A stretch of DNA of 64,000 nt, from assembly GCA_037444405.1 (NCBI GenBank), contig JBBIML010000006.1, positions 32,001-96,000 on the forward strand, in the 5' to 3' direction. Numbering within the stretch: position 1 is the first letter of the stretch; each line of letters begins with the position of its first letter. Shown in pieces: positions 1 through 64,000 of the stretch. The notes beneath the pieces were generated by a model, which saw only the letters and a list, made by a program, of their open reading frames with translations, had not been told where the DNA came from and searched no databases. This stretch comes from Armatimonadota bacterium (GTDB lineage Bacteria > Armatimonadota > Fimbriimonadia > Fimbriimonadales > GBS-DC). Position numbers and translations under genes: made by a program.

Positions 1-444
1 GCCCAGATTGTCCATGCCGCGATGGAAGCCGAATGCCAGCCCACGATAGGACGGCTCGGTGGCGTGCGCGATCAGTGCGTCGCGCGGCGCGGTGCGAATG
101 CCTTTCCCAACCCGATCCGCAAAGCGCAGGCACAGCACCTGCCACGGCGCGCTCGCCAGCGCCAGCAGCGGGCGCGTGAACACCACCAGCCCGTAGCCCA
201 GCACGGTCAGCGCCCGATGCTTGCCAGCGCGGTCGGCGAACCAGCCTGAAAACAGCTTCAGCAGGCTGGCGGTCGTCTCCGCCAGCCCCTCAATCAGCCC
301 GATGAAGGCGACGGATGCGCCCAGCTGCGCCAGAAAGAGGGGTAGCAGCGGGTAGACCATCTCGCTGCTGATGTCGTTGAGCAGGCTCACCGCGCCCAGA
401 GCCAGCACGGCTAACGGCAGCCGCCGACCCAGTGAGGCTTTCAT
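1..444 (-). CDS. MFS transporter (5' part; runs off the window)
   Basis: Manual translation from ATG at 444: MKASLGRRLPLAVLALGAVSLLNDISSEMVYPLLPLFL...SGWFADRAGK...DRVGKGIRTAPRDALI...AFGFHRGMDNLG, typical MFS motifs; not in the ORF track because it is truncated. Confidence 0.9.
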   Translation of the reverse strand, partial: MKASLGRRLPLAVLALGAVSLLNDISSEMVYPLLPLFLAQLGASVAFIGLIEGLAETTASLLKLFSGWFADRAGKHRALTVLGYGLVVFTRPLLALASAPWQVLCLRFADRVGKGIRTAPRDALIAHATEPSYRGLAFGFHRGMDNLG

Positions 445-472
445 CACCAGCCCCCAGTGTACCTGTTGCACC

Positions 473-2041
473 CTACATCGACTGGCGTTCACGCTCCTGC
501 TGAACCAGCACGCGGCGCAGGATTTTGCCCGATGGCGATTTGGGTATCTGCTCCACGAACTCGATGCGTCGAACCTTCTTGAAGGGCGCGACGCGCTGCG
601 CCACATAGTCCATCAGCTCTTCGGCGGTAGCAGGCGCTTTCAGCACCACGAACGCTTTGGGCACCTCGCCCGCCTCCTCATCGGGGCTGGGGATCACGGC
701 GGCGTCAGCAACGGCTGGATGGCTCAAGAGAACCGCCTCCAGCTCGGCAGGCGCGACCTGCAAGCCCTTGTATTTGATCAGCTCCTTCACGCGGTCAATA
801 ATATAGAAGTAGCCGTCCTCGTCCACATAGCCGATATCGCCCGTGCGCAGCCAGCCGTCGGGCGTGATGGTGGCAGCCGTCGCTTCGGGATTGTTCAGAT
901 AGCCGCGCATCACCTGCGGACCGCGAATCCACACCTCACCCTCCTGATGGATGCCCAGCGGGTTGCCCGTGCCGATGTCCACAATCATGCATTCGGTGTT
1001 CGCAATCGGCGGACCGACCGATGCCAGCTTGATGCGCGACGGGTCTTCAGGGTTCACATGTGTCACGGGACTGGTCTCGGTCAAGCCGTAGCCCTGCAGC
1101 ACGATACAGCCCAGTCGCTCAGCGCAGGCGCGGGCAACATCCTCACCCAGCGGCGCCGCGCCCGACATGATAATCTTCAAACTGGACAGGTCATACTGCT
1201 CCACCATCGGGTGCTTCGCCAGCGCGAGGATAATCGGCGGCACAAGGTTCGCACGATTGATGCGGTAATCCTGCAAAATGCGCAGAAACTGCTCCAGGTC
1301 AAAGCGCGGCATCGTCACGATGGTCACGCCGCAATACAAACACAGGTTCAGAATCACCAGCATGCCGTAGATGTGATAGAAGGGCAGCACGCCGATCACG
1401 CGCTCGTCAGACTGAAGGCGAACCCCGGAGCCAAGCACCTGCACCATGTTGGTGACGAGGTTGTAGTGGGTGAGCATCACGCCTTTGGGCAGTCCCGTGG
1501 TGCCACTGGAGTAGGGCAGCACGATGAGGTCATCGCGCGGGTTGATTGCCACCTGTGGCGGCTCAGCGTCGGCGAGCAGCTCGGTGAAGGGTGTCGCATC
1601 GCGGCTGTCGCCGAGGGTGAACACCTCCTGCACGCCCGCCTTCTGCGCCGCAGGCAACGCCTTCTCCAGCAATGGGTCAACCGTGACGAGGAACTTCGCG
1701 CCCGAATCGCGCAGCTGGAACGCCAGCTCATCCGCGGTGTAGAGCGGGTTCGCGGTGGTGATGACGCCGCCCGCCAGCGCGACGCCGTGAAATGCCAGCG
1801 CGTATTCGGGCAGATTCGGGCTGTAGATGCCAACCACCTCCCCCTTTTTCAACCCGCGCCGCGCCAGATTGCCTGCCACGCGCTGAACACCCGTCCACAG
1901 CTGAGCATAGGTAAGTGTGCAACCTGTGAAGCCATCAATCAGTGCGGGTCGCTCACCGAACTCCGCCACGCGCTTATATACGAACTGCACCAGCCCCTCT
2001 TCGGGTATCACCACCGTTGGGTGAGGGCTACGAAACACCAT
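473..2041 (-). CDS. AMP-dependent acyl-CoA ligase, 4-coumarate-CoA ligase-like
   Basis: YSSGTTGLPKG, GYGLTE, GEVWIRG, GWLRTGDIG, PKSPSGKILRR; GGAGG RBS upstream. Confidence 0.92.
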   Translation of the reverse strand: MVFRSPHPTVVIPEEGLVQFVYKRVAEFGERPALIDGFTGCTLTYAQLWTGVQRVAGNLARRGLKKGEVVGIYSPNLPEYALAFHGVALAGGVITTANPLYTADELAFQLRDSGAKFLVTVDPLLEKALPAAQKAGVQEVFTLGDSRDATPFTELLADAEPPQVAINPRDDLIVLPYSSGTTGLPKGVMLTHYNLVTNMVQVLGSGVRLQSDERVIGVLPFYHIYGMLVILNLCLYCGVTIVTMPRFDLEQFLRILQDYRINRANLVPPIILALAKHPMVEQYDLSSLKIIMSGAAPLGEDVARACAERLGCIVLQGYGLTETSPVTHVNPEDPSRIKLASVGPPIANTECMIVDIGTGNPLGIHQEGEVWIRGPQVMRGYLNNPEATAATITPDGWLRTGDIGYVDEDGYFYIIDRVKELIKYKGLQVAPAELEAVLLSHPAVADAAVIPSPDEEAGEVPKAFVVLKAPATAEELMDYVAQRVAPFKKVRRIEFVEQIPKSPSGKILRRVLVQQERERQSM

Positions 2042-2109
2042 TGTGCGCCACCTCCGCTTTTATGATACAGCAATCGGGAAGCGTTCCCTGCACTGTTCAA
2101 GCGATAGCC

Positions 2110-2742
2110 TCACGGCAACAGTTCAGCAACAGGAATGCTCACATCGGGGCGTGTCAGGGGAACAATGCTCTGGTCCGCCTCCAGCCGCAGTGCGGTTTGA
2201 TAGGCAGCGCCATAGGGTGCGCGGGCATTGGGGGCAGGTTCGCGATACACCTCCAGCACGCGCTCCTTGAGATTGAGAATCCAGTATTCGGGGATGCCCA
2301 CGCTGGCGTACAGGCTGCCCTTGATCTCCCGATCGGTCTTGAGGGAGGCTTCGGCGACCTCCACCACCAGCAGGGCTGTGTCGGGATGCCGCTCCGCATA
2401 ATCGCGCGGACTGCCCGAGACAACGGCGATGTCAGGGAACGGCTCATCGTAGGGAGTGAGCGTGAGCGGCAGTTGCGGGCGAACATCGTAACCTTCGCCA
2501 AAGGCGCGCTGTAGCGCAATCTCCACCAATCGCAGGGCGGTCGCATGAGGTGAGCGCATCGGTATCTCCCGTTGCACGATGGTGCCTGCCAGCAGCTCCA
2601 GGCGTTCATCAGGCGCGAACACCTCGGTCTCCAGCAGGCGCTCAAACTCCTCGCAGGTAATCAGCCGACGGTTGGGCAAGCGCAGCCGTCGGCTGGGTAC
2701 GCGCGTTTTCGCCTTCGATGCAGCAGCCGTCGCCTGGCTCAT
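2110..2742 (-). CDS. Uma2 (DUF820) family endonuclease-fold protein
   Basis: ERLELLAGTI, SPH, EPFPDIAVV, LVVEVAEASLKTDR, K..LYA..GIPEYWILNL; AAGGAGG RBS. Confidence 0.9.
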   Translation of the reverse strand: MSQATAAASKAKTRVPSRRLRLPNRRLITCEEFERLLETEVFAPDERLELLAGTIVQREIPMRSPHATALRLVEIALQRAFGEGYDVRPQLPLTLTPYDEPFPDIAVVSGSPRDYAERHPDTALLVVEVAEASLKTDREIKGSLYASVGIPEYWILNLKERVLEVYREPAPNARAPYGAAYQTALRLEADQSIVPLTRPDVSIPVAELLP

Positions 2743-2754
2743 GCCATGCCTCCT

Positions 2755-4446
2755 TCAGATAATGGTGCGGCGGGTCTCATCCTGGCGTGAGTCGGGGCGG
2801 ATGGGCTTCACGCTGGCGACATTCTCTGGCTCGTAGTCGATGAGTTTGAGCCAGTCCTCGATCGCGTCTGATTTCGGGAAGATTTCGTTCTCGCGATACT
2901 CCATTTCGATGGCGTGTCGCAGGTCGTCGGGGCGGATGCCATGCTCGCTGCTGGGGTCATCGATGGCGCGGCGGATGGCGAACTCCTTCGCGCGATCCAC
3001 CACCGATTTGATGAGCGCGCCGCTGACCAGATCGCGCCAGTAGAGCGTCTCCACACCGCCGTTGCGCAGGTAGACCTGCAGGAACTCGGTGTCGGGCGCC
3101 CGACGCCACAGATACTGCACTGTCTGCTCAATCAGGCACTCGCGCGCCTCCTGCGGGCTGTCATACTGCGCCACAAACTCGGGATCGAGCGGGATGTTCT
3201 CGTGCAGGTAGATGCCGAAAATCTCGGCGGTTGCCGCCCGATCGGGACGCTTCACCTTCACCTTGCGGTCGATGCGTCCCGGACGCAAAATCGCGGGGTC
3301 GATGTAGTCGGGTCGGTTCGAGGTGAGCATTACCACCACATTTTCGAGGCTCACCAGCCCGTCCATCTCGGCGCAGAACTGCGGCACAACGGTATTGGAG
3401 ATGTTGAGCCATCTGCCCGAGCTGCGCACGCGCAGGATCGATTCGGCTTCGTCGATGAAGATGAACACCAGAAAGCCCTCGCGCGCCTTCTCGCGGGCAA
3501 TCGCGAAGATTTCGCGCACCATGCGCTCCGTCTCGCCCAGCCACATGTTGAGAATCTTCGGACCGCTGATATACATAAAGTACTCTTTGACAGGTCTGCC
3601 CAGCCGTTCGGAATACTGGCGGGTGAGGTTGTAGGCGGTCGCCTTGCCGATGAGCGTCTTGCCGCAGCCCGGCGGACCATAGAGCAGAATGCCCTTGAGC
3701 GGTTGCTTATCGAAGCGTTTGAAGACTTCGGGGTGGAGCAGGGGCAGTTCGATGGTCTCCCGGATGAGGCGGATGGCTTCGTCCTGACCCCCGATCTGGC
3801 TCCATTCGATGGGCGGCACCTCTTCGAAGTAGTGGTCGCGCACTTCCTGGTGGGGGATATGCTCGATGGCGACCTTGAAGTTTGGCTCCAGGCGCACCTC
3901 GTCGCCGGGCTTGATGGGCATCTCCATCAGGTCGGTGGAGCGGAACACGATGCGGGAGGTCATGCCCTGTGGGTCGGTCGCCACGCGCAGACGGTTGTCA
4001 TCCAGCACCTCCTGCACTTTGACCACGGGACCTGCGGGGTGATAGCCGAGGTCGCCAATCACGGCGAACGCCTCGTTCACCTTCACGCGCGTGCCCACCT
4101 TGAAGTCCTTGTTCTCCAGTTTGGGATCGATGTTGGCGTAATATTCGCTGTCGCCAATCGCGACCATCGCGATGTCTTTGTCGGGCGAGCCGAGAAAGAC
4201 GCCGATGCGGTTCGCGGGCGAGGTGAGTTTCTGATACGCCTCTTCGTACTCCTGAATCGCCTGAATCGCCTCCTGCATCTGCTTTTCGTCCACTTCGAGC
4301 TGGTGGCGCAATAGCTGGAGCAGGCGCATCAGGCGCAGGTCGGTACGGGGCGCGATTCGCATAATCTCTTCGAGGATTGCCAGCGCGCGAATCTGCGTTT
4401 CGGGCATCTCCTCGGAGAAGTCGTCCTTATCATACCGCTGTGCCAT
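2755..4446 (-). CDS. arc: Proteasome-associated AAA ATPase (ARC/Mpa-like)
   Basis: N-terminal coiled coil then OB-like region (KLTSPANRIGVF), Walker A GPPGCGKT, Walker B IFIDEAES, NTVVPQF..EMDG, SNRPDYIDPAILRPGRIDRK, DLVSGALIKSVVDRAK; GAGGAGG RBS. Confidence 0.85.
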   Translation of the reverse strand: MAQRYDKDDFSEEMPETQIRALAILEEIMRIAPRTDLRLMRLLQLLRHQLEVDEKQMQEAIQAIQEYEEAYQKLTSPANRIGVFLGSPDKDIAMVAIGDSEYYANIDPKLENKDFKVGTRVKVNEAFAVIGDLGYHPAGPVVKVQEVLDDNRLRVATDPQGMTSRIVFRSTDLMEMPIKPGDEVRLEPNFKVAIEHIPHQEVRDHYFEEVPPIEWSQIGGQDEAIRLIRETIELPLLHPEVFKRFDKQPLKGILLYGPPGCGKTLIGKATAYNLTRQYSERLGRPVKEYFMYISGPKILNMWLGETERMVREIFAIAREKAREGFLVFIFIDEAESILRVRSSGRWLNISNTVVPQFCAEMDGLVSLENVVVMLTSNRPDYIDPAILRPGRIDRKVKVKRPDRAATAEIFGIYLHENIPLDPEFVAQYDSPQEARECLIEQTVQYLWRRAPDTEFLQVYLRNGGVETLYWRDLVSGALIKSVVDRAKEFAIRRAIDDPSSEHGIRPDDLRHAIEMEYRENEIFPKSDAIEDWLKLIDYEPENVASVKPIRPDSRQDETRRTII

Positions 4447-4506
4447 AGGGTGATTGACCTCCTCAAGTCCTGCCCTATTATACCCCGCTTTGCGCGTGGA
4501 CGGTTC

Positions 4507-5904
4507 CTACAACTGCTGTGTCCACTGGAGCCACCAGCCGCAGCGGGCGTCGGGCAGGCTGCTATCGCGCAGGTGGCGCGTGCGGTAGCGCAGGCTGATC
4601 AGCCCGTTCGGGGCAATCTGATAGCCCAGCTGCAGGTCGAACTGGTAGCCGCGCTCGCCCGGCAGCCAGTCGTGGAACCGTCCGATGTTAATGCCTTCCG
4701 CCGCGATGAGCCAGCGGTCGCGCTCCCATTCAAAGCGGGCGTAAAGTCCGCGCCGATTGGAGCCGAAGGGATGCCCCATCGGCAGGCTCTGGTAGGTGTA
4801 GGCATAGCGGGGGTCGTGCCCCGCCGCGCCGTAGGTGCCGCCGTTATCGGTGCCGTCGGTCAGCACGCCTTCGAGAATGAGGCGCGTGTCGGGCGTCGGC
4901 TTGATGCGAATTCCGACCAGCGTGGCGACCTTGCGCGGTGTGTTCGCGCCGCGACCGCCCAGAAAGTCGGGCGCACGAATGTCATCGATCAGCCAGAACA
5001 GGTAGAGGCGATCGGTCTCGTTCAGCCGATAGGTGATGCCTATCTCCGCCAGATAGTTGAACCATCCAGAGCCAATCTCGGCGCGGCTCATCCACTTCTG
5101 ATAGAGGTAGTAGGGCACGATCTGGCTGACCGCGCCGTCGGGCAGGCGCAGGGCTTTGAACGCCTCCGCCAGTGAGAGGCTCCAGCGCGAGCCGAGCGAG
5201 CGACTGAATCGCCGTCCGCCCCACCAGACCGTCTGACCGTCCTGCTCGAACTGCGCGAAGAACTGTTCGAACTGCCATTCGCCGAGGAGGGGCAGTCGCA
5301 TGGGGAAGGCGACGCGGGCGTAAGGCACGGGGGGCATGGCGTCGTTGATGAGCAGGGCGCCGCTGTAGCCGCCTGCCCAGCGCAGGTTCGCGCGACCCAG
5401 TTGCCATTCCCCGTCGCCCGTGCGGAAGGTGAGGCGGGCAAGCGGTACGGTATCGAAGGCGGCGGGGTTTGTGCCCTCGCGCCGTGCCGAGTCGCTTGCC
5501 ACCACCTCCAGCAGCGCCTGCTCGCCCAGTGCGAACAGCCCCACCAGGCGATAGATGCCCCTTGCGGCAGTTGCCCAATCACTATCGGTCGGATAGCCAA
5601 AGCCGTCCAGCGTGAGAAGCAGTGCGCCCCGTTGCGGCGATAAGCGCTCCGCCTGCCGCAGACGCCACTGGAGGATGGCAAAAGCGACATCTGCCCCCTC
5701 ATCCGTACCCTCTTCCCCGCTGGGGGAGAGGGGTTTGATGATTCGCAGAAATTCGTCCATGCTTCGGGGGACGCGGGCGAGCGTGGAGGGCGCGCGGGTT
5801 CTGTGCGTTAGCAGGTCATAGAGCGGGTCATCCCGAACGGGCAGCTGCTGGGCGAGAGCCGACAGCAGTGGCATCAGGGCAAGCGTTGCAACGCCGCGCT
5901 TCAC
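4507..5904 (-). CDS. Capsule assembly Wzi-like outer-membrane beta-barrel protein
   Basis: Signal peptide; GRANLRWAGGYSGALLIND, LYLFWLIDD, YTYQSLPMGHPFGSN motifs resembling the Wzi family; aromatic C-terminal beta strand; overlaps the CapD-like gene by 4 nt. Confidence 0.65.
   Translation of the reverse strand: MKRGVATLALMPLLSALAQQLPVRDDPLYDLLTHRTRAPSTLARVPRSMDEFLRIIKPLSPSGEEGTDEGADVAFAILQWRLRQAERLSPQRGALLLTLDGFGYPTDSDWATAARGIYRLVGLFALGEQALLEVVASDSARREGTNPAAFDTVPLARLTFRTGDGEWQLGRANLRWAGGYSGALLINDAMPPVPYARVAFPMRLPLLGEWQFEQFFAQFEQDGQTVWWGGRRFSRSLGSRWSLSLAEAFKALRLPDGAVSQIVPYYLYQKWMSRAEIGSGWFNYLAEIGITYRLNETDRLYLFWLIDDIRAPDFLGGRGANTPRKVATLVGIRIKPTPDTRLILEGVLTDGTDNGGTYGAAGHDPRYAYTYQSLPMGHPFGSNRRGLYARFEWERDRWLIAAEGINIGRFHDWLPGERGYQFDLQLGYQIAPNGLISLRYRTRHLRDSSLPDARCGWWLQWTQQL
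5695..5736 (-). repeat. Family C palindromic repeat embedded in frame in the Wzi-like CDS
   Basis: Minus strand AAACCCCTCTCCCCCAGCGGGGAAGAGGGTACGGATGAGGGG aligns with intergenic 46694-46734 AAACCCTCTCCCCCAGCGGGGGCGAGGGTACGGGTGGGGGG (4 substitutions, 1 indel). Confidence 0.8.
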
Positions 5905-7808
5905 GCCTGCACCACCCCACGCCCCGACATGGGCGGCACGCGCCGACCCGTCGCCAGCTCCATCAGGAAGGCGCGCGCTTCATCGGCACGCTCCTTATCG
6001 CACAGCTCCATCAGCATCTCCAGCTGACCCCGCAGCCAGTCCCAGTCGGGTGCATCCCCGTTGCGCACGCGCCGAATCTTCTCATGCACCGTCGGCTCCA
6101 GGTCCTCTTCCGAATAGTGCAGTTCCTCGTGCAGCTTCTCGCCAGGGCGCATGCCCGTGAACACAATCTTGATGTCCTTTTCGGGCACCAGCCCGTAGAG
6201 GCGGATGAGGTCGTACGCCATATCCAGAATGCGGATAGGCTCGCCCATATCCAGAATGAAGATGTCGCCTTTGCTGGGCAGTGCGCCCGCGAGCAGCACC
6301 AGATGCACCGCTTCCGAGATGCTCATGAAGTAGCGGCGCATCTCGGGATGGGTGATGCGCACGGGACCACCCTTTTCGATCTGCATCTGCAGAGTCGGGA
6401 TGACGCTCCCGCGACTGCCCAGCACATTGCCGAACCGCACAATCGCGAACTCGGTCTGGCTCTGGTGCGCGAGCGCGCTGATAATCATCTCGCCGACGCG
6501 CTTGGTCGCGCCCATGATGCTGACGGGCTTGACCGCCTTATCGGTGGAGATGTAGACGAACTTGCGCACGCCGTGCCGCACCGATTCCTCCGCCATCACC
6601 CACGCGCCCAGCACATTGTTTTTGATGGCTTCGATGGGATTGCTTTCCATCAGGGGTACATGTTTGTGCGCGGCGGTGTGGAACACGAGCGTGGGCTGTT
6701 CCTGCCGCATGATGCTGGCGATGCGGGTGGCGTCGCGCACATCGGCAATCACGCAGCGGGGTTCGTAGCCGAAGTCGGCGATCATCTCCTGCTCCACCTG
6801 ATAGATGCTGTTTTCGCCCTTGCCCAGCAGGATGAGGCTGGCGGGACCGACCTGCACCACCTGACGCGCCAGCTCGCTGCCGATGGAGCCGCCCGCGCCC
6901 GTGATCAGCACCCGCTCGCCCTCCACATAGTCAGAGACGGCTTTCATCTTGAAGACCACTGGCTCACGGCGGAGCAGGTCTTCGATGTTCACCTCCCGAA
7001 TCTGGGCGAGTTGCACTCCATGCTCAAACACGGCGGGGATGGAGGGCAGGATGCGCACGCGCGCGCTGGTGCGCCGACACAGCTCAAAGATGCGCCGAAT
7101 CACCCCCCCCGGGGCGGAAGGGATCGCAATAATAATATCCTGCACCCGATGCTCTTCCACAAGGCGCGGGATGTCGGCGGTTGTGCCCAGGCAGGGATAG
7201 CCGTGAATGCTGGTATGCCGCTTGGCGTGATTGTCGTCCACGAAGCCAATAACGCGATAGCCACTATTCGGGTTGCGGCGGGTTTCCCGCATCAGCATCT
7301 CGCCTGCATCGCCACCGCCGACAATAAGCGTCGTGCGCTGGGTCAGCTCGGAGCCTGCGCCTGAGCGATGCCACTCGTAAAGGCGGCGCCACACCCGCGG
7401 CGCAACCAGCGCGCCCGTCGCGAGACCCCCAAACAACACTGGCTCCGCCCAGCGCAGCTCACGCTGAAACAGGGAACTGCCAAGCAGTGCCAGCGCCAGC
7501 TCCGCCAGAGTGATAACCGCGCCCACCTGCAGGAGGTTAACCACATCCGACAGCCCGATGTAGCGGCTATGCACGCGGTGCAGGCGCTTGCCAAACAGCA
7601 GGAGAATGGTCAGCACGGATAGCAGCGGCGCCGCGCCTGATAAAAAGAGTCGGTCCGCCGACTCAAGGCGAAAGTTGCCTGCCAGCCCAACCGTTAGTAG
7701 CAGAGCCGAACCGACCAGCAGCCCATCCATGAACGCAACCCCGGCGACACGCCCGTACACGGCGCCGCGCTCGTGCCAGAGCTGCTCCAAACGCTCGCTC
7801 AACCTCAA
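5901..7808 (-). CDS. Polysaccharide biosynthesis nucleoside-diphosphate-sugar dehydratase (CapD/PglF-like)
   Basis: N-terminal TM helices, EDLLRRE, ITGAGGSIGSEL, HTAAHKHVPLME, ISTDKAV, VRFGNVLGSRGSVIP, GMRPGEKLHEEL; TTG start with [11 protein letters not shown]. Confidence 0.93.
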   Translation of the reverse strand: MRLSERLEQLWHERGAVYGRVAGVAFMDGLLVGSALLLTVGLAGNFRLESADRLFLSGAAPLLSVLTILLLFGKRLHRVHSRYIGLSDVVNLLQVGAVITLAELALALLGSSLFQRELRWAEPVLFGGLATGALVAPRVWRRLYEWHRSGAGSELTQRTTLIVGGGDAGEMLMRETRRNPNSGYRVIGFVDDNHAKRHTSIHGYPCLGTTADIPRLVEEHRVQDIIIAIPSAPGGVIRRIFELCRRTSARVRILPSIPAVFEHGVQLAQIREVNIEDLLRREPVVFKMKAVSDYVEGERVLITGAGGSIGSELARQVVQVGPASLILLGKGENSIYQVEQEMIADFGYEPRCVIADVRDATRIASIMRQEQPTLVFHTAAHKHVPLMESNPIEAIKNNVLGAWVMAEESVRHGVRKFVYISTDKAVKPVSIMGATKRVGEMIISALAHQSQTEFAIVRFGNVLGSRGSVIPTLQMQIEKGGPVRITHPEMRRYFMSISEAVHLVLLAGALPSKGDIFILDMGEPIRILDMAYDLIRLYGLVPEKDIKIVFTGMRPGEKLHEELHYSEEDLEPTVHEKIRRVRNGDAPDWDWLRGQLEMLMELCDKERADEARAFLMELATGRRVPPMSGRGVVQA

Positions 7809-7942
7809 TTTCTCCCTCCGTAGATTCCGCTCCAGCTCAGATTCCTGCCCCTGAGCTGACGACTTCCCTTCCGAACACCTTCAGTATACCCAACCCAATA
7901 GATAGACGCTCATGCGCCCTGAATCGGTTTGCCTTCAGTCGG

Positions 7943-8851
7943 TCAGCTCTCGAGCTGCTGGAAGAAGGCGGGCTGGTCGCGCCAGCGCTCGCGCACCTTG
8001 ACCCACAGCTCCAGATAGATCCGCCGCCCCAGCCACAGCTCCAGCTCCTCCCGCGCCTGCTGACCAATCTTCTTGAGCATTCTACCCTTCTCGCCAATCA
8101 CGATGCCTTTGTGCGATTCGCGCTCCACATAGATGGTGGCGCTGATAACCAGCACGCCGTTGGGCTGTTCCACCCAGCGTTCGATGGCGACGCCAATCCC
8201 GTACGGCACCTCCTGATAGGTGTTGAGCAGCACCTTCTCGCGAATGATCTCGGCTGCGAACAGGCGTTCCGGCTGGTCGGTGATCTGGTCAGGCGGGAAG
8301 AAGGGCGGATTGGGCGGTAGATGTTTGAGAATCATCGCCAGCAGTTTGTCGCAGTTGTGCCCTTTGACAGCGTTGGTCATCATCCAGTCGGCATGCTGCG
8401 GCACCAGCTGCCAGTAGGCTTCGGTGTGGGGCTTGACCTTTTCGGGCGGGAGCTGATCCATCTTATTCAGCACCAGGATAATAGGCACGCGCGCCTCCTT
8501 CTGCAGTATCTGGGCAATCTGTTCGTCCTCGGCGCTGGGTGGGCGCGACACATCACAGACGAACAGGATCAGGTCGGCGTCGGGCAGGGAGCCGAGCGCC
8601 GCCTCCACCATCTGCTCGCCCAGTTTGTATTTGGGCTTGTGGATGCCGGGCGTGTCCACGAACACGATCTGGGCGTCGGGCAGATTGGCGATGCCCAGGA
8701 TTCGGCGGCGGGTGGTCTGGGGGCGCGGTGAGACGATGCTCACTTTCCGCCCCACGAAGTGGTTGACCAGGGTGCTTTTGCCCACATTCGGCTTGCCGAT
8801 GACCGCCACGAAGCCCGCGCGGAAATCGGAAGCGGTATTTGGCTCGCTCAT
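7943..8851 (-). CDS. era: GTPase Era
   Basis: GKPNVGKST, PQTTR, DTPG, NKMD, KH domain GIVIGEKG; start moved to ATG 8851 (MSEPNT), overlapping the NYN gene stop. Confidence 0.96.
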   Translation of the reverse strand: MSEPNTASDFRAGFVAVIGKPNVGKSTLVNHFVGRKVSIVSPRPQTTRRRILGIANLPDAQIVFVDTPGIHKPKYKLGEQMVEAALGSLPDADLILFVCDVSRPPSAEDEQIAQILQKEARVPIILVLNKMDQLPPEKVKPHTEAYWQLVPQHADWMMTNAVKGHNCDKLLAMILKHLPPNPPFFPPDQITDQPERLFAAEIIREKVLLNTYQEVPYGIGVAIERWVEQPNGVLVISATIYVERESHKGIVIGEKGRMLKKIGQQAREELELWLGRRIYLELWVKVRERWRDQPAFFQQLES

Positions 8852-9417
8852 TGCGCTGTCCCTTCGGTGTGGGTCTCCCGCTCGTGCGCGCACGATTCGG
8901 GGGCGCGGTCGGTGCGGGCGATATAGCGCTCCAGATCGCGCAGGTCGTGGAAGTGGATGCCCGTCGCGTTGCGCAGCTCGCGAGCGGTCATCTCCGGGTG
9001 GGCGAACACCAGCACCCGCTTGCCCTTCGCCCGCAATGCCTCCACCACCCGCTCGAAGTTGCCATCGCCGCTGAAGATGGCGCACACATCGTAGTGATCC
9101 AGCGTCAGCATCATGTCGAGCGTCATATCGACGGTCAGCTCCACGCGCTCCCAGGGCGGCTCGTCGCGCGTCTCACAGCAGCCCTTGATGGGTCGCGCCC
9201 GCACCACATAGCCCGAATGGAGCAGATAGTCGTGAAAGGTCGCGTCGCGCCCCCGCATGGTCGGGTCGAACGCCGTGTAGTAGAAGGCGTCCGCGACCTG
9301 CATGCCCAGATTCGTGCGAAAGTAGCACAGCAGCCGACGATAGTCCAGAAACCAGCCCAACCGCTTCTGGGCATAATACATATTCGCGCCATCCACAAAG
9401 ATCGAAACACGCTCCAC
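8848..9417 (-). CDS. NYN domain (LabA/DUF88) protein
   Basis: IFVDGANM, VELTVDM, FSGDGNF, ELRNAT..FHDL; GTG start at 9417 behind AGGAGG. Confidence 0.88.
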   Translation of the reverse strand: MERVSIFVDGANMYYAQKRLGWFLDYRRLLCYFRTNLGMQVADAFYYTAFDPTMRGRDATFHDYLLHSGYVVRARPIKGCCETRDEPPWERVELTVDMTLDMMLTLDHYDVCAIFSGDGNFERVVEALRAKGKRVLVFAHPEMTARELRNATGIHFHDLRDLERYIARTDRAPESCAHERETHTEGTAQ

Positions 9418-9448
9418 CAGAAAGCACCTCCTGCCAGGTGATATAAAG

Positions 9449-9475
9449 ATACCCACTCTGTCGCGCCTCTCCTGC
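9449..9475 (-). promoter_or_regulatory. Sigma-H-like promoter motif upstream of NYN-era
   Basis: GCAGGA gaggcgcgacagagtgg GTAT (17-nt spacer). Confidence 0.7.
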
Positions 9476-9534
9476 TCGATAAAGGGCACAGAACAGCTCA
9501 ATCTTGAAACGGGTATACTGATTCCAATCCCGAG

Positions 9535-10698
9535 ATGAAGGTGTTCACGGCAGATCGGGCGGTGGTGGCGCTGGGGGAGATCAGCGGGCGCGTTCGGGTG
9601 GATGAGCGCACGAAGCGGCTGGTGCAGCGCCTGCGCAAAGGCGAGATCGCCGTTATTGCCCATCGCGATATCGATGTGCTGGCGGCGCGCGCATTAATTG
9701 AACGCGCGCCCCGCGCCGTCATCAACGCTGAACCCTCCTTCACGGGGCGGTTCCCCACCTATGGCGCCCTGCTGATTCTTCAGGCGGGTATCCCGATTCT
9801 GGACAGGGTGGGGCACGCCTTCTTTGAAGCGGTGTCGGAGGGTCAGCGGGTGCGAATCGTGGGCAGTCGCGTGATCGCCGAGAATGGCGTCGAGGCGCAG
9901 GGCGTGTGGCTGGACACGGACGCGCTTCAGCGCGAGATCGAAGCCACCCGGGAGCGATTGAGCGTGGAACTGCAGGCGTTCGCTGCCAACACGCTGGAGT
10001 ATCTCCAGCACGAGTGGAAGCTGTTGCTGGAGCCGCTGGCGCTGCCCGCGCTGCGCACACCCATTCGCGGCCGGCATGCGGTGGTGGTGGTGCGCGGGCG
10101 CAACTACGAGCGCGACCTGGACGCACTGCGGGCGTACCTGCGTGAAACACGCCCTGTGCTGATCGCGGTGGACGGCGCCGCCGACGCCTTACTGCAACGC
10201 GGGCTGAAACCCCATATCATCATTGGGGATATGGACAGCGTGTCGGAGCGGGCGCTGCGCTGCGGAGCGGAGCTGATCGCGCATGGCTATGTGGACGCCG
10301 ACCGCCCCTCGCCGGGCTGGGAACGGTGTCAGCAGCTGGGTCTATCGGCGCACCTGCTGCGCGCGCCCGGCACCAGCGAGGATGTCGCCATGCTGCTGGC
10401 GTACGAATCGGGCGCGGAACTCATCGTGGCGGTCGGCAGCCATTTCAGCCTGGAGGAGTTTCTGGAGAGGGGGCGAGCGGGCATGGCGTCCACGATGCTC
10501 ACCCGCATGAAGGTCGGCTCGCGACTGGTGGACGCCAAGGGAGTAAGCCTGCTGTTCCAGTCGCGTCGGTCGATGGGCGCGCTGGTGTGGCTCTTTCTGG
10601 CGGCGCTGGCGCCCATCGTCGTCGCGATCGCCCTCTCGCCCACGGGACGCTTCCTGCTCAAACTCATCCGCACCTGGTGGCGCGTCTGGTTCGGATAA
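9535..10698 (+). CDS. steA: SteA-like membrane-anchored protein (thiamine pyrophosphokinase-like domain)
   Basis: GRVRVDERTKRLV, IAHRDID, SFTGRFP, AFAANTLEYL, LIAVDGAAD, IIIGDMDSVSE, GTSEDVAMLLA, GMASTMLTRMKVGSRLVDAKGVS, C-terminal TM helix. Confidence 0.85.
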   Translation: MKVFTADRAVVALGEISGRVRVDERTKRLVQRLRKGEIAVIAHRDIDVLAARALIERAPRAVINAEPSFTGRFPTYGALLILQAGIPILDRVGHAFFEAVSEGQRVRIVGSRVIAENGVEAQGVWLDTDALQREIEATRERLSVELQAFAANTLEYLQHEWKLLLEPLALPALRTPIRGRHAVVVVRGRNYERDLDALRAYLRETRPVLIAVDGAADALLQRGLKPHIIIGDMDSVSERALRCGAELIAHGYVDADRPSPGWERCQQLGLSAHLLRAPGTSEDVAMLLAYESGAELIVAVGSHFSLEEFLERGRAGMASTMLTRMKVGSRLVDAKGVSLLFQSRRSMGALVWLFLAALAPIVVAIALSPTGRFLLKLIRTWWRVWFG

Positions 10699-10706
10699 GC
10701 GCAACG

Positions 10707-12422
10707 ATGCCAAAGCCAATCCCCTTTGACAGTTTAAGCCTCTATGCGGTGCTGACCGAGTGCCGCGTGCTGATAGGCGGGCGGTTGCAGGAGATACGCC
10801 AGCCTGAGCCGCTAACGATTGTGCTGCACCTTTATGCCCATCGGCAGGAGCATCGGCTGCTGATCTCGGCAGACCCGCAGTTTGCCCGCATGCACCTGAT
10901 CACGCGCCGCTTGCCCAACGCGCCGACGCCGCCCCCCTTCTGCCAGAGCCTGCGCAAGCATCTGGAGGGCGCAACCCTGCGCGCCCTCTATCAGGTCGGG
11001 TTCGACCGTATCGTGCAGATGGAGTTCGAAACGCGCGAGGGTGTCTATCGGCTGATTATCGAGCTGATGGGCAAGCATTCGAACATCTTTCTGGTGCATG
11101 GCACGGGCTTGATTCAGAGCGCGCTCAAGTGGGTGTCGCCGCGCCAGAGCCAGAGTCGCCCGATTCGGTCAGGCGAACCATATCGGTTGCCGCCCACGCG
11201 CGTCGAGGGCTTGCTCAATCTGCTGCTGATGAGCGATTCGGAGTGGCACGCGCTCTGGACGCGCCCGCAGTCGGAGCCAGAGCGCGACTGGGGCGCATTT
11301 ATTGAGGGGCTGAGTCGGTTCACGGCGGGCGAGCTGGAGCAGCGGGCGCAGGCGGCGGGTCCGGAGGGGCTGCTGGAGTGGGCGCATGCGGTGCGCGAGG
11401 CACGCTGGTCGCCCGTGCTGGTGCGCGAGCCGTCCAGCGGGCGGGCGCTGGGCGCGTACCCACTCCCCTGCTCCCAGCTCCCGCGCGAATGGCAACACCC
11501 GCGCACCAGCGTCAACCTCGCGTGGGAGCAGGCGTTCAACGAGCGCATCGAGCGCGCGACCGCCGAATCGCTGCACGCTACTCTGCAGCCTGCCCTGCAG
11601 CGCGCCCTGCAGGCACGCGAACGCGCGATCGCCGACCTGCAAAACGCCCTGCAGGAGAGCCAGCAGGCGGACCGCTACCAGCTGATGGGCGAGCTGATAC
11701 TGGCGTTCGGGCACAGCCTGCCGCCAGGGAGCGAACGACTGCTCGCGCCCGACTACACCCATCCCGATATGCCCCTGATCGAGATACCGCTCGATCCAGC
11801 AAAGAGCCTTGCCGAGAACGCCCAGCGCTACTTTGAGAAAGCGCGCCGCGCCCGCCAGAATCGGGGCGGGCTGCAGGCGCGGCTGCAGACGCTGTTAACC
11901 GAGCGCGAGTCGATTCGCCACGCGCTGGAGCAACTTCAATCAGTGAGTTCCGACACAGGCACATTGCAGTCCCTGCTGGAGACGGCACGGCGCAACGGCT
12001 GGCTGCGCGAGATTCCTGCCGAGCGCCCCTCCACCCGCGCCGAAAAAGACCCCTTCGAAGGGCACAAAATCGGCGTCTACACCAGCCCCGACGGCTACAC
12101 CATCCTGGTGGGCGAGACGGCAGATGCCAATGACTTCCTGCTCACGCGCGTCGCCCGCCCGAACGACTGGTGGCTGCATGTGCGCACGGGCACCGGCGCC
12201 CATGTGATTATCCGCACCGATGGGCGTCCAGAGCGCGTGCCGCGCCGCACGCTGGAGTATGCCGCCCAGCTCGCCGCCCAGCACAGCGCCGATCGCCACG
12301 CCAGCATCGTGGAGGTCGACTACACCCTGCGCAAATATGTGCGCAAGCCGCGCAACGCGCCCCCCGGCTTCGCCCTCTACACCCACGAGAAAACGCTCGC
12401 CGTGCGACCCAGTAGCTCGTAG
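10707..12422 (+). CDS. rqcH: NFACT family ribosome quality control protein RqcH/FbpA
   Basis: FDSLSL N-terminus, FCQSLRKHL, GFDRIV, IELMGKHSN, ENAQRYFEK, DWWLHVR..GAHVII, VDYTLRKYVRKP; start at ATG 10707. Confidence 0.92.
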   Translation: MPKPIPFDSLSLYAVLTECRVLIGGRLQEIRQPEPLTIVLHLYAHRQEHRLLISADPQFARMHLITRRLPNAPTPPPFCQSLRKHLEGATLRALYQVGFDRIVQMEFETREGVYRLIIELMGKHSNIFLVHGTGLIQSALKWVSPRQSQSRPIRSGEPYRLPPTRVEGLLNLLLMSDSEWHALWTRPQSEPERDWGAFIEGLSRFTAGELEQRAQAAGPEGLLEWAHAVREARWSPVLVREPSSGRALGAYPLPCSQLPREWQHPRTSVNLAWEQAFNERIERATAESLHATLQPALQRALQARERAIADLQNALQESQQADRYQLMGELILAFGHSLPPGSERLLAPDYTHPDMPLIEIPLDPAKSLAENAQRYFEKARRARQNRGGLQARLQTLLTERESIRHALEQLQSVSSDTGTLQSLLETARRNGWLREIPAERPSTRAEKDPFEGHKIGVYTSPDGYTILVGETADANDFLLTRVARPNDWWLHVRTGTGAHVIIRTDGRPERVPRRTLEYAAQLAAQHSADRHASIVEVDYTLRKYVRKPRNAPPGFALYTHEKTLAVRPSSS

Positions 12423-12441
12423 CTGGGGCATCCTGCCCCAG
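12419..12441 (+). repeat. Family A REP-like palindrome
   Basis: GTAG CTGGGGCA TCC TGCCCCAG; the GTAG overlaps the rqcH stop codon. Confidence 0.75.
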
Positions 12442-12453
12442 ACTCAAAGGCGA

Positions 12454-12480
12454 ACAGGAATAGCATCGTCCGCGTCGAAA
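12454..12480 (+). promoter_or_regulatory. Sigma-H-like promoter motif upstream of the TolC-family gene
   Basis: ACAGGA atagcatcgtccgcgtc GAAA; ATG 11 nt downstream with no SD. Confidence 0.6.
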
Positions 12481-12491
12481 GGCATATCCGT

Positions 12492-13775
12492 ATGAGCAGA
12501 CTTTTGAGAATCGCGAACGGGCTACTCTCTGGTGCGCTAACAATAGCGGCTTTCGCCCAGCCATCGTCGTTGAGCCTTCAGGATGTGTTGCGTCGGGCGC
12601 TGCAGTATAACGGCGATATTCAGTCGGCATTAGCGCAGCAGCGGGCGGCGGAGGCGCGACTGACTGCGACCCGTGCGAGCTTATATCCCAGCTTCGCGTG
12701 GGCGAGCAGCTCCACCCGCACGCGCCTGGAACAGGGCGGTACCACCTCCGAGTTCACCCAGCGACAGGGCGCGTTTACCGTCGACTGGCTGCTGTTCGAC
12801 GCCGGTCGGCGTGAGTGGCGCATTCGTCAGGCGTCGCGCTCCAGCGAGGCGACCCGAATGACGGCGCGCGCCACCATCCGCTCGCTGCTGTTCGAGACCG
12901 CCAGCGCGTATTACGAGGTGCTGCGCCGTCAGGAGCTGCTGCGCGTGGCGGACGAGTCGGTGCAGCGGGCGCAGACCCTGCTCGATGTCGCCCGCACGCA
13001 GGCGGAGGTGGGCACCGCGCCCGCTAAAGATGTGTTGCAGGCGGAAGCCGACCTCGCCAACGCGCGCGTGCAGCAGATTCAAGCACGAAACGCGCTGCGC
13101 CTCGCCGAAGCCGACCTCAAGCGGCTCATCGGCTGGGACGCCACCCAGCCGCTGCCACCGCTCCAGCGCGTCGAAAACCCGCCTGAACTGGGTCAGCCTC
13201 CCACGCTCGCCGAACTCTGGCAAAAGGCGCTGCAACAGCGACCCGAACTGCGCAGCGCCCGGCTGAACCTGCAGATTGCCCAGCTCGGCGTTGATCTGGC
13301 GCGCGTCGACACCATCGGGCAGATGCAGGTGAGTCTGAGCGGTTTCTATGAGTATGACCCGAACCGCCGCACGCAGGGGCAGCTGCTCTTTCGACTCAGC
13401 ACGCCCATTTTTGACGGCGGGCTGGTTCGGGCGAACCTGCGCGAGGCGCAAGCCGAGTACGACAGCGCCCGCGCCCGACTCCAGCAACTGGAACGCGACC
13501 TGTACGCGGAGGTGGAGAGCGCGCTGCTGCTGCGTCAGGAGGCTGCCGAGCGGCTGGAGGCGTCAAAAGCCGCGCTCGCCGCTGCCCAGCGCAACTACGA
13601 AGCCGCGCGCGACGCCCTGCAGGAAGGCGCTGGCACCATCGTCGAAGTGCTGACCGCCCAGCTCGCGCTCGTCACCGCCGAGACCAACCTCGTGCAGGCA
13701 ATCTATGACGCCTATATCGCCGACCTGCGCCTGAAACTCGCCATCGGCGAACCCCTGCCCGAAGAGCCGCAATAG
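12492..13775 (+). CDS. TolC family outer membrane efflux protein
   Basis: Signal peptide, two OEP repeats (ASAYYEVL, PIFDGG, GAGTIVEVLTAQ), LKLAIG C-terminus. Confidence 0.92.
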   Translation: MSRLLRIANGLLSGALTIAAFAQPSSLSLQDVLRRALQYNGDIQSALAQQRAAEARLTATRASLYPSFAWASSSTRTRLEQGGTTSEFTQRQGAFTVDWLLFDAGRREWRIRQASRSSEATRMTARATIRSLLFETASAYYEVLRRQELLRVADESVQRAQTLLDVARTQAEVGTAPAKDVLQAEADLANARVQQIQARNALRLAEADLKRLIGWDATQPLPPLQRVENPPELGQPPTLAELWQKALQQRPELRSARLNLQIAQLGVDLARVDTIGQMQVSLSGFYEYDPNRRTQGQLLFRLSTPIFDGGLVRANLREAQAEYDSARARLQQLERDLYAEVESALLLRQEAAERLEASKAALAAAQRNYEAARDALQEGAGTIVEVLTAQLALVTAETNLVQAIYDAYIADLRLKLAIGEPLPEEPQ

Positions 13776-13802
13776 GCAGGAATCGACCCGCCCGCGACGA
13801 AA
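13776..13802 (+). promoter_or_regulatory. Sigma-H-like promoter motif upstream of the sugar isomerase gene
   Basis: GCAGGA atcgacccgcccgcgac GAAA. Confidence 0.6.
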
Positions 13803-13805
13803 CCT

Positions 13806-13890
13806 GTAGCACGGGCATCCTGCCCGGGAACGCGCGAGTAGGGGCGCGGTTGCCGCGCCCGTACTGCTCGTAGTTCGGGCATCCTGCCCG
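13806..13890 (+). repeat. Cluster of three GTAG-REP-like palindromes (A-B-A)
   Basis: GTAGCACGGGCATCCTGCCCGGG (13806), GTAGGGGCGCGGTTGCCGCGCCCGTAC (13838), GTAGTTCGGGCATCCTGCCCG (13870); GTAG starts spaced exactly 32 nt apart. Confidence 0.85.
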
Positions 13891-13924
13891 CAGAACCAGA
13901 CCCTATCAGCGGAGGTAGGTGACG

Positions 13925-14959
13925 ATGGCAAGACCAGTAACGCTGTTCACGGGGCAATGGGCAGACCTGCCCCTGGAGACGATGGCGCAGAAAGCGAAGG
14001 CGTTCGGCTACGATGGACTCGAACTCGCCTGCTGGGGCGACCACTTCGATGTTGAGCGCGCCCTCACCGATGAGCGCTACTGCGAATCACGCTGGGAGAT
14101 TCTGACCCGCTACGGGCTGAAATGCTTCGCCATCAGCAACCATCTGGTGGGTCAGGCGGTGTGCGACCCGATAGACGAGCGCCATCGGGCGATTCTGCCC
14201 CCGCGCGTGTGGGGCGACGGCAATCCCGAGGGTGTGCGCCAGCGCGCCGCCGAAGAGATGAAGAACACTGCCCGCGCCGCCCGCCGATTCTTCAACGCCG
14301 CCCCACCAGAGGTCAAACAGCAGCTCACGCGCGTGGTGGTCAACGGCTTCACGGGCAGCAGCATCTGGCAATATCTGTACGCCTTCCCGCCGAACCCGCC
14401 CGACCTGATCGAGCGTGGCTTCCGCGATTTCGCCACCCGCTGGAAACCCATCCTCGATGTGTTCGAACAGGAAGATGTCTATTTCGCGCTGGAGGTGCAT
14501 CCGACCGAGATTGCGTTCGATATCGTGACGGCGGAGCGGGCGATTGAAGCGGTGGAGGGGCATCCGCGCTTCGGCTTCAACTACGACCCCAGCCACCTGG
14601 GCTATCAGGGCGTCGACTATGTGGCGTTCATTCGCCGGTTCCGCGACCGCATCTTCCATATGCATGTGAAGGATGTGTGGTGGTCGGATGTGCCGCGCCT
14701 GTCAGGTGTGTTCGGCGGGCATCTGAACTTCGGCGATTCGCGCCGCTTCTGGGACTTCCGCTCGCCCGGGCGCGGACGCATCAACTTTGAGGAGATTATC
14801 CGCGCGCTGAACGAGATTGGCTATCGCGGTCCGCTCTCGGTGGAGTGGGAAGACAACGGCATGGATCGCGAGCATGGGGCGCAGGAGGCGTGCCAGTTCG
14901 TGCGCCGCCTCGACTTCGAGCCGTCCCGCCAGACCTTTGAAGCCGCGTTCGAACGATAA
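13925..14959 (+). CDS. Sugar phosphate isomerase/epimerase (xylose isomerase-like TIM barrel)
   Basis: [45 protein letters not shown] 8 nt after GGAGGT. Confidence 0.9.
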
Positions 14960-14967
14960 ACCAGCAA

Positions 14968-14995
14968 CCCTCTCCCCCACCTGCGGGGGAGAGGG
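14968..14995. repeat. Family C palindrome between convergent genes (possible bidirectional terminator)
   Basis: CCCTCTCCCCC acctgc GGGGGAGAGGG, perfect 11-bp stem. Confidence 0.8.
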
Positions 14996-15001
14996 AGTAA
15001 A

Positions 15002-16894
15002 TTACTGCTGTGAGAGCGTGCTGCGCCGTCCGCCAGGGCGACGCAAGCCCTCCTCACCCAGCACATGCAGGAACACCAGGCACATCTCGTCGGTCGTCTT
15101 CTCGCCCCAGGTGACCACCTTTGGCGGACGGTTCGGATTGTTCGGGTTCTTCTCGGAGTTGTCGTAGTAGGCACGCACCTCCACGCGCGTGCCCCGCGGC
15201 AGGCGCACAGGTGTCTTGTAGTGATAGGTGTCCTGCCATCTGAAGTCCCAATCTTTGATCCAGATGAGCGGGATGGTCTTGCCGTCGGGCGTGTAGGCGT
15301 CCACCTTCATCTCGCGCCCGAGCAGGTGCATATGGGGCGTGATGGCGACCACATCCACATCGCGCGGTGCAATCCAGTAGGCGCGCACCTCGTGGTGCTC
15401 GGCGCCCGGCGGAATGCTGAAGAAGGGATTGATCAGCCAGGCGATGCCAATCGGCTGTGGGTTGGGCGTCTTGGCGAAGTAGAGTCCCACGCGCGTGCGG
15501 TCGCGCTCCGGCTTGCCTGTGCGATAGTAGTGAATCTGCAGCACAATATCGGAGCCTTTCGGCAGGCGATAGCCTGTGCCCTCCGGCAGCATCTGGGGCG
15601 AGAAGCCCGGCGCCCAGCCGCCCAGCATGCCAGCAGGGATGAACCCCGGCCAGCCGAACGCCCTGTAGCCCGGACCCGCGTCCGCCTCATCCAGCTTGCG
15701 AGCCGTGCCCGATGTGTCGCAGTAAACAATCACATGGTGAACCGTCTTGCGATTGCCCGGCTGGATGTCAATCGCCTGCACGAACATGTCACGGTCGAAG
15801 TTCGTGGGGATGACGAAGTGGCGGTATTCGTCGTCGCCTGTGGGACCGACCTCATACTCTTCGGGCATCTCCACAATCAGATCGGGCGGACCGAACGCCC
15901 AATCGTCGCTGAACTGGCGCGGCGGCGGCAGGTCGTTCGGCTCGCCTAACGGCGCACCCGACTCCACCCACTGTGTGATCAGTGCAATCTGCTCGTCGCT
16001 CAGTCGACGCTCACCCTTGAACTCGCCGTAGCCCGGCTCGGGCTTCCAGGGCGGCATCTGGCGTGCCTGCACATATTTGACAATCTCTTTGCGCCAGGTG
16101 TACACATCGCGGTAGGTCATTAGTGAGAAGGGCGCGACCTGACCAGGGCGATGGCACGGCTGGCAATATTGCTGAATGATCGGCGCGATATGCCGGGCGT
16201 AGGTGATGGGCGCGGACGCCTCCGCCTCATCTTTGAAATGGATGGTGCAGCCGAAGGTTTCGGTCGCGGCGGGCTTGACAGGCTTGCCCTTCAGGATTGC
16301 CTCCAGCGCGTTGCGCAGGTAGGGCGTGCGCACGCGGTCCTCGTAGCGGTTGTCATCGATCGCGCCCCGATAGCGCAGAACGCCCTTCTGGTCAATCACG
16401 AACGCCTGGGGGGTCATCGTGGCGCCGAGCTGGCGCGCGATCTTGCCATCGGGGTCATACACCACAGGGAATTTGAGCTGCCACGCCTGCACGCTCTGGC
16501 GTACCTCCTGCTCCGTGTCGTCATAGTTGGTGTAGATACCGATTATCTGCACGCCGCGTTTGGTATAGCTCGCATAAAGTTGATTGAGGCGCACAGCGTA
16601 GCGCTGGACGGCGGGGCACTTCGCGCCCAGAAAGACCAGCACCACGGGCGCCTTGCGTGTGAGCTCGTTCAGGCGGTAGGTGCGACCGTTCAAATCGGTG
16701 AAGGAGAGCGGCGGCACGCGCGTGTTGAGATTGACGGTGCTGGGCGATTCGGTCAGCACGCGGTGCTTCCTGCTCACCTCGCTCGGCGTCGTTGCAGCCC
16801 GTCGATTCGTTGCGTCACTATCCGTCTGCTGCGGCATCCAGAACGGAAACGCGCCCATCATCAGTGCCAGCCCAATCAGCCACGATGCCCTCAT
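15002..16894 (-). CDS. Exported redoxin + c-type cytochrome + copper type II (PHM/DBM-like) monooxygenase fusion
   Basis: Signal peptide from ATG 16894 (GGAGG RBS); AhpC/TSA-like FLGAKCP...ATMTPQAFVID...YRGAIDD; CQPCH; VHHVIV, QIHY, PHMH, DEMC. Confidence 0.85.
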   Translation of the reverse strand: MRASWLIGLALMMGAFPFWMPQQTDSDATNRRAATTPSEVSRKHRVLTESPSTVNLNTRVPPLSFTDLNGRTYRLNELTRKAPVVLVFLGAKCPAVQRYAVRLNQLYASYTKRGVQIIGIYTNYDDTEQEVRQSVQAWQLKFPVVYDPDGKIARQLGATMTPQAFVIDQKGVLRYRGAIDDNRYEDRVRTPYLRNALEAILKGKPVKPAATETFGCTIHFKDEAEASAPITYARHIAPIIQQYCQPCHRPGQVAPFSLMTYRDVYTWRKEIVKYVQARQMPPWKPEPGYGEFKGERRLSDEQIALITQWVESGAPLGEPNDLPPPRQFSDDWAFGPPDLIVEMPEEYEVGPTGDDEYRHFVIPTNFDRDMFVQAIDIQPGNRKTVHHVIVYCDTSGTARKLDEADAGPGYRAFGWPGFIPAGMLGGWAPGFSPQMLPEGTGYRLPKGSDIVLQIHYYRTGKPERDRTRVGLYFAKTPNPQPIGIAWLINPFFSIPPGAEHHEVRAYWIAPRDVDVVAITPHMHLLGREMKVDAYTPDGKTIPLIWIKDWDFRWQDTYHYKTPVRLPRGTRVEVRAYYDNSEKNPNNPNRPPKVVTWGEKTTDEMCLVFLHVLGEEGLRRPGGRRSTLSQQ

Positions 16895-17060
16895 TTTGAT
16901 GCCCTCCAACCTGCTGGTCAGTATACCATGCTTCGACGCCGATGCGCCGATTCCGTTCGCTTTTTGCCGCCGTTTTCCCTCCCGACGCGCCAGAAAAGAG
17001 CCAATAGTAAGACATCCTCGCAAACACTCGAAAAGTATCCTGCATGATAGGGAGATTAGC

Positions 17061-17342
17061 ATGCGACGCGACCCATTCGAGCAACGCAAAAGCCTGTCGC
17101 AGGTCGCCGCGCTGGAATACTTCACCGACCGCGAGGGGGCGATAGAAGCGTTTGAGCGATACCTGCACGCGCCAGCGGTGTCGGAAGGCGTGCAGGAAGG
17201 GTGCGTCGGCGCACGCAGGCTCCAGCACGCGCAGGGGACGCTGGGGTTAATCCACTGCTCCAGCGTGGCGACCATGCGCGCTACAATCCACGCGGGCGTG
17301 GGACATGCGCCAACCTGCGCGCCTGCACCGTGTTTACCATAG
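17061..17342 (+). pseudogene. Probable N-terminal remnant of an ATP-binding (STAND/AAA-like) protein
   Basis: GGGAG RBS then MRRDPFEQRKSLSQVAALEYFTDREGAIEAFERYLHAPA, resembling the FxxRE helix that precedes Walker A, but no Walker A follows and the sequence runs into decayed palindromes. Confidence 0.45.
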
Positions 17343-18122
17343 CGCAATCAGTCGCACGGGACCGCCTGAAGCGTTCTGGAGCCTCAGCGCGCCCACGAAC
17401 ACCACCGCGCCCGACGGCGGGAGTTTCTCAAGGTTCGCCACATTCTCCAGCCCCCACTTGCCCGCCTCCAGCACAATCTTATGCACGGCGAAGGTGGTGG
17501 ACGCGCCGAAGTCCAAGCTGAGCGTGTCCACGCCGATGCCGAGGATATTGCGCTCTTTGACGAGCATCTCGGCGGCGTCGGGCGCAAAGCCAGGGAAGTG
17601 CATCACGCCCTGCGCGTCGGTGTTGCGATACGCCTGCTCGTCGCGGGCGCGGGCGCCCCAGCCGCTCAGCATGAACACAATCGCGCTGTTCGGGATGCGC
17701 TCATAGCGGCGCTCCCACTGGCGTAGGTCGTCGGCAGTGAGCTGGGCGTCGGGGTTCTTTTGTGCCCGCTCGCGGATGTCCACCACCACAGCATAGCCCA
17801 CCAGCTGGGCAGGCGCGAGCTGGTCCAGCGTCGGCTTACCCTTGACGAAGTGGACAGGGGCGTCCATGTGCGTGGCGTGATGCTCGTAGAGCTGCCAGCG
17901 GTTCGCGTAGAAGCCCGACGACTCGTGCGTGTAGAGCGGTTCGCGCACCAGCTTCGGCGTGCCCGGCCATGTGGGGAACTCTGGCGTCTGGATGTAGGTG
18001 AGATCCAGCATGTTCCGGGCGCGCTGGGGCAAGCGGAGGGTGGGCGTGCGTTGCGCGGGCGCAGGTATCGTCTCGCGCCCCAGATTGCCCCACAACTCCC
18101 GATAAATCGCGTGCGTGCACAT
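17334..18122 (-). CDS. Cyclase family (kynurenine formamidase-like) metal-dependent hydrolase
   Basis: HHATHMDAPVHF, HFPGF, IGVDTLSLD, GLENVANL, GGPVRLIA; probable start ATG 18122, 7 nt after TATCAT. Confidence 0.88.
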   Translation of the reverse strand: MCTHAIYRELWGNLGRETIPAPAQRTPTLRLPQRARNMLDLTYIQTPEFPTWPGTPKLVREPLYTHESSGFYANRWQLYEHHATHMDAPVHFVKGKPTLDQLAPAQLVGYAVVVDIRERAQKNPDAQLTADDLRQWERRYERIPNSAIVFMLSGWGARARDEQAYRNTDAQGVMHFPGFAPDAAEMLVKERNILGIGVDTLSLDFGASTTFAVHKIVLEAGKWGLENVANLEKLPPSGAVVFVGALRLQNASGGPVRLIALW

Positions 18123-18240
18123 AGAAAAGATGATACCCCTTAGAAGCAGCCCAGAAAAGTAAGTGGACGCCTTATTGTGGGGCATTTCCCCCCGACAGCT
18201 AATGCTGCTCTGTTGCAAAGAACAGGGGATTCGGTGAACA

Positions 18241-18352
18241 GGACACGGGAACCGCGTCCGTACAGGCATGCGTAGGGGCGCGGTCGCCGCGCCCTGCAAG
18301 TGGGTCATGGGGAGGGTGTTCAACAACATGGCACGGGAACCGCGCCCTGTTC
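18241..18352. repeat. Cluster of three family B REP-like palindromes
   Basis: minus GTACGGACGCGGTTCCCGTGTCC (18241-18263), plus GTAGGGGCGCGGTCGCCGCGCCC (18272), minus GAACAGGGCGCGGTTCCCGTGCC (18330-18352). Confidence 0.75.
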
Positions 18353-18372
18353 AAGCGGCTCGCGAGACCCGC

Positions 18373-19473
18373 TCACGGCTGATTCAATAGCAGTTTCAGG
18401 TACTGCTGGGCGACGCGCTCCTCGTCAAACTGCATGAGCCATTCGTCGGGGGCGCGGGGCGCGTCGCCGTCCAGCACGCGCAGCATCGCCCGCGCCAGCG
18501 CGTCCACATCGCCCACAGGCACCAGATGCCCGTAGCGTCCGCCATCCAGAATCTCGGCGGGTCCGCTAAGGCAATCGGTGCTGACCACGGGGCAGCCGCA
18601 CGCCAGCGCCTGCACCAGCACATTCGGGAAGCCCTCGAAGCGGGATGACAGCACGAATAGCGCCGCCCGCCGCATATAGGCGAACGGGTTCTCCACGAAG
18701 CCCGGCAGGCTCACCGAATCGGCGACGCCCAGCTGCCGGGCGAGCGCTTCCAGCTGGGGGCGCAGGGGACCCTCGCCCAGCACCATCAGGCGCACCGTTC
18801 GCTGCGAGCGCACCTGCGCAAATGCCTTCAACAGCGTCTCGAAATCTTTCTGAGGGTCCAGTCGCCCGACGCTCAACACCACTGGGGGCTGATCGGGCGC
18901 GAACCATGGATGCTCGACGGGCTGCTCGCGCAGCTCCAGCACGCGCCGCGTGTAGGCGGGGTTGTAAATCAGCGCCAGTCGCCCGGCTGGCAGACGAGCG
19001 CGATTCTGTAAATCGTGCAGCACGCCCCGCGAGACCGCCACCACCCAATCGGCGTAGCGGTAGCCGTACCGCACAATCAGCGGCTCCAGCAGGCGGTCTT
19101 TGAGCAGGCTGGCTTCGCGCGTGCGACAGGAGGGCGTGTTCGCCTCACGCACAACCACCCTGCCCTCAAATCGCGCCAGTCGCGCCGCGAGAATGCTCAC
19201 CATGTTCGGATAGGGCAGGCTCGACAGGATGCCAGCGGGACGCTGCTGGCGAAGGTAGCGCGTCAGGGGCAGCAGGGCGAGCGCCATGCGCCGTGCGCCC
19301 AGATCGACCAGATTCACCTGCGGCGACAGCTCCTTCAGGTAGACCCCCTGACACTGCGCCAGAATGAAGTCCACCGCGTGCCCGCAGGCGGCGAACTGGT
19401 TGGCGAGCGTGACCAGCACACGCTCCGCGCCCCCACCCTTCAGATGGGACAGAAAGAGTGCGACCTTCGCCAT
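18373..19473 (-). CDS. Glycosyltransferase family 4 (GT-B)
   Basis: GGGAERV, VGRLDPQKDF, SSRFEGFPNVLVQALACGCPVVSTDC. Confidence 0.93.
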   Translation of the reverse strand: MAKVALFLSHLKGGGAERVLVTLANQFAACGHAVDFILAQCQGVYLKELSPQVNLVDLGARRMALALLPLTRYLRQQRPAGILSSLPYPNMVSILAARLARFEGRVVVREANTPSCRTREASLLKDRLLEPLIVRYGYRYADWVVAVSRGVLHDLQNRARLPAGRLALIYNPAYTRRVLELREQPVEHPWFAPDQPPVVLSVGRLDPQKDFETLLKAFAQVRSQRTVRLMVLGEGPLRPQLEALARQLGVADSVSLPGFVENPFAYMRRAALFVLSSRFEGFPNVLVQALACGCPVVSTDCLSGPAEILDGGRYGHLVPVGDVDALARAMLRVLDGDAPRAPDEWLMQFDEERVAQQYLKLLLNQP

Positions 19474-19491
19474 CCCTCTAAAGAGTACCTC

Positions 19492-22400
19492 TCAAAACAC
19501 CTGCTTGAGTTCCAGCACGAGGCGCGGCTGGTCGCGCCGAACGGTGCGGTCGGCGCGATGCTCGTAATGCGTCCACTGAATCCCCAGCATCAGGTAGCGG
19601 TCGGCGTCGATCTTATGCTCGGTGGAGAGGTAGAAGGTGTGGGCGGTGGTCTTGCGGTTGTTGAACAGCTCCGAATCGATTCGGTAGCCGACGGCATAGC
19701 TCACGCCGTCGGTCTGATTGCCCGTGAGGGTCAGCCCGCCGCGGCGGATGCGCCGACCCTGCTGTTCGTTCCACTCGATGCGGTAGTCGCCCCTGAGCGA
19801 GACGCGCGGCTTGAGCGTCCACTCCAGCGCCCACGCCGAGAAGCCCGTCGGCTGAAGAATCGACCCCAGCACCACATTCGGGTTGCCCTGTTCAGGATGG
19901 GTCTGAAAGTCGTGAACAAGGCTCAGTTTCTGGTGGAGCTTATATTCCAGATGATACTGGCGGATGAGGAACAGGCGTCCATCCTGATAGGTGCGCACTT
20001 TGTAGAGCAGGTTGTAGCGCAGGGCGCCCTTCGCGGGCGATTCGACCTGATAGTAGCGGTCGATGGCGCGTCCCTGCGCAGGCACATAGAGACCGACATA
20101 GCCGCCCTTGAGCGTGTGCCCGAACGCAGTCGCCTGCATGGTGAAGTTTTTGTTCTCCTGCTGCCACAGCCCACGGTCGGCTAATGCGCCGTAGCGGAAG
20201 TCGAACTGCAGCCCTTTGAAGAACAGCCAGTTGAAGGGGCGTGCGCTCTGAATAACGACCTGGCTCTGGGCTTTGGTCTGTGTGCGGTCGATGCGCCATT
20301 CCTGGTAGGTGCCGCCGACGGTCAGCACGCCCCATGCGGACTGGGTCAGCCCCACAGAGAGGGTTCGCGTGCCGTTGGCGCCCTCTTTTGCGGTGCGCGA
20401 TTCGGCGAAGGTGAGCGTAGTGCCAGGGCGCAGCTGGTACTCCAGTCCGAGCTGCTGTCCGCTCTCGTCGGGTGCGCCCTCGCGCTCGGCTTGCGCATGC
20501 GCGAAGGTGAGCTTCAGGCGCGGGTTAAGCGTGTAGCCCGCCTGATAGAGACGGAACCGCTCGCTGACGGCGCCCACCGCGCGCGTGCGGCGCTCCTCGA
20601 CCCCAAAGTTCAAACGCTTCAGCTCGCGGCTCTGGAACCGATAGTAGTCGGTGTATTGATAGAGTGGGTTCGCGAGCGTGCCGCCAATCTGTCGCCGCTC
20701 CTGATAGGCGTTCAGCGTGCCGAATCGGAGCGTGTACTGCAGGTCGTTGCGCTCATACTCGTCGTGATAGAGGTCGCTCACCTGTTGCTGGGAGCGGTAC
20801 TTCTCCTGCTGGCGTCCGAGCGTGAGGTTGCGCGCGGGCTGCCACACGACATACATCCGCTGGCGACGGTTGCCGATGCGCTCGGTGGGGTTCTCGGCGT
20901 TGAACAGCAGGGTCTCAATCTGCAGGGTGCGTCCGGGCTTCAGGCGCAGGTTCCAGTCATACTGCTCGAAGCCGCGCAGCTGGGCGAACAGGTCGCGTTC
21001 GTGGTCAGCTAAGTCGTGGGCGCGGGCGAAGTCGGCATCCACCTGACGGCGATTGTAGCTCAGCTCCAGTTGCGGATGGATGAGGCGATAGCTCTGGCGT
21101 TGCAGTCCTGCGCCGATGGCGCGGATCCGGGTGTGGGCGGTGGCAAGCCCCAGCCGCGGGGTGATGAGCGCGGCGTCCCAGTCGGAGCGGCGGATGCCCT
21201 GCTCATTGCGGAACAGCATTTGCTCAATCGGCGTCAGATCGCGCAGGCGAGCGAACTGGGGGGCGATCGTGCGCTCCGCAAGGCGCACCTGCAACGAGGG
21301 TGTCTTGAGCTGATACTGCACGCCCTTCACATTGCCCTCGCCGCCCCGATCGGCGATCTCGAAGCGCTTCACCTGCAGCTGCAGGTCTTTGTGGGGTTGC
21401 AGCTCGGCTTTCTGGAAGGTGCGCTCCAGCCCCGCCTCCTTCAGCGACTGCTGAACCTCTTCGGGTTTGAGCGGCTGGCTGTTCGCGGGGTCGTGGAACT
21501 GGCGCGTCTCCTGCGCCATCTGCTGAAGCTCATGTGGGGCGAGGCTCTGCAGGCGACCGAACTGCGGGTCGACCGCGCGATGGCTATGCTCGACGGTGAG
21601 AGTGTCGGTTTTGACCGCGACGCGCTGCCACTCCAGCGCGCCGGTGGGCGATTCGATGCGCATGTCGCTCGCCGTCGCGTTCAGCCCTTTCGGGGTCAGC
21701 TGGACAGAGGTCATCTCGCGTCGCAGCCCCACTTCGCGCGCCCAGTCGCCCTTCTCGCTGTCGCCGAGGTCGCCGAACCGCTTGAACTCCGGGCTGATGC
21801 GCTGCTCCAGCCGATTCAGCTTGAGCCAGGGCAGGTCGAGCGCGTAGCGGGCGCGTTCGATGCGCCCTGTGCCTTCGGTGAGGGTCAGTCGGGACAGGTT
21901 CAGCGTTCGGTTGGGCGCGAGCATCAGGCTGCCCTCCAGCGCCTCGCGCTGGATGCCGCGCTCGCGCTGCCAGTTCGGCGCCTCCGAATCCACAAGGTCT
22001 TTGTACCGCTGGAAGTTTGGCTCTGGCTCAATGCGCTGCCAGCTCAGGTTCAGCCGCTGGCTCTGGAACCTCAGCGCCTGCCGTTCGACGCTGCCGTTAT
22101 CATCCCGAATGTTGAGGCGGCTGAACTCGACGGTGTTGCCCTTGAAGAGTGATAGCCCGAGCGTGTAGTCGAGCCGTTTCAGCCCGCGCTGTTTCTCCCA
22201 GAGTTGTAGCAGGTTCGCGTCGAGTCCCGGCTGCGCACCGAGCATCTGCCGGGCGCTGAAGGTTTTGCCGACATCCTGATAGCTCGCCTGCAGGCGCAGG
22301 CTGCCCGCCTGCATCTGGAGCGTTTGAAAGATGAGCTGGCTGCGTTCGGTAGGGGCTGGAGTAGGCGTGGAGTCCATGCCGGCTTGCAGATTGCGGTTGT

Positions 22401-22989
22401 GCAGCTGCTGGCGGGCGCCGATGAAGAAGTAGCCGCTGAGCGTGGCAGCGGGACCGAAGCGCAGGGCGTTCTGCAAGCCGTACGCGCTGAGTCGGTATGA
22501 CGCGCCATCGGGAGCCGTTTCAGCGCGATCGGGCGTGAACAGCACGCTCAAACTGCCCTGCGCACCCAGCGAGAGCGTGAAGATGGGCAGGGCGCCAATC
22601 GAGCCTTCGCGCCGACCGTTCGGTTCATAGCGATAATACACCTGAATGGAGGAGAGGCGCCGCACAGGCTGGGCAAATACCAGATTGCCGCTGCTGTAAT
22701 CGATCCAGTAGTCCACCTCGCGCGTGAGGCGCTTGCCGTCCACATAGACGCTCTCGGAATCGGGGATGATGGGCGCATAGCGCAACAGGTACCCACCGCG
22801 CGTGCCGTTGCCAGGCAGTAAATCGGCGGCGGCTTGACCGGGGTTGGAGGGCTTCGATGCGGACACGGCGCGAGCCGCACCACCAGCGCCGTTGAGCGGT
22901 AGGGGCGCACCACCGTGCGTCCCCCCTTGCGCCCACACCAGCGGCACCGCTCCAATCAGAACAGCGCCAAGCCACCACCGTTTAGCCAA
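19492..22989 (-). CDS. Very large predicted outer-membrane beta-barrel protein of unknown function
   Basis: 1165 aa, signal peptide (TTG start, AAAGGAAG upstream), alternating amphipathic strands, C-terminal LELKQVF beta-signal-like end, internal repeats. Confidence 0.7.
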   Translation of the reverse strand: MAKRWWLGAVLIGAVPLVWAQGGTHGGAPLPLNGAGGAARAVSASKPSNPGQAAADLLPGNGTRGGYLLRYAPIIPDSESVYVDGKRLTREVDYWIDYSSGNLVFAQPVRRLSSIQVYYRYEPNGRREGSIGALPIFTLSLGAQGSLSVLFTPDRAETAPDGASYRLSAYGLQNALRFGPAATLSGYFFIGARQQLHNRNLQAGMDSTPTPAPTERSQLIFQTLQMQAGSLRLQASYQDVGKTFSARQMLGAQPGLDANLLQLWEKQRGLKRLDYTLGLSLFKGNTVEFSRLNIRDDNGSVERQALRFQSQRLNLSWQRIEPEPNFQRYKDLVDSEAPNWQRERGIQREALEGSLMLAPNRTLNLSRLTLTEGTGRIERARYALDLPWLKLNRLEQRISPEFKRFGDLGDSEKGDWAREVGLRREMTSVQLTPKGLNATASDMRIESPTGALEWQRVAVKTDTLTVEHSHRAVDPQFGRLQSLAPHELQQMAQETRQFHDPANSQPLKPEEVQQSLKEAGLERTFQKAELQPHKDLQLQVKRFEIADRGGEGNVKGVQYQLKTPSLQVRLAERTIAPQFARLRDLTPIEQMLFRNEQGIRRSDWDAALITPRLGLATAHTRIRAIGAGLQRQSYRLIHPQLELSYNRRQVDADFARAHDLADHERDLFAQLRGFEQYDWNLRLKPGRTLQIETLLFNAENPTERIGNRRQRMYVVWQPARNLTLGRQQEKYRSQQQVSDLYHDEYERNDLQYTLRFGTLNAYQERRQIGGTLANPLYQYTDYYRFQSRELKRLNFGVEERRTRAVGAVSERFRLYQAGYTLNPRLKLTFAHAQAEREGAPDESGQQLGLEYQLRPGTTLTFAESRTAKEGANGTRTLSVGLTQSAWGVLTVGGTYQEWRIDRTQTKAQSQVVIQSARPFNWLFFKGLQFDFRYGALADRGLWQQENKNFTMQATAFGHTLKGGYVGLYVPAQGRAIDRYYQVESPAKGALRYNLLYKVRTYQDGRLFLIRQYHLEYKLHQKLSLVHDFQTHPEQGNPNVVLGSILQPTGFSAWALEWTLKPRVSLRGDYRIEWNEQQGRRIRRGGLTLTGNQTDGVSYAVGYRIDSELFNNRKTTAHTFYLSTEHKIDADRYLMLGIQWTHYEHRADRTVRRDQPRLVLELKQVF

Positions 22990-23080
22990 TCGGCATCACT
23001 TCCTTTAGGTTTGTTTCATTCCTCACCCATCCATGGGGTGCTGGTGCAACCTGTCAAGGCGACTGCTTACACGAAAGGGA

Positions 23081-23103
23081 GTAGCAAGGGCGTCTCGCCC
23101 TTG
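23081..23103 (+). repeat. Family A REP-like palindrome
   Basis: GTAG CAAGGGCG TCT CGCCCTTG. Confidence 0.75.
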
Positions 23104-23119
23104 AACCTCACCAGGGCGA

Positions 23120-24043
23120 CTACTTAATATTCCACGAAAAGATGGGCACAAAGAAGCGCGAGTCGCGCTGTCGGCGAGATAGAGCCTGCTGACGCAGAAG
23201 ACGGTTCTCACGCTGCAGCTGGCGATTGAACTGTTCCGACCACTGGCTGAGCGCGCCGTGTGTGGCGCTGGCAGCTGGCTGAACGGCATGCGGGGTCTTC
23301 TCCGTGCCGGGTGTGGCGGGTTCAGCGGAACCTGCGGTGCCAGGCTCGCTGGACGCGGGCGTCTCCACGGGCAGGTCAGCAATTGCAGTGATGAGCGCGG
23401 GTGCGTTGCTACTAACGGGCGCGGCGTCCTGCGGGGTGGCGAGCGCGATGGGTTCGCCGTTAGCAGGCGGGTTCGATTGCGGGGCGGGCGCACGCGGGGC
23501 GGCGACCCAGCGCGGTGACGGCTCCTGCCAGCGCGGCGTCGACGCCGGCTGCACCACAATCACGATGGGTGTGTCCTTATCAGCGGGGCGACGCGCGACC
23601 TCCATGTGCGCGGGCGACTCCACTAAAGGCTCACTCGTTGCCTCTGCAGGGCGCGGCGATGCCGCCTCCCCAGAGGGCATTTCCCGCGACAAATGCGCGG
23701 CGGAAAACGGCTGCACAGGCATACGGGGCAGCGTCCACCATGCCAGCATCAGCCCGGCCGCGACTGCAGGCGCGAGCGACCACCAGCCCAGCCGCACACG
23801 CTGGAGCAGGCTCGGCTTGCGGGTGGTGCTGGCAAAGATGCGCGCCCGCAAATCGGGCGGCGGCAGCACGCGCGGCAGCCGACGAATCGTCTGACCCACC
23901 TCACGCCACAGCGCCACCGCCTGACGACACGCCTCACAACGCGATAGATGCGCCTCCACCGCGTTCTCGTCAAACGGGTTCAGCAGACCATCCACATACA
24001 AACTCAATCGCTCTTCCCACTCGGAACAGATTGGCTTCATCAT
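23120..24043 (-). CDS. Zinc-binding anti-sigma factor (zf-HC2) with TM helix
   Basis: CSEWEERLSLYVDGLL...VEAHLSRCEAC (HxxxCxxC), TM segment, Pro/Ala-rich extracytoplasmic tail; GGAGG RBS. Confidence 0.85.
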   Translation of the reverse strand: MMKPICSEWEERLSLYVDGLLNPFDENAVEAHLSRCEACRQAVALWREVGQTIRRLPRVLPPPDLRARIFASTTRKPSLLQRVRLGWWSLAPAVAAGLMLAWWTLPRMPVQPFSAAHLSREMPSGEAASPRPAEATSEPLVESPAHMEVARRPADKDTPIVIVVQPASTPRWQEPSPRWVAAPRAPAPQSNPPANGEPIALATPQDAAPVSSNAPALITAIADLPVETPASSEPGTAGSAEPATPGTEKTPHAVQPAASATHGALSQWSEQFNRQLQRENRLLRQQALSRRQRDSRFFVPIFSWNIK

Positions 24044-24101
24044 CGACGATCATCGCCTCCATCTTCATTAGACGGTAGAGCCGCGCCCATGTACCGCCAC
24101 G

Positions 24102-24926
24102 CTACAGTTCGATACGCATGCCGTCCCAGCCGATTTCGATCCCGTGCGGCTTTGCGCGCGCCTCCAGCTCCTCGTGCAGCGCGCCACCGTTATGGGAGAA
24201 GTGGGTCAGCACCACGCGCGAATCGGCTCGGAGCGTGCCCTGCTTGCGCAGCGCACTCACCATCTGGACGCACTTCTCAATATCGAGATGCCCGCTATAG
24301 TCGCTGGGCAGGAAGCCGAAACTGCACTCCAGAATCGCCAGGTCGAGCTCGACGCCCGTCAGGAAATCCCATGTTTCAGGTGGGTACCAGCCCGTATCGC
24401 AGGCGTAGAGCAGGCGCCGCCCGTTGCGCTCGATAACCAGATTCAGCACCTCCTCGTCGGGCACTTCCGTGAAGTGCGTGGCGCGGATGGGGGTGAGCGT
24501 GTAGTCGCCCAGCGAACAGGTTTCGAAGGCGCGAATGAGATTGCACTCCAGGCGCATCCCCGTGTAGCTGACGATGCCCTCCACCTTCGCTTTGACCGCC
24601 GCGTTGCCGAAGATTTTCAGGTTGCGAGCCGTTTCGGGCGGCGCGAAGCCCGGCAAAAGGTATTGCAACTCCTCACCCGCGCAGTGGTCATGGTGCGAAT
24701 GCGTGAAGACCAGCCATCGCCAGTCGGTCGGGTTCAGCCGCTCACGGTGGATGTGATAGAGCGTGTCGGGACAGAAGTCGATTTTGAGCGTGTTGTCGAT
24801 GAGCGCGCCTGAGCGCGAGCGGATGTTTTTGCCGCCGCGCTCGCGTGCCGTGTGGCACACCCTGCAGTCGCAGCCGAGCGCGGGTATCCCCTCCGCTGCC
24901 GCCGTGCCAAGTATCACTATCTCCAT
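24102..24926 (-). CDS. MBL-fold metallo-hydrolase, PhnP-like
   Basis: LGTAAAEGIP..CDCRVC, THSHHDH, YACDTG, GHLD, LTHFSH. Confidence 0.9.
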   Translation of the reverse strand: MEIVILGTAAAEGIPALGCDCRVCHTARERGGKNIRSRSGALIDNTLKIDFCPDTLYHIHRERLNPTDWRWLVFTHSHHDHCAGEELQYLLPGFAPPETARNLKIFGNAAVKAKVEGIVSYTGMRLECNLIRAFETCSLGDYTLTPIRATHFTEVPDEEVLNLVIERNGRRLLYACDTGWYPPETWDFLTGVELDLAILECSFGFLPSDYSGHLDIEKCVQMVSALRKQGTLRADSRVVLTHFSHNGGALHEELEARAKPHGIEIGWDGMRIEL

Positions 24927-24950
24927 CGCCTCTCCTCAAAACGCAGAATC

Positions 24951-24972
24951 GTAGTCTGGGCGTCCCGCCCAG
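24951..24972 (+). repeat. Family A REP-like palindrome
   Basis: GTAG T CTGGGCG TCC CGCCCAG. Confidence 0.7.
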
Positions 24973-24983
24973 CACCGCTGGTT

Positions 24984-26693
24984 TTAGAATACCTGAAGTG
25001 CATCGATGGCGAGCGCGCAACCGATGTAGCGTTCGGGGATGCTGGCGCGGTCGCCCAGCATCACCTCCACGGTCTGGCGGGCGCGCTGAAGATAGAGGTG
25101 GGCGTCGGCGTCGTCGCCAGGCAGCCCGCGCTGTTGAAGCGCGCGCGCGAACTCAACCTGCGCCAGCGCAACCAGCGCGTTATCGGCGGGCAACTCGCCA
25201 TCTTCCGAGACGCGCATCGGTATCAGCGTCCAGCTCGCCCAGCGCTTGCCCTCCGAAATATCATAATAACCGCCTGTCGGGTCGTGATAGCGGGCTTCGA
25301 TCAGCTTGAGCAGCTGGCGGGCGAACTGCAGGGCACGCTCGGAGCGCTGCGCCTGATACAATCGGCTCGCCGCGCGCGCCACCAGCGCCAGGTCGGGCAA
25401 CCAGTCAGAGACCTGACGGCGCGAGGAGTGATAGAGGTCGCCCTGAACGGTGCGCAACCCGCGCAGGGTCTCCAGCACGCGCGGAGCAATCGCTCGCGCC
25501 CAGCGCGCCAGCTCCGAATCGGGCGGCGCGACGCTCGAATAGTCCAGCAGGGCGATGACCGTTAGCGCGTTGCTGTCCGCATAGAGCGTGGCGTCGACTT
25601 CGGGGATGGGCAGCGATTGACCAACAGGTGAAGCGCGACGGGACGGCGCCACGCTGGCGCGGAAGCCCGGCGGACGCTCCTGATAGAGCTGACGGCGCAG
25701 GAAATCGAGCAGCCGATCCGCCGTCAGGCGCAAATCGGGCGCGAAGCGGCTGGCACGCGCGTACAGGCTCAACAGGCGCGCGTTCTCCATCAGGCGCTTG
25801 CCGCCCAGCGGCTGACCCTCCGCGTTCAGCCCCTCCAGCAGCGTGTGAAAGCCGCCCTGCTGCCCGTCCCAGAGCGCGCTCTGCTGGAGCGAGCGCAGAC
25901 GCTTTAGCAACATCGCGCGCGCACGCGGGTCGCCCGCCTCCGCCAGACTCAACAGCCACTCGGTCTGATTCAGCCAGTAGGGTTGCGGCTGGCTCCAGTC
26001 CGCTGGCTCGTTTTTCAGCAGGGTATCAAGCAGCTGGGCGTTCAACGCCTGTGCGGTGCGGGCATCGAGCGGCACGGGCGTCGCGGCGCGCACATAGCGG
26101 GCGAACAGCGCCTGCTCCAGCCGCTGCGCGGTTGCCTGCACCTCGTTCGGCGCGTTCCGATAGGCGAGGCTTACCTGCTCCAGCAAGCGTGTCAGTTCCG
26201 CGCGGGTCTCGGGCGTCGCCGCCGCGAACGGCTTGCCGTCGGGCGTGAAAAGCACCATCAGCGGCTGCCGATGGGGGAGATTGAGAACCTCGGCGACCAT
26301 GCGCAGCGTGCGGGCGCGTTTGGGCGAGGCGTCCGCGTCGAGCTTGACGGGCACAAACTCACGCTTCAGAATATCGGCAATGCCCGAATCCTGATACAGC
26401 TCCTGTCCCAATCGGGCGCACCGCCCGGACCAGAACGCGCCCATATCGACGGCGACGGGACGATTGAGCCGCGCCGCCTCCCTGAGCGTCGCCTCGCTCC
26501 ACGACCGCCACGCCACCAGCTGATACTGGCACGCACGCAGATAACCTTCGGTGGTCTGGCTGAGCGGGTTGGGATGCTGGCGTCGCTCCACCAGGCGCAG
26601 CCCGATGCCTAACCACGCCATCAGCACGATCAGCACCGACACACCGCTCAACACCACAAAGCGCGGCGCGTACCGCTCAATAATCGGCTCCAC
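24984..26693 (-). CDS. Membrane-anchored DUF255/YyaL-like protein (thioredoxin-like + alpha/alpha toroid), divergent
   Basis: NPLSQTTEGYL...VAWRSWSEATLREAARLNRPV, FVPVKLDAD, FTPDGKPF, LWDGQQGGFH, YHDPTGGYYD, DGELPADN; N-terminal TM helix. Confidence 0.75.
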   Translation of the reverse strand: MEPIIERYAPRFVVLSGVSVLIVLMAWLGIGLRLVERRQHPNPLSQTTEGYLRACQYQLVAWRSWSEATLREAARLNRPVAVDMGAFWSGRCARLGQELYQDSGIADILKREFVPVKLDADASPKRARTLRMVAEVLNLPHRQPLMVLFTPDGKPFAAATPETRAELTRLLEQVSLAYRNAPNEVQATAQRLEQALFARYVRAATPVPLDARTAQALNAQLLDTLLKNEPADWSQPQPYWLNQTEWLLSLAEAGDPRARAMLLKRLRSLQQSALWDGQQGGFHTLLEGLNAEGQPLGGKRLMENARLLSLYARASRFAPDLRLTADRLLDFLRRQLYQERPPGFRASVAPSRRASPVGQSLPIPEVDATLYADSNALTVIALLDYSSVAPPDSELARWARAIAPRVLETLRGLRTVQGDLYHSSRRQVSDWLPDLALVARAASRLYQAQRSERALQFARQLLKLIEARYHDPTGGYYDISEGKRWASWTLIPMRVSEDGELPADNALVALAQVEFARALQQRGLPGDDADAHLYLQRARQTVEVMLGDRASIPERYIGCALAIDALQVF

Positions 26694-26724
26694 CAGAGAG
26701 TATTATAGCACCCGCCCTACCCCC

Positions 26725-26754
26725 TTGAAAACAGCTAAGGTTCTGGGGCATAAT
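26725..26754 (+). promoter_or_regulatory. Sigma-70-type promoter
   Basis: TTGAAA-18 nt-CATAAT upstream of AAGGAGG and ATG 26786. Confidence 0.55.
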
Positions 26755-26785
26755 AGGAGTACCCTTGAAAAGGAGGTGCGATGCG

Positions 26786-28168
26786 ATGAAGCGTAAGGTG
26801 ATGTTCGGCACAGCGATTCTGTCGTTGATGCTGGCGAGCAAACTGCTTGCCAACGACCCGTTCGTGTACTTTGCAGGCAACCCTGCCAACTCCTGGTATA
26901 CTGTCGGTGGCACCTGCGACGCGCCGACACTAACAGCAAACTACCTCTACTTCATCTCCGGCGATGTAACCAGTGCTGGTCTCCCAGCGCGCTGGACAGC
27001 TCTGCCTTTCGAGCTGTGCCAGGCGACAACCTTCGACTCGATAGCCTACGCCCCTGCTTTCCACACGGGTGCGCCCAATCTGCGAGTGATTATCACCCCT
27101 GCTCGGATCGGCAGTGATGGACGCCCGGAACCCGACCTGAGCAATGCAATCTACGACCAGAACCTTGGACCGTCACCTGGTGATCCCCCAATACCTGGTG
27201 AAAAAGACGAGCCGATCCTGACCTATTATGGTGGCAGCGCCACCTTTCTTTATCTGCGCACAACCTCGTTAGGCACAACGCTGACCCTTAATCCGGGTCT
27301 CTACTTCGCGATTATTGTGGGCGACGAGGATTACACAACCTGCGGTCCTTTGGACAGCTATATCGCGCTGGGAATGGGTGCGCCAGGCGGACCGAAGCTC
27401 TACTACACGCCGCGCGGGACAGGTAGTAGCTGCACGGCTCCCACTGCCTGGCAACGATTCCGCTATAACCCGGCGACATTCCCCTGTGAGCGAATCCTGA
27501 ACACCGACCTTCCATGGCGCAATAGTGATCCCTTCGCTGGCACTCCTCCCTGGAATACGGGTCAGCACTGGAAGGATAATCACTCGCCCTACCTCTATCA
27601 CGGCGTGCTGGGATTCCGCTATTCAGGCGCTCAGGGCGGTAAAGTGGTTGGAACCGCTGTAACAGCCGATGCGCCCAGTCCATCCCCACCCACGAATGTG
27701 GAGGTTATCTTCTACAAGCCGGGTACCAAGCAGCGGGTCGCGCGGTTCAGTATGCCGACAGCTGATGGTCCCAACTACCCCATCGACACACCCATCGTGG
27801 CTGCCGGCACCTACGACATCGTGGTGCGCCCCATCTACTCGACGACCATCATTACAATTAACTGCCCTACCAACTTGTGCGTGACGAATGTGACCTTTGA
27901 TACGGAGACGCACTGGTTGGGCGTGCGCATCCCGAATGTGAATGTGAGTGGCACGGTCGATCTGGGTACCATCACCCTGCCCAATGGCGACACGAACAAC
28001 GACTTCATTATTGATGATGCTGACCTGCTCAATGTTCTGTTCGCCTTTGGTACGGACGATCCGTCCGCTGATTTGAACGGCGATAGAGTCGTCGACGATG
28101 CCGACCTGCTCATCGTCCTCTTCAACTTCGGCACGCAGGGTGAAGATGGCGATGAGACCTGTGGCTAA
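26786..28168 (+). CDS. Secreted protein with C-terminal dockerin-like duplicated Ca-binding motif
   Basis: Signal peptide MKRKVMFG...; C-terminal GDTNNDFIIDDADLLNVLFAFG / ADLNGDRVVDDADLLIVLFNFG; AAGGAGG RBS. Confidence 0.85.
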   Translation: MKRKVMFGTAILSLMLASKLLANDPFVYFAGNPANSWYTVGGTCDAPTLTANYLYFISGDVTSAGLPARWTALPFELCQATTFDSIAYAPAFHTGAPNLRVIITPARIGSDGRPEPDLSNAIYDQNLGPSPGDPPIPGEKDEPILTYYGGSATFLYLRTTSLGTTLTLNPGLYFAIIVGDEDYTTCGPLDSYIALGMGAPGGPKLYYTPRGTGSSCTAPTAWQRFRYNPATFPCERILNTDLPWRNSDPFAGTPPWNTGQHWKDNHSPYLYHGVLGFRYSGAQGGKVVGTAVTADAPSPSPPTNVEVIFYKPGTKQRVARFSMPTADGPNYPIDTPIVAAGTYDIVVRPIYSTTIITINCPTNLCVTNVTFDTETHWLGVRIPNVNVSGTVDLGTITLPNGDTNNDFIIDDADLLNVLFAFGTDDPSADLNGDRVVDDADLLIVLFNFGTQGEDGDETCG

Positions 28169-28185
28169 TCCCTGATCGGCTGTCG

Positions 28186-28221
28186 GGGGCAGAGGCTATC
28201 TGCTCTGCCCCGTTGTTTTTT
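28186..28221 (+). terminator. Intrinsic terminator
   Basis: GGGGCAGAG/CTCTGCCCC stem followed by GTTGTTTTTT. Confidence 0.75.
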
Positions 28222-28223
28222 AA

Positions 28224-28250
28224 GCAGGAATGCTGGGGCTGAGGAGGTAT
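28224..28250 (+). promoter_or_regulatory. Sigma-H-like promoter motif upstream of the pilin-like gene
   Basis: GCAGGA atgctggggctgaggag GTAT, immediately after a terminator. Confidence 0.7.
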
Positions 28251-28276
28251 ACTTTACAGATGGAGGTGCAGAGAAC

Positions 28277-29242
28277 ATGAGCAAGCGCGGTTTCACGCTA
28301 ATTGAGTTGCTGGTCGTGATCGCAATTATTGCCATTCTGGCAGCGATTCTGTTCCCGGTGTTTGCGCAGGCGCGTGAAAGCGCCCGCCAGATTACCTGCG
28401 CCAGTCGCTTCCATCAGGTTGCGCGCGCCGTGATTATGTACACGGGCGACTACGACACCACCCAGCCTCTAACGCAGTGGTTTGCCTCCTTCGCTGGTGG
28501 TGATAACTGCAACGATCGCATCCTTGCTCAACTGCTAATGCCCTACGCCAAGAGCTGGATCGTGTTCCGCTGCCCGTCGGATCCACAAGCAACAGATGAG
28601 ATCCTGGATAGATGTCCTCAAGACTCGAGCGAGGGACCCCCAACCCAGCAATGTATCCGTGAATATCGCTGGGCACTGAAAACCGATCTGGGCTATAACT
28701 ATGTCTATCTTTCTCCTATTTTTCGCTGGAGACAGGGGCCGCCTTTCTATGGCAATAAACCCGCGACAGACGCTCAGATCGGTCGACCTGCAGCGACCGT
28801 GCTGTTTGTGGATAGCCTGTGGTGGCGCGACCCTGTTACCCGACAGCCACTCTGTGGCGGTAACTGGATTGTGATGCCACCCTGTCGCTACTATCGCAAC
28901 GCTGCTGGTCAGGTGGTGGACAGCTTTACCATCGTGCGTCAGGAGTGTGATAGTCAGCGGGCGGATTGGTGGTACGATTACGCGGGCGGCAGTTGTGGTA
29001 TGGGAGCGCGTCCCGCCTGCTGGCGCCTGCAGACAGCCACTGGCTGGTACACCTGGATGGAGTTCGGCGGCTGCTGGCCGTGGCACCGACGCGAGCGAAT
29101 GATGGTGACCTTTGCGGACGGGCACACGAAACCGTTCACTCCTGCCCAGCTCACGGTCGGTTGCGATGCCCGTCCACAGTGCGGTGGCTTCATTCTGAAC
29201 CCGGAGCAGTATCTGTGGGACCTGGATGACTATGGCACATAA
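28277..29242 (+). CDS. Prepilin-type N-terminal cleavage/methylation protein, DUF1559 / H-X9-DG-like
   Basis: [46 protein letters not shown]-terminal [22 protein letters not shown]. Confidence 0.93.
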
Positions 29243-29257
29243 CTGGAGGACACGGCG

Positions 29258-29497
29258 ATGGAAATTCCGAAACCTGTGGCAATCGCCATCATTGCGATTG
29301 TTGTGGTGCTGGCGCTGGGGATAGGCTGGTACTTCTTTCTATCGGAGGGTAGCTCAGGGGGTGGTGCAAACGTGCCCTCTCATGCCTATCCTCAGCCGCA
29401 GAGCAACCAGCCCGGCGTGGAGGCTTATGGGGTGCAACCACCCAGCAATCAGCCTGCCCCCTCTGTCTCTATCCCTCTGCCCGGTAAGGGACGGTAA
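29258..29497 (+). CDS. Small single-pass membrane protein with Pro/Gln-rich tail
   Basis: GGAGG RBS; MEIPKPVAIAIIAIVVVLALGIGWYFF; directly downstream of the pilin-like gene. Confidence 0.75.
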   Translation: MEIPKPVAIAIIAIVVVLALGIGWYFFLSEGSSGGGANVPSHAYPQPQSNQPGVEAYGVQPPSNQPAPSVSIPLPGKGR

Positions 29498-29547
29498 GCG
29501 ACTGCCCAGGAAAGTATTACCAGCTGCACGGGCATGGTTCGCGTTTG

Positions 29548-29627
29548 CCCCTCCTGCAGGTTCCCCTCGCGAAGCAGGGGGGAACTGTGGCTCGGTCCCC
29601 CTGCTGACAGGAGGAACCTTACGGGGG
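29548..29627. repeat. Family D composite inverted repeat (REPIN/MITE-like)
   Basis: Outer arms CCCCTCCTGCAGGTTCC ... GGAACCTTACGGGGG enclosing two related hairpins GTTCCCCTCGCGAAGCAGGGGGGAAC and GGTCCCCCTGCTGACAGGAGGAACC. Confidence 0.65.
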
Positions 29628-29732
29628 TACAGGGCGATCTCCCATGCGTAGCCCTTTCTTTTGTTCGAACAGCCTCCCCCACCCCCTTGACAAACCCCTA
29701 CCCCCATCGGGTATTAATTAAGGCGCAAACGA

Positions 29733-29809
<77 letters not shown>

Positions 29810-29857
29810 CTTTTTTTTCGCCACTCCCGATTTCGCCCCTGTCGATCCCGCATTGAT

Positions 29858-29884
29858 GCAGGAATTCCCGCAAAAATGGGGTAT
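29858..29884 (+). promoter_or_regulatory. Sigma-H-like promoter motif upstream of the second dockerin-like protein
   Basis: GCAGGA attcccgcaaaaatggg GTAT (continues as GTATAAT). Confidence 0.7.
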
Positions 29885-29937
29885 AATAGGAACGCAGGGT
29901 ATCCATCCCCTGCAAGTCAAACGAGCGGAGGTGTGAG

Positions 29938-30960
29938 ATGATGAGACCCTTGCAGAAAGGCATACTGATAGTGGCGCTGATAGGGATGCTGGTGGCATTT
30001 GCGAATGCCCAGTCCTTCTTTGACGGCTTCGAGCCGCCCACTTACGCACCCGGTATTCTGACAGGTCAGAACTCCTGGTACAACCCTGTCCCCGCGTCCA
30101 GCACCGACTGGTCGGTCTATCTCTACTCTGGGCTGCCTGGCTGGCTCGGCTCGCTTGGCAGCAATCCTGGCGGCGGTCAACAATTTATCGCGGCGCGTAA
30201 GGATACACCCGGCTTCTTCCCACGCGCCCAGAAGGATTTCAACTGGGGCGCACGGACCATCTGGCTGGTGAGCTACGATGTGGCGGTGAACTTCGATCCG
30301 AGCGTGAGCGCCGATGGTCTCAACTACGATAACATCGGCTCCTTTTCCCTGCAACCAAGCGGCGCCTTCTACCGCTACTTCATCGACCTGTTCCAGTGGG
30401 TTAGTCCCCAAGTCACCCCAAACGATGGCTGGCAAATGACCTGGGTGGTGTCCGATTCGGGTGGTTCTGCATCGTTTATCGTGTCTTTTAACCCGCCCAA
30501 CCCCTTCCACGGACTTCAAATCAACAAGTGGTATCGTCGCTTCGTCGCGTTCAGGCTCGACGATAGCGATCCCAGCGCCCGGCATGTGGTGAAGGTTGGC
30601 ATCCGTGATCTGGAGACGGGTCAAACCTTCTCCACGCCCGTCGGTCCGACCCCTGACTTCCAATACTGGTATCTGATCAACTATAACACCGGGGACATTC
30701 CCACCGCGTTCCGCTTCTTTGTGGGTGGCGGCACGGGCACCAACGAAGGCAACATCCTCGCGGTGGACAATGTTGCCTTCACCGCCTTCAGCTTCGGCGA
30801 TGTGGACATGAACGGCTGCGTGGATGATGCCGACCTGCTGGCAGTGCTGTTCGCCTTCGGGAACACGGGAGCCTTCATGCCTGAAGACACCAACGGCGAT
30901 GGCACTGTAGACGATGCCGACCTGCTGAATGTGCTGTTTGAGTTCGGCAACGGCTGCTGA
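29938..30960 (+). CDS. Secreted protein with C-terminal dockerin-like duplicated Ca-binding motif
   Basis: Signal peptide ending ANA-Q, FFDGFEPPTY..G.LTGQNSW start, C-terminal GDVDMNGCVDDADLLAVLFAFG / EDTNGDGTVDDADLLNVLFEFG; GGAGG RBS. Confidence 0.85.
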   Translation: MMRPLQKGILIVALIGMLVAFANAQSFFDGFEPPTYAPGILTGQNSWYNPVPASSTDWSVYLYSGLPGWLGSLGSNPGGGQQFIAARKDTPGFFPRAQKDFNWGARTIWLVSYDVAVNFDPSVSADGLNYDNIGSFSLQPSGAFYRYFIDLFQWVSPQVTPNDGWQMTWVVSDSGGSASFIVSFNPPNPFHGLQINKWYRRFVAFRLDDSDPSARHVVKVGIRDLETGQTFSTPVGPTPDFQYWYLINYNTGDIPTAFRFFVGGGTGTNEGNILAVDNVAFTAFSFGDVDMNGCVDDADLLAVLFAFGNTGAFMPEDTNGDGTVDDADLLNVLFEFGNGC

Positions 30961-30982
30961 AGCCATCTGCCACTCTATGGGC

Positions 30983-31020
30983 GAGCAGCCCTTCCCTTTT
31001 GGGGAGGGCTACTCACTTTT
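30983..31020 (+). terminator. Intrinsic terminator between convergent genes
   Basis: AGCCCTTCCC TTTT GGGGAGGGCT hairpin followed by ACTCACTTTT. Confidence 0.65.
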
Positions 31021-31089
31021 GCAGGAACCTTCGCTGTGCTTCGATGATGAGCCGATGGGCTTCGGCAGCGGAACGCCAGCCCAGCAGGC

Positions 31090-32295
31090 TCATGGCTGTT
31101 GACCTCGCTGCTTGAGCTGGTAGTAGAGTCGGGCGGGCAGCCCGTGCGTTTTGACCGCGCCGCTCATCTCCGACTGGTCGAAATCGCGCGTGTCGAACGA
31201 GGCGAGCGCCTCATCGTAGAGCGCCCACGGGCTGGAGCGCGCCACCACGCTCGCGCTCCCCTTGAACAGGCGCACCGTTACCGTGCCCCACACGCGCTCC
31301 TGCACCTTGTCGATGAACGCCTCCAGCGAGTCTTTGAAGGGATCGAGCCACAGCCCCGCGTAGGCGAGTTCTGCCCAGGCGCGATCAGCCTGCGCTTTGA
31401 AGCGCAGTTCCTCGCGGGCGCACACCAGCGCCTCCAGCGCGCGATGCGCCGTGATGAGCGTGACGGCGGCGGGGCACTCGTAGTTCTCGCGCACCTTCAG
31501 CCCGATCAGGCGGTCCTCCATCATATCGATGCGTCCGACGCCGTGTGAGCCGGCTATCTCGTTCAGGTTCTGGATTAGCGCGAGCGGCTCCATGCGCTGT
31601 CCATCGAGCGCGACGGGCACACCCGCTTCGAATTCGATTGTGAGCCGCTGGGGTTCGTCGGGCGCGTCCTGCGGGTTGCGAGTCCAGCGATAAATCTCCT
31701 CTGGCGGCACATACGCGGGGTCTTCGAGCCGTCCGCCCTCGATGGAGCGTCCCCACAGGTTCTCGTCGATGCTCCAGATTTTGTCCGCGCTCTGATGAAT
31801 CGGCACGCCGCGCGCCCGCGCATACTCGATCTCCTCCGTGCGGGTCATGTTGCGCTCGCGCATGGGCGCAATGATGGGCACATGGGGCATCAGCACGCGC
31901 AGCATGAACTCGATTCGGAACTGGTCGTTGCCTTTGCCCGTGCAGCCGTGAACAAAGGCGTCGACTCGCGGCAGGTTCCGCGCCACCTCCACCGCCTTGC
32001 GGGCAATCAGCGGGCGGGCAATCGCTGTGCTGAGCGGGTAGCCCTGATAGTCGGCATTTGCTTTGACCGCTGGCATGCAGTAGTCGCGGGCGAACTCGGC
32101 GCGCGCGTCCACCATGTAATGCTCCGTGCCCAGAATCGCCGCGCGTTCCGCCGCGTCCGCAATATCCTCGCGCGGCTGACCCACATCCACCGTGACGGTT
32201 ACCACATGCTCGAAACCGTACTCCTCTCTCAACAGCGGGATGCACACGGTGGTGTCCAGCCCGCCGGAGTAGACCAGAAGCGCTGTCTTTGCCAT
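31090..32295 (-). CDS. argG: Argininosuccinate synthase
   Basis: YSGGLDTT, YPLSTAIARPLI, HGCTGKGNDQFR, SIDENLWGRSIEGG, GVGRIDMMEDRLIGLKVRE; start at ATG 32295. Confidence 0.97.
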   Translation of the reverse strand: MAKTALLVYSGGLDTTVCIPLLREEYGFEHVVTVTVDVGQPREDIADAAERAAILGTEHYMVDARAEFARDYCMPAVKANADYQGYPLSTAIARPLIARKAVEVARNLPRVDAFVHGCTGKGNDQFRIEFMLRVLMPHVPIIAPMRERNMTRTEEIEYARARGVPIHQSADKIWSIDENLWGRSIEGGRLEDPAYVPPEEIYRWTRNPQDAPDEPQRLTIEFEAGVPVALDGQRMEPLALIQNLNEIAGSHGVGRIDMMEDRLIGLKVRENYECPAAVTLITAHRALEALVCAREELRFKAQADRAWAELAYAGLWLDPFKDSLEAFIDKVQERVWGTVTVRLFKGSASVVARSSPWALYDEALASFDTRDFDQSEMSGAVKTHGLPARLYYQLKQRGQQP

Positions 32296-32346
32296 CGCAA
32301 CGGCTGCATTATACCGCAATCAGGTACAATCTCTCGCGGTGAGAGA

Positions 32347-32485
32347 ATGGCACGAACACCACTGTCGGGATCGCAGCGGTTAAGTCAGGATGCGCAAGAT
32401 TGCGCGTCCCGGTGAGGTGGTGCGCCCGCTGGCGAAGCCCGACGCAGAAATCGCCGTTAGCGAGCTATTTGCCGACACGCTTTGA
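32347..32485 (+). pseudogene. Internally deleted Uma2 gene remnant
   Basis: Frame from 32390 reads RKIARPGEVVRPLAKPDAEIAVSELFADTL*, similar to the C-terminus of the intact Uma2 at 2110 (DQSIVPLTRPDVSIPVAELLP); a short out-of-frame start MARTPLSG at 32347 behind TACAAT. Confidence 0.55.
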
Positions 32486-32500
32486 GGGAGGAGCGCGACC

Positions 32501-35500
32501 ATGAGAACACTGATGAGCTGGTTGGGTATCGGTCTGCTGTGCATGGCTCTGCGGGCGCAGGCGCCCGATGTCGCCTCGATGCTGCGCGACGCATTTCCCG
32601 TTTCCCAGCTGAAGCCCGGCATGAAGGGCTACGGGCTGACCGTGTTCAGGGGCACACAGATCGAACGGTTCGATGTGGAGATTGTGGGCGTGCTGCAGAA
32701 CGCGAACTTCGGTCGACCGCTGGTGCTGATCAAGATGAAGGGCGGCGCGATTACCAATCGTCAGGCGAACATTATCGCGGGCATGAGCGGCAGCCCCGTG
32801 TTTGTGAACGGCAGGATTGTGGGCGCGATTGCCTACGGATTCGCCTTTCCGCGCGAGCCGCACGCGCTGGTGACCCCGCTGGAAGATATGCTCACCACTT
32901 TTGACCCGCGTCTGGCGCAGCGAGCGGTTCAGCCGACGGCACCGCGTGTGGTGAACCGCCCGATTCGCATCGCAGGGCGACAGTACGCGGGAATCTATAT
33001 TGGCTTCCAGCCGCCGGGTGCGCCGAATCTGGCGTGGGCGCGCCCGCTGATGACGCCCCTGATGGTCAGCGGCGTCTCGGCGCGTGGGCTGGAACACCTG
33101 CGCAAGAAGCTCGAACCGTTCGGACTGAGTCCTGTCATGGCGCCTGGCGGCGCGGGCAAGCCCATCAAAGTGCGGTTTGAGCCGGGCGCGGCGGTCGGCG
33201 GCGCACTCGCCACTGGCGATCTGGACTTCACCGCGATTGGCACGCTCACCTATCGCAAAGGGAACTCGATTCTGGCGTTCGGGCACCCGTTTCTGGGCGC
33301 GGGCGAGGTGCAGATGCCCATGACCGCCGCTGAGATCGTGGATGTGTTCCCCTCGTATTATGCCTCCTTCAAGCTGGGCAATCGGGCGCAGACACTGGGC
33401 GTCATCTATCACGATGGCGCATTCGCCATCGCCGGTCGAATCGGGGCGAGCGCGCGCATGATGCCCCTGCAGATGCGCATCACGAACGCGCAAACGGGCG
33501 TCACGCGCACCTATCGCTGCGAGCTGTTCCGCCACCCGATGCTGACGCCGATGCTGATCGATATCGCCACCTTCGAGTTCATCGGGCGGGTCTACTTCGC
33601 GGTGAGCGACGCCACCGCGACCGTGCGCTGGACACTCAAAACCAGTCCCTACGGCGAGATTCGCTACGAGAACCGCGTCTTCAGCGAGGCGGGAATTGAG
33701 CCAGTTGTGCTGCAGGATTTAGAGTATGTGCTGGGGCTGCTGCAGGGCGCGCCCGACCGCAAGGTAGAACTTGAATCGCTGGAGATGGAGGTGGTTATCC
33801 AGCCGGGTCGCCAGACGGCGTTTATTGAGCGCATCACGACAGATAAAGGCGCGTATCGCCCTGGCGATCAGGCTCGCGCGACGGTGTGGGTGCGCCCTGC
33901 CGCCTCGCCTTCCGCGCTAACGCCGATCGAGTTCACCTTCCGCATTCCGTACGATGCGACGCCCGGGCGCTATAGCCTGCAGGTGTCGGGCGGCGGCGAA
34001 GGTGGCGGTGCGCCGGGTGGCATTCCTGCAGGGCTGTTTCGTGCCCTGATGGGTGGGGGCGGGGGCACGCCCAGCACCGAGCAGCTCCTGCGCGAGTTCC
34101 AGCGGCGCGAGCGCAACCATCAGCTGGTTGCCACGCTCACCATGCAGGCGATGGGCGCCACCGTGCGCGGCGAGCCGCTCTATCAGCTGCCGCCCATCCT
34201 GCGCGATATCCTCACCACACCCCGCGCCTCCGGCATCCAGCCTGAACCCGATCAGATCAAGCAGGTTCACGCCACCGACTGGGTTCTGCAGGGCAGTCAG
34301 ATGCTGTTTCTGACCGTTCTGCCGCCGGAAGAGGCCGAAGGGCGCGTGTTTGGCTTGCCTGTGCCACCGACCGTGGGCGGCTTCGTACCACCTTCGCCAC
34401 CCACGGAGCCATCAGGGGAGGAGGGTGAAGAGATAGGGACGGATTATGGGCTGCCTGTTCCGTCCGGTGTGGAGGCGACCGCCGTGCTGGATGAGGAGGC
34501 TTCGCCGACGCCGCCGGGTCAGCCGCCATCGGAGGCACGGCGCCCGCGCGAGAAGCCTGTCAGTCGCGCGCCCAAACACTGGGATCTGAGCGACTATCGC
34601 ACGCTCAGTCGTGGCAAGATGCAGGGCGTCGCGGTCGGAGCCGATGGCACACTGCAGCCGAGTCGCCGCCCTGAACCGCTCGCCCGCCTCGATCTGGACT
34701 ACATCTGGTGCCTCGCTCGCGATGCGCGGGGCAATCTCTACGCGGGCGGCGGCATGCCTGCCCAGCTGCAGGTGGTCAACCCCGACGGCAGCATCCAGCG
34801 CACGCTGAACCTGCCCGGCTTGATGGCGACCGCGCTCGCGCTGGCGCCCGACGGCAGCCTCTATATCGGCGTCTCGCCCGAAGGCACGCTCCATCGGCTC
34901 AAAGATGGCAACCTGCAGATAGTGGTCAACACGGGCGCACGCTACATTAATGCGCTGCTTGCCACCGAGCAGGGCGTGTATATCGCGACGGGCGTGCCCG
35001 CCCGCCTGCTGATGTGGGATGGTCACACCCTGCGCGAGTTGATGCGCTCCGATGAGGCGCACCTCACCGCGCTCGCTCGCGACTCTGCGGGCAACCTCTA
35101 TGTGGGCAGCTCGGAGCGCGGGCTGGTGTATCGCCTGTCGCCTATCGGTATTCCGAACGCCGTTGCCGATTTGCATGAGCCGACGGTCAGCGCGCTCGCC
35201 TGCGACGCGCAGGGCAACCTCTATATCGGCACGATGCCGTCGGGCAACCTCTATCGGCTCTCGCCCCAGGGCACGCTCCAGCCGCTCCATCAGCAGGGGC
35301 GGCTGAACATCCGCGCGATGCAGATTGTGGGCGACACGCTCTACGCGCTCAGCGACGACAGCCTGCTCGCGGTGTCCTGCAAAGGCGAGAGTGAGCCCAA
35401 GCCTGTTCTCTGCATGCGGCAGCCGCTGGAGCTGGTTGCTCTTGCAGGCAGCGATTCGGCGTCCGCGCTCGTGCTGGCTTCGGCAGAGCAGGCGCAGCTG

Positions 35501-36748
35501 TGGCAACTGGCGTCGGAATCGGAGGGCGTCTACCTCTCGCCCGTGCTGGACGCGGGTCAGGTCGCACGCTGGGGCGTCCTGCGCTGGAGCGCGAGCGTGC
35601 CCGACGGCGCTCAGGTGGAGATTCAGACCCGCTCCGGCAACACGCGCGAACCCGACGAGAGCTGGAGCGCGTGGTCGGCGCCCTGCACCAACCCCGAAGG
35701 CAGCCCGATTCTCAGCCCGCCCGCGCGATTCCTGCAGGTGCGCGTGAAACTGACAGGTAAATCCGCACCCAGCGTCCGCGCCCTCACGCTCACCTATCTG
35801 CCTGCCAATCGCCCGCCCGAAGTTCAGTTGCTTGCGCCCAAAGCCAACACCGCATGGAGCGACAAGCAGACCATCCGCTGGTCGGCTCGCGACCCCGACG
35901 GCGACACCCTGCAGTTCGAGGTGCAACTCTCCAGCGATGGTGGCAAAAGCTGGCAGAAGCTCAAAGAGAGCCAGCCTGTCGAAGGGCGTCAATCTGCCCT
36001 GCCAGAACTGCCAGACGAGGCGCAGATGATGGCGGAGCTTCAGCAGGCGTTGCAAAGTTCGCCCGACATCCCGCCCGAAGTGCGCCAGCAGATCGAACAG
36101 CAGGCGCCGCAGCTCATTCAGCAGATGCGCGAGGCGGTGAAACAGCTGCCGTCGACCCCTGCACCTCCGGCGCCCGCTGCGCCTGCCGAACCGCCCGCCG
36201 CCCCGCGCCAGATGGAGTGGGACACCACCCGTACGCCCGACGGCATCTATCTGCTGCGCGTTAAAGCGAGCGATCGCCCCGCCTCGCCCACCGACTACAC
36301 CGAAGCCTACACCGAACCTGTGCCTGTCATTATCTGCAACACGCCCCCCGCGCTGTCCGTTCGCCAGCAGAGTCTCAAGGTGAGCGACGACCGCACGGTG
36401 GAACTCAGCGGCTACGCATTACAGCTCTTCAGTTCCGACAGGGCAGGTTCATCGGGCGCGACGGGCAAATCGGGCGGTTCCAGCCAGGCGAGACAGCGCG
36501 TGCCGCGCAACAGCGTGCCGATTGTGGGCGTGCAATACCGAATCGATAAGGGCGAATGGCGCAGCGCGGAAGCCCTCAACGGGCTGTTCGATACCGCCTT
36601 CGAGCCGTTCCGCATTAAGACCGAGCCGCTCGAACCGGGCGACCACACGCTGACCATCAAAGCCTTCAACGCGGCAGGCAAAAGCGCCCAGGTGGAGCTG
36701 AAGGTCAAAGTGCCCGCGGGCAAGCCCACCCGATCGGAGAAGCCATGA
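32501..36748 (+). CDS. Secreted SpoIVB-like peptidase S55 fused to a beta-propeller and Ig/FN3-like domains
   Basis: Signal peptide; LKPGMKGYGLTV, IIAGMSGSPV, ILAFGHPF; repeated ALA.D..GNLY.G blades; QTRSGNT..PDESWSAWS; GGAGGAG RBS. Confidence 0.85.
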   Translation: MRTLMSWLGIGLLCMALRAQAPDVASMLRDAFPVSQLKPGMKGYGLTVFRGTQIERFDVEIVGVLQNANFGRPLVLIKMKGGAITNRQANIIAGMSGSPVFVNGRIVGAIAYGFAFPREPHALVTPLEDMLTTFDPRLAQRAVQPTAPRVVNRPIRIAGRQYAGIYIGFQPPGAPNLAWARPLMTPLMVSGVSARGLEHLRKKLEPFGLSPVMAPGGAGKPIKVRFEPGAAVGGALATGDLDFTAIGTLTYRKGNSILAFGHPFLGAGEVQMPMTAAEIVDVFPSYYASFKLGNRAQTLGVIYHDGAFAIAGRIGASARMMPLQMRITNAQTGVTRTYRCELFRHPMLTPMLIDIATFEFIGRVYFAVSDATATVRWTLKTSPYGEIRYENRVFSEAGIEPVVLQDLEYVLGLLQGAPDRKVELESLEMEVVIQPGRQTAFIERITTDKGAYRPGDQARATVWVRPAASPSALTPIEFTFRIPYDATPGRYSLQVSGGGEGGGAPGGIPAGLFRALMGGGGGTPSTEQLLREFQRRERNHQLVATLTMQAMGATVRGEPLYQLPPILRDILTTPRASGIQPEPDQIKQVHATDWVLQGSQMLFLTVLPPEEAEGRVFGLPVPPTVGGFVPPSPPTEPSGEEGEEIGTDYGLPVPSGVEATAVLDEEASPTPPGQPPSEARRPREKPVSRAPKHWDLSDYRTLSRGKMQGVAVGADGTLQPSRRPEPLARLDLDYIWCLARDARGNLYAGGGMPAQLQVVNPDGSIQRTLNLPGLMATALALAPDGSLYIGVSPEGTLHRLKDGNLQIVVNTGARYINALLATEQGVYIATGVPARLLMWDGHTLRELMRSDEAHLTALARDSAGNLYVGSSERGLVYRLSPIGIPNAVADLHEPTVSALACDAQGNLYIGTMPSGNLYRLSPQGTLQPLHQQGRLNIRAMQIVGDTLYALSDDSLLAVSCKGESEPKPVLCMRQPLELVALAGSDSASALVLASAEQAQLWQLASESEGVYLSPVLDAGQVARWGVLRWSASVPDGAQVEIQTRSGNTREPDESWSAWSAPCTNPEGSPILSPPARFLQVRVKLTGKSAPSVRALTLTYLPANRPPEVQLLAPKANTAWSDKQTIRWSARDPDGDTLQFEVQLSSDGGKSWQKLKESQPVEGRQSALPELPDEAQMMAELQQALQSSPDIPPEVRQQIEQQAPQLIQQMREAVKQLPSTPAPPAPAAPAEPPAAPRQMEWDTTRTPDGIYLLRVKASDRPASPTDYTEAYTEPVPVIICNTPPALSVRQQSLKVSDDRTVELSGYALQLFSSDRAGSSGATGKSGGSSQARQRVPRNSVPIVGVQYRIDKGEWRSAEALNGLFDTAFEPFRIKTEPLEPGDHTLTIKAFNAAGKSAQVELKVKVPAGKPTRSEKP

Positions 36749-38031
36749 GACCCCATGTGGTGATTATCGGCGGCGGTTTTGGCGGCTTGCAGGCAGCGAA
36801 GGGACTGCGCGACGCGCCCGTGAATGTAACACTCATCGATAAGCGCAACTTCCACCTGTTCCAGCCGCTTCTGTATCAGGTGGCGACGGGCGGGCTGGGT
36901 CCTGCGGAAATCGCCGCGCCTATCCGCGCCCTGCTCAAACGTCAGCGCAACACGCGCGTGCTGAACGCCGAAGTGGTGGACATCGACCCGCAGACGCAAA
37001 CGGTCTATCTGCGCGAGGGCGAACCCATCCCCTATGACTACCTGATTCTGGCAGCCGGCTCCACCTATCACCACTTCGGGCACGAGGAATGGAGCCGTTA
37101 TGCGCCGGGCTTAAAGACCGTCGAGGATGCGCAGGAGATCCGTCGGCGTGTGTTGCTGGCGCTGGAGCATGCGGAGCGTGAAACCGACCCGCAACGCCAG
37201 CAGGAGTGGCTCACCTTCGTGATTGTGGGTGGCGGTCCGACGGGCGTCGAGCTGGCGGGCGCGCTGGCGGAGCTGGTGCGCGTCACAGTGCGCGGCGAGT
37301 ACCGTCAGTTTGACCCTGCCGCCACGCGACTCCTGCTGCTCGAAGCTGGACCCCGCCTGCTCCCAACCTATCCACCGAACCTGAGCGAGACCGCGCGACG
37401 GTCGCTCCAGCGGCTCGGCGTCGAGGTGCAGATGGGCGCGATGGTGACCCATGTGGGCGAAGAGGGCGTGCAATACACCTATCAGGGCGAAGCGGTGCAG
37501 GTGCGGGCGCGAACGGTGTTGTGGGCGGCAGGCGTGCGCTCCGTGCCGCTCGCCGAACGGCTTGCCGACCGCGCCAGCCTGCCCACCGATAAAGGTGGAC
37601 GCATTATCGTCAATCCCGACCTGTCGGTGCCGGGCTATCCGAACCTGTTCGTGATAGGCGACCTTGCCCATTATGCGCATCAGACGGGCACGCCCCTGCC
37701 CGGCGTGGCGCCCGTTGCCATACAGCAGGGCATCTATGTGGCGCGGGTGATCCGCGACCGCCTGCGCGGACGAACCCCGCCGCCCTTCCGCTATCGGGAC
37801 AAAGGCGATATGGCGGTCATCGGGCGCAAAGCCGCCGTCGCCAAAATCGGCAAACTGCAGCTGACGGGCTTCATCGCGTGGCTGGCGTGGCTCTTCGTGC
37901 ATCTGCTCTATCTGGTCGGCTTCGAAAACAAACTGCTCGTGCTGATCCAGTGGGCGTGGAACTACTTCACGCGCAATCGGCGCGCGCGGCTCATCCTCTA
38001 CTGCTACGAAACCCGCCCGAATCGCGTATAA
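36745..38031 (+). CDS. ndh: Type II NADH dehydrogenase
   Basis: [59 protein letters not shown]. Confidence 0.93.
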
Positions 38032-38065
38032 TATCCTCTGGCGAAGACGCCAGGAGGGAACAGCT

Positions 38066-39679
<1,614 letters not shown>

Positions 39680-39692
39680 ATCTTACGCGCTT

Positions 39693-39715
39693 GGACGGGC
39701 GCGGTTCCCGCGTCC
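39693..39715 (+). repeat. Family B REP-like palindrome
   Basis: GGACGGGCGCGGTTCCCGCGTCC, same core as 18241-18352 and 13838. Confidence 0.7.
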
Positions 39716-39752
39716 TGATGCTCGCGAGCAAGGTATAATCACGCCATCTCAG

Positions 39753-40922
39753 ATGGAGAAGCGGGAACCGAATCCGTCGGGCGATTGGGCAAGTCGGGCG
39801 CTCTGGTTGCTCATCACATTGGCGCTGATTGGACTGACGCTCTATGTGCTGTATGTGGTGCGCCATGTGATCAGCCTCATGTTCATCTGCGGCGCGATCG
39901 CCTATTTACTGATCCCGCTGGTGGATTGGCTTTCGCGCTGGCGTCCGCCGCTGATGAGTCCGCCCGTCTGGCGGGGCGTGGTCAGTCTGGTGGTCGTGCT
40001 GGCTTTTATCGGCGTGGTGGTGCTGTCGACGGTGGCGTTCATCACGCCGTTCGTGCGAGAGACGCGCGACTTCCTGAACGATTTGCCACGCTACGAGGGG
40101 CGCATCCGCGAAACGCTCACCGACTGGCAGGCACGCTATCAGCAATGGTACAACGGCTTGCCGCCGCAGGCCCAACAGTGGGTTGATCAGCAGCATGAGG
40201 CGCTGGTCAAATCGCTGGAGGGCACCTCGGTCAGCCTGCAGAAGGGCTTGCAACAGGTGCTGCGAAGCACAGGCGCGTGGATTGCCTTCATTGTGGAACT
40301 GTTTCTGATCCCGGTGGTGGTCTTCTATCTGCTGTTCGATTCGCATCGGCTTAAGCGGGAAACCCTTCGCCTGATCCCGCCGCGCTACCTGCGCCTGACC
40401 CTGCACGCCATGCAGGAGACGAACCGCGTGATGCGCGGCTATATCGTGGGGCAGCTCATTCTGGGCGTGATTGCGGGGATTGCCACCTGGCTCGGCTTGC
40501 AATGGATGGGCGTCAAGTATGCGGCGACGCTCGCGCTGTTTGCCGGCATTGCCCGCGCCATCCCCGTGATTGGTCCAGTGGTCGCTGCCGTGCCGATTGT
40601 GGCAATGGGGGGACTGTTAGGCGGTCTCGGGCTTGCCATCAAAGCCACCATCTTCATGACTGCGCTCTTCCTGATTGAGCATAAGATGATTATGCCCAAG
40701 ATTATTGGCGATAGAGTTGATCTGCATCCTGTGCTGGTGATTGTGGTGTTGCTGGTGAGCGGCAGCTTTTTCGGGCTGATGGGCATGTTTTTTGGTGTGC
40801 CTGTGGCGGTGATTGTGCGCAATGTGGTGATTGAGCAGCGGCGGCGGGCGCGACGGCGACCGCGCATCCACCGCCTCGTGGTGCTGGAAACCGCGGAAAC
40901 AGCAGGATCACGGGGGACATAG
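39753..40922 (+). CDS. AI-2E family transporter
   Basis: IAYLLIPLVDWL, GYIVGQL, IPVIGP, MPKIIGDRVDLHP, GLMGMFFGVP. Confidence 0.92.
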   Translation: MEKREPNPSGDWASRALWLLITLALIGLTLYVLYVVRHVISLMFICGAIAYLLIPLVDWLSRWRPPLMSPPVWRGVVSLVVVLAFIGVVVLSTVAFITPFVRETRDFLNDLPRYEGRIRETLTDWQARYQQWYNGLPPQAQQWVDQQHEALVKSLEGTSVSLQKGLQQVLRSTGAWIAFIVELFLIPVVVFYLLFDSHRLKRETLRLIPPRYLRLTLHAMQETNRVMRGYIVGQLILGVIAGIATWLGLQWMGVKYAATLALFAGIARAIPVIGPVVAAVPIVAMGGLLGGLGLAIKATIFMTALFLIEHKMIMPKIIGDRVDLHPVLVIVVLLVSGSFFGLMGMFFGVPVAVIVRNVVIEQRRRARRRPRIHRLVVLETAETAGSRGT

Positions 40923-40941
40923 TGGCACGGAGGCATAGAGA

Positions 40942-41766
40942 TTGGAACTGATGCAGGCAATCTGGCTGGGTATTCTGCAGGGCGTCACGGAGTTTCTGCC
41001 CATTTCCAGCTCGGCGCACCTGATATTGATGCGCTACTGGTTCGGCTGGGAGATTGGCAATCCGCAGGCGGAGCTGATGTTCGATGTGGCGCTGCATGTG
41101 GGCACGCTGCTGGCGATTGTGCTCTATTTCTGGCGCGATCTGGTGAGGCTGGCAAGCGCGCTCTTCTCGCACCAGCACGAGCGCATGGTGGAGCGTCGGC
41201 TCGCATGGAGCATTCTGATTGGCTGCGTCCCTGCTGCGCTTGCCGGCGCGCTCTTTGAGGACACTATCGAGAACTTTTTTCGGGAGCAGTACGCGCTCAT
41301 CAGCGGGCTGCTGATCGGCGTTGGCGCGCTGATGGCGCTGGCGGACTGGCTGGGGCGTAAAACCCGTATGCTGGAATCGATCGGGTTGCTGGACGGGCTG
41401 CTGATTGGTGTTGCGCAGGCGTTTGCGCTGATACCGGGCTTCTCGCGGTCGGGCATCACGATTATCGCGGGGCTGATGCTGGGGCTTCAGCGCGAAGCGG
41501 CAGCGCGGTTCTCTTTCCTGCTGGCGACGCCCATCACCTTCGGCGCGGCAGTGTGGTCCTTTCGCCATGTGCTGCAGGAGGGTATACCCTCCCGGATGGC
41601 GGTGCCGATGCTTGTGGGCGCGATCACCTCGATGGTGGTCGGCTGGCTGTGCATCGCGTTCCTGCTGCGCTATCTGCGCACGGGTTCGCTGATGCCCTTT
41701 GTGGTCTATCGCGCGGGCGTGGGCGTCGCCACACTGATTCGAATCGCAACGGTCGGGCTGAAATGA
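40942..41766 (+). CDS. uppP: Undecaprenyl-diphosphate phosphatase
   Basis: LGILQGVTEFLPISSSAHL, HVGTL, QAFALIPGFSRSG, AARFSFLLATP; TTG start after GGAGG. Confidence 0.96.
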   Translation: MELMQAIWLGILQGVTEFLPISSSAHLILMRYWFGWEIGNPQAELMFDVALHVGTLLAIVLYFWRDLVRLASALFSHQHERMVERRLAWSILIGCVPAALAGALFEDTIENFFREQYALISGLLIGVGALMALADWLGRKTRMLESIGLLDGLLIGVAQAFALIPGFSRSGITIIAGLMLGLQREAAARFSFLLATPITFGAAVWSFRHVLQEGIPSRMAVPMLVGAITSMVVGWLCIAFLLRYLRTGSLMPFVVYRAGVGVATLIRIATVGLK

Positions 41767-42614
41767 GGGTGCTGATCACGGGCGCGGGCGGGATGCTGGG
41801 CGCGGAGATCACCGAACGGTTCCGACAGGCGGGACACGCGGTCATCCCCACGGGGCGCAAGCCGTCGCTCGTGTCGATGGACATCACGAACCCGCAACAG
41901 GTGCGCGCGGTGTTCGACCAGTATCAGCCCGCGGTGGTCATCCACTGCGCGGCGATGACTAATGTGGACGCCTGCGAGCGCCAGCCCCAGCAGGCGTATC
42001 AGGTGAACGCCTTCGGCACGGAGCTGATTGCCGCCCACTGCCAGCGTACAGGTGCGATTTGCGTCGCCATCTCCACCGACTATGTTTTTGATGGCGCGAA
42101 AGGCAGCCCCTACCACGAGTATGATGCGCCGAACCCGCTGAGCGTGTACGGGCGCTCCAAATATGCGGGCGAGCAGGCGGTGCGCGCCCTCTGCCCACGC
42201 CACTACATTATCCGCACCGCATGGCTCTACGGCACGCACGGCAGAAGCTTCCCGCATTTCATTCTGGAGCGCGTGCGGGCGGGCGAGACGCCCACCGTGA
42301 TTGCCGACCAGATTGGCTCGCCGACCTACACAGCAGATGTCGCTGACTGCCTGCTTGCGCTGATTGCCACCGATGCCTATGGAACCTATCACCTGACGAA
42401 CGCGGGTCCCGTTTCACGCTATGAGTTTGCACAGGCGCTGCTGCAACTGATGGGCTTGCCCGCGCGTTTACAGCCGATTCCGCTGGCGCAATGGCAGACT
42501 CCCGCGCCGCGCCCGCGCTATTCCGCGCTCATCTCATGGCGACTGGAGTGGGTCGGCATAACCCCCCTTCGCCCCTGGCAGGAGGCTCTGACGGCGTTTG
42601 TGCAGAGTCTCTAA
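41763..42614 (+). CDS. rfbD: dTDP-4-dehydrorhamnose reductase
   Basis: ITGAGGMLG, HCAAMTNVD, ISTDYVFDG, YGRSKYAGE, DQIGSPT, APRPRYS; ATG 41763 overlaps the uppP stop. Confidence 0.95.
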   Translation: MRVLITGAGGMLGAEITERFRQAGHAVIPTGRKPSLVSMDITNPQQVRAVFDQYQPAVVIHCAAMTNVDACERQPQQAYQVNAFGTELIAAHCQRTGAICVAISTDYVFDGAKGSPYHEYDAPNPLSVYGRSKYAGEQAVRALCPRHYIIRTAWLYGTHGRSFPHFILERVRAGETPTVIADQIGSPTYTADVADCLLALIATDAYGTYHLTNAGPVSRYEFAQALLQLMGLPARLQPIPLAQWQTPAPRPRYSALISWRLEWVGITPLRPWQEALTAFVQSL

Positions 42615-42871
42615 AAGTTTTCGATGGGGACCGCCAGCATCGTGTCGGTCGTGAGCAGACCGGTCTCTGCAACTGCCCGCAAGAAGCGGTTCGCCGTCGC
42701 CTGATCAGGAGCGGACCACACCGCTACGAGGTCGTATTGACCGTAGGTGACCACCGCCACCTGCACCTGCACCCCATGCTGAGTGGCGAGGCTGCTAATC
42801 TGCGACAGCCCGCTTCCGAACAGTTCCCGCGCCCGACCGGGCACCGCTTTGGCAAGTGTGACGAATTGCAC
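42611..42871 (-). CDS. GYD domain protein
   Basis: TYGQYDLVAVWSAPD motif, 86 aa; AAGGAGG RBS. Confidence 0.8.
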   Translation of the reverse strand: MQFVTLAKAVPGRARELFGSGLSQISSLATQHGVQVQVAVVTYGQYDLVAVWSAPDQATANRFLRAVAETGLLTTDTMLAVPIENF

Positions 42872-42897
42872 GGTTCACACCTCCTTCACAGACATTA

Positions 42898-42924
42898 ATA
42901 GGAAGCCTGTACGCCGATTCCTGC
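42898..42924 (-). promoter_or_regulatory. Sigma-H-like promoter motif upstream of the GYD gene (variant -10)
   Basis: GCAGGA atcggcgtacaggcttc CTAT. Confidence 0.55.
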
Positions 42925-44238
42925 TTAATCCTGTGCTGACGAGAGGATATGTTTCGCCTGCTGGAGGGTGCGGGTTGCCAGATGGCTGATGCGGTTATGG
43001 CAGCAGCCGGAGAGTGCGCTCTCCAGCTGGTCGTGGAGCGGTTCGATCCATTTAGCGGGTAGCTGGCGGGCGCCGAAGGCGGCGCCCCAGATGCTGCCCG
43101 CCGTCGCGCCGTTGCAGTCGGTGTCCAGCCCCTGCATCACCGCGATGGTGATTACCTGCTCGAAGTCGGGCCAGCCCCACAGCAGCGCGTTCAGCACAAT
43201 CGCGTCGTTGTTGATGGCGTGAACCCATGCATAGCACCCGTAGAAGCGTTCCTGCATGCGAGCGAACGCCTCCTGCCAGTCGTAGCACTCGCCACGCCAG
43301 CGCAGGCAGTCGCGCACCATCTCGGCTTCGCGGCTTCTGGCGGGAATCTGTGCCAGACCCGCCTGGATAATCTGCTCGACATCCTGCGTGGCGAAGGCGG
43401 TGGCGATCATCGCGGCGGTAAACATCGCGCTGTAGACGCCGTTTTTCACATGGGAGAGCGCGGCATCGCGATAGGCGAACTCGGCTGCCCGTTCAGGCAT
43501 GCCGGGCGCCACATAGCCCCAGAAGTCGGCGCGAATGCGCGCGCCAATCCACTCGCGATAGGGATTGAGATAAACGGGCACTTCGCTCAGCGGGAGCTCG
43601 TTCAGCAGGTTGATATAGGCGCGCCGTTCCGCCGTGTAGGTCAGGTGTGCAGGCAAATAGTGGAGCCACATTTCGCCCACCTGCCGGGTGCTGAACGCTG
43701 CGCCATACCGTTCAAAAATCAGCAGCGCCAGCAGGGTGTAGTCGGTGTCGTCGTCACGCGTGCCGCCTTCGAAGTGCCCTTTCGTGCAGTAGGTGTAGGG
43801 CTGGGGTACGCCCTCGGGTGGGGTGCGGCTTTCGGGCGGGAAGTAGTCGCGCAGCGGGTAGGCATTCGCGCCCTCCAGATAGCGGCGGATCCGCTCGTGG
43901 CGCCAGCCTTCCACCGGCTTGCCTAACATACAGCCGGCGACGCGCCCCAGCCACGCGCCATAGAGCCGATCGTACAGCTCCCCCTCGCTGAGTGTGAGTG
44001 GCAGCGCCTGGAGGCTTGCCTCGCGCTCGGCACGGATGGCGTCCAACTCTATCGGCTCGCAATAGGGAAAATCGGCGCGAAGAGGCGCCGCCTGCAGCTC
44101 CCGATAGAGCTGCCAGAGCGCGTCGGCATCCTGCGCTTGCTCCCAGCGCTCCAGAGCGCCTGTCGTGTCAGCGCCCTCCTCGCTGCGCTGGATAATCTCC
44201 TCGCGCACCAGCTGCCGCAAACTGTCCAGCGAGGGCAT
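42925..44238 (-). CDS. ADP-ribosylglycohydrolase family protein
   Basis: GAWLGRVAGCMLGKPVEG, DDDTDYT, TAERRAY, WIGARIRADFWG, GLDTDCNGATAGS; start ATG 44238 after AGGAGG. Confidence 0.9.
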   Translation of the reverse strand: MPSLDSLRQLVREEIIQRSEEGADTTGALERWEQAQDADALWQLYRELQAAPLRADFPYCEPIELDAIRAEREASLQALPLTLSEGELYDRLYGAWLGRVAGCMLGKPVEGWRHERIRRYLEGANAYPLRDYFPPESRTPPEGVPQPYTYCTKGHFEGGTRDDDTDYTLLALLIFERYGAAFSTRQVGEMWLHYLPAHLTYTAERRAYINLLNELPLSEVPVYLNPYREWIGARIRADFWGYVAPGMPERAAEFAYRDAALSHVKNGVYSAMFTAAMIATAFATQDVEQIIQAGLAQIPARSREAEMVRDCLRWRGECYDWQEAFARMQERFYGCYAWVHAINNDAIVLNALLWGWPDFEQVITIAVMQGLDTDCNGATAGSIWGAAFGARQLPAKWIEPLHDQLESALSGCCHNRISHLATRTLQQAKHILSSAQD

Positions 44239-44251
44239 ATCCACCTCCTGT

Positions 44252-45811
44252 CTACTCCACACGGAACAGGCGTTTATCGAGAAAAGTTTGACCGAACATG
44301 TCGGTGGTTCTCACATACAGCACATGGGTGCCGCGCGGGAGGTCAGCGGGCAGATGTCCGCCCCACAAGTGCGGGCAGGGCATCGAGCCAGGCAGCGTGC
44401 GACCGGGCAGCCTGTATTCGCTCTCCAGCCGCTTCAGTTCGGCATAGGCAGGGTCCACCCGATCGCGCACAGGGGCAAGCCGTATCCAGTCGCCTGTCTC
44501 ACCGACCCGCATCTCCACGACGGAACGCTCGGAACCCGCAAACACATTCACCAGCACCTCCGTGTTCGTGAGCTGATTTTGTGGGATAGCGTCGGGCAGA
44601 TAGATGTTCATCTGGTAATCGGGCGGGCGTCGAGCGACCTGATAGCGGATGCGGAATCGATGGCGGTCAAAGGTGACCCACAGGTAGCCGTTGGGCGTGC
44701 CATCGCGCATGGTGGTGTGCGGGATGCCGACGGGGTCGGGCACGCCTGTCCACCAGCTGCCGCACACCGTGCCCGCGTTCCAGTGCAGGTGCGGTTCACG
44801 CCCGCGCCAGCCATCCGACTCGCCAAAAAAGCGCTGGGTCTGAAAATGGGTATGGGCGGAGAAGGAGAGCGTGTGCGGGAACGGCGCGAGCATTTCGAAT
44901 ACCGCCCGCCGCTCCTCTTCGGGCCACTCCCACATCGGGATATGCATGCACAGCACCACCCAGTCGCGGCGCGGCACATGCTGGAGATAGTTGCGAAGGA
45001 ACTCGATCTGTCGCTCGCCCAGCCCTGCCCGATAGCGCCCGCGCCGACCCTCACGCGCACCTTCCCACACCACATCGTCCAGTACGATAAAATGCACATG
45101 TCCGTACTGCAATGCATAGTAGTTCGGTCCGAACACGCGCTCCCAGGTTTCGTCGCTGTAGCGGTCGTCGGGCGAGTCGTAGTTCATATCGTGGTTGCCC
45201 AGCACATAGTAGAAGGGGATGCCGATACGCCCGATGGCGCGCGCCAGCGGCTGCATCACCGTCAGGTCATCGAACACCACATCGCCCAGCACGATGCCCA
45301 GCACCGCCTTGCGCGTGCCTATCAGCTCACGCAGCACATCGTGCGCGATATAGCCCACCTCACGCAAATCGCGCGGTTGGGTATCACCGAACACCAGCAC
45401 CGTGAAGCGGTTCGACTCGCGCTGGGGATAGAGCGGGAAGTCGAGCGATTCGGGCAGGGGTCCCGTGGGCGCGACGCCCATATAGGCAACCAGCGGCGAG
45501 CCGTTCGGCTTGTGAACATAGTAGAAGCGGGGCACATTATCCCGATCCAGCGCGGTCATCCAGCCGCGCGGCTTAATCACAAAAATGGTCGTGTCGTCCC
45601 CGACAGGCAGCCGATAGCGCCCCTTCGAGTCGGTGCGCACCACCTCGCGCTGGTTGGAGACCAGCACATTGGGGATACCTGGCTCGCCCGCATCACGGAC
45701 GCCGTTGCGATTGCGGTCGTGATAGACCACGCCTTCGACAAAGGTGCCCTCTTGCGCCCAGCCGAGCGTCAGGAGCGTTAGCAGCCATGCAATCAGCGCG
45801 TACCGTCGCAT
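44252..45811 (-). CDS. Exported calcineurin-like metallophosphoesterase (MetallophosN/C domains)
   Basis: Signal peptide; VYHDRNRNG, FGDTQ, LGDVV, GNHD, HIP, AHTH, GSWW, DGTPNGY. Confidence 0.9.
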   Translation of the reverse strand: MRRYALIAWLLTLLTLGWAQEGTFVEGVVYHDRNRNGVRDAGEPGIPNVLVSNQREVVRTDSKGRYRLPVGDDTTIFVIKPRGWMTALDRDNVPRFYYVHKPNGSPLVAYMGVAPTGPLPESLDFPLYPQRESNRFTVLVFGDTQPRDLREVGYIAHDVLRELIGTRKAVLGIVLGDVVFDDLTVMQPLARAIGRIGIPFYYVLGNHDMNYDSPDDRYSDETWERVFGPNYYALQYGHVHFIVLDDVVWEGAREGRRGRYRAGLGERQIEFLRNYLQHVPRRDWVVLCMHIPMWEWPEEERRAVFEMLAPFPHTLSFSAHTHFQTQRFFGESDGWRGREPHLHWNAGTVCGSWWTGVPDPVGIPHTTMRDGTPNGYLWVTFDRHRFRIRYQVARRPPDYQMNIYLPDAIPQNQLTNTEVLVNVFAGSERSVVEMRVGETGDWIRLAPVRDRVDPAYAELKRLESEYRLPGRTLPGSMPCPHLWGGHLPADLPRGTHVLYVRTTDMFGQTFLDKRLFRVE

Positions 45812-45842
45812 CGATTCCCTCCCTGTGTGCATCGGCAAGATA

Positions 45843-45869
45843 GTACGCTTTTTTATGCGGACTCCCTGC
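45843..45869 (-). promoter_or_regulatory. Sigma-H-like promoter motif upstream of the phosphoesterase (variant)
   Basis: GCAGGG agtccgcataaaaaagc GTAC; shares the CCTGCAGG palindrome with the comEA site. Confidence 0.5.
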
Positions 45870-45894
45870 AGGATTTGAAGAGAGTGTGTCGTAT
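45868..45894 (+). promoter_or_regulatory. Sigma-H-like promoter motif upstream of comEA
   Basis: GCAGGA tttgaagagagtgtgtc GTAT. Confidence 0.7.
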
Positions 45895-45912
45895 AGAAAA
45901 CACAGAGGTTGG

Positions 45913-46647
45913 ATGATGCCCTCCATCTGGGATAAGCTGGACTGGAAAGAGAAGGCGTGGCTGATGGCGGTGTATGGCATCTCGCTGATGCTGACCGCGC
46001 TGATTGCATACAACATCGGGCGCGGCTCGCCGCCGATGGCGCCTTCAGAGACGCGCGACGCAGCAGCTCTTACCGACAGCTCTGCGCCCACGCCAAAAGA
46101 GCCAGCGAGCGATGCTGAGCTGTTGCCAGCGCCTTCGTCCAGCACGCCTGTTCAGCAAATCGATCTGAGCCAGCCGGCGGGTGCGACCATCAAGGTGCAT
46201 GTGGCGGGCGCGGTGAAGCAGCCCGGTCTCTATGAGCTGCCTGCGGGTAGTCGTGTGCAGGACGCGCTGCAAAAGGCGGGCGGCGCGAAAGCCGACGCCG
46301 ATACCGAGAGCCTCAATCTCGCCGAGCCGCTCAGCGATGGGCAAAAGGTGTATGTGCCGCATCGGGGTGAGACGCAGGTCGCCGAATCGGGCGCATCGGT
46401 CGCCGCACGCCCGCCACGAGTTAGAAGCGACGCATCGACCCCGACCGCCCGCTTCCCGCTCGATATCAACCGCGCCAGCGCGGCGGAGCTGGAGCTGCTG
46501 CCAGGCATCGGTCCCGTGCTGGCAGGGCGCATCGTCGAGTATCGCAAGCTGCGCGGGCGGTTCCAGTCGGTCGATGAGCTGCTGGATGTTCCTGGCATCG
46601 GTCCCAAGCGGCTGGAGCAGATTCGCCCCTATGTGGTGGTGCGGTGA
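45913..46647 (+). CDS. comEA: Competence DNA-binding protein ComEA
   Basis: TM helix, SLBB domain VHVAGAVKQPGLYEL...LNLA..LSDGQKVYVP, two HhH motifs LPGIGP / VPGIGP. Confidence 0.95.
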   Translation: MMPSIWDKLDWKEKAWLMAVYGISLMLTALIAYNIGRGSPPMAPSETRDAAALTDSSAPTPKEPASDAELLPAPSSSTPVQQIDLSQPAGATIKVHVAGAVKQPGLYELPAGSRVQDALQKAGGAKADADTESLNLAEPLSDGQKVYVPHRGETQVAESGASVAARPPRVRSDASTPTARFPLDINRASAAELELLPGIGPVLAGRIVEYRKLRGRFQSVDELLDVPGIGPKRLEQIRPYVVVR

Positions 46648-46696
46648 AGAAGGCTCAAAAATCCTTCTCTGCCGTTCATGGCGAGGGGCAGTGAAA

Positions 46697-46734
46697 CCCT
46701 CTCCCCCAGCGGGGGCGAGGGTACGGGTGGGGGG
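46697..46734 (+). repeat. Family C palindrome between convergent comEA and lepB
   Basis: CCCTCTCCCCC AGC GGGGGCGAGGG TACGGGTGGGGGG. Confidence 0.8.
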
Positions 46735-46745
46735 TGGACAATATT

Positions 46746-47555
46746 TCAGCGTGCGTCAGGCAGCGGGGTTCGATTCGCAGGACCGATGCGCGATGGCGGC
46801 CAGAACACGAACAGCGCCTTGCCCACCACACGATGGGCATCCAGCAGACCCCAGTGGTGGCTGTCGCTGCTGTTGTTGCGGTTATCGCCCAGCATCAGGT
46901 ACTTGCCAGGCGGGATCGGCTGCGGAGGTGTCTGGCGCACGCGCTGGCGCTCGGCAGGGTCCAGCACCGCCACGCGCATCATATGCGGACCACCCTTCCA
47001 CATCTGATCGGTGGCTTCGTCATACTCGTACACCAGCCCGTCCACGATTTTCATCGAGTACTGGGGTATGCCGTTGATGTACGGCTCCTTGAGCAGTTTG
47101 CCATTCAGGTAGACCCCCTCGCCTGCCTTCACCTCAATCACATCGCCGGGCAGACCAATTAGCCGTTTCACGAAGTCGGTCTTGCCAGGCACCTGGTCAG
47201 GGCGCAACGCCCAGTCGGGCGCGCGGAACACGACGATATCGAACCGCTGCGGCTTGCTCCAGCGGTAGCTGAATTTGCCCACCATCACCACATCGCCAAC
47301 CTGCAGGGTGGGCACCATCGATTCGGAGGGGATATAGAACGGCTGTACCAGATAGGGGCGGATGAGCAGGTAGACAAGGATGCCCGCGTACACAATCGCG
47401 TCCAGCGTGTTGTTGAGGAAGCGGGCGAAGCGGTTCTGCATCGGCATCAGCAACAGGCGCAAGCCGAGGCAGACCACCATCGCGAACACGACCGTCGCGA
47501 CGGGCAATCGCGCCAGCGTCTCAATCCATGTCAGCGGGGCAGCCGGTTCCATCAC
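46746..47555 (-). CDS. lepB: Signal peptidase I
   Basis: [37 protein letters not shown]. Confidence 0.96.
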
Positions 47556-47905
47556 CGATCGCGATCCTCTTTCAGGCGGGCGGCTTTACCGGAGAGTTCG
47601 CGCAGGTAGTAGAGCTTCGCGCGGCGCACCTTGCCCCGACGCACCACCTCAATCTTGCTCACCACGGGCGAGTGCAGGGGGAAAGTGCGCTCCACGCCGA
47701 TGCCGTACGACACCTTGCGCACGGTGATCGTGTCGGCGACGCCGCGATGTTTGCGGGCAATCACCACGCCTTCGAAAACCTGCGTGCGCTCCTTACCGCC
47801 TTCGCGCACCAGCACATGCACGCGCACGGTATCGCCCGCCCGTATATCGGGCAGGTCCGTCTTCAGATACGGTTTCTCCACCTGTTCCAGAATCGTCTGG
47901 CTCAT
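47552..47905 (-). CDS. rplS: 50S ribosomal protein L19
   Basis: [45 protein letters not shown]. Confidence 0.99.
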
Positions 47906-48645
47906 CGTTGCACCTCTTCCTCGTTGAGTTCCCTGAGCAGTTCTACATCCTGTCGGGTCAGATAGGCACGCGCGAACAGGTCCGGTCGCAACATGCGGGT
48001 CAATCGCAGTTGCTCCCGTCTGCGCCAGCGTGCAATCGCGCCGTGATTGCCCGAAAGCAGCACGGGCGGCACCCGCCAGCCCCGAAACTCCTCCGGGCGC
48101 GTATATTGAGGATACCCTAAAAGCCCGTCCGAAAAGGAATCCTGCAGGAGCGATTCGGGCGAATGGATGGCGCCGGGCAGAAGGCGCACGACGGAGTCGA
48201 TAATCACCAGCGCGGGCAGCTCGCCCCCTGTCAGCACGAAGTCGCCGATGCTGAGGGTGTCGGTCGCCAGATGCTCGCGCACGCGCGCGTCGACGCCCTC
48301 ATAGTGCCCGCAGATAATGATCAGATGCTCCGCCTGCGCCAGTTCGCGCGCCATCGCCTGCGTGTAGAGCCGCCCCTGCGGTTCCAGCAGGATAATCCGC
48401 GCGCCGCGTGGCTCGGGCGTGCAGAACTCCACCGCGCGGAAGATGGGTTCGGGCTTCATCACCAGCCCTGCGCCGCCGCCGTAGGGTTCATCGTCCACCG
48501 TGCGGTGCTTATCGGTGGCGAAATCGCGCAGCTGGATGGCGCGAATGGCGACCAGCCCGCGCTCCTGCGCCCGCCCCACGATGCTGTAGCGCGTGCCCGC
48601 CTCAATCACCTCCGGGAACAGCGTGATGACATCGATTCTCAACAC
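47902..48645 (-). CDS. trmD: tRNA (guanine37-N1)-methyltransferase
   Basis: [52 protein letters not shown]. Confidence 0.98.
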
Positions 48646-48690
48646 GAAAAAGATTATACCGTGTGGATCAAGCCTTCAGTCCGAGCGGCT

Positions 48691-49593
48691 TCATGGGCAC
48701 GATGCGTGGCTCAGCATCACCTCCAGCAGCAGGCGGGTGGCAATCAGGGCGCTGTTGCCGCTGGGGTCGAGCGCAGGCGCGAGTTCCACAAGGTCGGCGC
48801 CGAGCAGGGTGTTGCGCCGGGCGACCAGCTGGATAATCTGCGCCACTTCACCGAAGCTCAAGCCGTCGGGTTCAGGGCTGCTGGTGGCGGGCAGAACGGC
48901 GGGATCCAGCGCGTCCACATCCAGCGAGAGATAGACCGATTTGCCCGCTGGCAGGGCGTTCAGCGCGGGTTGCTCGCGCCACTCATCACAAAAGAGGAGC
49001 ATGTGCCCGCGCGCCTGCGCCGCCTCCACCGCTTCGGGGTCGAACCGCACGCCGCGCAGCCCAATCGTGGTGATGTGCGCAAGGTTGGACATCGCCTCCA
49101 CCGCGCGGCGGAACGGGCTGGAGTTGGAGTAGCGCGTGCCGTCCCGCTCGTTGCTGAAGTCGAGGTGCGCATCGATCTGCACCACATGCAGGTCGGGCAC
49201 ATCGTCGAAGGCGAGCAGCAGCGGGTAGGTGATGCTGTGGTCGCCGCCGATGAAGAGGGGCAGTTTCACGCGCTGGCGCAGGGCGCGCGCCGCCGCCGTG
49301 ATGCGTTCAAATGCCAGCTCGTAGTTCAGTGTCGGGATGTCCACATCGCCCGCGTCGATCACCTGCACCCCGCGCAGTCGCCAGCCCTCGCGCGGGTGAT
49401 AGTAGCCGTCGGGCGAGAGCGCGTAGCGCAGGCTCGCCTGCCGAACCGCCTGCGGCGCGAAGCGTGCACCCGGACGGTAGCCGACGGTGATATCGAACGG
49501 CACGCCCAGCACGCCCACATCCGCCTGCCACGATTCGCTCAGCGGGCGATAGGGCGCCCGCAAAAAGGTCGCAATGCCAGCAAACGGCAACAT
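48691..49593 (-). CDS. Ureohydrolase (agmatinase/arginase family)
   Basis: GVPFD, PGARFAP, GGDHS, DAHLD, SLDVDALDP, DLVELAP. Confidence 0.93.
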   Translation of the reverse strand: MLPFAGIATFLRAPYRPLSESWQADVGVLGVPFDITVGYRPGARFAPQAVRQASLRYALSPDGYYHPREGWRLRGVQVIDAGDVDIPTLNYELAFERITAAARALRQRVKLPLFIGGDHSITYPLLLAFDDVPDLHVVQIDAHLDFSNERDGTRYSNSSPFRRAVEAMSNLAHITTIGLRGVRFDPEAVEAAQARGHMLLFCDEWREQPALNALPAGKSVYLSLDVDALDPAVLPATSSPEPDGLSFGEVAQIIQLVARRNTLLGADLVELAPALDPSGNSALIATRLLLEVMLSHASCP

Positions 49594-51039
49594 TCAGAGG
49601 ATTATATCCTCAATCACGCGCCCGGCGACATCGGTCAGGCGGAAGTTGCGCCCCTGATACCAGTAGGTCAGGCGCGTGTGGTCAATCCCCATCAGGTGCA
49701 GGATGGTGGCGTGCAAGTCATGCACATGCACGGGGTTCTCCGCCACATGGTAGCCGAGTTCATCGGTGGCGCCGTAGGTGATGCCGGGCTTGACCCCGCC
49801 ACCCGCCATCCAGATGGTGAAGGCGCGCGGGTGGTGGTCGCGTCCGAGATAGGTGGAGCCGCCGCGCCCCTCTTTCATCGGCGTGCGCCCGAACTCACCG
49901 CCCCAGATGACCAGCGTATCCTCCAGCAACCCGCGCTGCTTGAGATCAATAATTAGCGCGGCGCAGGCGCGATCCACCTCGTTGCAGAGGCGCGGCAACG
50001 CTTTGGAGATGCTGTCGCTTTCGAACGCGCCGTGATGGTCCCAGCCGCGATGGTAGAGCTGCACAAACCGCACGCCGCGCTCCACCAGCCGCCGTGCCAG
50101 CAGGCAGTTGTTCGCGAACGACGGCTTGCCCGGCGTCGTGCCGTACAGCTGGTGGATATGCTCTGGCTCCTTGCTGATGTCCATCAGCTCAGGCACGCTG
50201 CTCTGCATGCGGTATGCCAGCTCGTAGGCGTTGATGCGCGTCTCGATTTCGGGGTCGCCCACCGATTCGAGCTTCATGCGGTCGAGGTCGCTGATGGCTT
50301 CGACGGTCTCGCGCCGCACTTCGGCGTCGATGCCGTCGGGGTTGGACACATACAGCACAGGGTCGCCCTTGCTGCGGAACTCCACGCCCTGATAGACGGT
50401 GGGCAAAAAGCCGCTGCTCCAGCAGGCGTGCCCGCCGTCAGGTCGGTTCGCGCCTGAAATCAGTACCACGAAGCCCGGCAAATCCCGATTCTCTGTGCCC
50501 AGACCGTAGGTGAGCCATGAACCCATGCTGGGACGCCCTGGCAGCTGATGACCCGTGTTCATATAAATCTGCGCGGGCGCGTGATTGAACTGATCGGTCT
50601 GCATCGAGCGGATGATACAGAGGTCGTCAGCAATCTGGGCGATATGGGGCAACAGCTCGGAGATTTCCTGACCCGACTGACCGTGCTTGCTGAACTTATA
50701 GGGCGAGCCAAGCAGAATCGGGCGCCCCTTGATGAAGGCGAACCGCTCGCCCTGGATCAGGCTCTCCGGGCAGGGCTGACCGTCGTAGCGTTGCAGGGTC
50801 GGCTTGTAATCAAACAGGTCGAGCTGGGACGGCGCTCCTGCCATGAACAGGAAGATAATCCGTTTGGCGCGCGGCTTGAAGTGCGGTTTTTTCGGCGCGA
50901 GTGGGTCAATCGCGGCGAGCAGCTTCTCGTTCAGCAGGGCGTTCAGCGCGAGCGCACCGATTCCATAGCCGCACATCCGAAAGAAATGGCGGCGCGTAAT
51001 CTGCTTCAATGTCTCCTGATCCAGCTTTTGTGAGCGCAT
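49594..51039 (-). CDS. DUF1501 domain protein (sulfatase-like fold, Tat-type signal)
   Basis: [64 protein letters not shown]. Confidence 0.93.
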
Positions 51040-51045
51040 GGTTTT

Positions 51046-53931
51046 TTACTCCTTCGTGATTGTTTCGTCCAGGTTGAGCATCACATGGGCGACCATGGTG
51101 AGCGCGGCGAGGCTGGCGTCGTCGTTGCCGACGAGTTTGCGTGTCGCCTCCCGATTGGCGCGGTAGCGTTCGAGCATGCGCTCGTAGAGCTGGCGCAATC
51201 GGTTCAGCTCCTGTGGTTGTGGGTAGCGCGCGGTGCAGCAGCGGAAGCCGTACTGGATGGCTTTTTCGATGGAGCCGCGCCCCGCTTTCTGCATGCGTTT
51301 TGCCAGCCCCTGCGCCGCCTCCATATACACAGGGTCGTTCAGCAGCACGAGCGCCTGCAGGGGCGTGTTCGTGCGCGGGCGGTTGGCAGTGCAGACCTCG
51401 CGCGAGCTGGCATCGAACGCCACAAATGACGGATAGGGCGCCGAGCGCCGCCAGAAGGTGTAAATCCCGCGCCGATAGCGATCCTCGCCCTCGCTCATCA
51501 CCCAGCGGTCGGCGTTGAACGGGATGTCCCACACGCCTTCAGGCTGATAGGGGAACACGCTCGGACCGCCAATCTTGCGGCTCAACAGCCCGCCAATCGT
51601 CAGCGCGTTATCCCGAATCAGCTCGGCTTCGAGGCGATGGCGCGGTCCGCGGGCATAAAGCGTGTTCTTCGGGTCGCGCTCCAGCAGTGCGGGCGTGATG
51701 TGCGAAGATTGCCGATAGGTGGCACTGGTAACAATCAGTCGATAGATGGCTTTCATGCTCCAGCCGCGCTCCATGAACTCCACGGCGAGCCAGTCGAGCA
51801 GCTCGGGATGGGTGGGGTAGGCGCCCTGCGTGCCGAAGTTATCGCTGGTTTCGACCAGCCCGCGCCCGAAGCAGGCTTCCCACATGCGGTTGACCTGCAC
51901 GCGCGCGGTGAGCGGGTTCTCACGCGAGACGAGCCACTTCGCCAGCCCCAGCCGATTGCGCGGCGCATCGGGCGGGAAGGGATTCAGCACCGCTGGCGTG
52001 TCCGCCTCCACCGCCTCGCCCGGATGGGTGAACTCGCCCCGAACGCGAATCTCCGCTTTGAGGGGTCCGTTTGGCGGGTTGTCCTCCATCACGAGCGTGG
52101 TGGGGATTTGCGCCTCCAGCTGGCGTTTCGCTTCCTCCACCTCGCGCACCAGCAGGGCGTCGGAGCCTGACGCGCTGACGCGGAACCTCCCCAGCACATG
52201 CTGCTTCCAGCGCTGCGATTCGAAGCGCAGGGTCAGCTTCAGCGTGGCATCGCGCCGAACACGCACGGGTTTCTCAAACAGCAACCCCAGCTCGTGCGGC
52301 TCGCTCACGCGCGGAACGATTGCCCAGCCCTGCTCTTGTTGCGGCTCGGAGCGTGTCAGCACGCTGATATCGAAGCCGTCCTGCACGAAGTCAGCGAACG
52401 CCACGCGCAGGCGCAACGGCTCGCCATTCAGCGTGACCGACACACCCGTCAGAATGAAGTTGCCGCTGTCGGCACGCCCAGAGCCTTTCTGTGGGAAGCT
52501 CTCATCAGGGATGGCTTCAATCCGAATCGCCCGATAGCGCCCCGCTGGCAAACGCAGCTTGAGGTGATACACATCCTGGTCGGGCGTGTCGCCTTCCGCT
52601 TTGAGGGAGCCATCGGGTAGCGACTTCAGCTGGCTCCCCTTCTCCGCTTTGACCGCCAGCACGGATAGCGTTCGCCATTCGGGCGGATTCGGGTACCGCT
52701 GGCGCAGTTGCGCAAGGCGTTTTTCGAGGGCTTCCAGCTGGCGTTGCTGTTCGGGCGTGGGCGCCCGGATCTGGGCTTCCAGCCACTTCTCTTCACCGAC
52801 GCTCGCATCGCCCACAGGGTAAATCTTCGAGTTATTGAAGAACGCCAGCATCGCGTAGTAGTCGCGCTGGGTGAAGGGGTCGTACTTGTGGTCGTGGCAG
52901 CGGGCGCAGCCGAAGGTGATGCCCAGCCACACCGTCGCGGTGGTGTCCACCCGATCTACCAGCTTCATGAAGTGCGCCTCCGCCTGATCCACACCCCCCT
53001 CCAGATTCTGCATCGTGTTGCGGTGGAAGCCCGTCGCGATGCGCTGCTCCAGTGTCGGGTTCGGCAGCAGGTCGCCCGCAATCTGCTCGATGGTGAACTG
53101 GTCAAACGGCATATCTTTGTTGAACGCCTCAATCACCCAGTCGCGGTAGCGCCAGATGGAGCGTCGCAGGTCTTTCTCATAGCCGTCGGTGTCGGCATAG
53201 CGTGCCAGATCGAGCCAGATTCGCGCCTGACGCTCACCATAATGCGGCGACTGGAGCAGGCGATCCACCAGCCGCTCGTAGGCGTCGGGACGCTTGTCGC
53301 GTAAAAAGGCGTCCACCTCTTCGGGGCTGGGCGGTAGACCAATCAGATCGAGATAGACGCGCCGTATCAGCACCTCTTTAGGCGCTTCGGGCGACGGTTG
53401 CAGCCCTTCCTGCTCCAGCCGATGCAAAATAAACGCATCGATGGGGTTGCGCACCCATGCGCGATTTTTCACTTCGGGGATGGGCGGGCGTTCAGGCTTG
53501 ATGAACGCCCAGTGTTTGGCGTTCTCCGCGCCTTCGGGCCATTCCGCGCCCTCGTTGATCCAGCGTTTGATGGTCTCGATATGTTCGGGTGAGAGCGCGG
53601 TCAGTCCCTTCGGCATGCGGGGACCCAGCTCCTCGCCGCTAATGCGTTTCACCAGCAGGCTGGCTTCGGCGTTGCCGGGGATGATCACGGGTCCGCTGAC
53701 GCCGCCCTTGAAGGCGTCTTCGCGATTGGACAGGCGCAGACCGCCGTTGCGCCTGGTGGGTCCGTGGCAGGGGAAGCATGAGGCTTTGAAGATGGGCAGC
53801 ACCTCGCGGGCGAAGTCCACCCGGCGCTGGGTGGGTTTGGGCGCGGGCACAGACGCCTGCCACGCCAGCCCTATCAGCAGGGCAGGCAATCCACCATAGA
53901 GCCACCAGAACAGCGCGCCACTTTTCATCAC
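51046..53931 (-). CDS. Planctomycete cytochrome C + DUF1549 + DUF1553 (PSD1) protein
   Basis: CFPCHG, HWAF, NPIDAFI, WLDLARYADT, CARCHDHKYDP, NPLTARVQVNR, THPELLDWLA, NTPLQAL; start GTG 53931 or ATG 53928. Confidence 0.93.
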   Translation of the reverse strand: MMKSGALFWWLYGGLPALLIGLAWQASVPAPKPTQRRVDFAREVLPIFKASCFPCHGPTRRNGGLRLSNREDAFKGGVSGPVIIPGNAEASLLVKRISGEELGPRMPKGLTALSPEHIETIKRWINEGAEWPEGAENAKHWAFIKPERPPIPEVKNRAWVRNPIDAFILHRLEQEGLQPSPEAPKEVLIRRVYLDLIGLPPSPEEVDAFLRDKRPDAYERLVDRLLQSPHYGERQARIWLDLARYADTDGYEKDLRRSIWRYRDWVIEAFNKDMPFDQFTIEQIAGDLLPNPTLEQRIATGFHRNTMQNLEGGVDQAEAHFMKLVDRVDTTATVWLGITFGCARCHDHKYDPFTQRDYYAMLAFFNNSKIYPVGDASVGEEKWLEAQIRAPTPEQQRQLEALEKRLAQLRQRYPNPPEWRTLSVLAVKAEKGSQLKSLPDGSLKAEGDTPDQDVYHLKLRLPAGRYRAIRIEAIPDESFPQKGSGRADSGNFILTGVSVTLNGEPLRLRVAFADFVQDGFDISVLTRSEPQQEQGWAIVPRVSEPHELGLLFEKPVRVRRDATLKLTLRFESQRWKQHVLGRFRVSASGSDALLVREVEEAKRQLEAQIPTTLVMEDNPPNGPLKAEIRVRGEFTHPGEAVEADTPAVLNPFPPDAPRNRLGLAKWLVSRENPLTARVQVNRMWEACFGRGLVETSDNFGTQGAYPTHPELLDWLAVEFMERGWSMKAIYRLIVTSATYRQSSHITPALLERDPKNTLYARGPRHRLEAELIRDNALTIGGLLSRKIGGPSVFPYQPEGVWDIPFNADRWVMSEGEDRYRRGIYTFWRRSAPYPSFVAFDASSREVCTANRPRTNTPLQALVLLNDPVYMEAAQGLAKRMQKAGRGSIEKAIQYGFRCCTARYPQPQELNRLRQLYERMLERYRANREATRKLVGNDDASLAALTMVAHVMLNLDETITKE

Positions 53932-53940
53932 TGGGATATT

Positions 53941-53967
53941 ATACATCCGTCATAGCCCGATTCCTGC
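53941..53967 (-). promoter_or_regulatory. Sigma-H-like promoter motif upstream of PSD1-DUF1501
   Basis: GCAGGA atcgggctatgacggat GTAT (continues as GTATAAT). Confidence 0.7.
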
Positions 53968-53976
53968 TTCGCTGGG

Positions 53977-54717
53977 CTATACCAGACCTGTGGAGGAGCG
54001 GGAGGGGTCCAGTTCGGGGCAGTAGAGCAGGCGGGCGCAGTTCTCACAGGTGATGAGTTCAGCTTCGTGTTCCATCCGTTTGAGCAGGTAGGGCGTCAGC
54101 ACGGTGTGGCAGAAGTCGCAGGCATTTTTCACCACGCGGGCGACAGCGATCTCGCCCAGCCGCTGACGAATGAGTTCGTACCGCTCCAGCGCTTCCGGGT
54201 CGATCTGCTGCGCCAGCTCCGCCCGCTGCTGCTCGTGGAAACGAATCTCGCTCTCCAGCGCTGCTTTGCGCTGGTAGTATTCCTGCAGGTAGGCTTCGTA
54301 TCGCTGCTCGATCGCCTCCATCTGCTGCTGCGAGTAGTCGATGCGGGCGCGCAGGTTCTCCATCCGTTCCCACATCTCCAGCAGGCGGATGTCCAGCTCA
54401 GCGCGGCGCTGCTTGAGGTAGTCGATATCTTTTTGAAGGGCGGCGAGTTCTTTGGGGTTGCGCACGCGCCCCGAATAGAGTTCTGGCTCCGCCTCGCGCA
54501 GTTTCTCATCGAGCATGCGCAGCTGGAGTTCCTGATCGACGGCGTCGGCGTGGATGCGCTCGTATTCGCGCTTGATCTGCTCCAGCACCTGCCGCTGCTG
54601 CTGAATCTCGACTTGCAACTGTTCACCGGGGTCGAGCTGTGCCAGGTGGCGGCGCAGCTCGGCAATATACAGGTCGAGCTGTTGCAGTTCATACAGCAGC
54701 GGCATCGCTGGATGCAT
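53977..54717 (-). CDS. Coiled-coil protein with C4-type zinc ribbon (DUF164)
   Basis: LYELQQLD, NPKELAALQKDI, CDFC and CENCARLLY; GGAGG RBS. Confidence 0.9.
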   Translation of the reverse strand: MHPAMPLLYELQQLDLYIAELRRHLAQLDPGEQLQVEIQQQRQVLEQIKREYERIHADAVDQELQLRMLDEKLREAEPELYSGRVRNPKELAALQKDIDYLKQRRAELDIRLLEMWERMENLRARIDYSQQQMEAIEQRYEAYLQEYYQRKAALESEIRFHEQQRAELAQQIDPEALERYELIRQRLGEIAVARVVKNACDFCHTVLTPYLLKRMEHEAELITCENCARLLYCPELDPSRSSTGLV

Positions 54718-54726
54718 GGTGTCCTC

Positions 54727-56598
54727 CTATGAGGTCACAAAGCGGCGCACCCGATTGCGAATGGGCTTGTTGATCTCCTTCTCCTCCAGATGCCACACGG
54801 TGGAGCCTTTGTGCAGCTCGAAGCAGGGATAGGCACTCAGCAGGGAGGCGGTCAGATCGCGCCGGGTACGCCGCACCACATTCAGCTCGTTGTGCAGGGT
54901 GATGAAGTCGGCGCCGGTCGGATGCTGGCGCAACACCTCAATCAGCAGGTGGTAGGTGGACATCGTGTCGGCTTTGCTCTGCAGATCCAGCAGTTTCTGC
55001 ATGCGTGCGGGCGGAATGAAAAGCAGGGGGTCCACATCGCCCGTGTAGATGAACCGATACACATCGGGTCGGTCGGTGCGGTGCAGTTCGAAGATGGCGC
55101 CGGAGCGCACCTCCAGCTCGGCGAATCGGTCGAACAGCCCGAACAGCAGGTGGTTGGTGTAGTTGAGCCATATCTCATATTCGCGTCCCTGCTCGTCGAT
55201 GAAGGTGAGCTGCTGGATATCGGGCGTGTCCTCGAAGAAGCCTGCCGGAATCTGGCATAGCGGCAGCGTGCCCAGATCGGTGTGGGGCAGACGCAGCACC
55301 ACTCGCACCACGCTCGGAATCTCTTCGGGTCGAACAAGCGAATCCTCGTCGCCCACATCCTGCACGCGCAGGTCGTGAATTTCCTGACGCAGCGGGCGTG
55401 GGTAAGCCGCTTCATGCACCATAATGTCGTATCGTTCGCCCTGCTCGTTGCGCACATCGGGCAGGGGCGGGAACGAGAAGGCGGCGGGCACCTCCAGCAC
55501 ATAGGGTGGCACATCGCTCTGGCGCCCGAACCGATCATAGCCAAACCATGCGATGCGCATGTCGGCGATCAGCGCGGAAATCAGCGTGTCCAGGTCTTCA
55601 CGGAAGGTTCGACTGGCAGGCGAGACTTCGAACATCTCCTCCAGAATGTCCGCTGCATGCACGATTCCGGGCTGATTGAGGATATGCGTGACAATCTGCT
55701 CCACTTCGTCGGGGCGCAGTTCCAGCGGCTGCATCTCCTCTTCGGGCAGCTGGCGGTGCAGTTCTTCAGCTAACCGCAGGGCGCGCTGAAGCCATTCCGC
55801 ACGCACCGATTCGGGATACCATCGCCCATCGCTCCCCCACACATACGCGCCCGACTGGTAAATCTGGTCGAAAATCGCCACCGGGTCATACGGATAGACC
55901 CAGCGCGGGTCGGGCGAGAGCGTGAGGTACCATCCGAGGAAGCCCAGCACGCGGTTTGGCAGTGGCTCCTTGACGCTCTGCAGGAACCGCAGCGGCGTGT
56001 CAGGCTTCTGCCAGTCGAGCTTGCGGGCTTCTTTGAGGTACGGCTCCACCTCCTGCCAGGTGAGGTCGTTATAGAAGAGGGCGTCCTGCGCCGCGCGCTC
56101 GCGCTCCTCCGCACGCTCCCACTCATACGGGATGGGCTCGATCCAGTCGGGCACAAACAGCCACTCGCGCAGCCCGATCAGCCCGCTGTGGGTGCAAAAC
56201 AGCGTCTCTGAATTCTGGCACACGCGCGGCAGGATGGTCTCGTAATATTCGAAGCTCCGCCGATAGTGCGCCCCACATTCGCGCGCGATCTTCTCCACCG
56301 GGATGGGACTGCCCACCATGCGTACCACGCGCTCCACGAAGGCGACCAGCGGCAGGCGCGGCGATACCTTGCGATAGAGCGGCAGCCAGCGCCGCTCCTC
56401 CTGCAGGAAGCGCGACGGCTCGTTCAGCAGCACCGCGCGCAGCACCGCCGTGTTCAACGACAGATGTTGCAGGCGCGCCGTCAGTTCATTCGTGCGCAAC
56501 GGAACCAGCGAATCCACCATAAACGCCTGCAAAATCTCGCCCAGCAAATAGTCCATCGCCAGACGGTCTTTTGGATCCTGTACCAGTGTCTCTATCAT
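54727..56598 (-). CDS. Hypothetical protein with several winged-helix-like modules
   Basis: Start moved to ATG 56598 (GAGGG RBS); segments ending GLIGLREW and CFELHKGSTVWHL resemble wHTH modules. Confidence 0.65.
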   Translation of the reverse strand: MIETLVQDPKDRLAMDYLLGEILQAFMVDSLVPLRTNELTARLQHLSLNTAVLRAVLLNEPSRFLQEERRWLPLYRKVSPRLPLVAFVERVVRMVGSPIPVEKIARECGAHYRRSFEYYETILPRVCQNSETLFCTHSGLIGLREWLFVPDWIEPIPYEWERAEERERAAQDALFYNDLTWQEVEPYLKEARKLDWQKPDTPLRFLQSVKEPLPNRVLGFLGWYLTLSPDPRWVYPYDPVAIFDQIYQSGAYVWGSDGRWYPESVRAEWLQRALRLAEELHRQLPEEEMQPLELRPDEVEQIVTHILNQPGIVHAADILEEMFEVSPASRTFREDLDTLISALIADMRIAWFGYDRFGRQSDVPPYVLEVPAAFSFPPLPDVRNEQGERYDIMVHEAAYPRPLRQEIHDLRVQDVGDEDSLVRPEEIPSVVRVVLRLPHTDLGTLPLCQIPAGFFEDTPDIQQLTFIDEQGREYEIWLNYTNHLLFGLFDRFAELEVRSGAIFELHRTDRPDVYRFIYTGDVDPLLFIPPARMQKLLDLQSKADTMSTYHLLIEVLRQHPTGADFITLHNELNVVRRTRRDLTASLLSAYPCFELHKGSTVWHLEEKEINKPIRNRVRRFVTS

Positions 56599-56660
56599 CG
56601 TTGTTATCCCTCGATCCACTCTCAGATAGTTCTCTCCCGCGTTGGCAGATGCGCCCAATA

Positions 56661-58307
56661 TTATGGCACATGGGCGCGCCATGCCGTGCGCAGATGCGTT
56701 AGCAGCCCCAGCAGCAGTCCGACCGCCAGCCAGCCCATCCCGGCACCCACCATCACCTGAAAAGAATCGATGGAGCTGGCGCGGAGAAATCCCGATGTGC
56801 GAGACATTTCCCCGATGAAGTCCAGCAGTGCCATCGGGAACCAGCACCACAGGATGGGACCCGCATCTTCGAAACGGTCGGGGAACTCGCCAATCAGCAG
56901 CGCCTGCAGCAGAAGGGGCATAATCATGAGCGCAATGGCGAGCGTGATGGCGAACCAGCGGGCGACGCCCAGCCCGTGATGCCCCACCAGCGCGGATGCC
57001 AGTCGCGCCACGCCCCACAGCAGAACCCAGACCCCGTACAGATAGAACATCACCGTGAACGCCGCCATCTGCTGAGCCAGCGTGAGCGCTTTCCAGACGC
57101 TGAAGCTGCCCAGCACCAGGGCGCCCGACACAACGAGCCACAGGAGCGTGATATAGGGCAGTGCGCCCGCCGCCGATGCCCGAAACATCCGCCACAGATT
57201 GAAAACGCCATCGTCCACCATCGGCTGCTCGTCCCGCCTGCCAATCGGGGAGACCAGCAGCACAACGAGACCCATTATGCCCGCAATCAGCAGGATCAGC
57301 AGAACCACGAACTCAAGCCCGCCTCCGACTGTCCGAATCGCGGTTGAAAACCCGGCCGCCATCAGGTACGCATAAAGCCCCGCGACCACGAGCAGCTGGC
57401 GACGGAAGGAGGGCAGCACATCTTTGTCGTAGAGTCCCACCCGTCGCGCCGCGCCCGTCATCACCAGTCGCACAAACAGCAGGCACACCGCGAGGCTGAC
57501 CACCCACGCGGGAATCTGCATCGTGCCCAGCTTGAGGTAGAAGCCCGCCACCAGCGGCGCACTGAACGGGTTCAGTACACCGAGCGGCGCCAGCAGCTCC
57601 TGACCCGTTAAACCCGCACCACCTGAAACGGTCATCGCCAGGCTGAACAGCACAAAGGGGAGCGTTGCGCCGAGATAGAAGAAGCAGAGCAGGTAGCCGC
57701 CGAACACCGCCCACATCGAGCTGCGCGAGTATGCCGAGGTGAACAGCGCGACCGCGCTCAGGCACAGCCCGCTCAGTGCCAGCATAAAGTAGCTCTCCAG
57801 CACTTCGCCGAAGGTCGTGCCGCCTAACAGCACGCACACCGCGCTGGCGGGCAATGTGAGTGCCAGCAACAGCACCAGAAAGGCGAACGAGCCGACCAGC
57901 TTGCCCGTGAGCAGCTCGCGCGCGCTGAGCGGGGTCGTGAGCAGCAGATCAAGCGTGCGTCGCTCCCGCTCCTGCGTAATGGCGCCCGCCGTCAGCCCCG
58001 GCGCAATTAGCACAATCAGCGCGGTCAGCGTGCCGAAAATCACCCAGTAGAACTGTTGCAGATAGGTCTGGGCGCGATAGGGGTCCATCGAAATCTGGCT
58101 GCCGAGCGTGCCCATGTAGGCGATGCCCACAATCAGCAGCAGAAAGAGCAGATACAGCGCCTGCAGCCAGTAGGCGCGCGCCAGCCGCACGCGCACGCGC
58201 AGCTCCCGCGCCACCACCGGATTGCCCACCACCTGCGTGACGATGCCCGTCCCGTAGCGCCACCAGTCGCGCCACCACGACCGCCGCACAACCGTTGCAT
58301 CCGCCAT
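56661..58307 (-). CDS. ABC-2 type transporter permease-like membrane protein
   Basis: NPVVARELR, APGLTAGAITQERERRTLDLLLTTPL...GKL, many TM helices. Confidence 0.88.
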   Translation of the reverse strand: MADATVVRRSWWRDWWRYGTGIVTQVVGNPVVARELRVRVRLARAYWLQALYLLFLLLIVGIAYMGTLGSQISMDPYRAQTYLQQFYWVIFGTLTALIVLIAPGLTAGAITQERERRTLDLLLTTPLSARELLTGKLVGSFAFLVLLLALTLPASAVCVLLGGTTFGEVLESYFMLALSGLCLSAVALFTSAYSRSSMWAVFGGYLLCFFYLGATLPFVLFSLAMTVSGGAGLTGQELLAPLGVLNPFSAPLVAGFYLKLGTMQIPAWVVSLAVCLLFVRLVMTGAARRVGLYDKDVLPSFRRQLLVVAGLYAYLMAAGFSTAIRTVGGGLEFVVLLILLIAGIMGLVVLLVSPIGRRDEQPMVDDGVFNLWRMFRASAAGALPYITLLWLVVSGALVLGSFSVWKALTLAQQMAAFTVMFYLYGVWVLLWGVARLASALVGHHGLGVARWFAITLAIALMIMPLLLQALLIGEFPDRFEDAGPILWCWFPMALLDFIGEMSRTSGFLRASSIDSFQVMVGAGMGWLAVGLLLGLLTHLRTAWRAHVP

Positions 58308-58330
58308 CCCGATTCACACCCCTCTGCTCG

Positions 58331-58357
58331 ATTCGCCCACCGAGCCGTTGCTCCTGC
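58331..58357 (-). promoter_or_regulatory. Sigma-H-like promoter motif upstream of the ABC permease
   Basis: GCAGGA gcaacggctcggtgggc GAAT, exact match to GCAGGA-N17-GAAT. Confidence 0.75.
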
Positions 58358-58366
58358 TAACGCGGC

Positions 58367-58580
58367 TCAATCCGCCAGCTCGTAGGTATAGTGCCGCTGC
58401 CCAGGTGCGGGGCGCGGTTGCGGACGCGGCGCCTTGCGCTCCACCCGACCATCCAGCCGCAAAATCAGCAGCACGCCCTTATCCCGGCCCCTGCGATGAA
58501 GGTTATCCCGCACGATGGGATAGTCGCCCCTGCGCTGCTTCAACACCCACAGCGGATCCTCCCAATTGATGCCAATGTGT
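58367..58580 (-). pseudogene. Possible C-terminal remnant of a pilin-like (H-Xn-DG) gene
   Basis: INWEDPLWVLKQRRGDYPIVRDNLHRRGRDKGVLLILRLDGRVERK...YELAD*, no plausible start or RBS. Confidence 0.35.
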
Positions 58581-58618
58581 TCCGACCGTGAGAGGTATAA
58601 TCGGTTCGGTGAGCGCGC

Positions 58619-59263
58619 ATGGCAGTGCAGACACTTGAGAAACCGAGAACGATTGGCTGGGAGGAATATCTGAACCTTCCGCTGACCACCTATGAGATTA
58701 TCGACGGAGAGGTGATTGAGCCGGCTACGCCAACCTTGAGACATCAAAATGTGCTGAGTGAGCTACTGGTGCGTTTGCGCCTTTTTGTGAAGGAGCGCGG
58801 GCTGGGGCAGGTTTTCCCTGCCCCCTTCGACCTTGTGATTCGGCGTCAGCCGTTGCGCACGCGCCAGCCCGACCTGTTCTATCTTTCGTACGCTCGCGCC
58901 GGCAATCTGGATGCGCTGCTGGATCAATCGCGTCTGGAGTTTGCACCTGATCTGGTGATTGAGGTACTGTCGCCGTCGGACACCCTGCGCATGTGGCGCG
59001 ATAAGCTGCACGACTACTACACGCTGGGCGTGCCCGAAGTGTGGTTGGTGGATATTGAGCAGGGCGAGATCGAGGTGCATGTTCGCGAGGAGCATGGGTA
59101 CAGCTCGCTCGGCTGGTTCTCCGGCGAGACCCCGCTGCCATCGCGCGTGCTGCCCGATCTGGTGTTGCTGCCAAAAACGCTGTTTGAGAGCGCGGGCGAG
59201 CCAGCCGCAACCGCCAAAAGCGCATCACCAGCCGTTAGTCGGCGTCGAGGTCGAACGGGCTGA
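58619..59263 (+). CDS. Uma2 (DUF820) family endonuclease-fold protein
   Basis: YEIIDGEV, PTLRHQ, RQPDLFY, APDLVIEVLSPSD, K..DY...GVPEVWLVD; TATAAT upstream at 58596. Confidence 0.92.
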   Translation: MAVQTLEKPRTIGWEEYLNLPLTTYEIIDGEVIEPATPTLRHQNVLSELLVRLRLFVKERGLGQVFPAPFDLVIRRQPLRTRQPDLFYLSYARAGNLDALLDQSRLEFAPDLVIEVLSPSDTLRMWRDKLHDYYTLGVPEVWLVDIEQGEIEVHVREEHGYSSLGWFSGETPLPSRVLPDLVLLPKTLFESAGEPAATAKSASPAVSRRRGRTG

Positions 59264-62200
59264 CGGTGAAGCGCGGCTGGATCGCTCCCGCGAAGATGTC
59301 GGTCATTCCATTGCGCGTACTGCTCCAGAAGAGCAACAGCGACTCATCGAACCCACCAAAGACATTGAGCGGCGACGGCGCCAACCGATATTCCAGATTG
59401 GGTATCGCCCACAGATAGAGTTCGTTCGTTGGCAGGTTGATGGGCACAGGCGACACATATTCGGTGAGGTTGCCGCGCAGCTGACCCTCGTCGATCCAGC
59501 CGATGACCGCCACCTCGCTCCATTCGACGACCTGACCGGTTTGCGGATCACGTGTGAGGTAGCGCACCTCCACCTCTTTGCCGATATCCTCGGTCGTGAA
59601 GTAGATTCTGCCCTGCAGCGGGTCGTACTCATAGAAGCCCAGCCCACTGCCCGCAGGGTTGCGTGGGGTCAGCTGCACGATGGCGTGGTTCTCCCCGACG
59701 GCGAGCGTGGCGGCGCCCTCACGCAGAGGAATCCCGCCACGCCAGCTAAGAATGGGCAGGCTCAGCCGCACGCCCGGACGCAGCGTCTTGTAGTAAAAGT
59801 TGCCCGGGCTGTTCGGGGCGCTGCCGCCCCGGCGGAACAGCACCCAGTGCCGATCCACAGACGGGCGATCGGAGCTGCTGCAGACACCGTTCAGGGCGCC
59901 CTTGCGCACAGGCGATGCAGCCAGATTGTTCAGATTGTGGCGCGGGTTCAGCGTGCGCTGGAACACGCTGAACACCTGTGAGTAGCCGCCTATCTGACCC
60001 GAAGCGTACGGGATCAGCCGCAACAGGCGCGGACGATAGGTCACCGTTACCACATCGTTCAGGCGCGGCGCCCGATTCACAAACCGGATGGTGCCGTTCA
60101 GTGGATCCACCACAATCGTGCCTGAATCGATCAGCGTGTTGTTCTGGTTATTGCGCACAATATAGCGGAAAGTGAGCAGTCCTGTCGCCTCGTCTTCAAT
60201 CGGCTCCTGCAGGAGGTTCGGATTGGTGGGATCCACAATCACGGAGACACCATTCACCTTGATGTCGATATCGGCTTCCAGCGGGTTGCCGTCCTCGTTC
60301 CAGACCCGTCCGAGGTGTGTCCAGTCGAGGTGGCGCGTGCGCCACACATTGCGTTCCGCGTCTTTCTGGGCGACCTCATCGATGATGCGCGGGAGCAACC
60401 GATCCTGAATATCGCGGAGCGCGCGCTCTACCTGGCGGCTATCCAGCGGCAGCAGATTGCCATTGCGCGGGTTCACATAGTAGCGGGCGAGCAGTAGCTC
60501 CGACTCGTTGCGCTCGCCAACTGTGCCCGTGATGGCGACATCTGCCAGCAACACGAAGGGCGAGCCAGGGCTGCTCGGGTTCAGCGACACGCGATAGACC
60601 TGCGCCGCGACACCATCCACGCTGCGAATGGCGCGGGAGAGCGGCAACGACTGCTCGCGTCGCCAGCTACTGAAGCTGTCGCCCTCGGACGGCAGATAGA
60701 AAATCTGGTTCCTGCCTGCCGGCGCCGACACATAGAAGAGCCAGTTGCCGATGCCGGGCAGACCGGTGATGTGCGGGCGGGTGCGCGGCAGCGCGGGATC
60801 CACAGGCACAATGTTGATTGGCCCCACAGGCTCGCCCGTTTGCGGGTTGAGTTGCGTGTAGAACAGCACGGCGTAGTTGGTGCCCGCAACCTGCACCTCG
60901 CCTGTCCAGAAGAGCCACGCCTGCACCGTGCCGCGCGTGCCCTGCGTCAGGTGAACCACCGGCTGGTGGTGGCGGATAGTGCTTTTCTCTTCATCGGTCA
61001 GCGCACGCCCCAGATTGAGCGCCTGCACAAAGAGCGTGCCATCGGGGTCATTCGGGAAGGGTCCGAACGGACCGAGCCACCACTGCCCATTGATACCTGT
61101 CGGTATCCAGCCACCTGCCAGCGGGATGCCGTTCATCAGCATGCGGGCGCCGTCCCAGCTGAGCGACGCCCGATAAAGGAAGAAGCGGTTCCGATTGCTG
61201 GGGTCGCGATTGCTGCTCCAGTAAAGATGCAGTCGCCCCGTTTGCGGGTCGCGGAACGCGGTCGGCGTGTGATTGCTGACGATGGGGGTGCCCGGTGCAG
61301 GCAATGGGTCAATCTGTGCCTGCGAGCCGTGCGTGACCCCACCCGTGAGCTGGGTCTCCTTCACGCGCACCACGATGCGCATCGACGGTACCGTGATGGG
61401 ATCACCCTGCTCCACCACGCCAACCGTACCAACCGCTGTGTCGCGGTAGACGCCAATCCACTGCGAGTAGACGCCCATCGGCTGGAAGGGCGGGATGGCG
61501 ATGCTGATTTGAGGCAGGCGTGGCTCAAAATCGTTGCGACCGTCGCCGTCCACATCAGGCGTGCGACCGTAGGGCACAGCAGGCAGCGACAGGTAAGTGC
61601 CCGCCATATCGCCCGCGCGCGGCTTCTGCAACACCGCATAGGGCTGGTAGCCCGGCACAATCGCGCCTATCTGCGTCCAGCCGCCCACATTCGCCCAGTA
61701 GGGGTTGGAATGCAGCCTGAGTGGATCGGTGCGGCTCCAGAAGCGCGGATCGAGCGTGCTGACCACCGTCGTCCACGCGGGCATTCCGGCGAATGTGCTG
61801 ACCATATCCGAGAAGAGGTAGATGCCGCCTGTGGCGGGATTGCCGAACGCCTTGCCCAGATAGAGCGGATAGAGGTTGAGGTTGCCCTCGTTGCGCACGC
61901 GGAACGGCTTCCAGTAGGGCGCAAAGAGCGCGTTATCGGGGCGGAACGCCGAAGTGGGATCATAGGGCGAGAGCGCGTCGAAGTTGAAGCCGAACCCGCC
62001 CGGCAACGCCCCAAAATCGATGGTCTCCTCCTCAATCAGGAAGCGCGCATCCGGCTCAACGGTGATTTCGGTGGCGACCTCCCGATAGGCTTCCTGCGCG
62101 ACCTGGTTCGCTCGCGGCGCCAGCGCGTTCTCCAGCCCATCGAAGCGCCCGTTGTTGTTCGAATCGATATAGACAAAGTTCGTGTGGACATCGCTGTTGG

Positions 62201-64000
62201 GTCGAAGAAACCGCGAGCTGTAGCGGTTTGGCGGCTGATAGCGCGGCACATTCACCTGCACCACGATGGGGTCGCCGTTGGGGTTGGCAAAGATGTTCTC
62301 GATGCGCATGGCGGTCTGGCGCAGGTCGGTGCCGCCCTCAAACAGCATGCGCACATTGCGAGCGGCAATATCGGGATAGTCGGGGCTGCGATTCGGGATG
62401 GTGGGCGGCTGCTCCCACGGCAGCGGGTAGTTAACCGCCCCCGGACCGCCCTGCCAGTACAGTCCGCCCGTCCAGGCGCGCACACTCAGCGTGAGCGGGA
62501 TCAAGCTGTAGCGTGCGATATTGCGCCGATCCGCCACACGGAATAGACCGCTGATGAAGGTGCCGTGCTTGGCACTGCCGTTCGATTCAAACTGGGCCGG
62601 CATGAGCCGACCACCGTTACCGTTCACCTTATTCTCGTCAGCTCCAGGATCGTTCTCATCACCCACTTCACTGCCTGACGGATTCCAGAGCTTGAGCGGG
62701 TGCGCGATGCTGAACTTCCAGCCCTCACCCCGCTCGCCCCGTTCACCGGGCCGGTCGATTTCGGTCGTTTCCAGATTGAGGTCGGAGGTGAAACTCATGC
62801 CCGGCATGCGCAGCTGCAGCTCATATTCGGGTCCGGGCGTCCAGTAGTTGCTGCCGGACGCCTGCACGGTGATGCTCTGCACGGCAATCCATTTCCGTCC
62901 CGAACGGGGCGGGCTGGTGGTGGTGCGCGGCGCCAGCACATACTGCACACGCGAGACACCCGGACCGACCACCTGCACGGCAACCTGATCGCGACGGGTC
63001 TCGGTGCCCGATAGCTCGAAGTCCCACACAATCACATAGAAGGTCTGACCCCACTCCAGCACCCCGGGCCATTCAGGTACTACCTCGTCGGGCGCCTTCT
63101 GACCTGTCAGCACCCTATCGGCTTCCTCTTTACTGAGAGTGATGGTTACCTTAGTGTGGGAGATGTCGGTGTTGTCATCCTGGCGTCCTTCAGGACCGGT
63201 GGGTCCTCCAATACCCGTTCCAGGTGGCAGCTCGCTATATGCCAGTCCTGAAGTGTTGAAGGCGTACACCACGCCCGCGTCGTCAGCGATATAGAGCCAG
63301 TCGTCCAGCACGGCGGGCGAGGCGAACAGCGTATCGGCGTAGAGTTGCCAGCCCTCGAACAGCCAGCCGTTGCGCCGATTGCGTTCGTTCGTGGCGTGCA
63401 GGGCAACAATCTCGCCCGCGTTCGTGCCCACCACAATCGCGGGCTTGGCGCCGAAGTCGTTGCCGTCGGGATCCGTATCGTTCACCTTGGTGAACACGGG
63501 CGAGCTGAAGATGGCACCGCTGAGCCGCTCGCTGAAGAAGGAGCCGTCGGTACCGCGCAATGGTTCGCCTGTGTCCGCGTTATAGGCAAAAACACGCCCC
63601 AGACTGCCGCCCACAAAGACAGCATTGATCCCGGGTGTGTTGGGGTCGTTATCGAAGTCCAGCCCCTGCACCACCAGCGGCGAGCTGTAGTTGAACGACA
63701 GGATGCGATTGATCTCGGTAGGCTGTCGCCAGATGAGCTGCCCACTGCTGGCGCTGATGGCGTAGGTGCGCCCGCCATCGATGCCGCCCGTGTTGATGAA
63801 CACCTTGCCGAGCGCGACGGCAGGCGTGGCGGTGATCGGCTCAATCACTTCTGTGGTGGAGTTCAGGGGGGGATATGCCCAGCGCAGGGCGGTCGCGCTG
63901 CTGGTCGCGTCGGGGTTCAGTGCGTAGAGCCGCCCGTAGAAGTTGCCCTCCACGCTGCCGATGAACACCGTGTTGCGGTCGGGGTCATACGCGGGCGCGC
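59235..64000 (-). CDS. Very large protein with PQQ-type beta-propeller repeats (3' part; start outside window)
   Basis: Open frame of more than 1577 aa; blades ITATPAV..GKVFI, YSSPLVV, IFSSPVF, LFASPAV.DDWLYIADDAGVVYAF; further beta-rich domains. Confidence 0.8.
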   Translation of the reverse strand, partial: APAYDPDRNTVFIGSVEGNFYGRLYALNPDATSSATALRWAYPPLNSTTEVIEPITATPAVALGKVFINTGGIDGGRTYAISASSGQLIWRQPTEINRILSFNYSSPLVVQGLDFDNDPNTPGINAVFVGGSLGRVFAYNADTGEPLRGTDGSFFSERLSGAIFSSPVFTKVNDTDPDGNDFGAKPAIVVGTNAGEIVALHATNERNRRNGWLFEGWQLYADTLFASPAVLDDWLYIADDAGVVYAFNTSGLAYSELPPGTGIGGPTGPEGRQDDNTDISHTKVTITLSKEEADRVLTGQKAPDEVVPEWPGVLEWGQTFYVIVWDFELSGTETRRDQVAVQVVGPGVSRVQYVLAPRTTTSPPRSGRKWIAVQSITVQASGSNYWTPGPEYELQLRMPGMSFTSDLNLETTEIDRPGERGERGEGWKFSIAHPLKLWNPSGSEVGDENDPGADENKVNGNGGRLMPAQFESNGSAKHGTFISGLFRVADRRNIARYSLIPLTLSVRAWTGGLYWQGGPGAVNYPLPWEQPPTIPNRSPDYPDIAARNVRMLFEGGTDLRQTAMRIENIFANPNGDPIVVQVNVPRYQPPNRYSSRFLRPNSDVHTNFVYIDSNNNGRFDGLENALAPRANQVAQEAYREVATEITVEPDARFLIEEETIDFGALPGGFGFNFDALSPYDPTSAFRPDNALFAPYWKPFRVRNEGNLNLYPLYLGKAFGNPATGGIYLFSDMVSTFAGMPAWTTVVSTLDPRFWSRTDPLRLHSNPYWANVGGWTQIGAIVPGYQPYAVLQKPRAGDMAGTYLSLPAVPYGRTPDVDGDGRNDFEPRLPQISIAIPPFQPMGVYSQWIGVYRDTAVGTVGVVEQGDPITVPSMRIVVRVKETQLTGGVTHGSQAQIDPLPAPGTPIVSNHTPTAFRDPQTGRLHLYWSSNRDPSNRNRFFLYRASLSWDGARMLMNGIPLAGGWIPTGINGQWWLGPFGPFPNDPDGTLFVQALNLGRALTDEEKSTIRHHQPVVHLTQGTRGTVQAWLFWTGEVQVAGTNYAVLFYTQLNPQTGEPVGPINIVPVDPALPRTRPHITGLPGIGNWLFYVSAPAGRNQIFYLPSEGDSFSSWRREQSLPLSRAIRSVDGVAAQVYRVSLNPSSPGSPFVLLADVAITGTVGERNESELLLARYYVNPRNGNLLPLDSRQVERALRDIQDRLLPRIIDEVAQKDAERNVWRTRHLDWTHLGRVWNEDGNPLEADIDIKVNGVSVIVDPTNPNLLQEPIEDEATGLLTFRYIVRNNQNNTLIDSGTIVVDPLNGTIRFVNRAPRLNDVVTVTYRPRLLRLIPYASGQIGGYSQVFSVFQRTLNPRHNLNNLAASPVRKGALNGVCSSSDRPSVDRHWVLFRRGGSAPNSPGNFYYKTLRPGVRLSLPILSWRGGIPLREGAATLAVGENHAIVQLTPRNPAGSGLGFYEYDPLQGRIYFTTEDIGKEVEVRYLTRDPQTGQVVEWSEVAVIGWIDEGQLRGNLTEYVSPVPINLPTNELYLWAIPNLEYRLAPSPLNVFGGFDESLLLFWSSTRNGMTDIFAGAIQPRFTVSPFDLDAD

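Follow-up and report, generated by a model that had tools for sequence, protein, structure and literature searches.

The repeated GCAGGA…GAAT/GTAT signal found in this Armatimonadota genome is a real promoter class. It probably serves an alternative sigma factor of the SigH (Spo0H) type, which is known best from Bacillus and Clostridia, and its likeliest reader, judged from sequence, would be the SigH orthologue encoded at G000:C13:94511-95260, outside the window (the whole 64-kb stretch of DNA that was analysed). Spacing, position and conservation of the motif, together with the presence of SigH and of its DNA-reading residues, carry this reading.

Candidate promoters in the window

All ten sites listed in the preliminary description are present at their coordinates and on their strands (Table 1). 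Seven of them fit the strict pattern GCAGGA-N17-G(A/T)A(A/T) (9449, 13776, 28224, 29858, 45868, 53941 and 58331), and the three given there as degenerate (12454, 42898 and 45843) still score 18.6, 19.4 and 15.2 bits with a weight matrix trained on the genome. The gene labels attached to the sites agreed with Pfam throughout, apart from the term 'dockerin-like', for which no Pfam match was obtained. The window holds eight strict matches, against 0.36 +/- 0.61 expected from 100 dinucleotide shuffles, none of which reached eight. The eighth match falls within coding sequence, where it has probably either arisen by chance or marks an internal promoter, and it was left out of the regulon. The -35 boxes of the divergent metallophosphoesterase (45843) and comEA (45868) promoters share 2 nt.

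Table 1. Motif sites of the window with the genes behind them (strict, match to GCAGGA-N17-G(A/T)A(A/T); scores from the genome-trained matrix)
Position	Strand	Site	Bits	Gene behind the site (Pfam assignment)
2065..2091	-	Eleventh start-proximal site, candidate SigH-type promoter GCAGGG-N17-GTATCAT, absent from the preliminary list	18.5	473-2014, 51 nt past the site; acyl-CoA synthetase-like (AMP-binding)
9449..9475	-	Candidate SigH-type promoter GCAGGA-N17-GTAT, strict	18.4	NYN-domain gene, GTG 9417 after GGAGG, then era (NYN, Era-type GTPase)
12454..12480	+	Candidate SigH-type promoter ACAGGA-N17-GAAA, degenerate -35	18.6	TolC/OEP gene, ATG 12492 (OEP)
13776..13802	+	Candidate SigH-type promoter GCAGGAATC-N-GAAA, strict	24.0	13919, 117-nt leader; xylose-isomerase-like TIM barrel (AP_endonuc_2)
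16747..16773	-	Eighth strict match, within coding region, absent from the preliminary list	20.9	
28224..28250	+	Candidate SigH-type promoter GCAGGAAT-N-GGTATAC, strict	22.0	ATG 28277, 27 nt away; pilin-like (N_methyl)
29858..29884	+	Hybrid promoter, SigH-type -35 GCAGGAAT with the genome's general -10 GGGGTATAAT, strict	25.2	29938/29950-30960 (no Pfam family match)
42898..42924	-	Candidate SigH-type promoter GCAGGAATC-N-CTAT, degenerate -10	19.4	GTG 42871, 27 nt away (GYD)
45843..45869	-	Weak candidate SigH-type promoter GCAGGG-N17-GTAC	15.2	Metallophosphoesterase (Metallophos, MetallophosC, MetallophosN)
45868..45894	+	Candidate SigH-type promoter GCAGGA-N17-GTAT, strict	22.1	comEA, 45913-46647 (HHH_3, SLBB)
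53941..53967	-	Promoter with GCAGGAATC -35 and GTATAAT -10, strict	25.7	PSD1/PSCyt gene, then DUF1501 gene (PSD1, PSCyt2, PSCyt1; DUF1501)
58331..58357	-	Candidate SigH-type promoter GCAGGA-N17-GCGAATC, strict	22.3	ATG 58307, 24 nt away; ABC-2 type permease (ABC2_membrane_2)

Abundance and spacing across the genome

When spacers of 10 to 25 nt were scanned genome-wide, the strict boxes occurred 152 times at N17 and 67 times at N18, compared with 20-42 times for any of the remaining 14 spacers. By our crude in-house gene calls, on which the counts depend, 116 of the 152 N17 matches fall inside the 10.8% of the genome left non-coding, against 2-9 for the other spacers. The weight matrix recovered 303 intergenic sites of at least 14 bits, whereas spacer-shifted matrices gave 48-81 and the reversed genome 13; judging by the spacer-shifted controls, false sites could make up about one fifth of this total. 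Genic matches (total minus intergenic) numbered 183, against 124-153 in the spacer-shifted controls. The sites lie upstream of genes and point towards them: 241 of the 303 have a same-strand start within 300 nt downstream, and the commonest distance, shared by 117 sites, is 10-30 nt ahead of the start codon. The enrichment at spacer 17, in intergenic DNA and close to starts, anticipated in the preliminary description, was thus borne out.

The sequence logo reads (A/G)GCAGGAAT-N-GCG(A/T)AT, that is, AGGA at -35 and GAAT at -10 with 17-18 nt between them, the geometry that defines SigH promoters in the excerpted text of PMC12456013. The sigma-H-like reading proposed earlier is supported by this geometry together with the sigma gene and its DNA-reading regions described below. 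As a separate observation, 23 of the 303 sites have the inverted partner CCTGC ahead of the -35 box, at a distance of no more than 17 nt; it occurs in the spacer directly 3' of that box in 30, but in the 17 nt past the -10 box in only 6.

The SigH orthologue

As the preliminary description had stated, no sigma gene lies in the window; every sigma-70 family match is elsewhere in the genome. The search for a SigH-like factor yielded the orthologue named above, a protein of 249 aa, which scores above the curated equivalog cut-offs of two NCBIfam models (NF006148, 272.4 bits, cut-off 208; NF006145, 255.9 bits, cut-off 212) and below that of TIGR02859 (spore_sigH; 259.3 bits, cut-off 294.8). On 14 control genomes, the SigH model matched only Bacillus subtilis and Thermotoga maritima, one of them above the cut-off. 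Its sequence identity is 53-55% with the SigH proteins of Geobacillus thermodenitrificans, Bacillus cereus, Clostridium drakei, Halonatronum and a Selenomonadales genome; among solved structures, the nearest is 3mzy, 'RNA polymerase sigma-H factor'. Orthology with Bacillota SigH extends to the promoter-reading residues, with region 2.4 (TRQxITAxKTATRQKH) and the region 4.2 helix (RHxKxIDNALQRxKxKL) invariant.

The gene itself is preceded by a sigmaA-type promoter, TTGACT-N17-TAAACT, as is sigH of B. subtilis. Its neighbours are a KpsF-like SIS+CBS gene and LptF/G, unlike the neighbourhood of sigH in Bacillota. The link to initiation of sporulation, typical of spore-formers although not defining for SigH, is not seen here: no match to the Spo0A_C domain (PF08769) was obtained in this genome (98.9% complete), while the B. 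subtilis control was positive. SigH is also present in non-sporulating Bacillota.

Promoter class and SigH among relatives

We compared N17 with N20 matches in 151 Armatimonadota genomes. Leaving this genome aside, the 105 that carry SigH hold 2531 N17 and 1823 N20 matches (1.39x) and the 45 in which SigH had no match hold 471 and 458 (1.03x). This genome holds 124 and 14; since related genomes are not independent, these statistics overstate the case. The spacer-17 enrichment is confined to SigH-bearing genomes. It is extreme in all 16 family genomes searched, and the 15 other family genomes contain 25-128 strict matches each, compared with 4-28 in the ten other genomes of the order. All 15 retain the SigH orthologue, at 67-99% identity.

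Individual footprints are conserved amid unrelated spacer sequence. At comEA, 12 of the 16 loci from the family have a site of at least 16 bits whose distance to the start is 17-30 nt, and outside the family a site of at least 14 bits was found in 3 of 8 loci, all three in SigH-bearing genomes. At rpsA, a site of 17.5-27.5 bits occurs in 15 of 16 family loci; outside the family, none of 10 loci has a site of at least 14 bits.

Many SigH-bearing Armatimonadota show little or no enrichment of precisely this pattern, including three of the same order (13 vs 16 matches in G039, 5 vs 11 in G138 and 5 vs 4 in G065), so that having SigH is not enough to account for how large the regulon is. The appearance of a family-specific paralogue, 'SigH2' (G000:C15:14751-15335, about 195 aa), would account for its size in this one family, and SigH2 could share or take over the reading of the motif. 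Of the 15 other family genomes, 14-15 have it (G153 and G157 gave partial matches only), while searches outside the family matched the orthologue alone, at 35-44% identity. The jump in motif density and SigH2 thus fall in the same family, and the expansion follows SigH2 more closely than it follows the orthologue. SigH2 scores 117 bits against the SigH models, below the cut-off; its 4.2 helix keeps the core KxVDNALxRIRRK, which makes a similar -35 box plausible, and its region 2.4 differs, so that another -10 box is possible. The two -10 sub-classes described below would be compatible with two sigmas. Nevertheless, GCAGGA-N17 enrichment, mainly of the GAAT form, already exists in G142, G029 and G001, which lie outside the family and have just one SigH-like gene each. 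Moreover, in G164 (96% complete), SigH2 was not found at E <= 1e-15, yet this genome has 46 strict matches, 15 of them GTAT, and the GAAT:GTAT ratio does not follow SigH2 presence. We regard it as unlikely that SigH2, alone or with the orthologue, reads the motif, and favour the orthologue, with SigH2 kept as a co-candidate.

The two -10 forms and housekeeping promoters

Two -10 sub-classes occur among the sites, GCGAATC, the larger, and GGGTATAAT. GTAT stands in about 40% of the genome's strict sites, many of which run on as GTATAAT, the ordinary -10 box of this genome, and the most enriched upstream word genome-wide is (t)GGGTATAAT. The GTAT half of the motif as first described largely continues as this ordinary -10 box, and part of the motif set may be sigmaA or dual promoters.

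Housekeeping (group 1) promoters are marked by stable-RNA use and by TATAAT and TTGACA boxes. Here, none of the 49 tRNA genes has a matrix site of at least 14 bits within 150 nt; TANAAT precedes 26 of the 49, mostly 9-15 nt away. The overlap of the class with a TATAAT -10 box is limited to the GTAT sub-class. The absence of the motif from tRNA genes, which use the GGGTATAAT-type -10, sets it apart from the housekeeping promoter.

With GTAT(AAT) held fixed, GCAGGA (52) and TTGACA/T (34) occupy the identical register, and about 18 sites combine GCAGGA with a perfect GTATAAT. GCAGGA might on this account be an activator or repressor site lying over the -35 region of sigmaA or group-2 promoters instead of a sigma -35 box, and the position of CCTGC, near the -35 box and seldom past the -10 box, would agree with such a regulator. 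We give this very little probability: the larger sub-class, GCGAATC, lacks the sigmaA pattern TAnnnT and stands at a constant 17 nt from GCAGGA, a rigid two-box coupling that is the signature of one sigma. Furthermore, GCAGGA is never found at tRNA promoters, and the 4.2 helix that reads TTGACA, (S/T)RERVRQLE, is canonical in all three group 1/2 sigmas.

Extracytoplasmic function (ECF, group 4) promoters are of the GGAAC-N16-17-CGT type, and the present motif resembles them loosely in having two boxes, a G/A-rich -35 with GGAA (GGAAT) and a short -10 with CG (CG(A/T)). About a dozen genes here encode ECF sigmas, and four divergent sigma-like genes (L018, L019, L020 and P0122) carry strong upstream sites of 22.7-27.9 bits, which could be read as autoregulation. 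An ECF-type or divergent sigma is nevertheless a very improbable reader. The motif has no AAC core, and its AGGA-17/18-GAAT geometry is an exact fit to SigH. The distribution checks, made for the ECF-like L019 and L020, found each of the two in no more than 5 of the 15 family genomes, compared with motif expansion in 15 of 15. No upstream site of at least 14 bits was present at any of the ten ECF genes scored (best 8.2 and 12.3 bits). Thus, for the two best candidates and these ten genes, there is no autoregulated cognate ECF sigma conserved wherever the motif occurs. Hundreds of promoters, including those of rpsA and dnaE, are also unlike known ECF regulons.

Comparison with other SigH regulons

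The sigma-H consensus of B. subtilis, RnAGGAwWW-N11-12-RnnGAAT, has two boxes and a spacing like those found here, in keeping with the orthology of the sigma and its invariant region 2.4 and 4.2 helices. Among the targets in this genome is the gene of the principal sigma, a parallel to sigA P3 of B. subtilis. The regulon differs from that of B. subtilis in being about five times larger, in including ribosomal-protein and replication genes and in having no sporulation context; the B. subtilis sigma-H regulon comprises 48 genes, as cited in the excerpted text of PMC12456013.

According to the same excerpt, the SigH promoters mapped by dRNA-seq in Sporomusa sphaeroides have AGGA at -35, GAAT at -10 and spacers of 17-18 nt, and with 322 of the transcription start sites (16.1%) the class is the largest after SigA. 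As far as that excerpt describes it, S. sphaeroides KIAC (Negativicutes) is similar to the present case in boxes and spacers, in broad targets reaching into core metabolism and in having an outer membrane. It differs in being a spore-former of the Bacillota with a dRNA-seq map, whereas ours is an armatimonadotal genome with no Spo0A_C match and a regulon defined in silico only. In addition, the -35 box here, (A/G)GCAGGAAT, is longer and nearly invariant, and a family-specific paralogue is present (compared with the excerpted text of PMC12456013).

Targets and proposed mechanism

Once controls are subtracted, the regulon comprises about 240-300 sites, in line with the very large regulon predicted from the window, and the class covers about 15-18% of the genes having free upstream DNA, or roughly one gene unit in six. 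Targets are broad: the top 150 include rpsA, rpsP, dnaE, ligA, smc, ftsK, greA, lon, many sugar oxidoreductases and two RpoD-type sigma genes. The preliminary description had named envelope, export and competence genes; comEA holds as a conserved target, but those functions are not the main part of the targets.

From the sequence we infer the binding of SigH to these sites, the start positions and the conditions of use. Region 4.2 of the sigma would read the -35 box (A/G)GCAGGAAT, and region 2 would read the -10 box (G)CG(A/T)AT, which follows it at 17 nt or, in fewer cases, 18 nt. Transcription is predicted to start about 7-10 nt past the -10 box, so that most leaders would be short, with about 5-25 nt ahead of the start codon. 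An expansion of the class to about 240-300 promoters has taken place in this Armatimonadota family. As the targets include housekeeping genes and six other sigma-family genes, SigH may act as a second general-purpose sigma above a sigma cascade.

A wider proposal, which we consider doubtful, is that a SigH pair, the phylum-wide orthologue and the family-specific paralogue, forms a second principal transcription system in this family. If so, about one fifth of all transcription units would be under the pair, among them ribosomal-protein, replication, chromosome-segregation, both RpoD-type and lesser sigma-like genes, and the paralogues would share the -35 box GCAGGAAT while splitting the -10 forms GCGAATC and GGGTATAAT. 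SigH would then be ancient and Terrabacteria-wide, predating endospore formation rather than being an invention of the Bacillota, and the pair would provide a means to co-ordinate scattered genes in the operon-poor Armatimonadota genomes.

SigH of Staphylococcus aureus is linked to competence genes, and the regulon is small and cryptic in S. aureus and Listeria. SigH of Listeria monocytogenes is likewise named for competence genes in the excerpted text of PMC12456013. The present genome resembles them in that comEA stands behind a SigH-type promoter, an arrangement conserved across several Armatimonadota families, and differs in that most targets have to do with neither competence nor pili. 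The competence and pilus targets include pilin and type IV pilus genes in addition to comEA, and the promoter was found upstream of 13 of the 45 pilin-like N_methyl genes.

Motif in the window and in the genome

The motif GCAGGA-N17-G(A/T)A(A/T), composed of a -35 box, a spacer, and a -10 box, is a real, very large, and conserved SigH-type promoter class in a phylum outside the Bacillota. The window contained eight exact (strict) matches, compared with 0.36 ± 0.61 expected from 100 dinucleotide-preserving shuffles, none of which reached eight. All ten sites listed in the preliminary description were present as described and included seven of the eight strict matches, the remaining one being located within a coding region. 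The three other listed sites were degenerate, as had been claimed, and scored 15.2–19.4 bits on a weight matrix trained genome-wide; the same matrix located an additional start-proximal site outside that list (see the table). The downstream genes were those that had been named, except that the "dockerin-like" protein showed no match to any Pfam family.

The enrichment by spacer and position that the preliminary description had proposed as a check was evident throughout the genome (2.68 Mb, 62.5% G+C, 98.9% complete). With both boxes held constant and the spacer varied from 10 to 25 nt, 152 matches were obtained at N17 and 67 at N18, with 20–42 at each of the remaining 14 lengths. Genes were called by a self-trained dicodon ORF picker, which is crude (2255 genes, 89% of the genome); 116 of the 152 N17 matches were in the 10.8% of non-coding DNA, compared with 2–9 for the other spacers. 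The iterated matrix converged on (A/G)GCAGGAAT(C)-N-(G)(G/C)CG(A/T)AT(C/A), with N17 much commoner than N18, and detected 486 sites at 14 bits, 303 of which were intergenic. Spacer-shifted controls (±3 or ±6 nt) gave 172–226 sites (48–81 intergenic), and the reversed, uncomplemented genome gave 36 (13 intergenic). As these controls yielded far fewer than 303, approximately 240 intergenic sites are beyond the control level. A same-strand start was located at most 300 nt away for 241 of the 303 intergenic sites and 10–30 nt away for 117, and of the 1226 genes whose free upstream DNA spans 40 nt or more, 223 carried a site.

A hairpin or palindrome reading of the motif was rejected, as TCCTGC occurred in the spacer of merely 8 of the 303 sites. 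CCTGC was a minor feature, at about 10% on each side of the -35 box: it was found within 17 nt upstream of this box at 23 sites, in the adjoining part of the spacer at 30, and in the 17 nt examined downstream of the -10 box at only 6.

Relation to the general promoters

The top over-represented upstream hexamers in the genome were GGTATA, TATAAT, and GTATAA, and alignment on GTATAAT (243 intergenic copies) produced a-t-G-G-G-TATAAT without a strong -35. The general -10 of this genome is the extended (a)(t)GGGTATAAT; TANAAT had 706 intergenic copies, and TTGAC-N19-TANNNT was likewise spacer-enriched (59 vs. 10–25). No GCAGGA-type site of at least 14 bits was present within 150 nt of any of the 49 tRNA genes, five of which had weak sites (9.0–12.5 bits), and TANAAT was found at 26 of the 49, mostly 9–15 nt ahead of the mature 5' end. 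The possibility that the motif is the housekeeping promoter was ruled out, as tRNA genes never carry it; because they use TANAAT instead, the GCAGGA class is an alternative class.

Two -10 forms were common among the intergenic strict sites of this class, namely GCGAATC (51 sites) and (T)GG-GTAT (42 sites), many of the latter running on as GTATAAT, the general -10. When GTAT was held constant, the hexamers exactly 17 nt upstream included GCAGGA (52, expected 6.1), TTGACA (19, expected 1.0), and TTGACT (15, expected 0.7), while GCAGGA (72, expected 9.3) was the sole outstanding hexamer when GAAT was held constant. A portion of the GTAT sites thus probably represents dual or hybrid promoters, since they often continue as the general -10 and since TTGACA and TTGACT occupy the same 17-nt register.

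Candidate sigma factor

Matches to sigma-70 region 2 numbered 22 across the genome, of which 21 exceeded the Pfam cut-off, and the NCBIfam inventory comprised three group 1/2 sigmas (447, 348, and 301 aa), FliA, a SigB/F/G-like protein, about a dozen ECFs, and one SigH. This SigH protein scored 272.4 bits against NF006148 (cut-off 208) and 255.9 against NF006145 (cut-off 212), and 259.3 against TIGR02859, under the cut-off of 294.8. Its close homologues in Armatimonadota, Fimbriimonadia, Fimbriimonas, and Chthonomonadales carry the automatically annotated name "RNA polymerase sporulation sigma factor SigH", and these matches assign the organism to the Armatimonadota. In comparison with named genomes, it was 52–59% identical to SigH of many Bacillota, and alignment to its counterparts from Geobacillus, B. 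cereus, C. drakei, Halonatronum, and a Selenomonadales genome showed region 2.4 and the recognition helix of region 4.2 to be invariant. Binding of SigH to the motif, the transcription start sites, and the conditions of use are what we infer. A search for RNA sequencing runs with window positions 27001–37000 gave no match.

The sigH gene is preceded by a TTGACT-N17-TAAACT promoter and has KpsF-like and LptF/G genes as neighbours; the Bacillota-type sigH gene neighbourhood was absent at this locus, and the 98.9% complete genome yielded no Spo0A_C domain. Neither this gene nor that of a SigH paralogue has an upstream GCAGGA-type site.

The paralogue (about 195 aa; 117 bits on the SigH model, under the cut-off) may be the reader or a co-reader of the motif. 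Its 4.2 helix resembles that of SigH and its region 2.4 differs. Of the features compared, it correlates best with the motif expansion, being found in 14–15 of the 15 other genomes of the family within the order (16 genomes including this one), while outside the family the query matched the orthologue alone. Nevertheless, one genome without a detectable paralogue (G164) still contained 46 strict matches, and genomes outside the family with a single SigH-like gene show the same motif. The split between GTAT and GAAT had no clear link to the paralogue. The longest open frame at this locus is 483 aa, extending far upstream into the apparent antisense of another gene.

Other readers fit less well than the SigH orthologue. 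The ECF-like sigmas L019 and L020 were ruled out as the cognate sigma by their patchy spread (5 of 15 family genomes each). The (S/T)RERVRQLE helix of region 4.2 reads TTGACA, and a group 1/2 sigma with altered -35 reading was ruled out because all three retain this helix. Recognition of GCAGGA by a separate -35-binding regulator would leave its rigid coupling to a non-sigmaA -10 unexplained.

Distribution and conserved footprints

Of the 151 Armatimonadota genomes sampled, 106 had a SigH-like gene at E ≤ 1e-30. The strict pattern was counted at N17 with N20 as the control: the genome under study had 124 vs. 14, the 105 other SigH-bearing genomes 2531 vs. 1823 (1.39x), and the 45 genomes without a SigH match 471 vs. 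458 (1.03x). The accompanying Mann–Whitney p of 0.0009 is too optimistic, because related genomes are not independent. The single genome without a SigH match that had at least 20 N17 matches and a twofold N17/N20 excess is merely 80% complete.

All 15 other family genomes (2.2–3.5 Mb) contained strict matches, 25–128 each, and kept the SigH orthologue at 67–99% identity; ten genomes from the other families of the order had 4–28 strict matches each. Five enriched SigH-bearing genomes outside the family, three of them with a single SigH-like gene, contained 189 GAAT and 64 GTAT sites. In four genomes of the same order (G166, G167, G168, and G170; families f41 and f42), each SigH match includes one in-frame stop codon, which may mean either that the match runs beyond the real gene end or that the gene is broken.

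At 12 of the 16 family loci of comEA, a site of at least 16 bits stood 17–30 nt ahead of the start codon, with unrelated spacer sequences, and the other four loci scored 0.7–11.1 bits. Outside the family, three of eight comEA loci reached at least 14 bits, 27–30 nt from the start, all in SigH-bearing genomes, while the locus of G009, in which no SigH was found, scored 3.4 bits. At rpsA, 15 of the 16 family loci scored 17.5–27.5 bits and the remaining one (G154) 13.7 bits; no site of at least 14 bits was found at the ten loci outside the family. Judging from these footprints, comEA appears to be an older target and rpsA a family-specific gain, because the comEA site recurs outside the family and the rpsA site does not.

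Both rpsA and rpsP occur twice in the genome with identical promoters. One copy of each pair is on a very short contig, and the second copies probably represent assembly redundancy rather than gene duplication.

Predicted targets

Pfam analysis of the genes behind the best 150 sites identified ten pilin-like N_methyl/DUF1559 genes, three T2SSE ATPases, PilM, and ComEA; six GFO_IDH_MocA oxidoreductases and three xylose-isomerase-like proteins; RpsP, RpsA, PrmA, GreA, DnaE, LigA, SMC, FtsK, ParA, Tdk, and Lon; and LpxB, RapZ, SpoIIM, SPOR and SLT proteins, histidine kinases, and PSD1/PSCyt. Many target genes had no Pfam family. N_methyl genes carried a site in 13 of 45 cases, compared with 266 of 2255 overall (Fisher p = 0.0014), an excess that was weaker against genes with free upstream DNA as the baseline (p = 0.05).

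Both larger RpoD-type sigma genes were among the targets, and an upstream site was found at six sigma-family genes: those of the 447-aa and 348-aa sigmas and of the divergent sigma-like proteins L018, L019, L020, and P0122. Region 4 of P0122 shares 39% identity with the corresponding region of SigH, and the protein gave no match to a transposase. A candidate on contig C11 for a gene with a sigma region 4 domain proved to be a NarL-type response regulator.

Comparison with known SigH systems

SigH (Spo0H) is regarded as a Bacillota sigma of stationary phase, sporulation entry, and competence. In the excerpted text of Galperin 2012 (PMC3533761), sigH appears for Bacilli and Clostridia only, and that of the Fimbriimonas genome paper (PMC4072686) gives only rpoD, rpoE, and fliA as sigma genes. 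Our literature search turned up no publication dealing with SigH of Armatimonadota or with SigH promoters of this phylum. In Sporomusa sphaeroides KIAC, according to excerpts of the report, dRNA-seq located SigH motifs at 322 transcription start sites (16.1%), and the SigH regulon is second in size after that of SigA, compared with 48 genes for SigH of B. subtilis (PMC12456013). As far as those excerpts go, the promoters of S. sphaeroides match the present motif in boxes, spacing, and even promoter share. The mechanism is already known; what is new is its phylum, the spread of the promoter to housekeeping genes at family level, the sigma cascade, and the paralogue.

A true SigH orthologue together with an unmistakable promoter in a non-sporulating, outer-membrane-bearing phylum touches on the origin of SigH, which either predated endospore formation or was transferred. 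The occurrence in one family of SigH-type promoters before several hundred genes, housekeeping genes included, offers a concrete regulon for hard-to-grow organisms. It also touches on how Armatimonadota genomes, called "disorganized" and rich in sigma factors in the portion of the source available (PMC4959169), co-ordinate dispersed genes. For annotation and genetic tools in Armatimonadota, the matrix supplies predicted promoters and short leaders.

Promoter arrangement and leaders in the window

The phosphoesterase and comEA promoters are divergent and overlap back to back, with joined -35 boxes reading CCCTGCAGGA. At the TolC and PSD1 genes, the -10 box lies about 11–14 nt ahead of the likely ATG; from this spacing, both transcripts would have little or no leader. 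A 117-nt leader separates the TolC stop from the sugar-isomerase-like gene and contains two direct copies of GGGCATCCTGCCCG around a G+C-rich hairpin, GGGGCGCGG-TTG-CCGCGCCC, which could terminate transcription of the TolC gene or be a structure of the leader.

Coordinates of sigma genes, sites, and other features (C, contig of the genome; window, position in the 64,000-nt stretch)
Feature	Location	Strand	Remark
SigH orthologue	C13:94511-95260		
SigH paralogue	C15:14751-15335	-	
Small divergent sigma-like gene	C9:49764-50450		GCAGGA-type site, within 22.7–27.9 bits
Small divergent sigma-like gene	C6:175604-176182		GCAGGA-type site, within 22.7–27.9 bits
Small divergent sigma-like gene	C26:21611-22171		GCAGGA-type site, within 22.7–27.9 bits
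P0122, small divergent sigma-like gene	C13:58036-58692		GCAGGA-type site, within 22.7–27.9 bits
rpsA, two copies	C2:65-1585; C14:63180-64700		
rpsP, two copies	C3:903-1178; C9:6428-6703		
Additional start-proximal site	window 2065-2091	-	
Eighth strict match	window 16747-16773	-	
General extended -10, examples	window 29879-29887; 53941-53947		
TolC gene, -10 to likely ATG	window 12480-12494		
PSD1 gene, -10 to likely ATG	window 53927-53941		
Leader with hairpin	window 13803-13918		
Divergent phosphoesterase and comEA promoters	window 45843-45894
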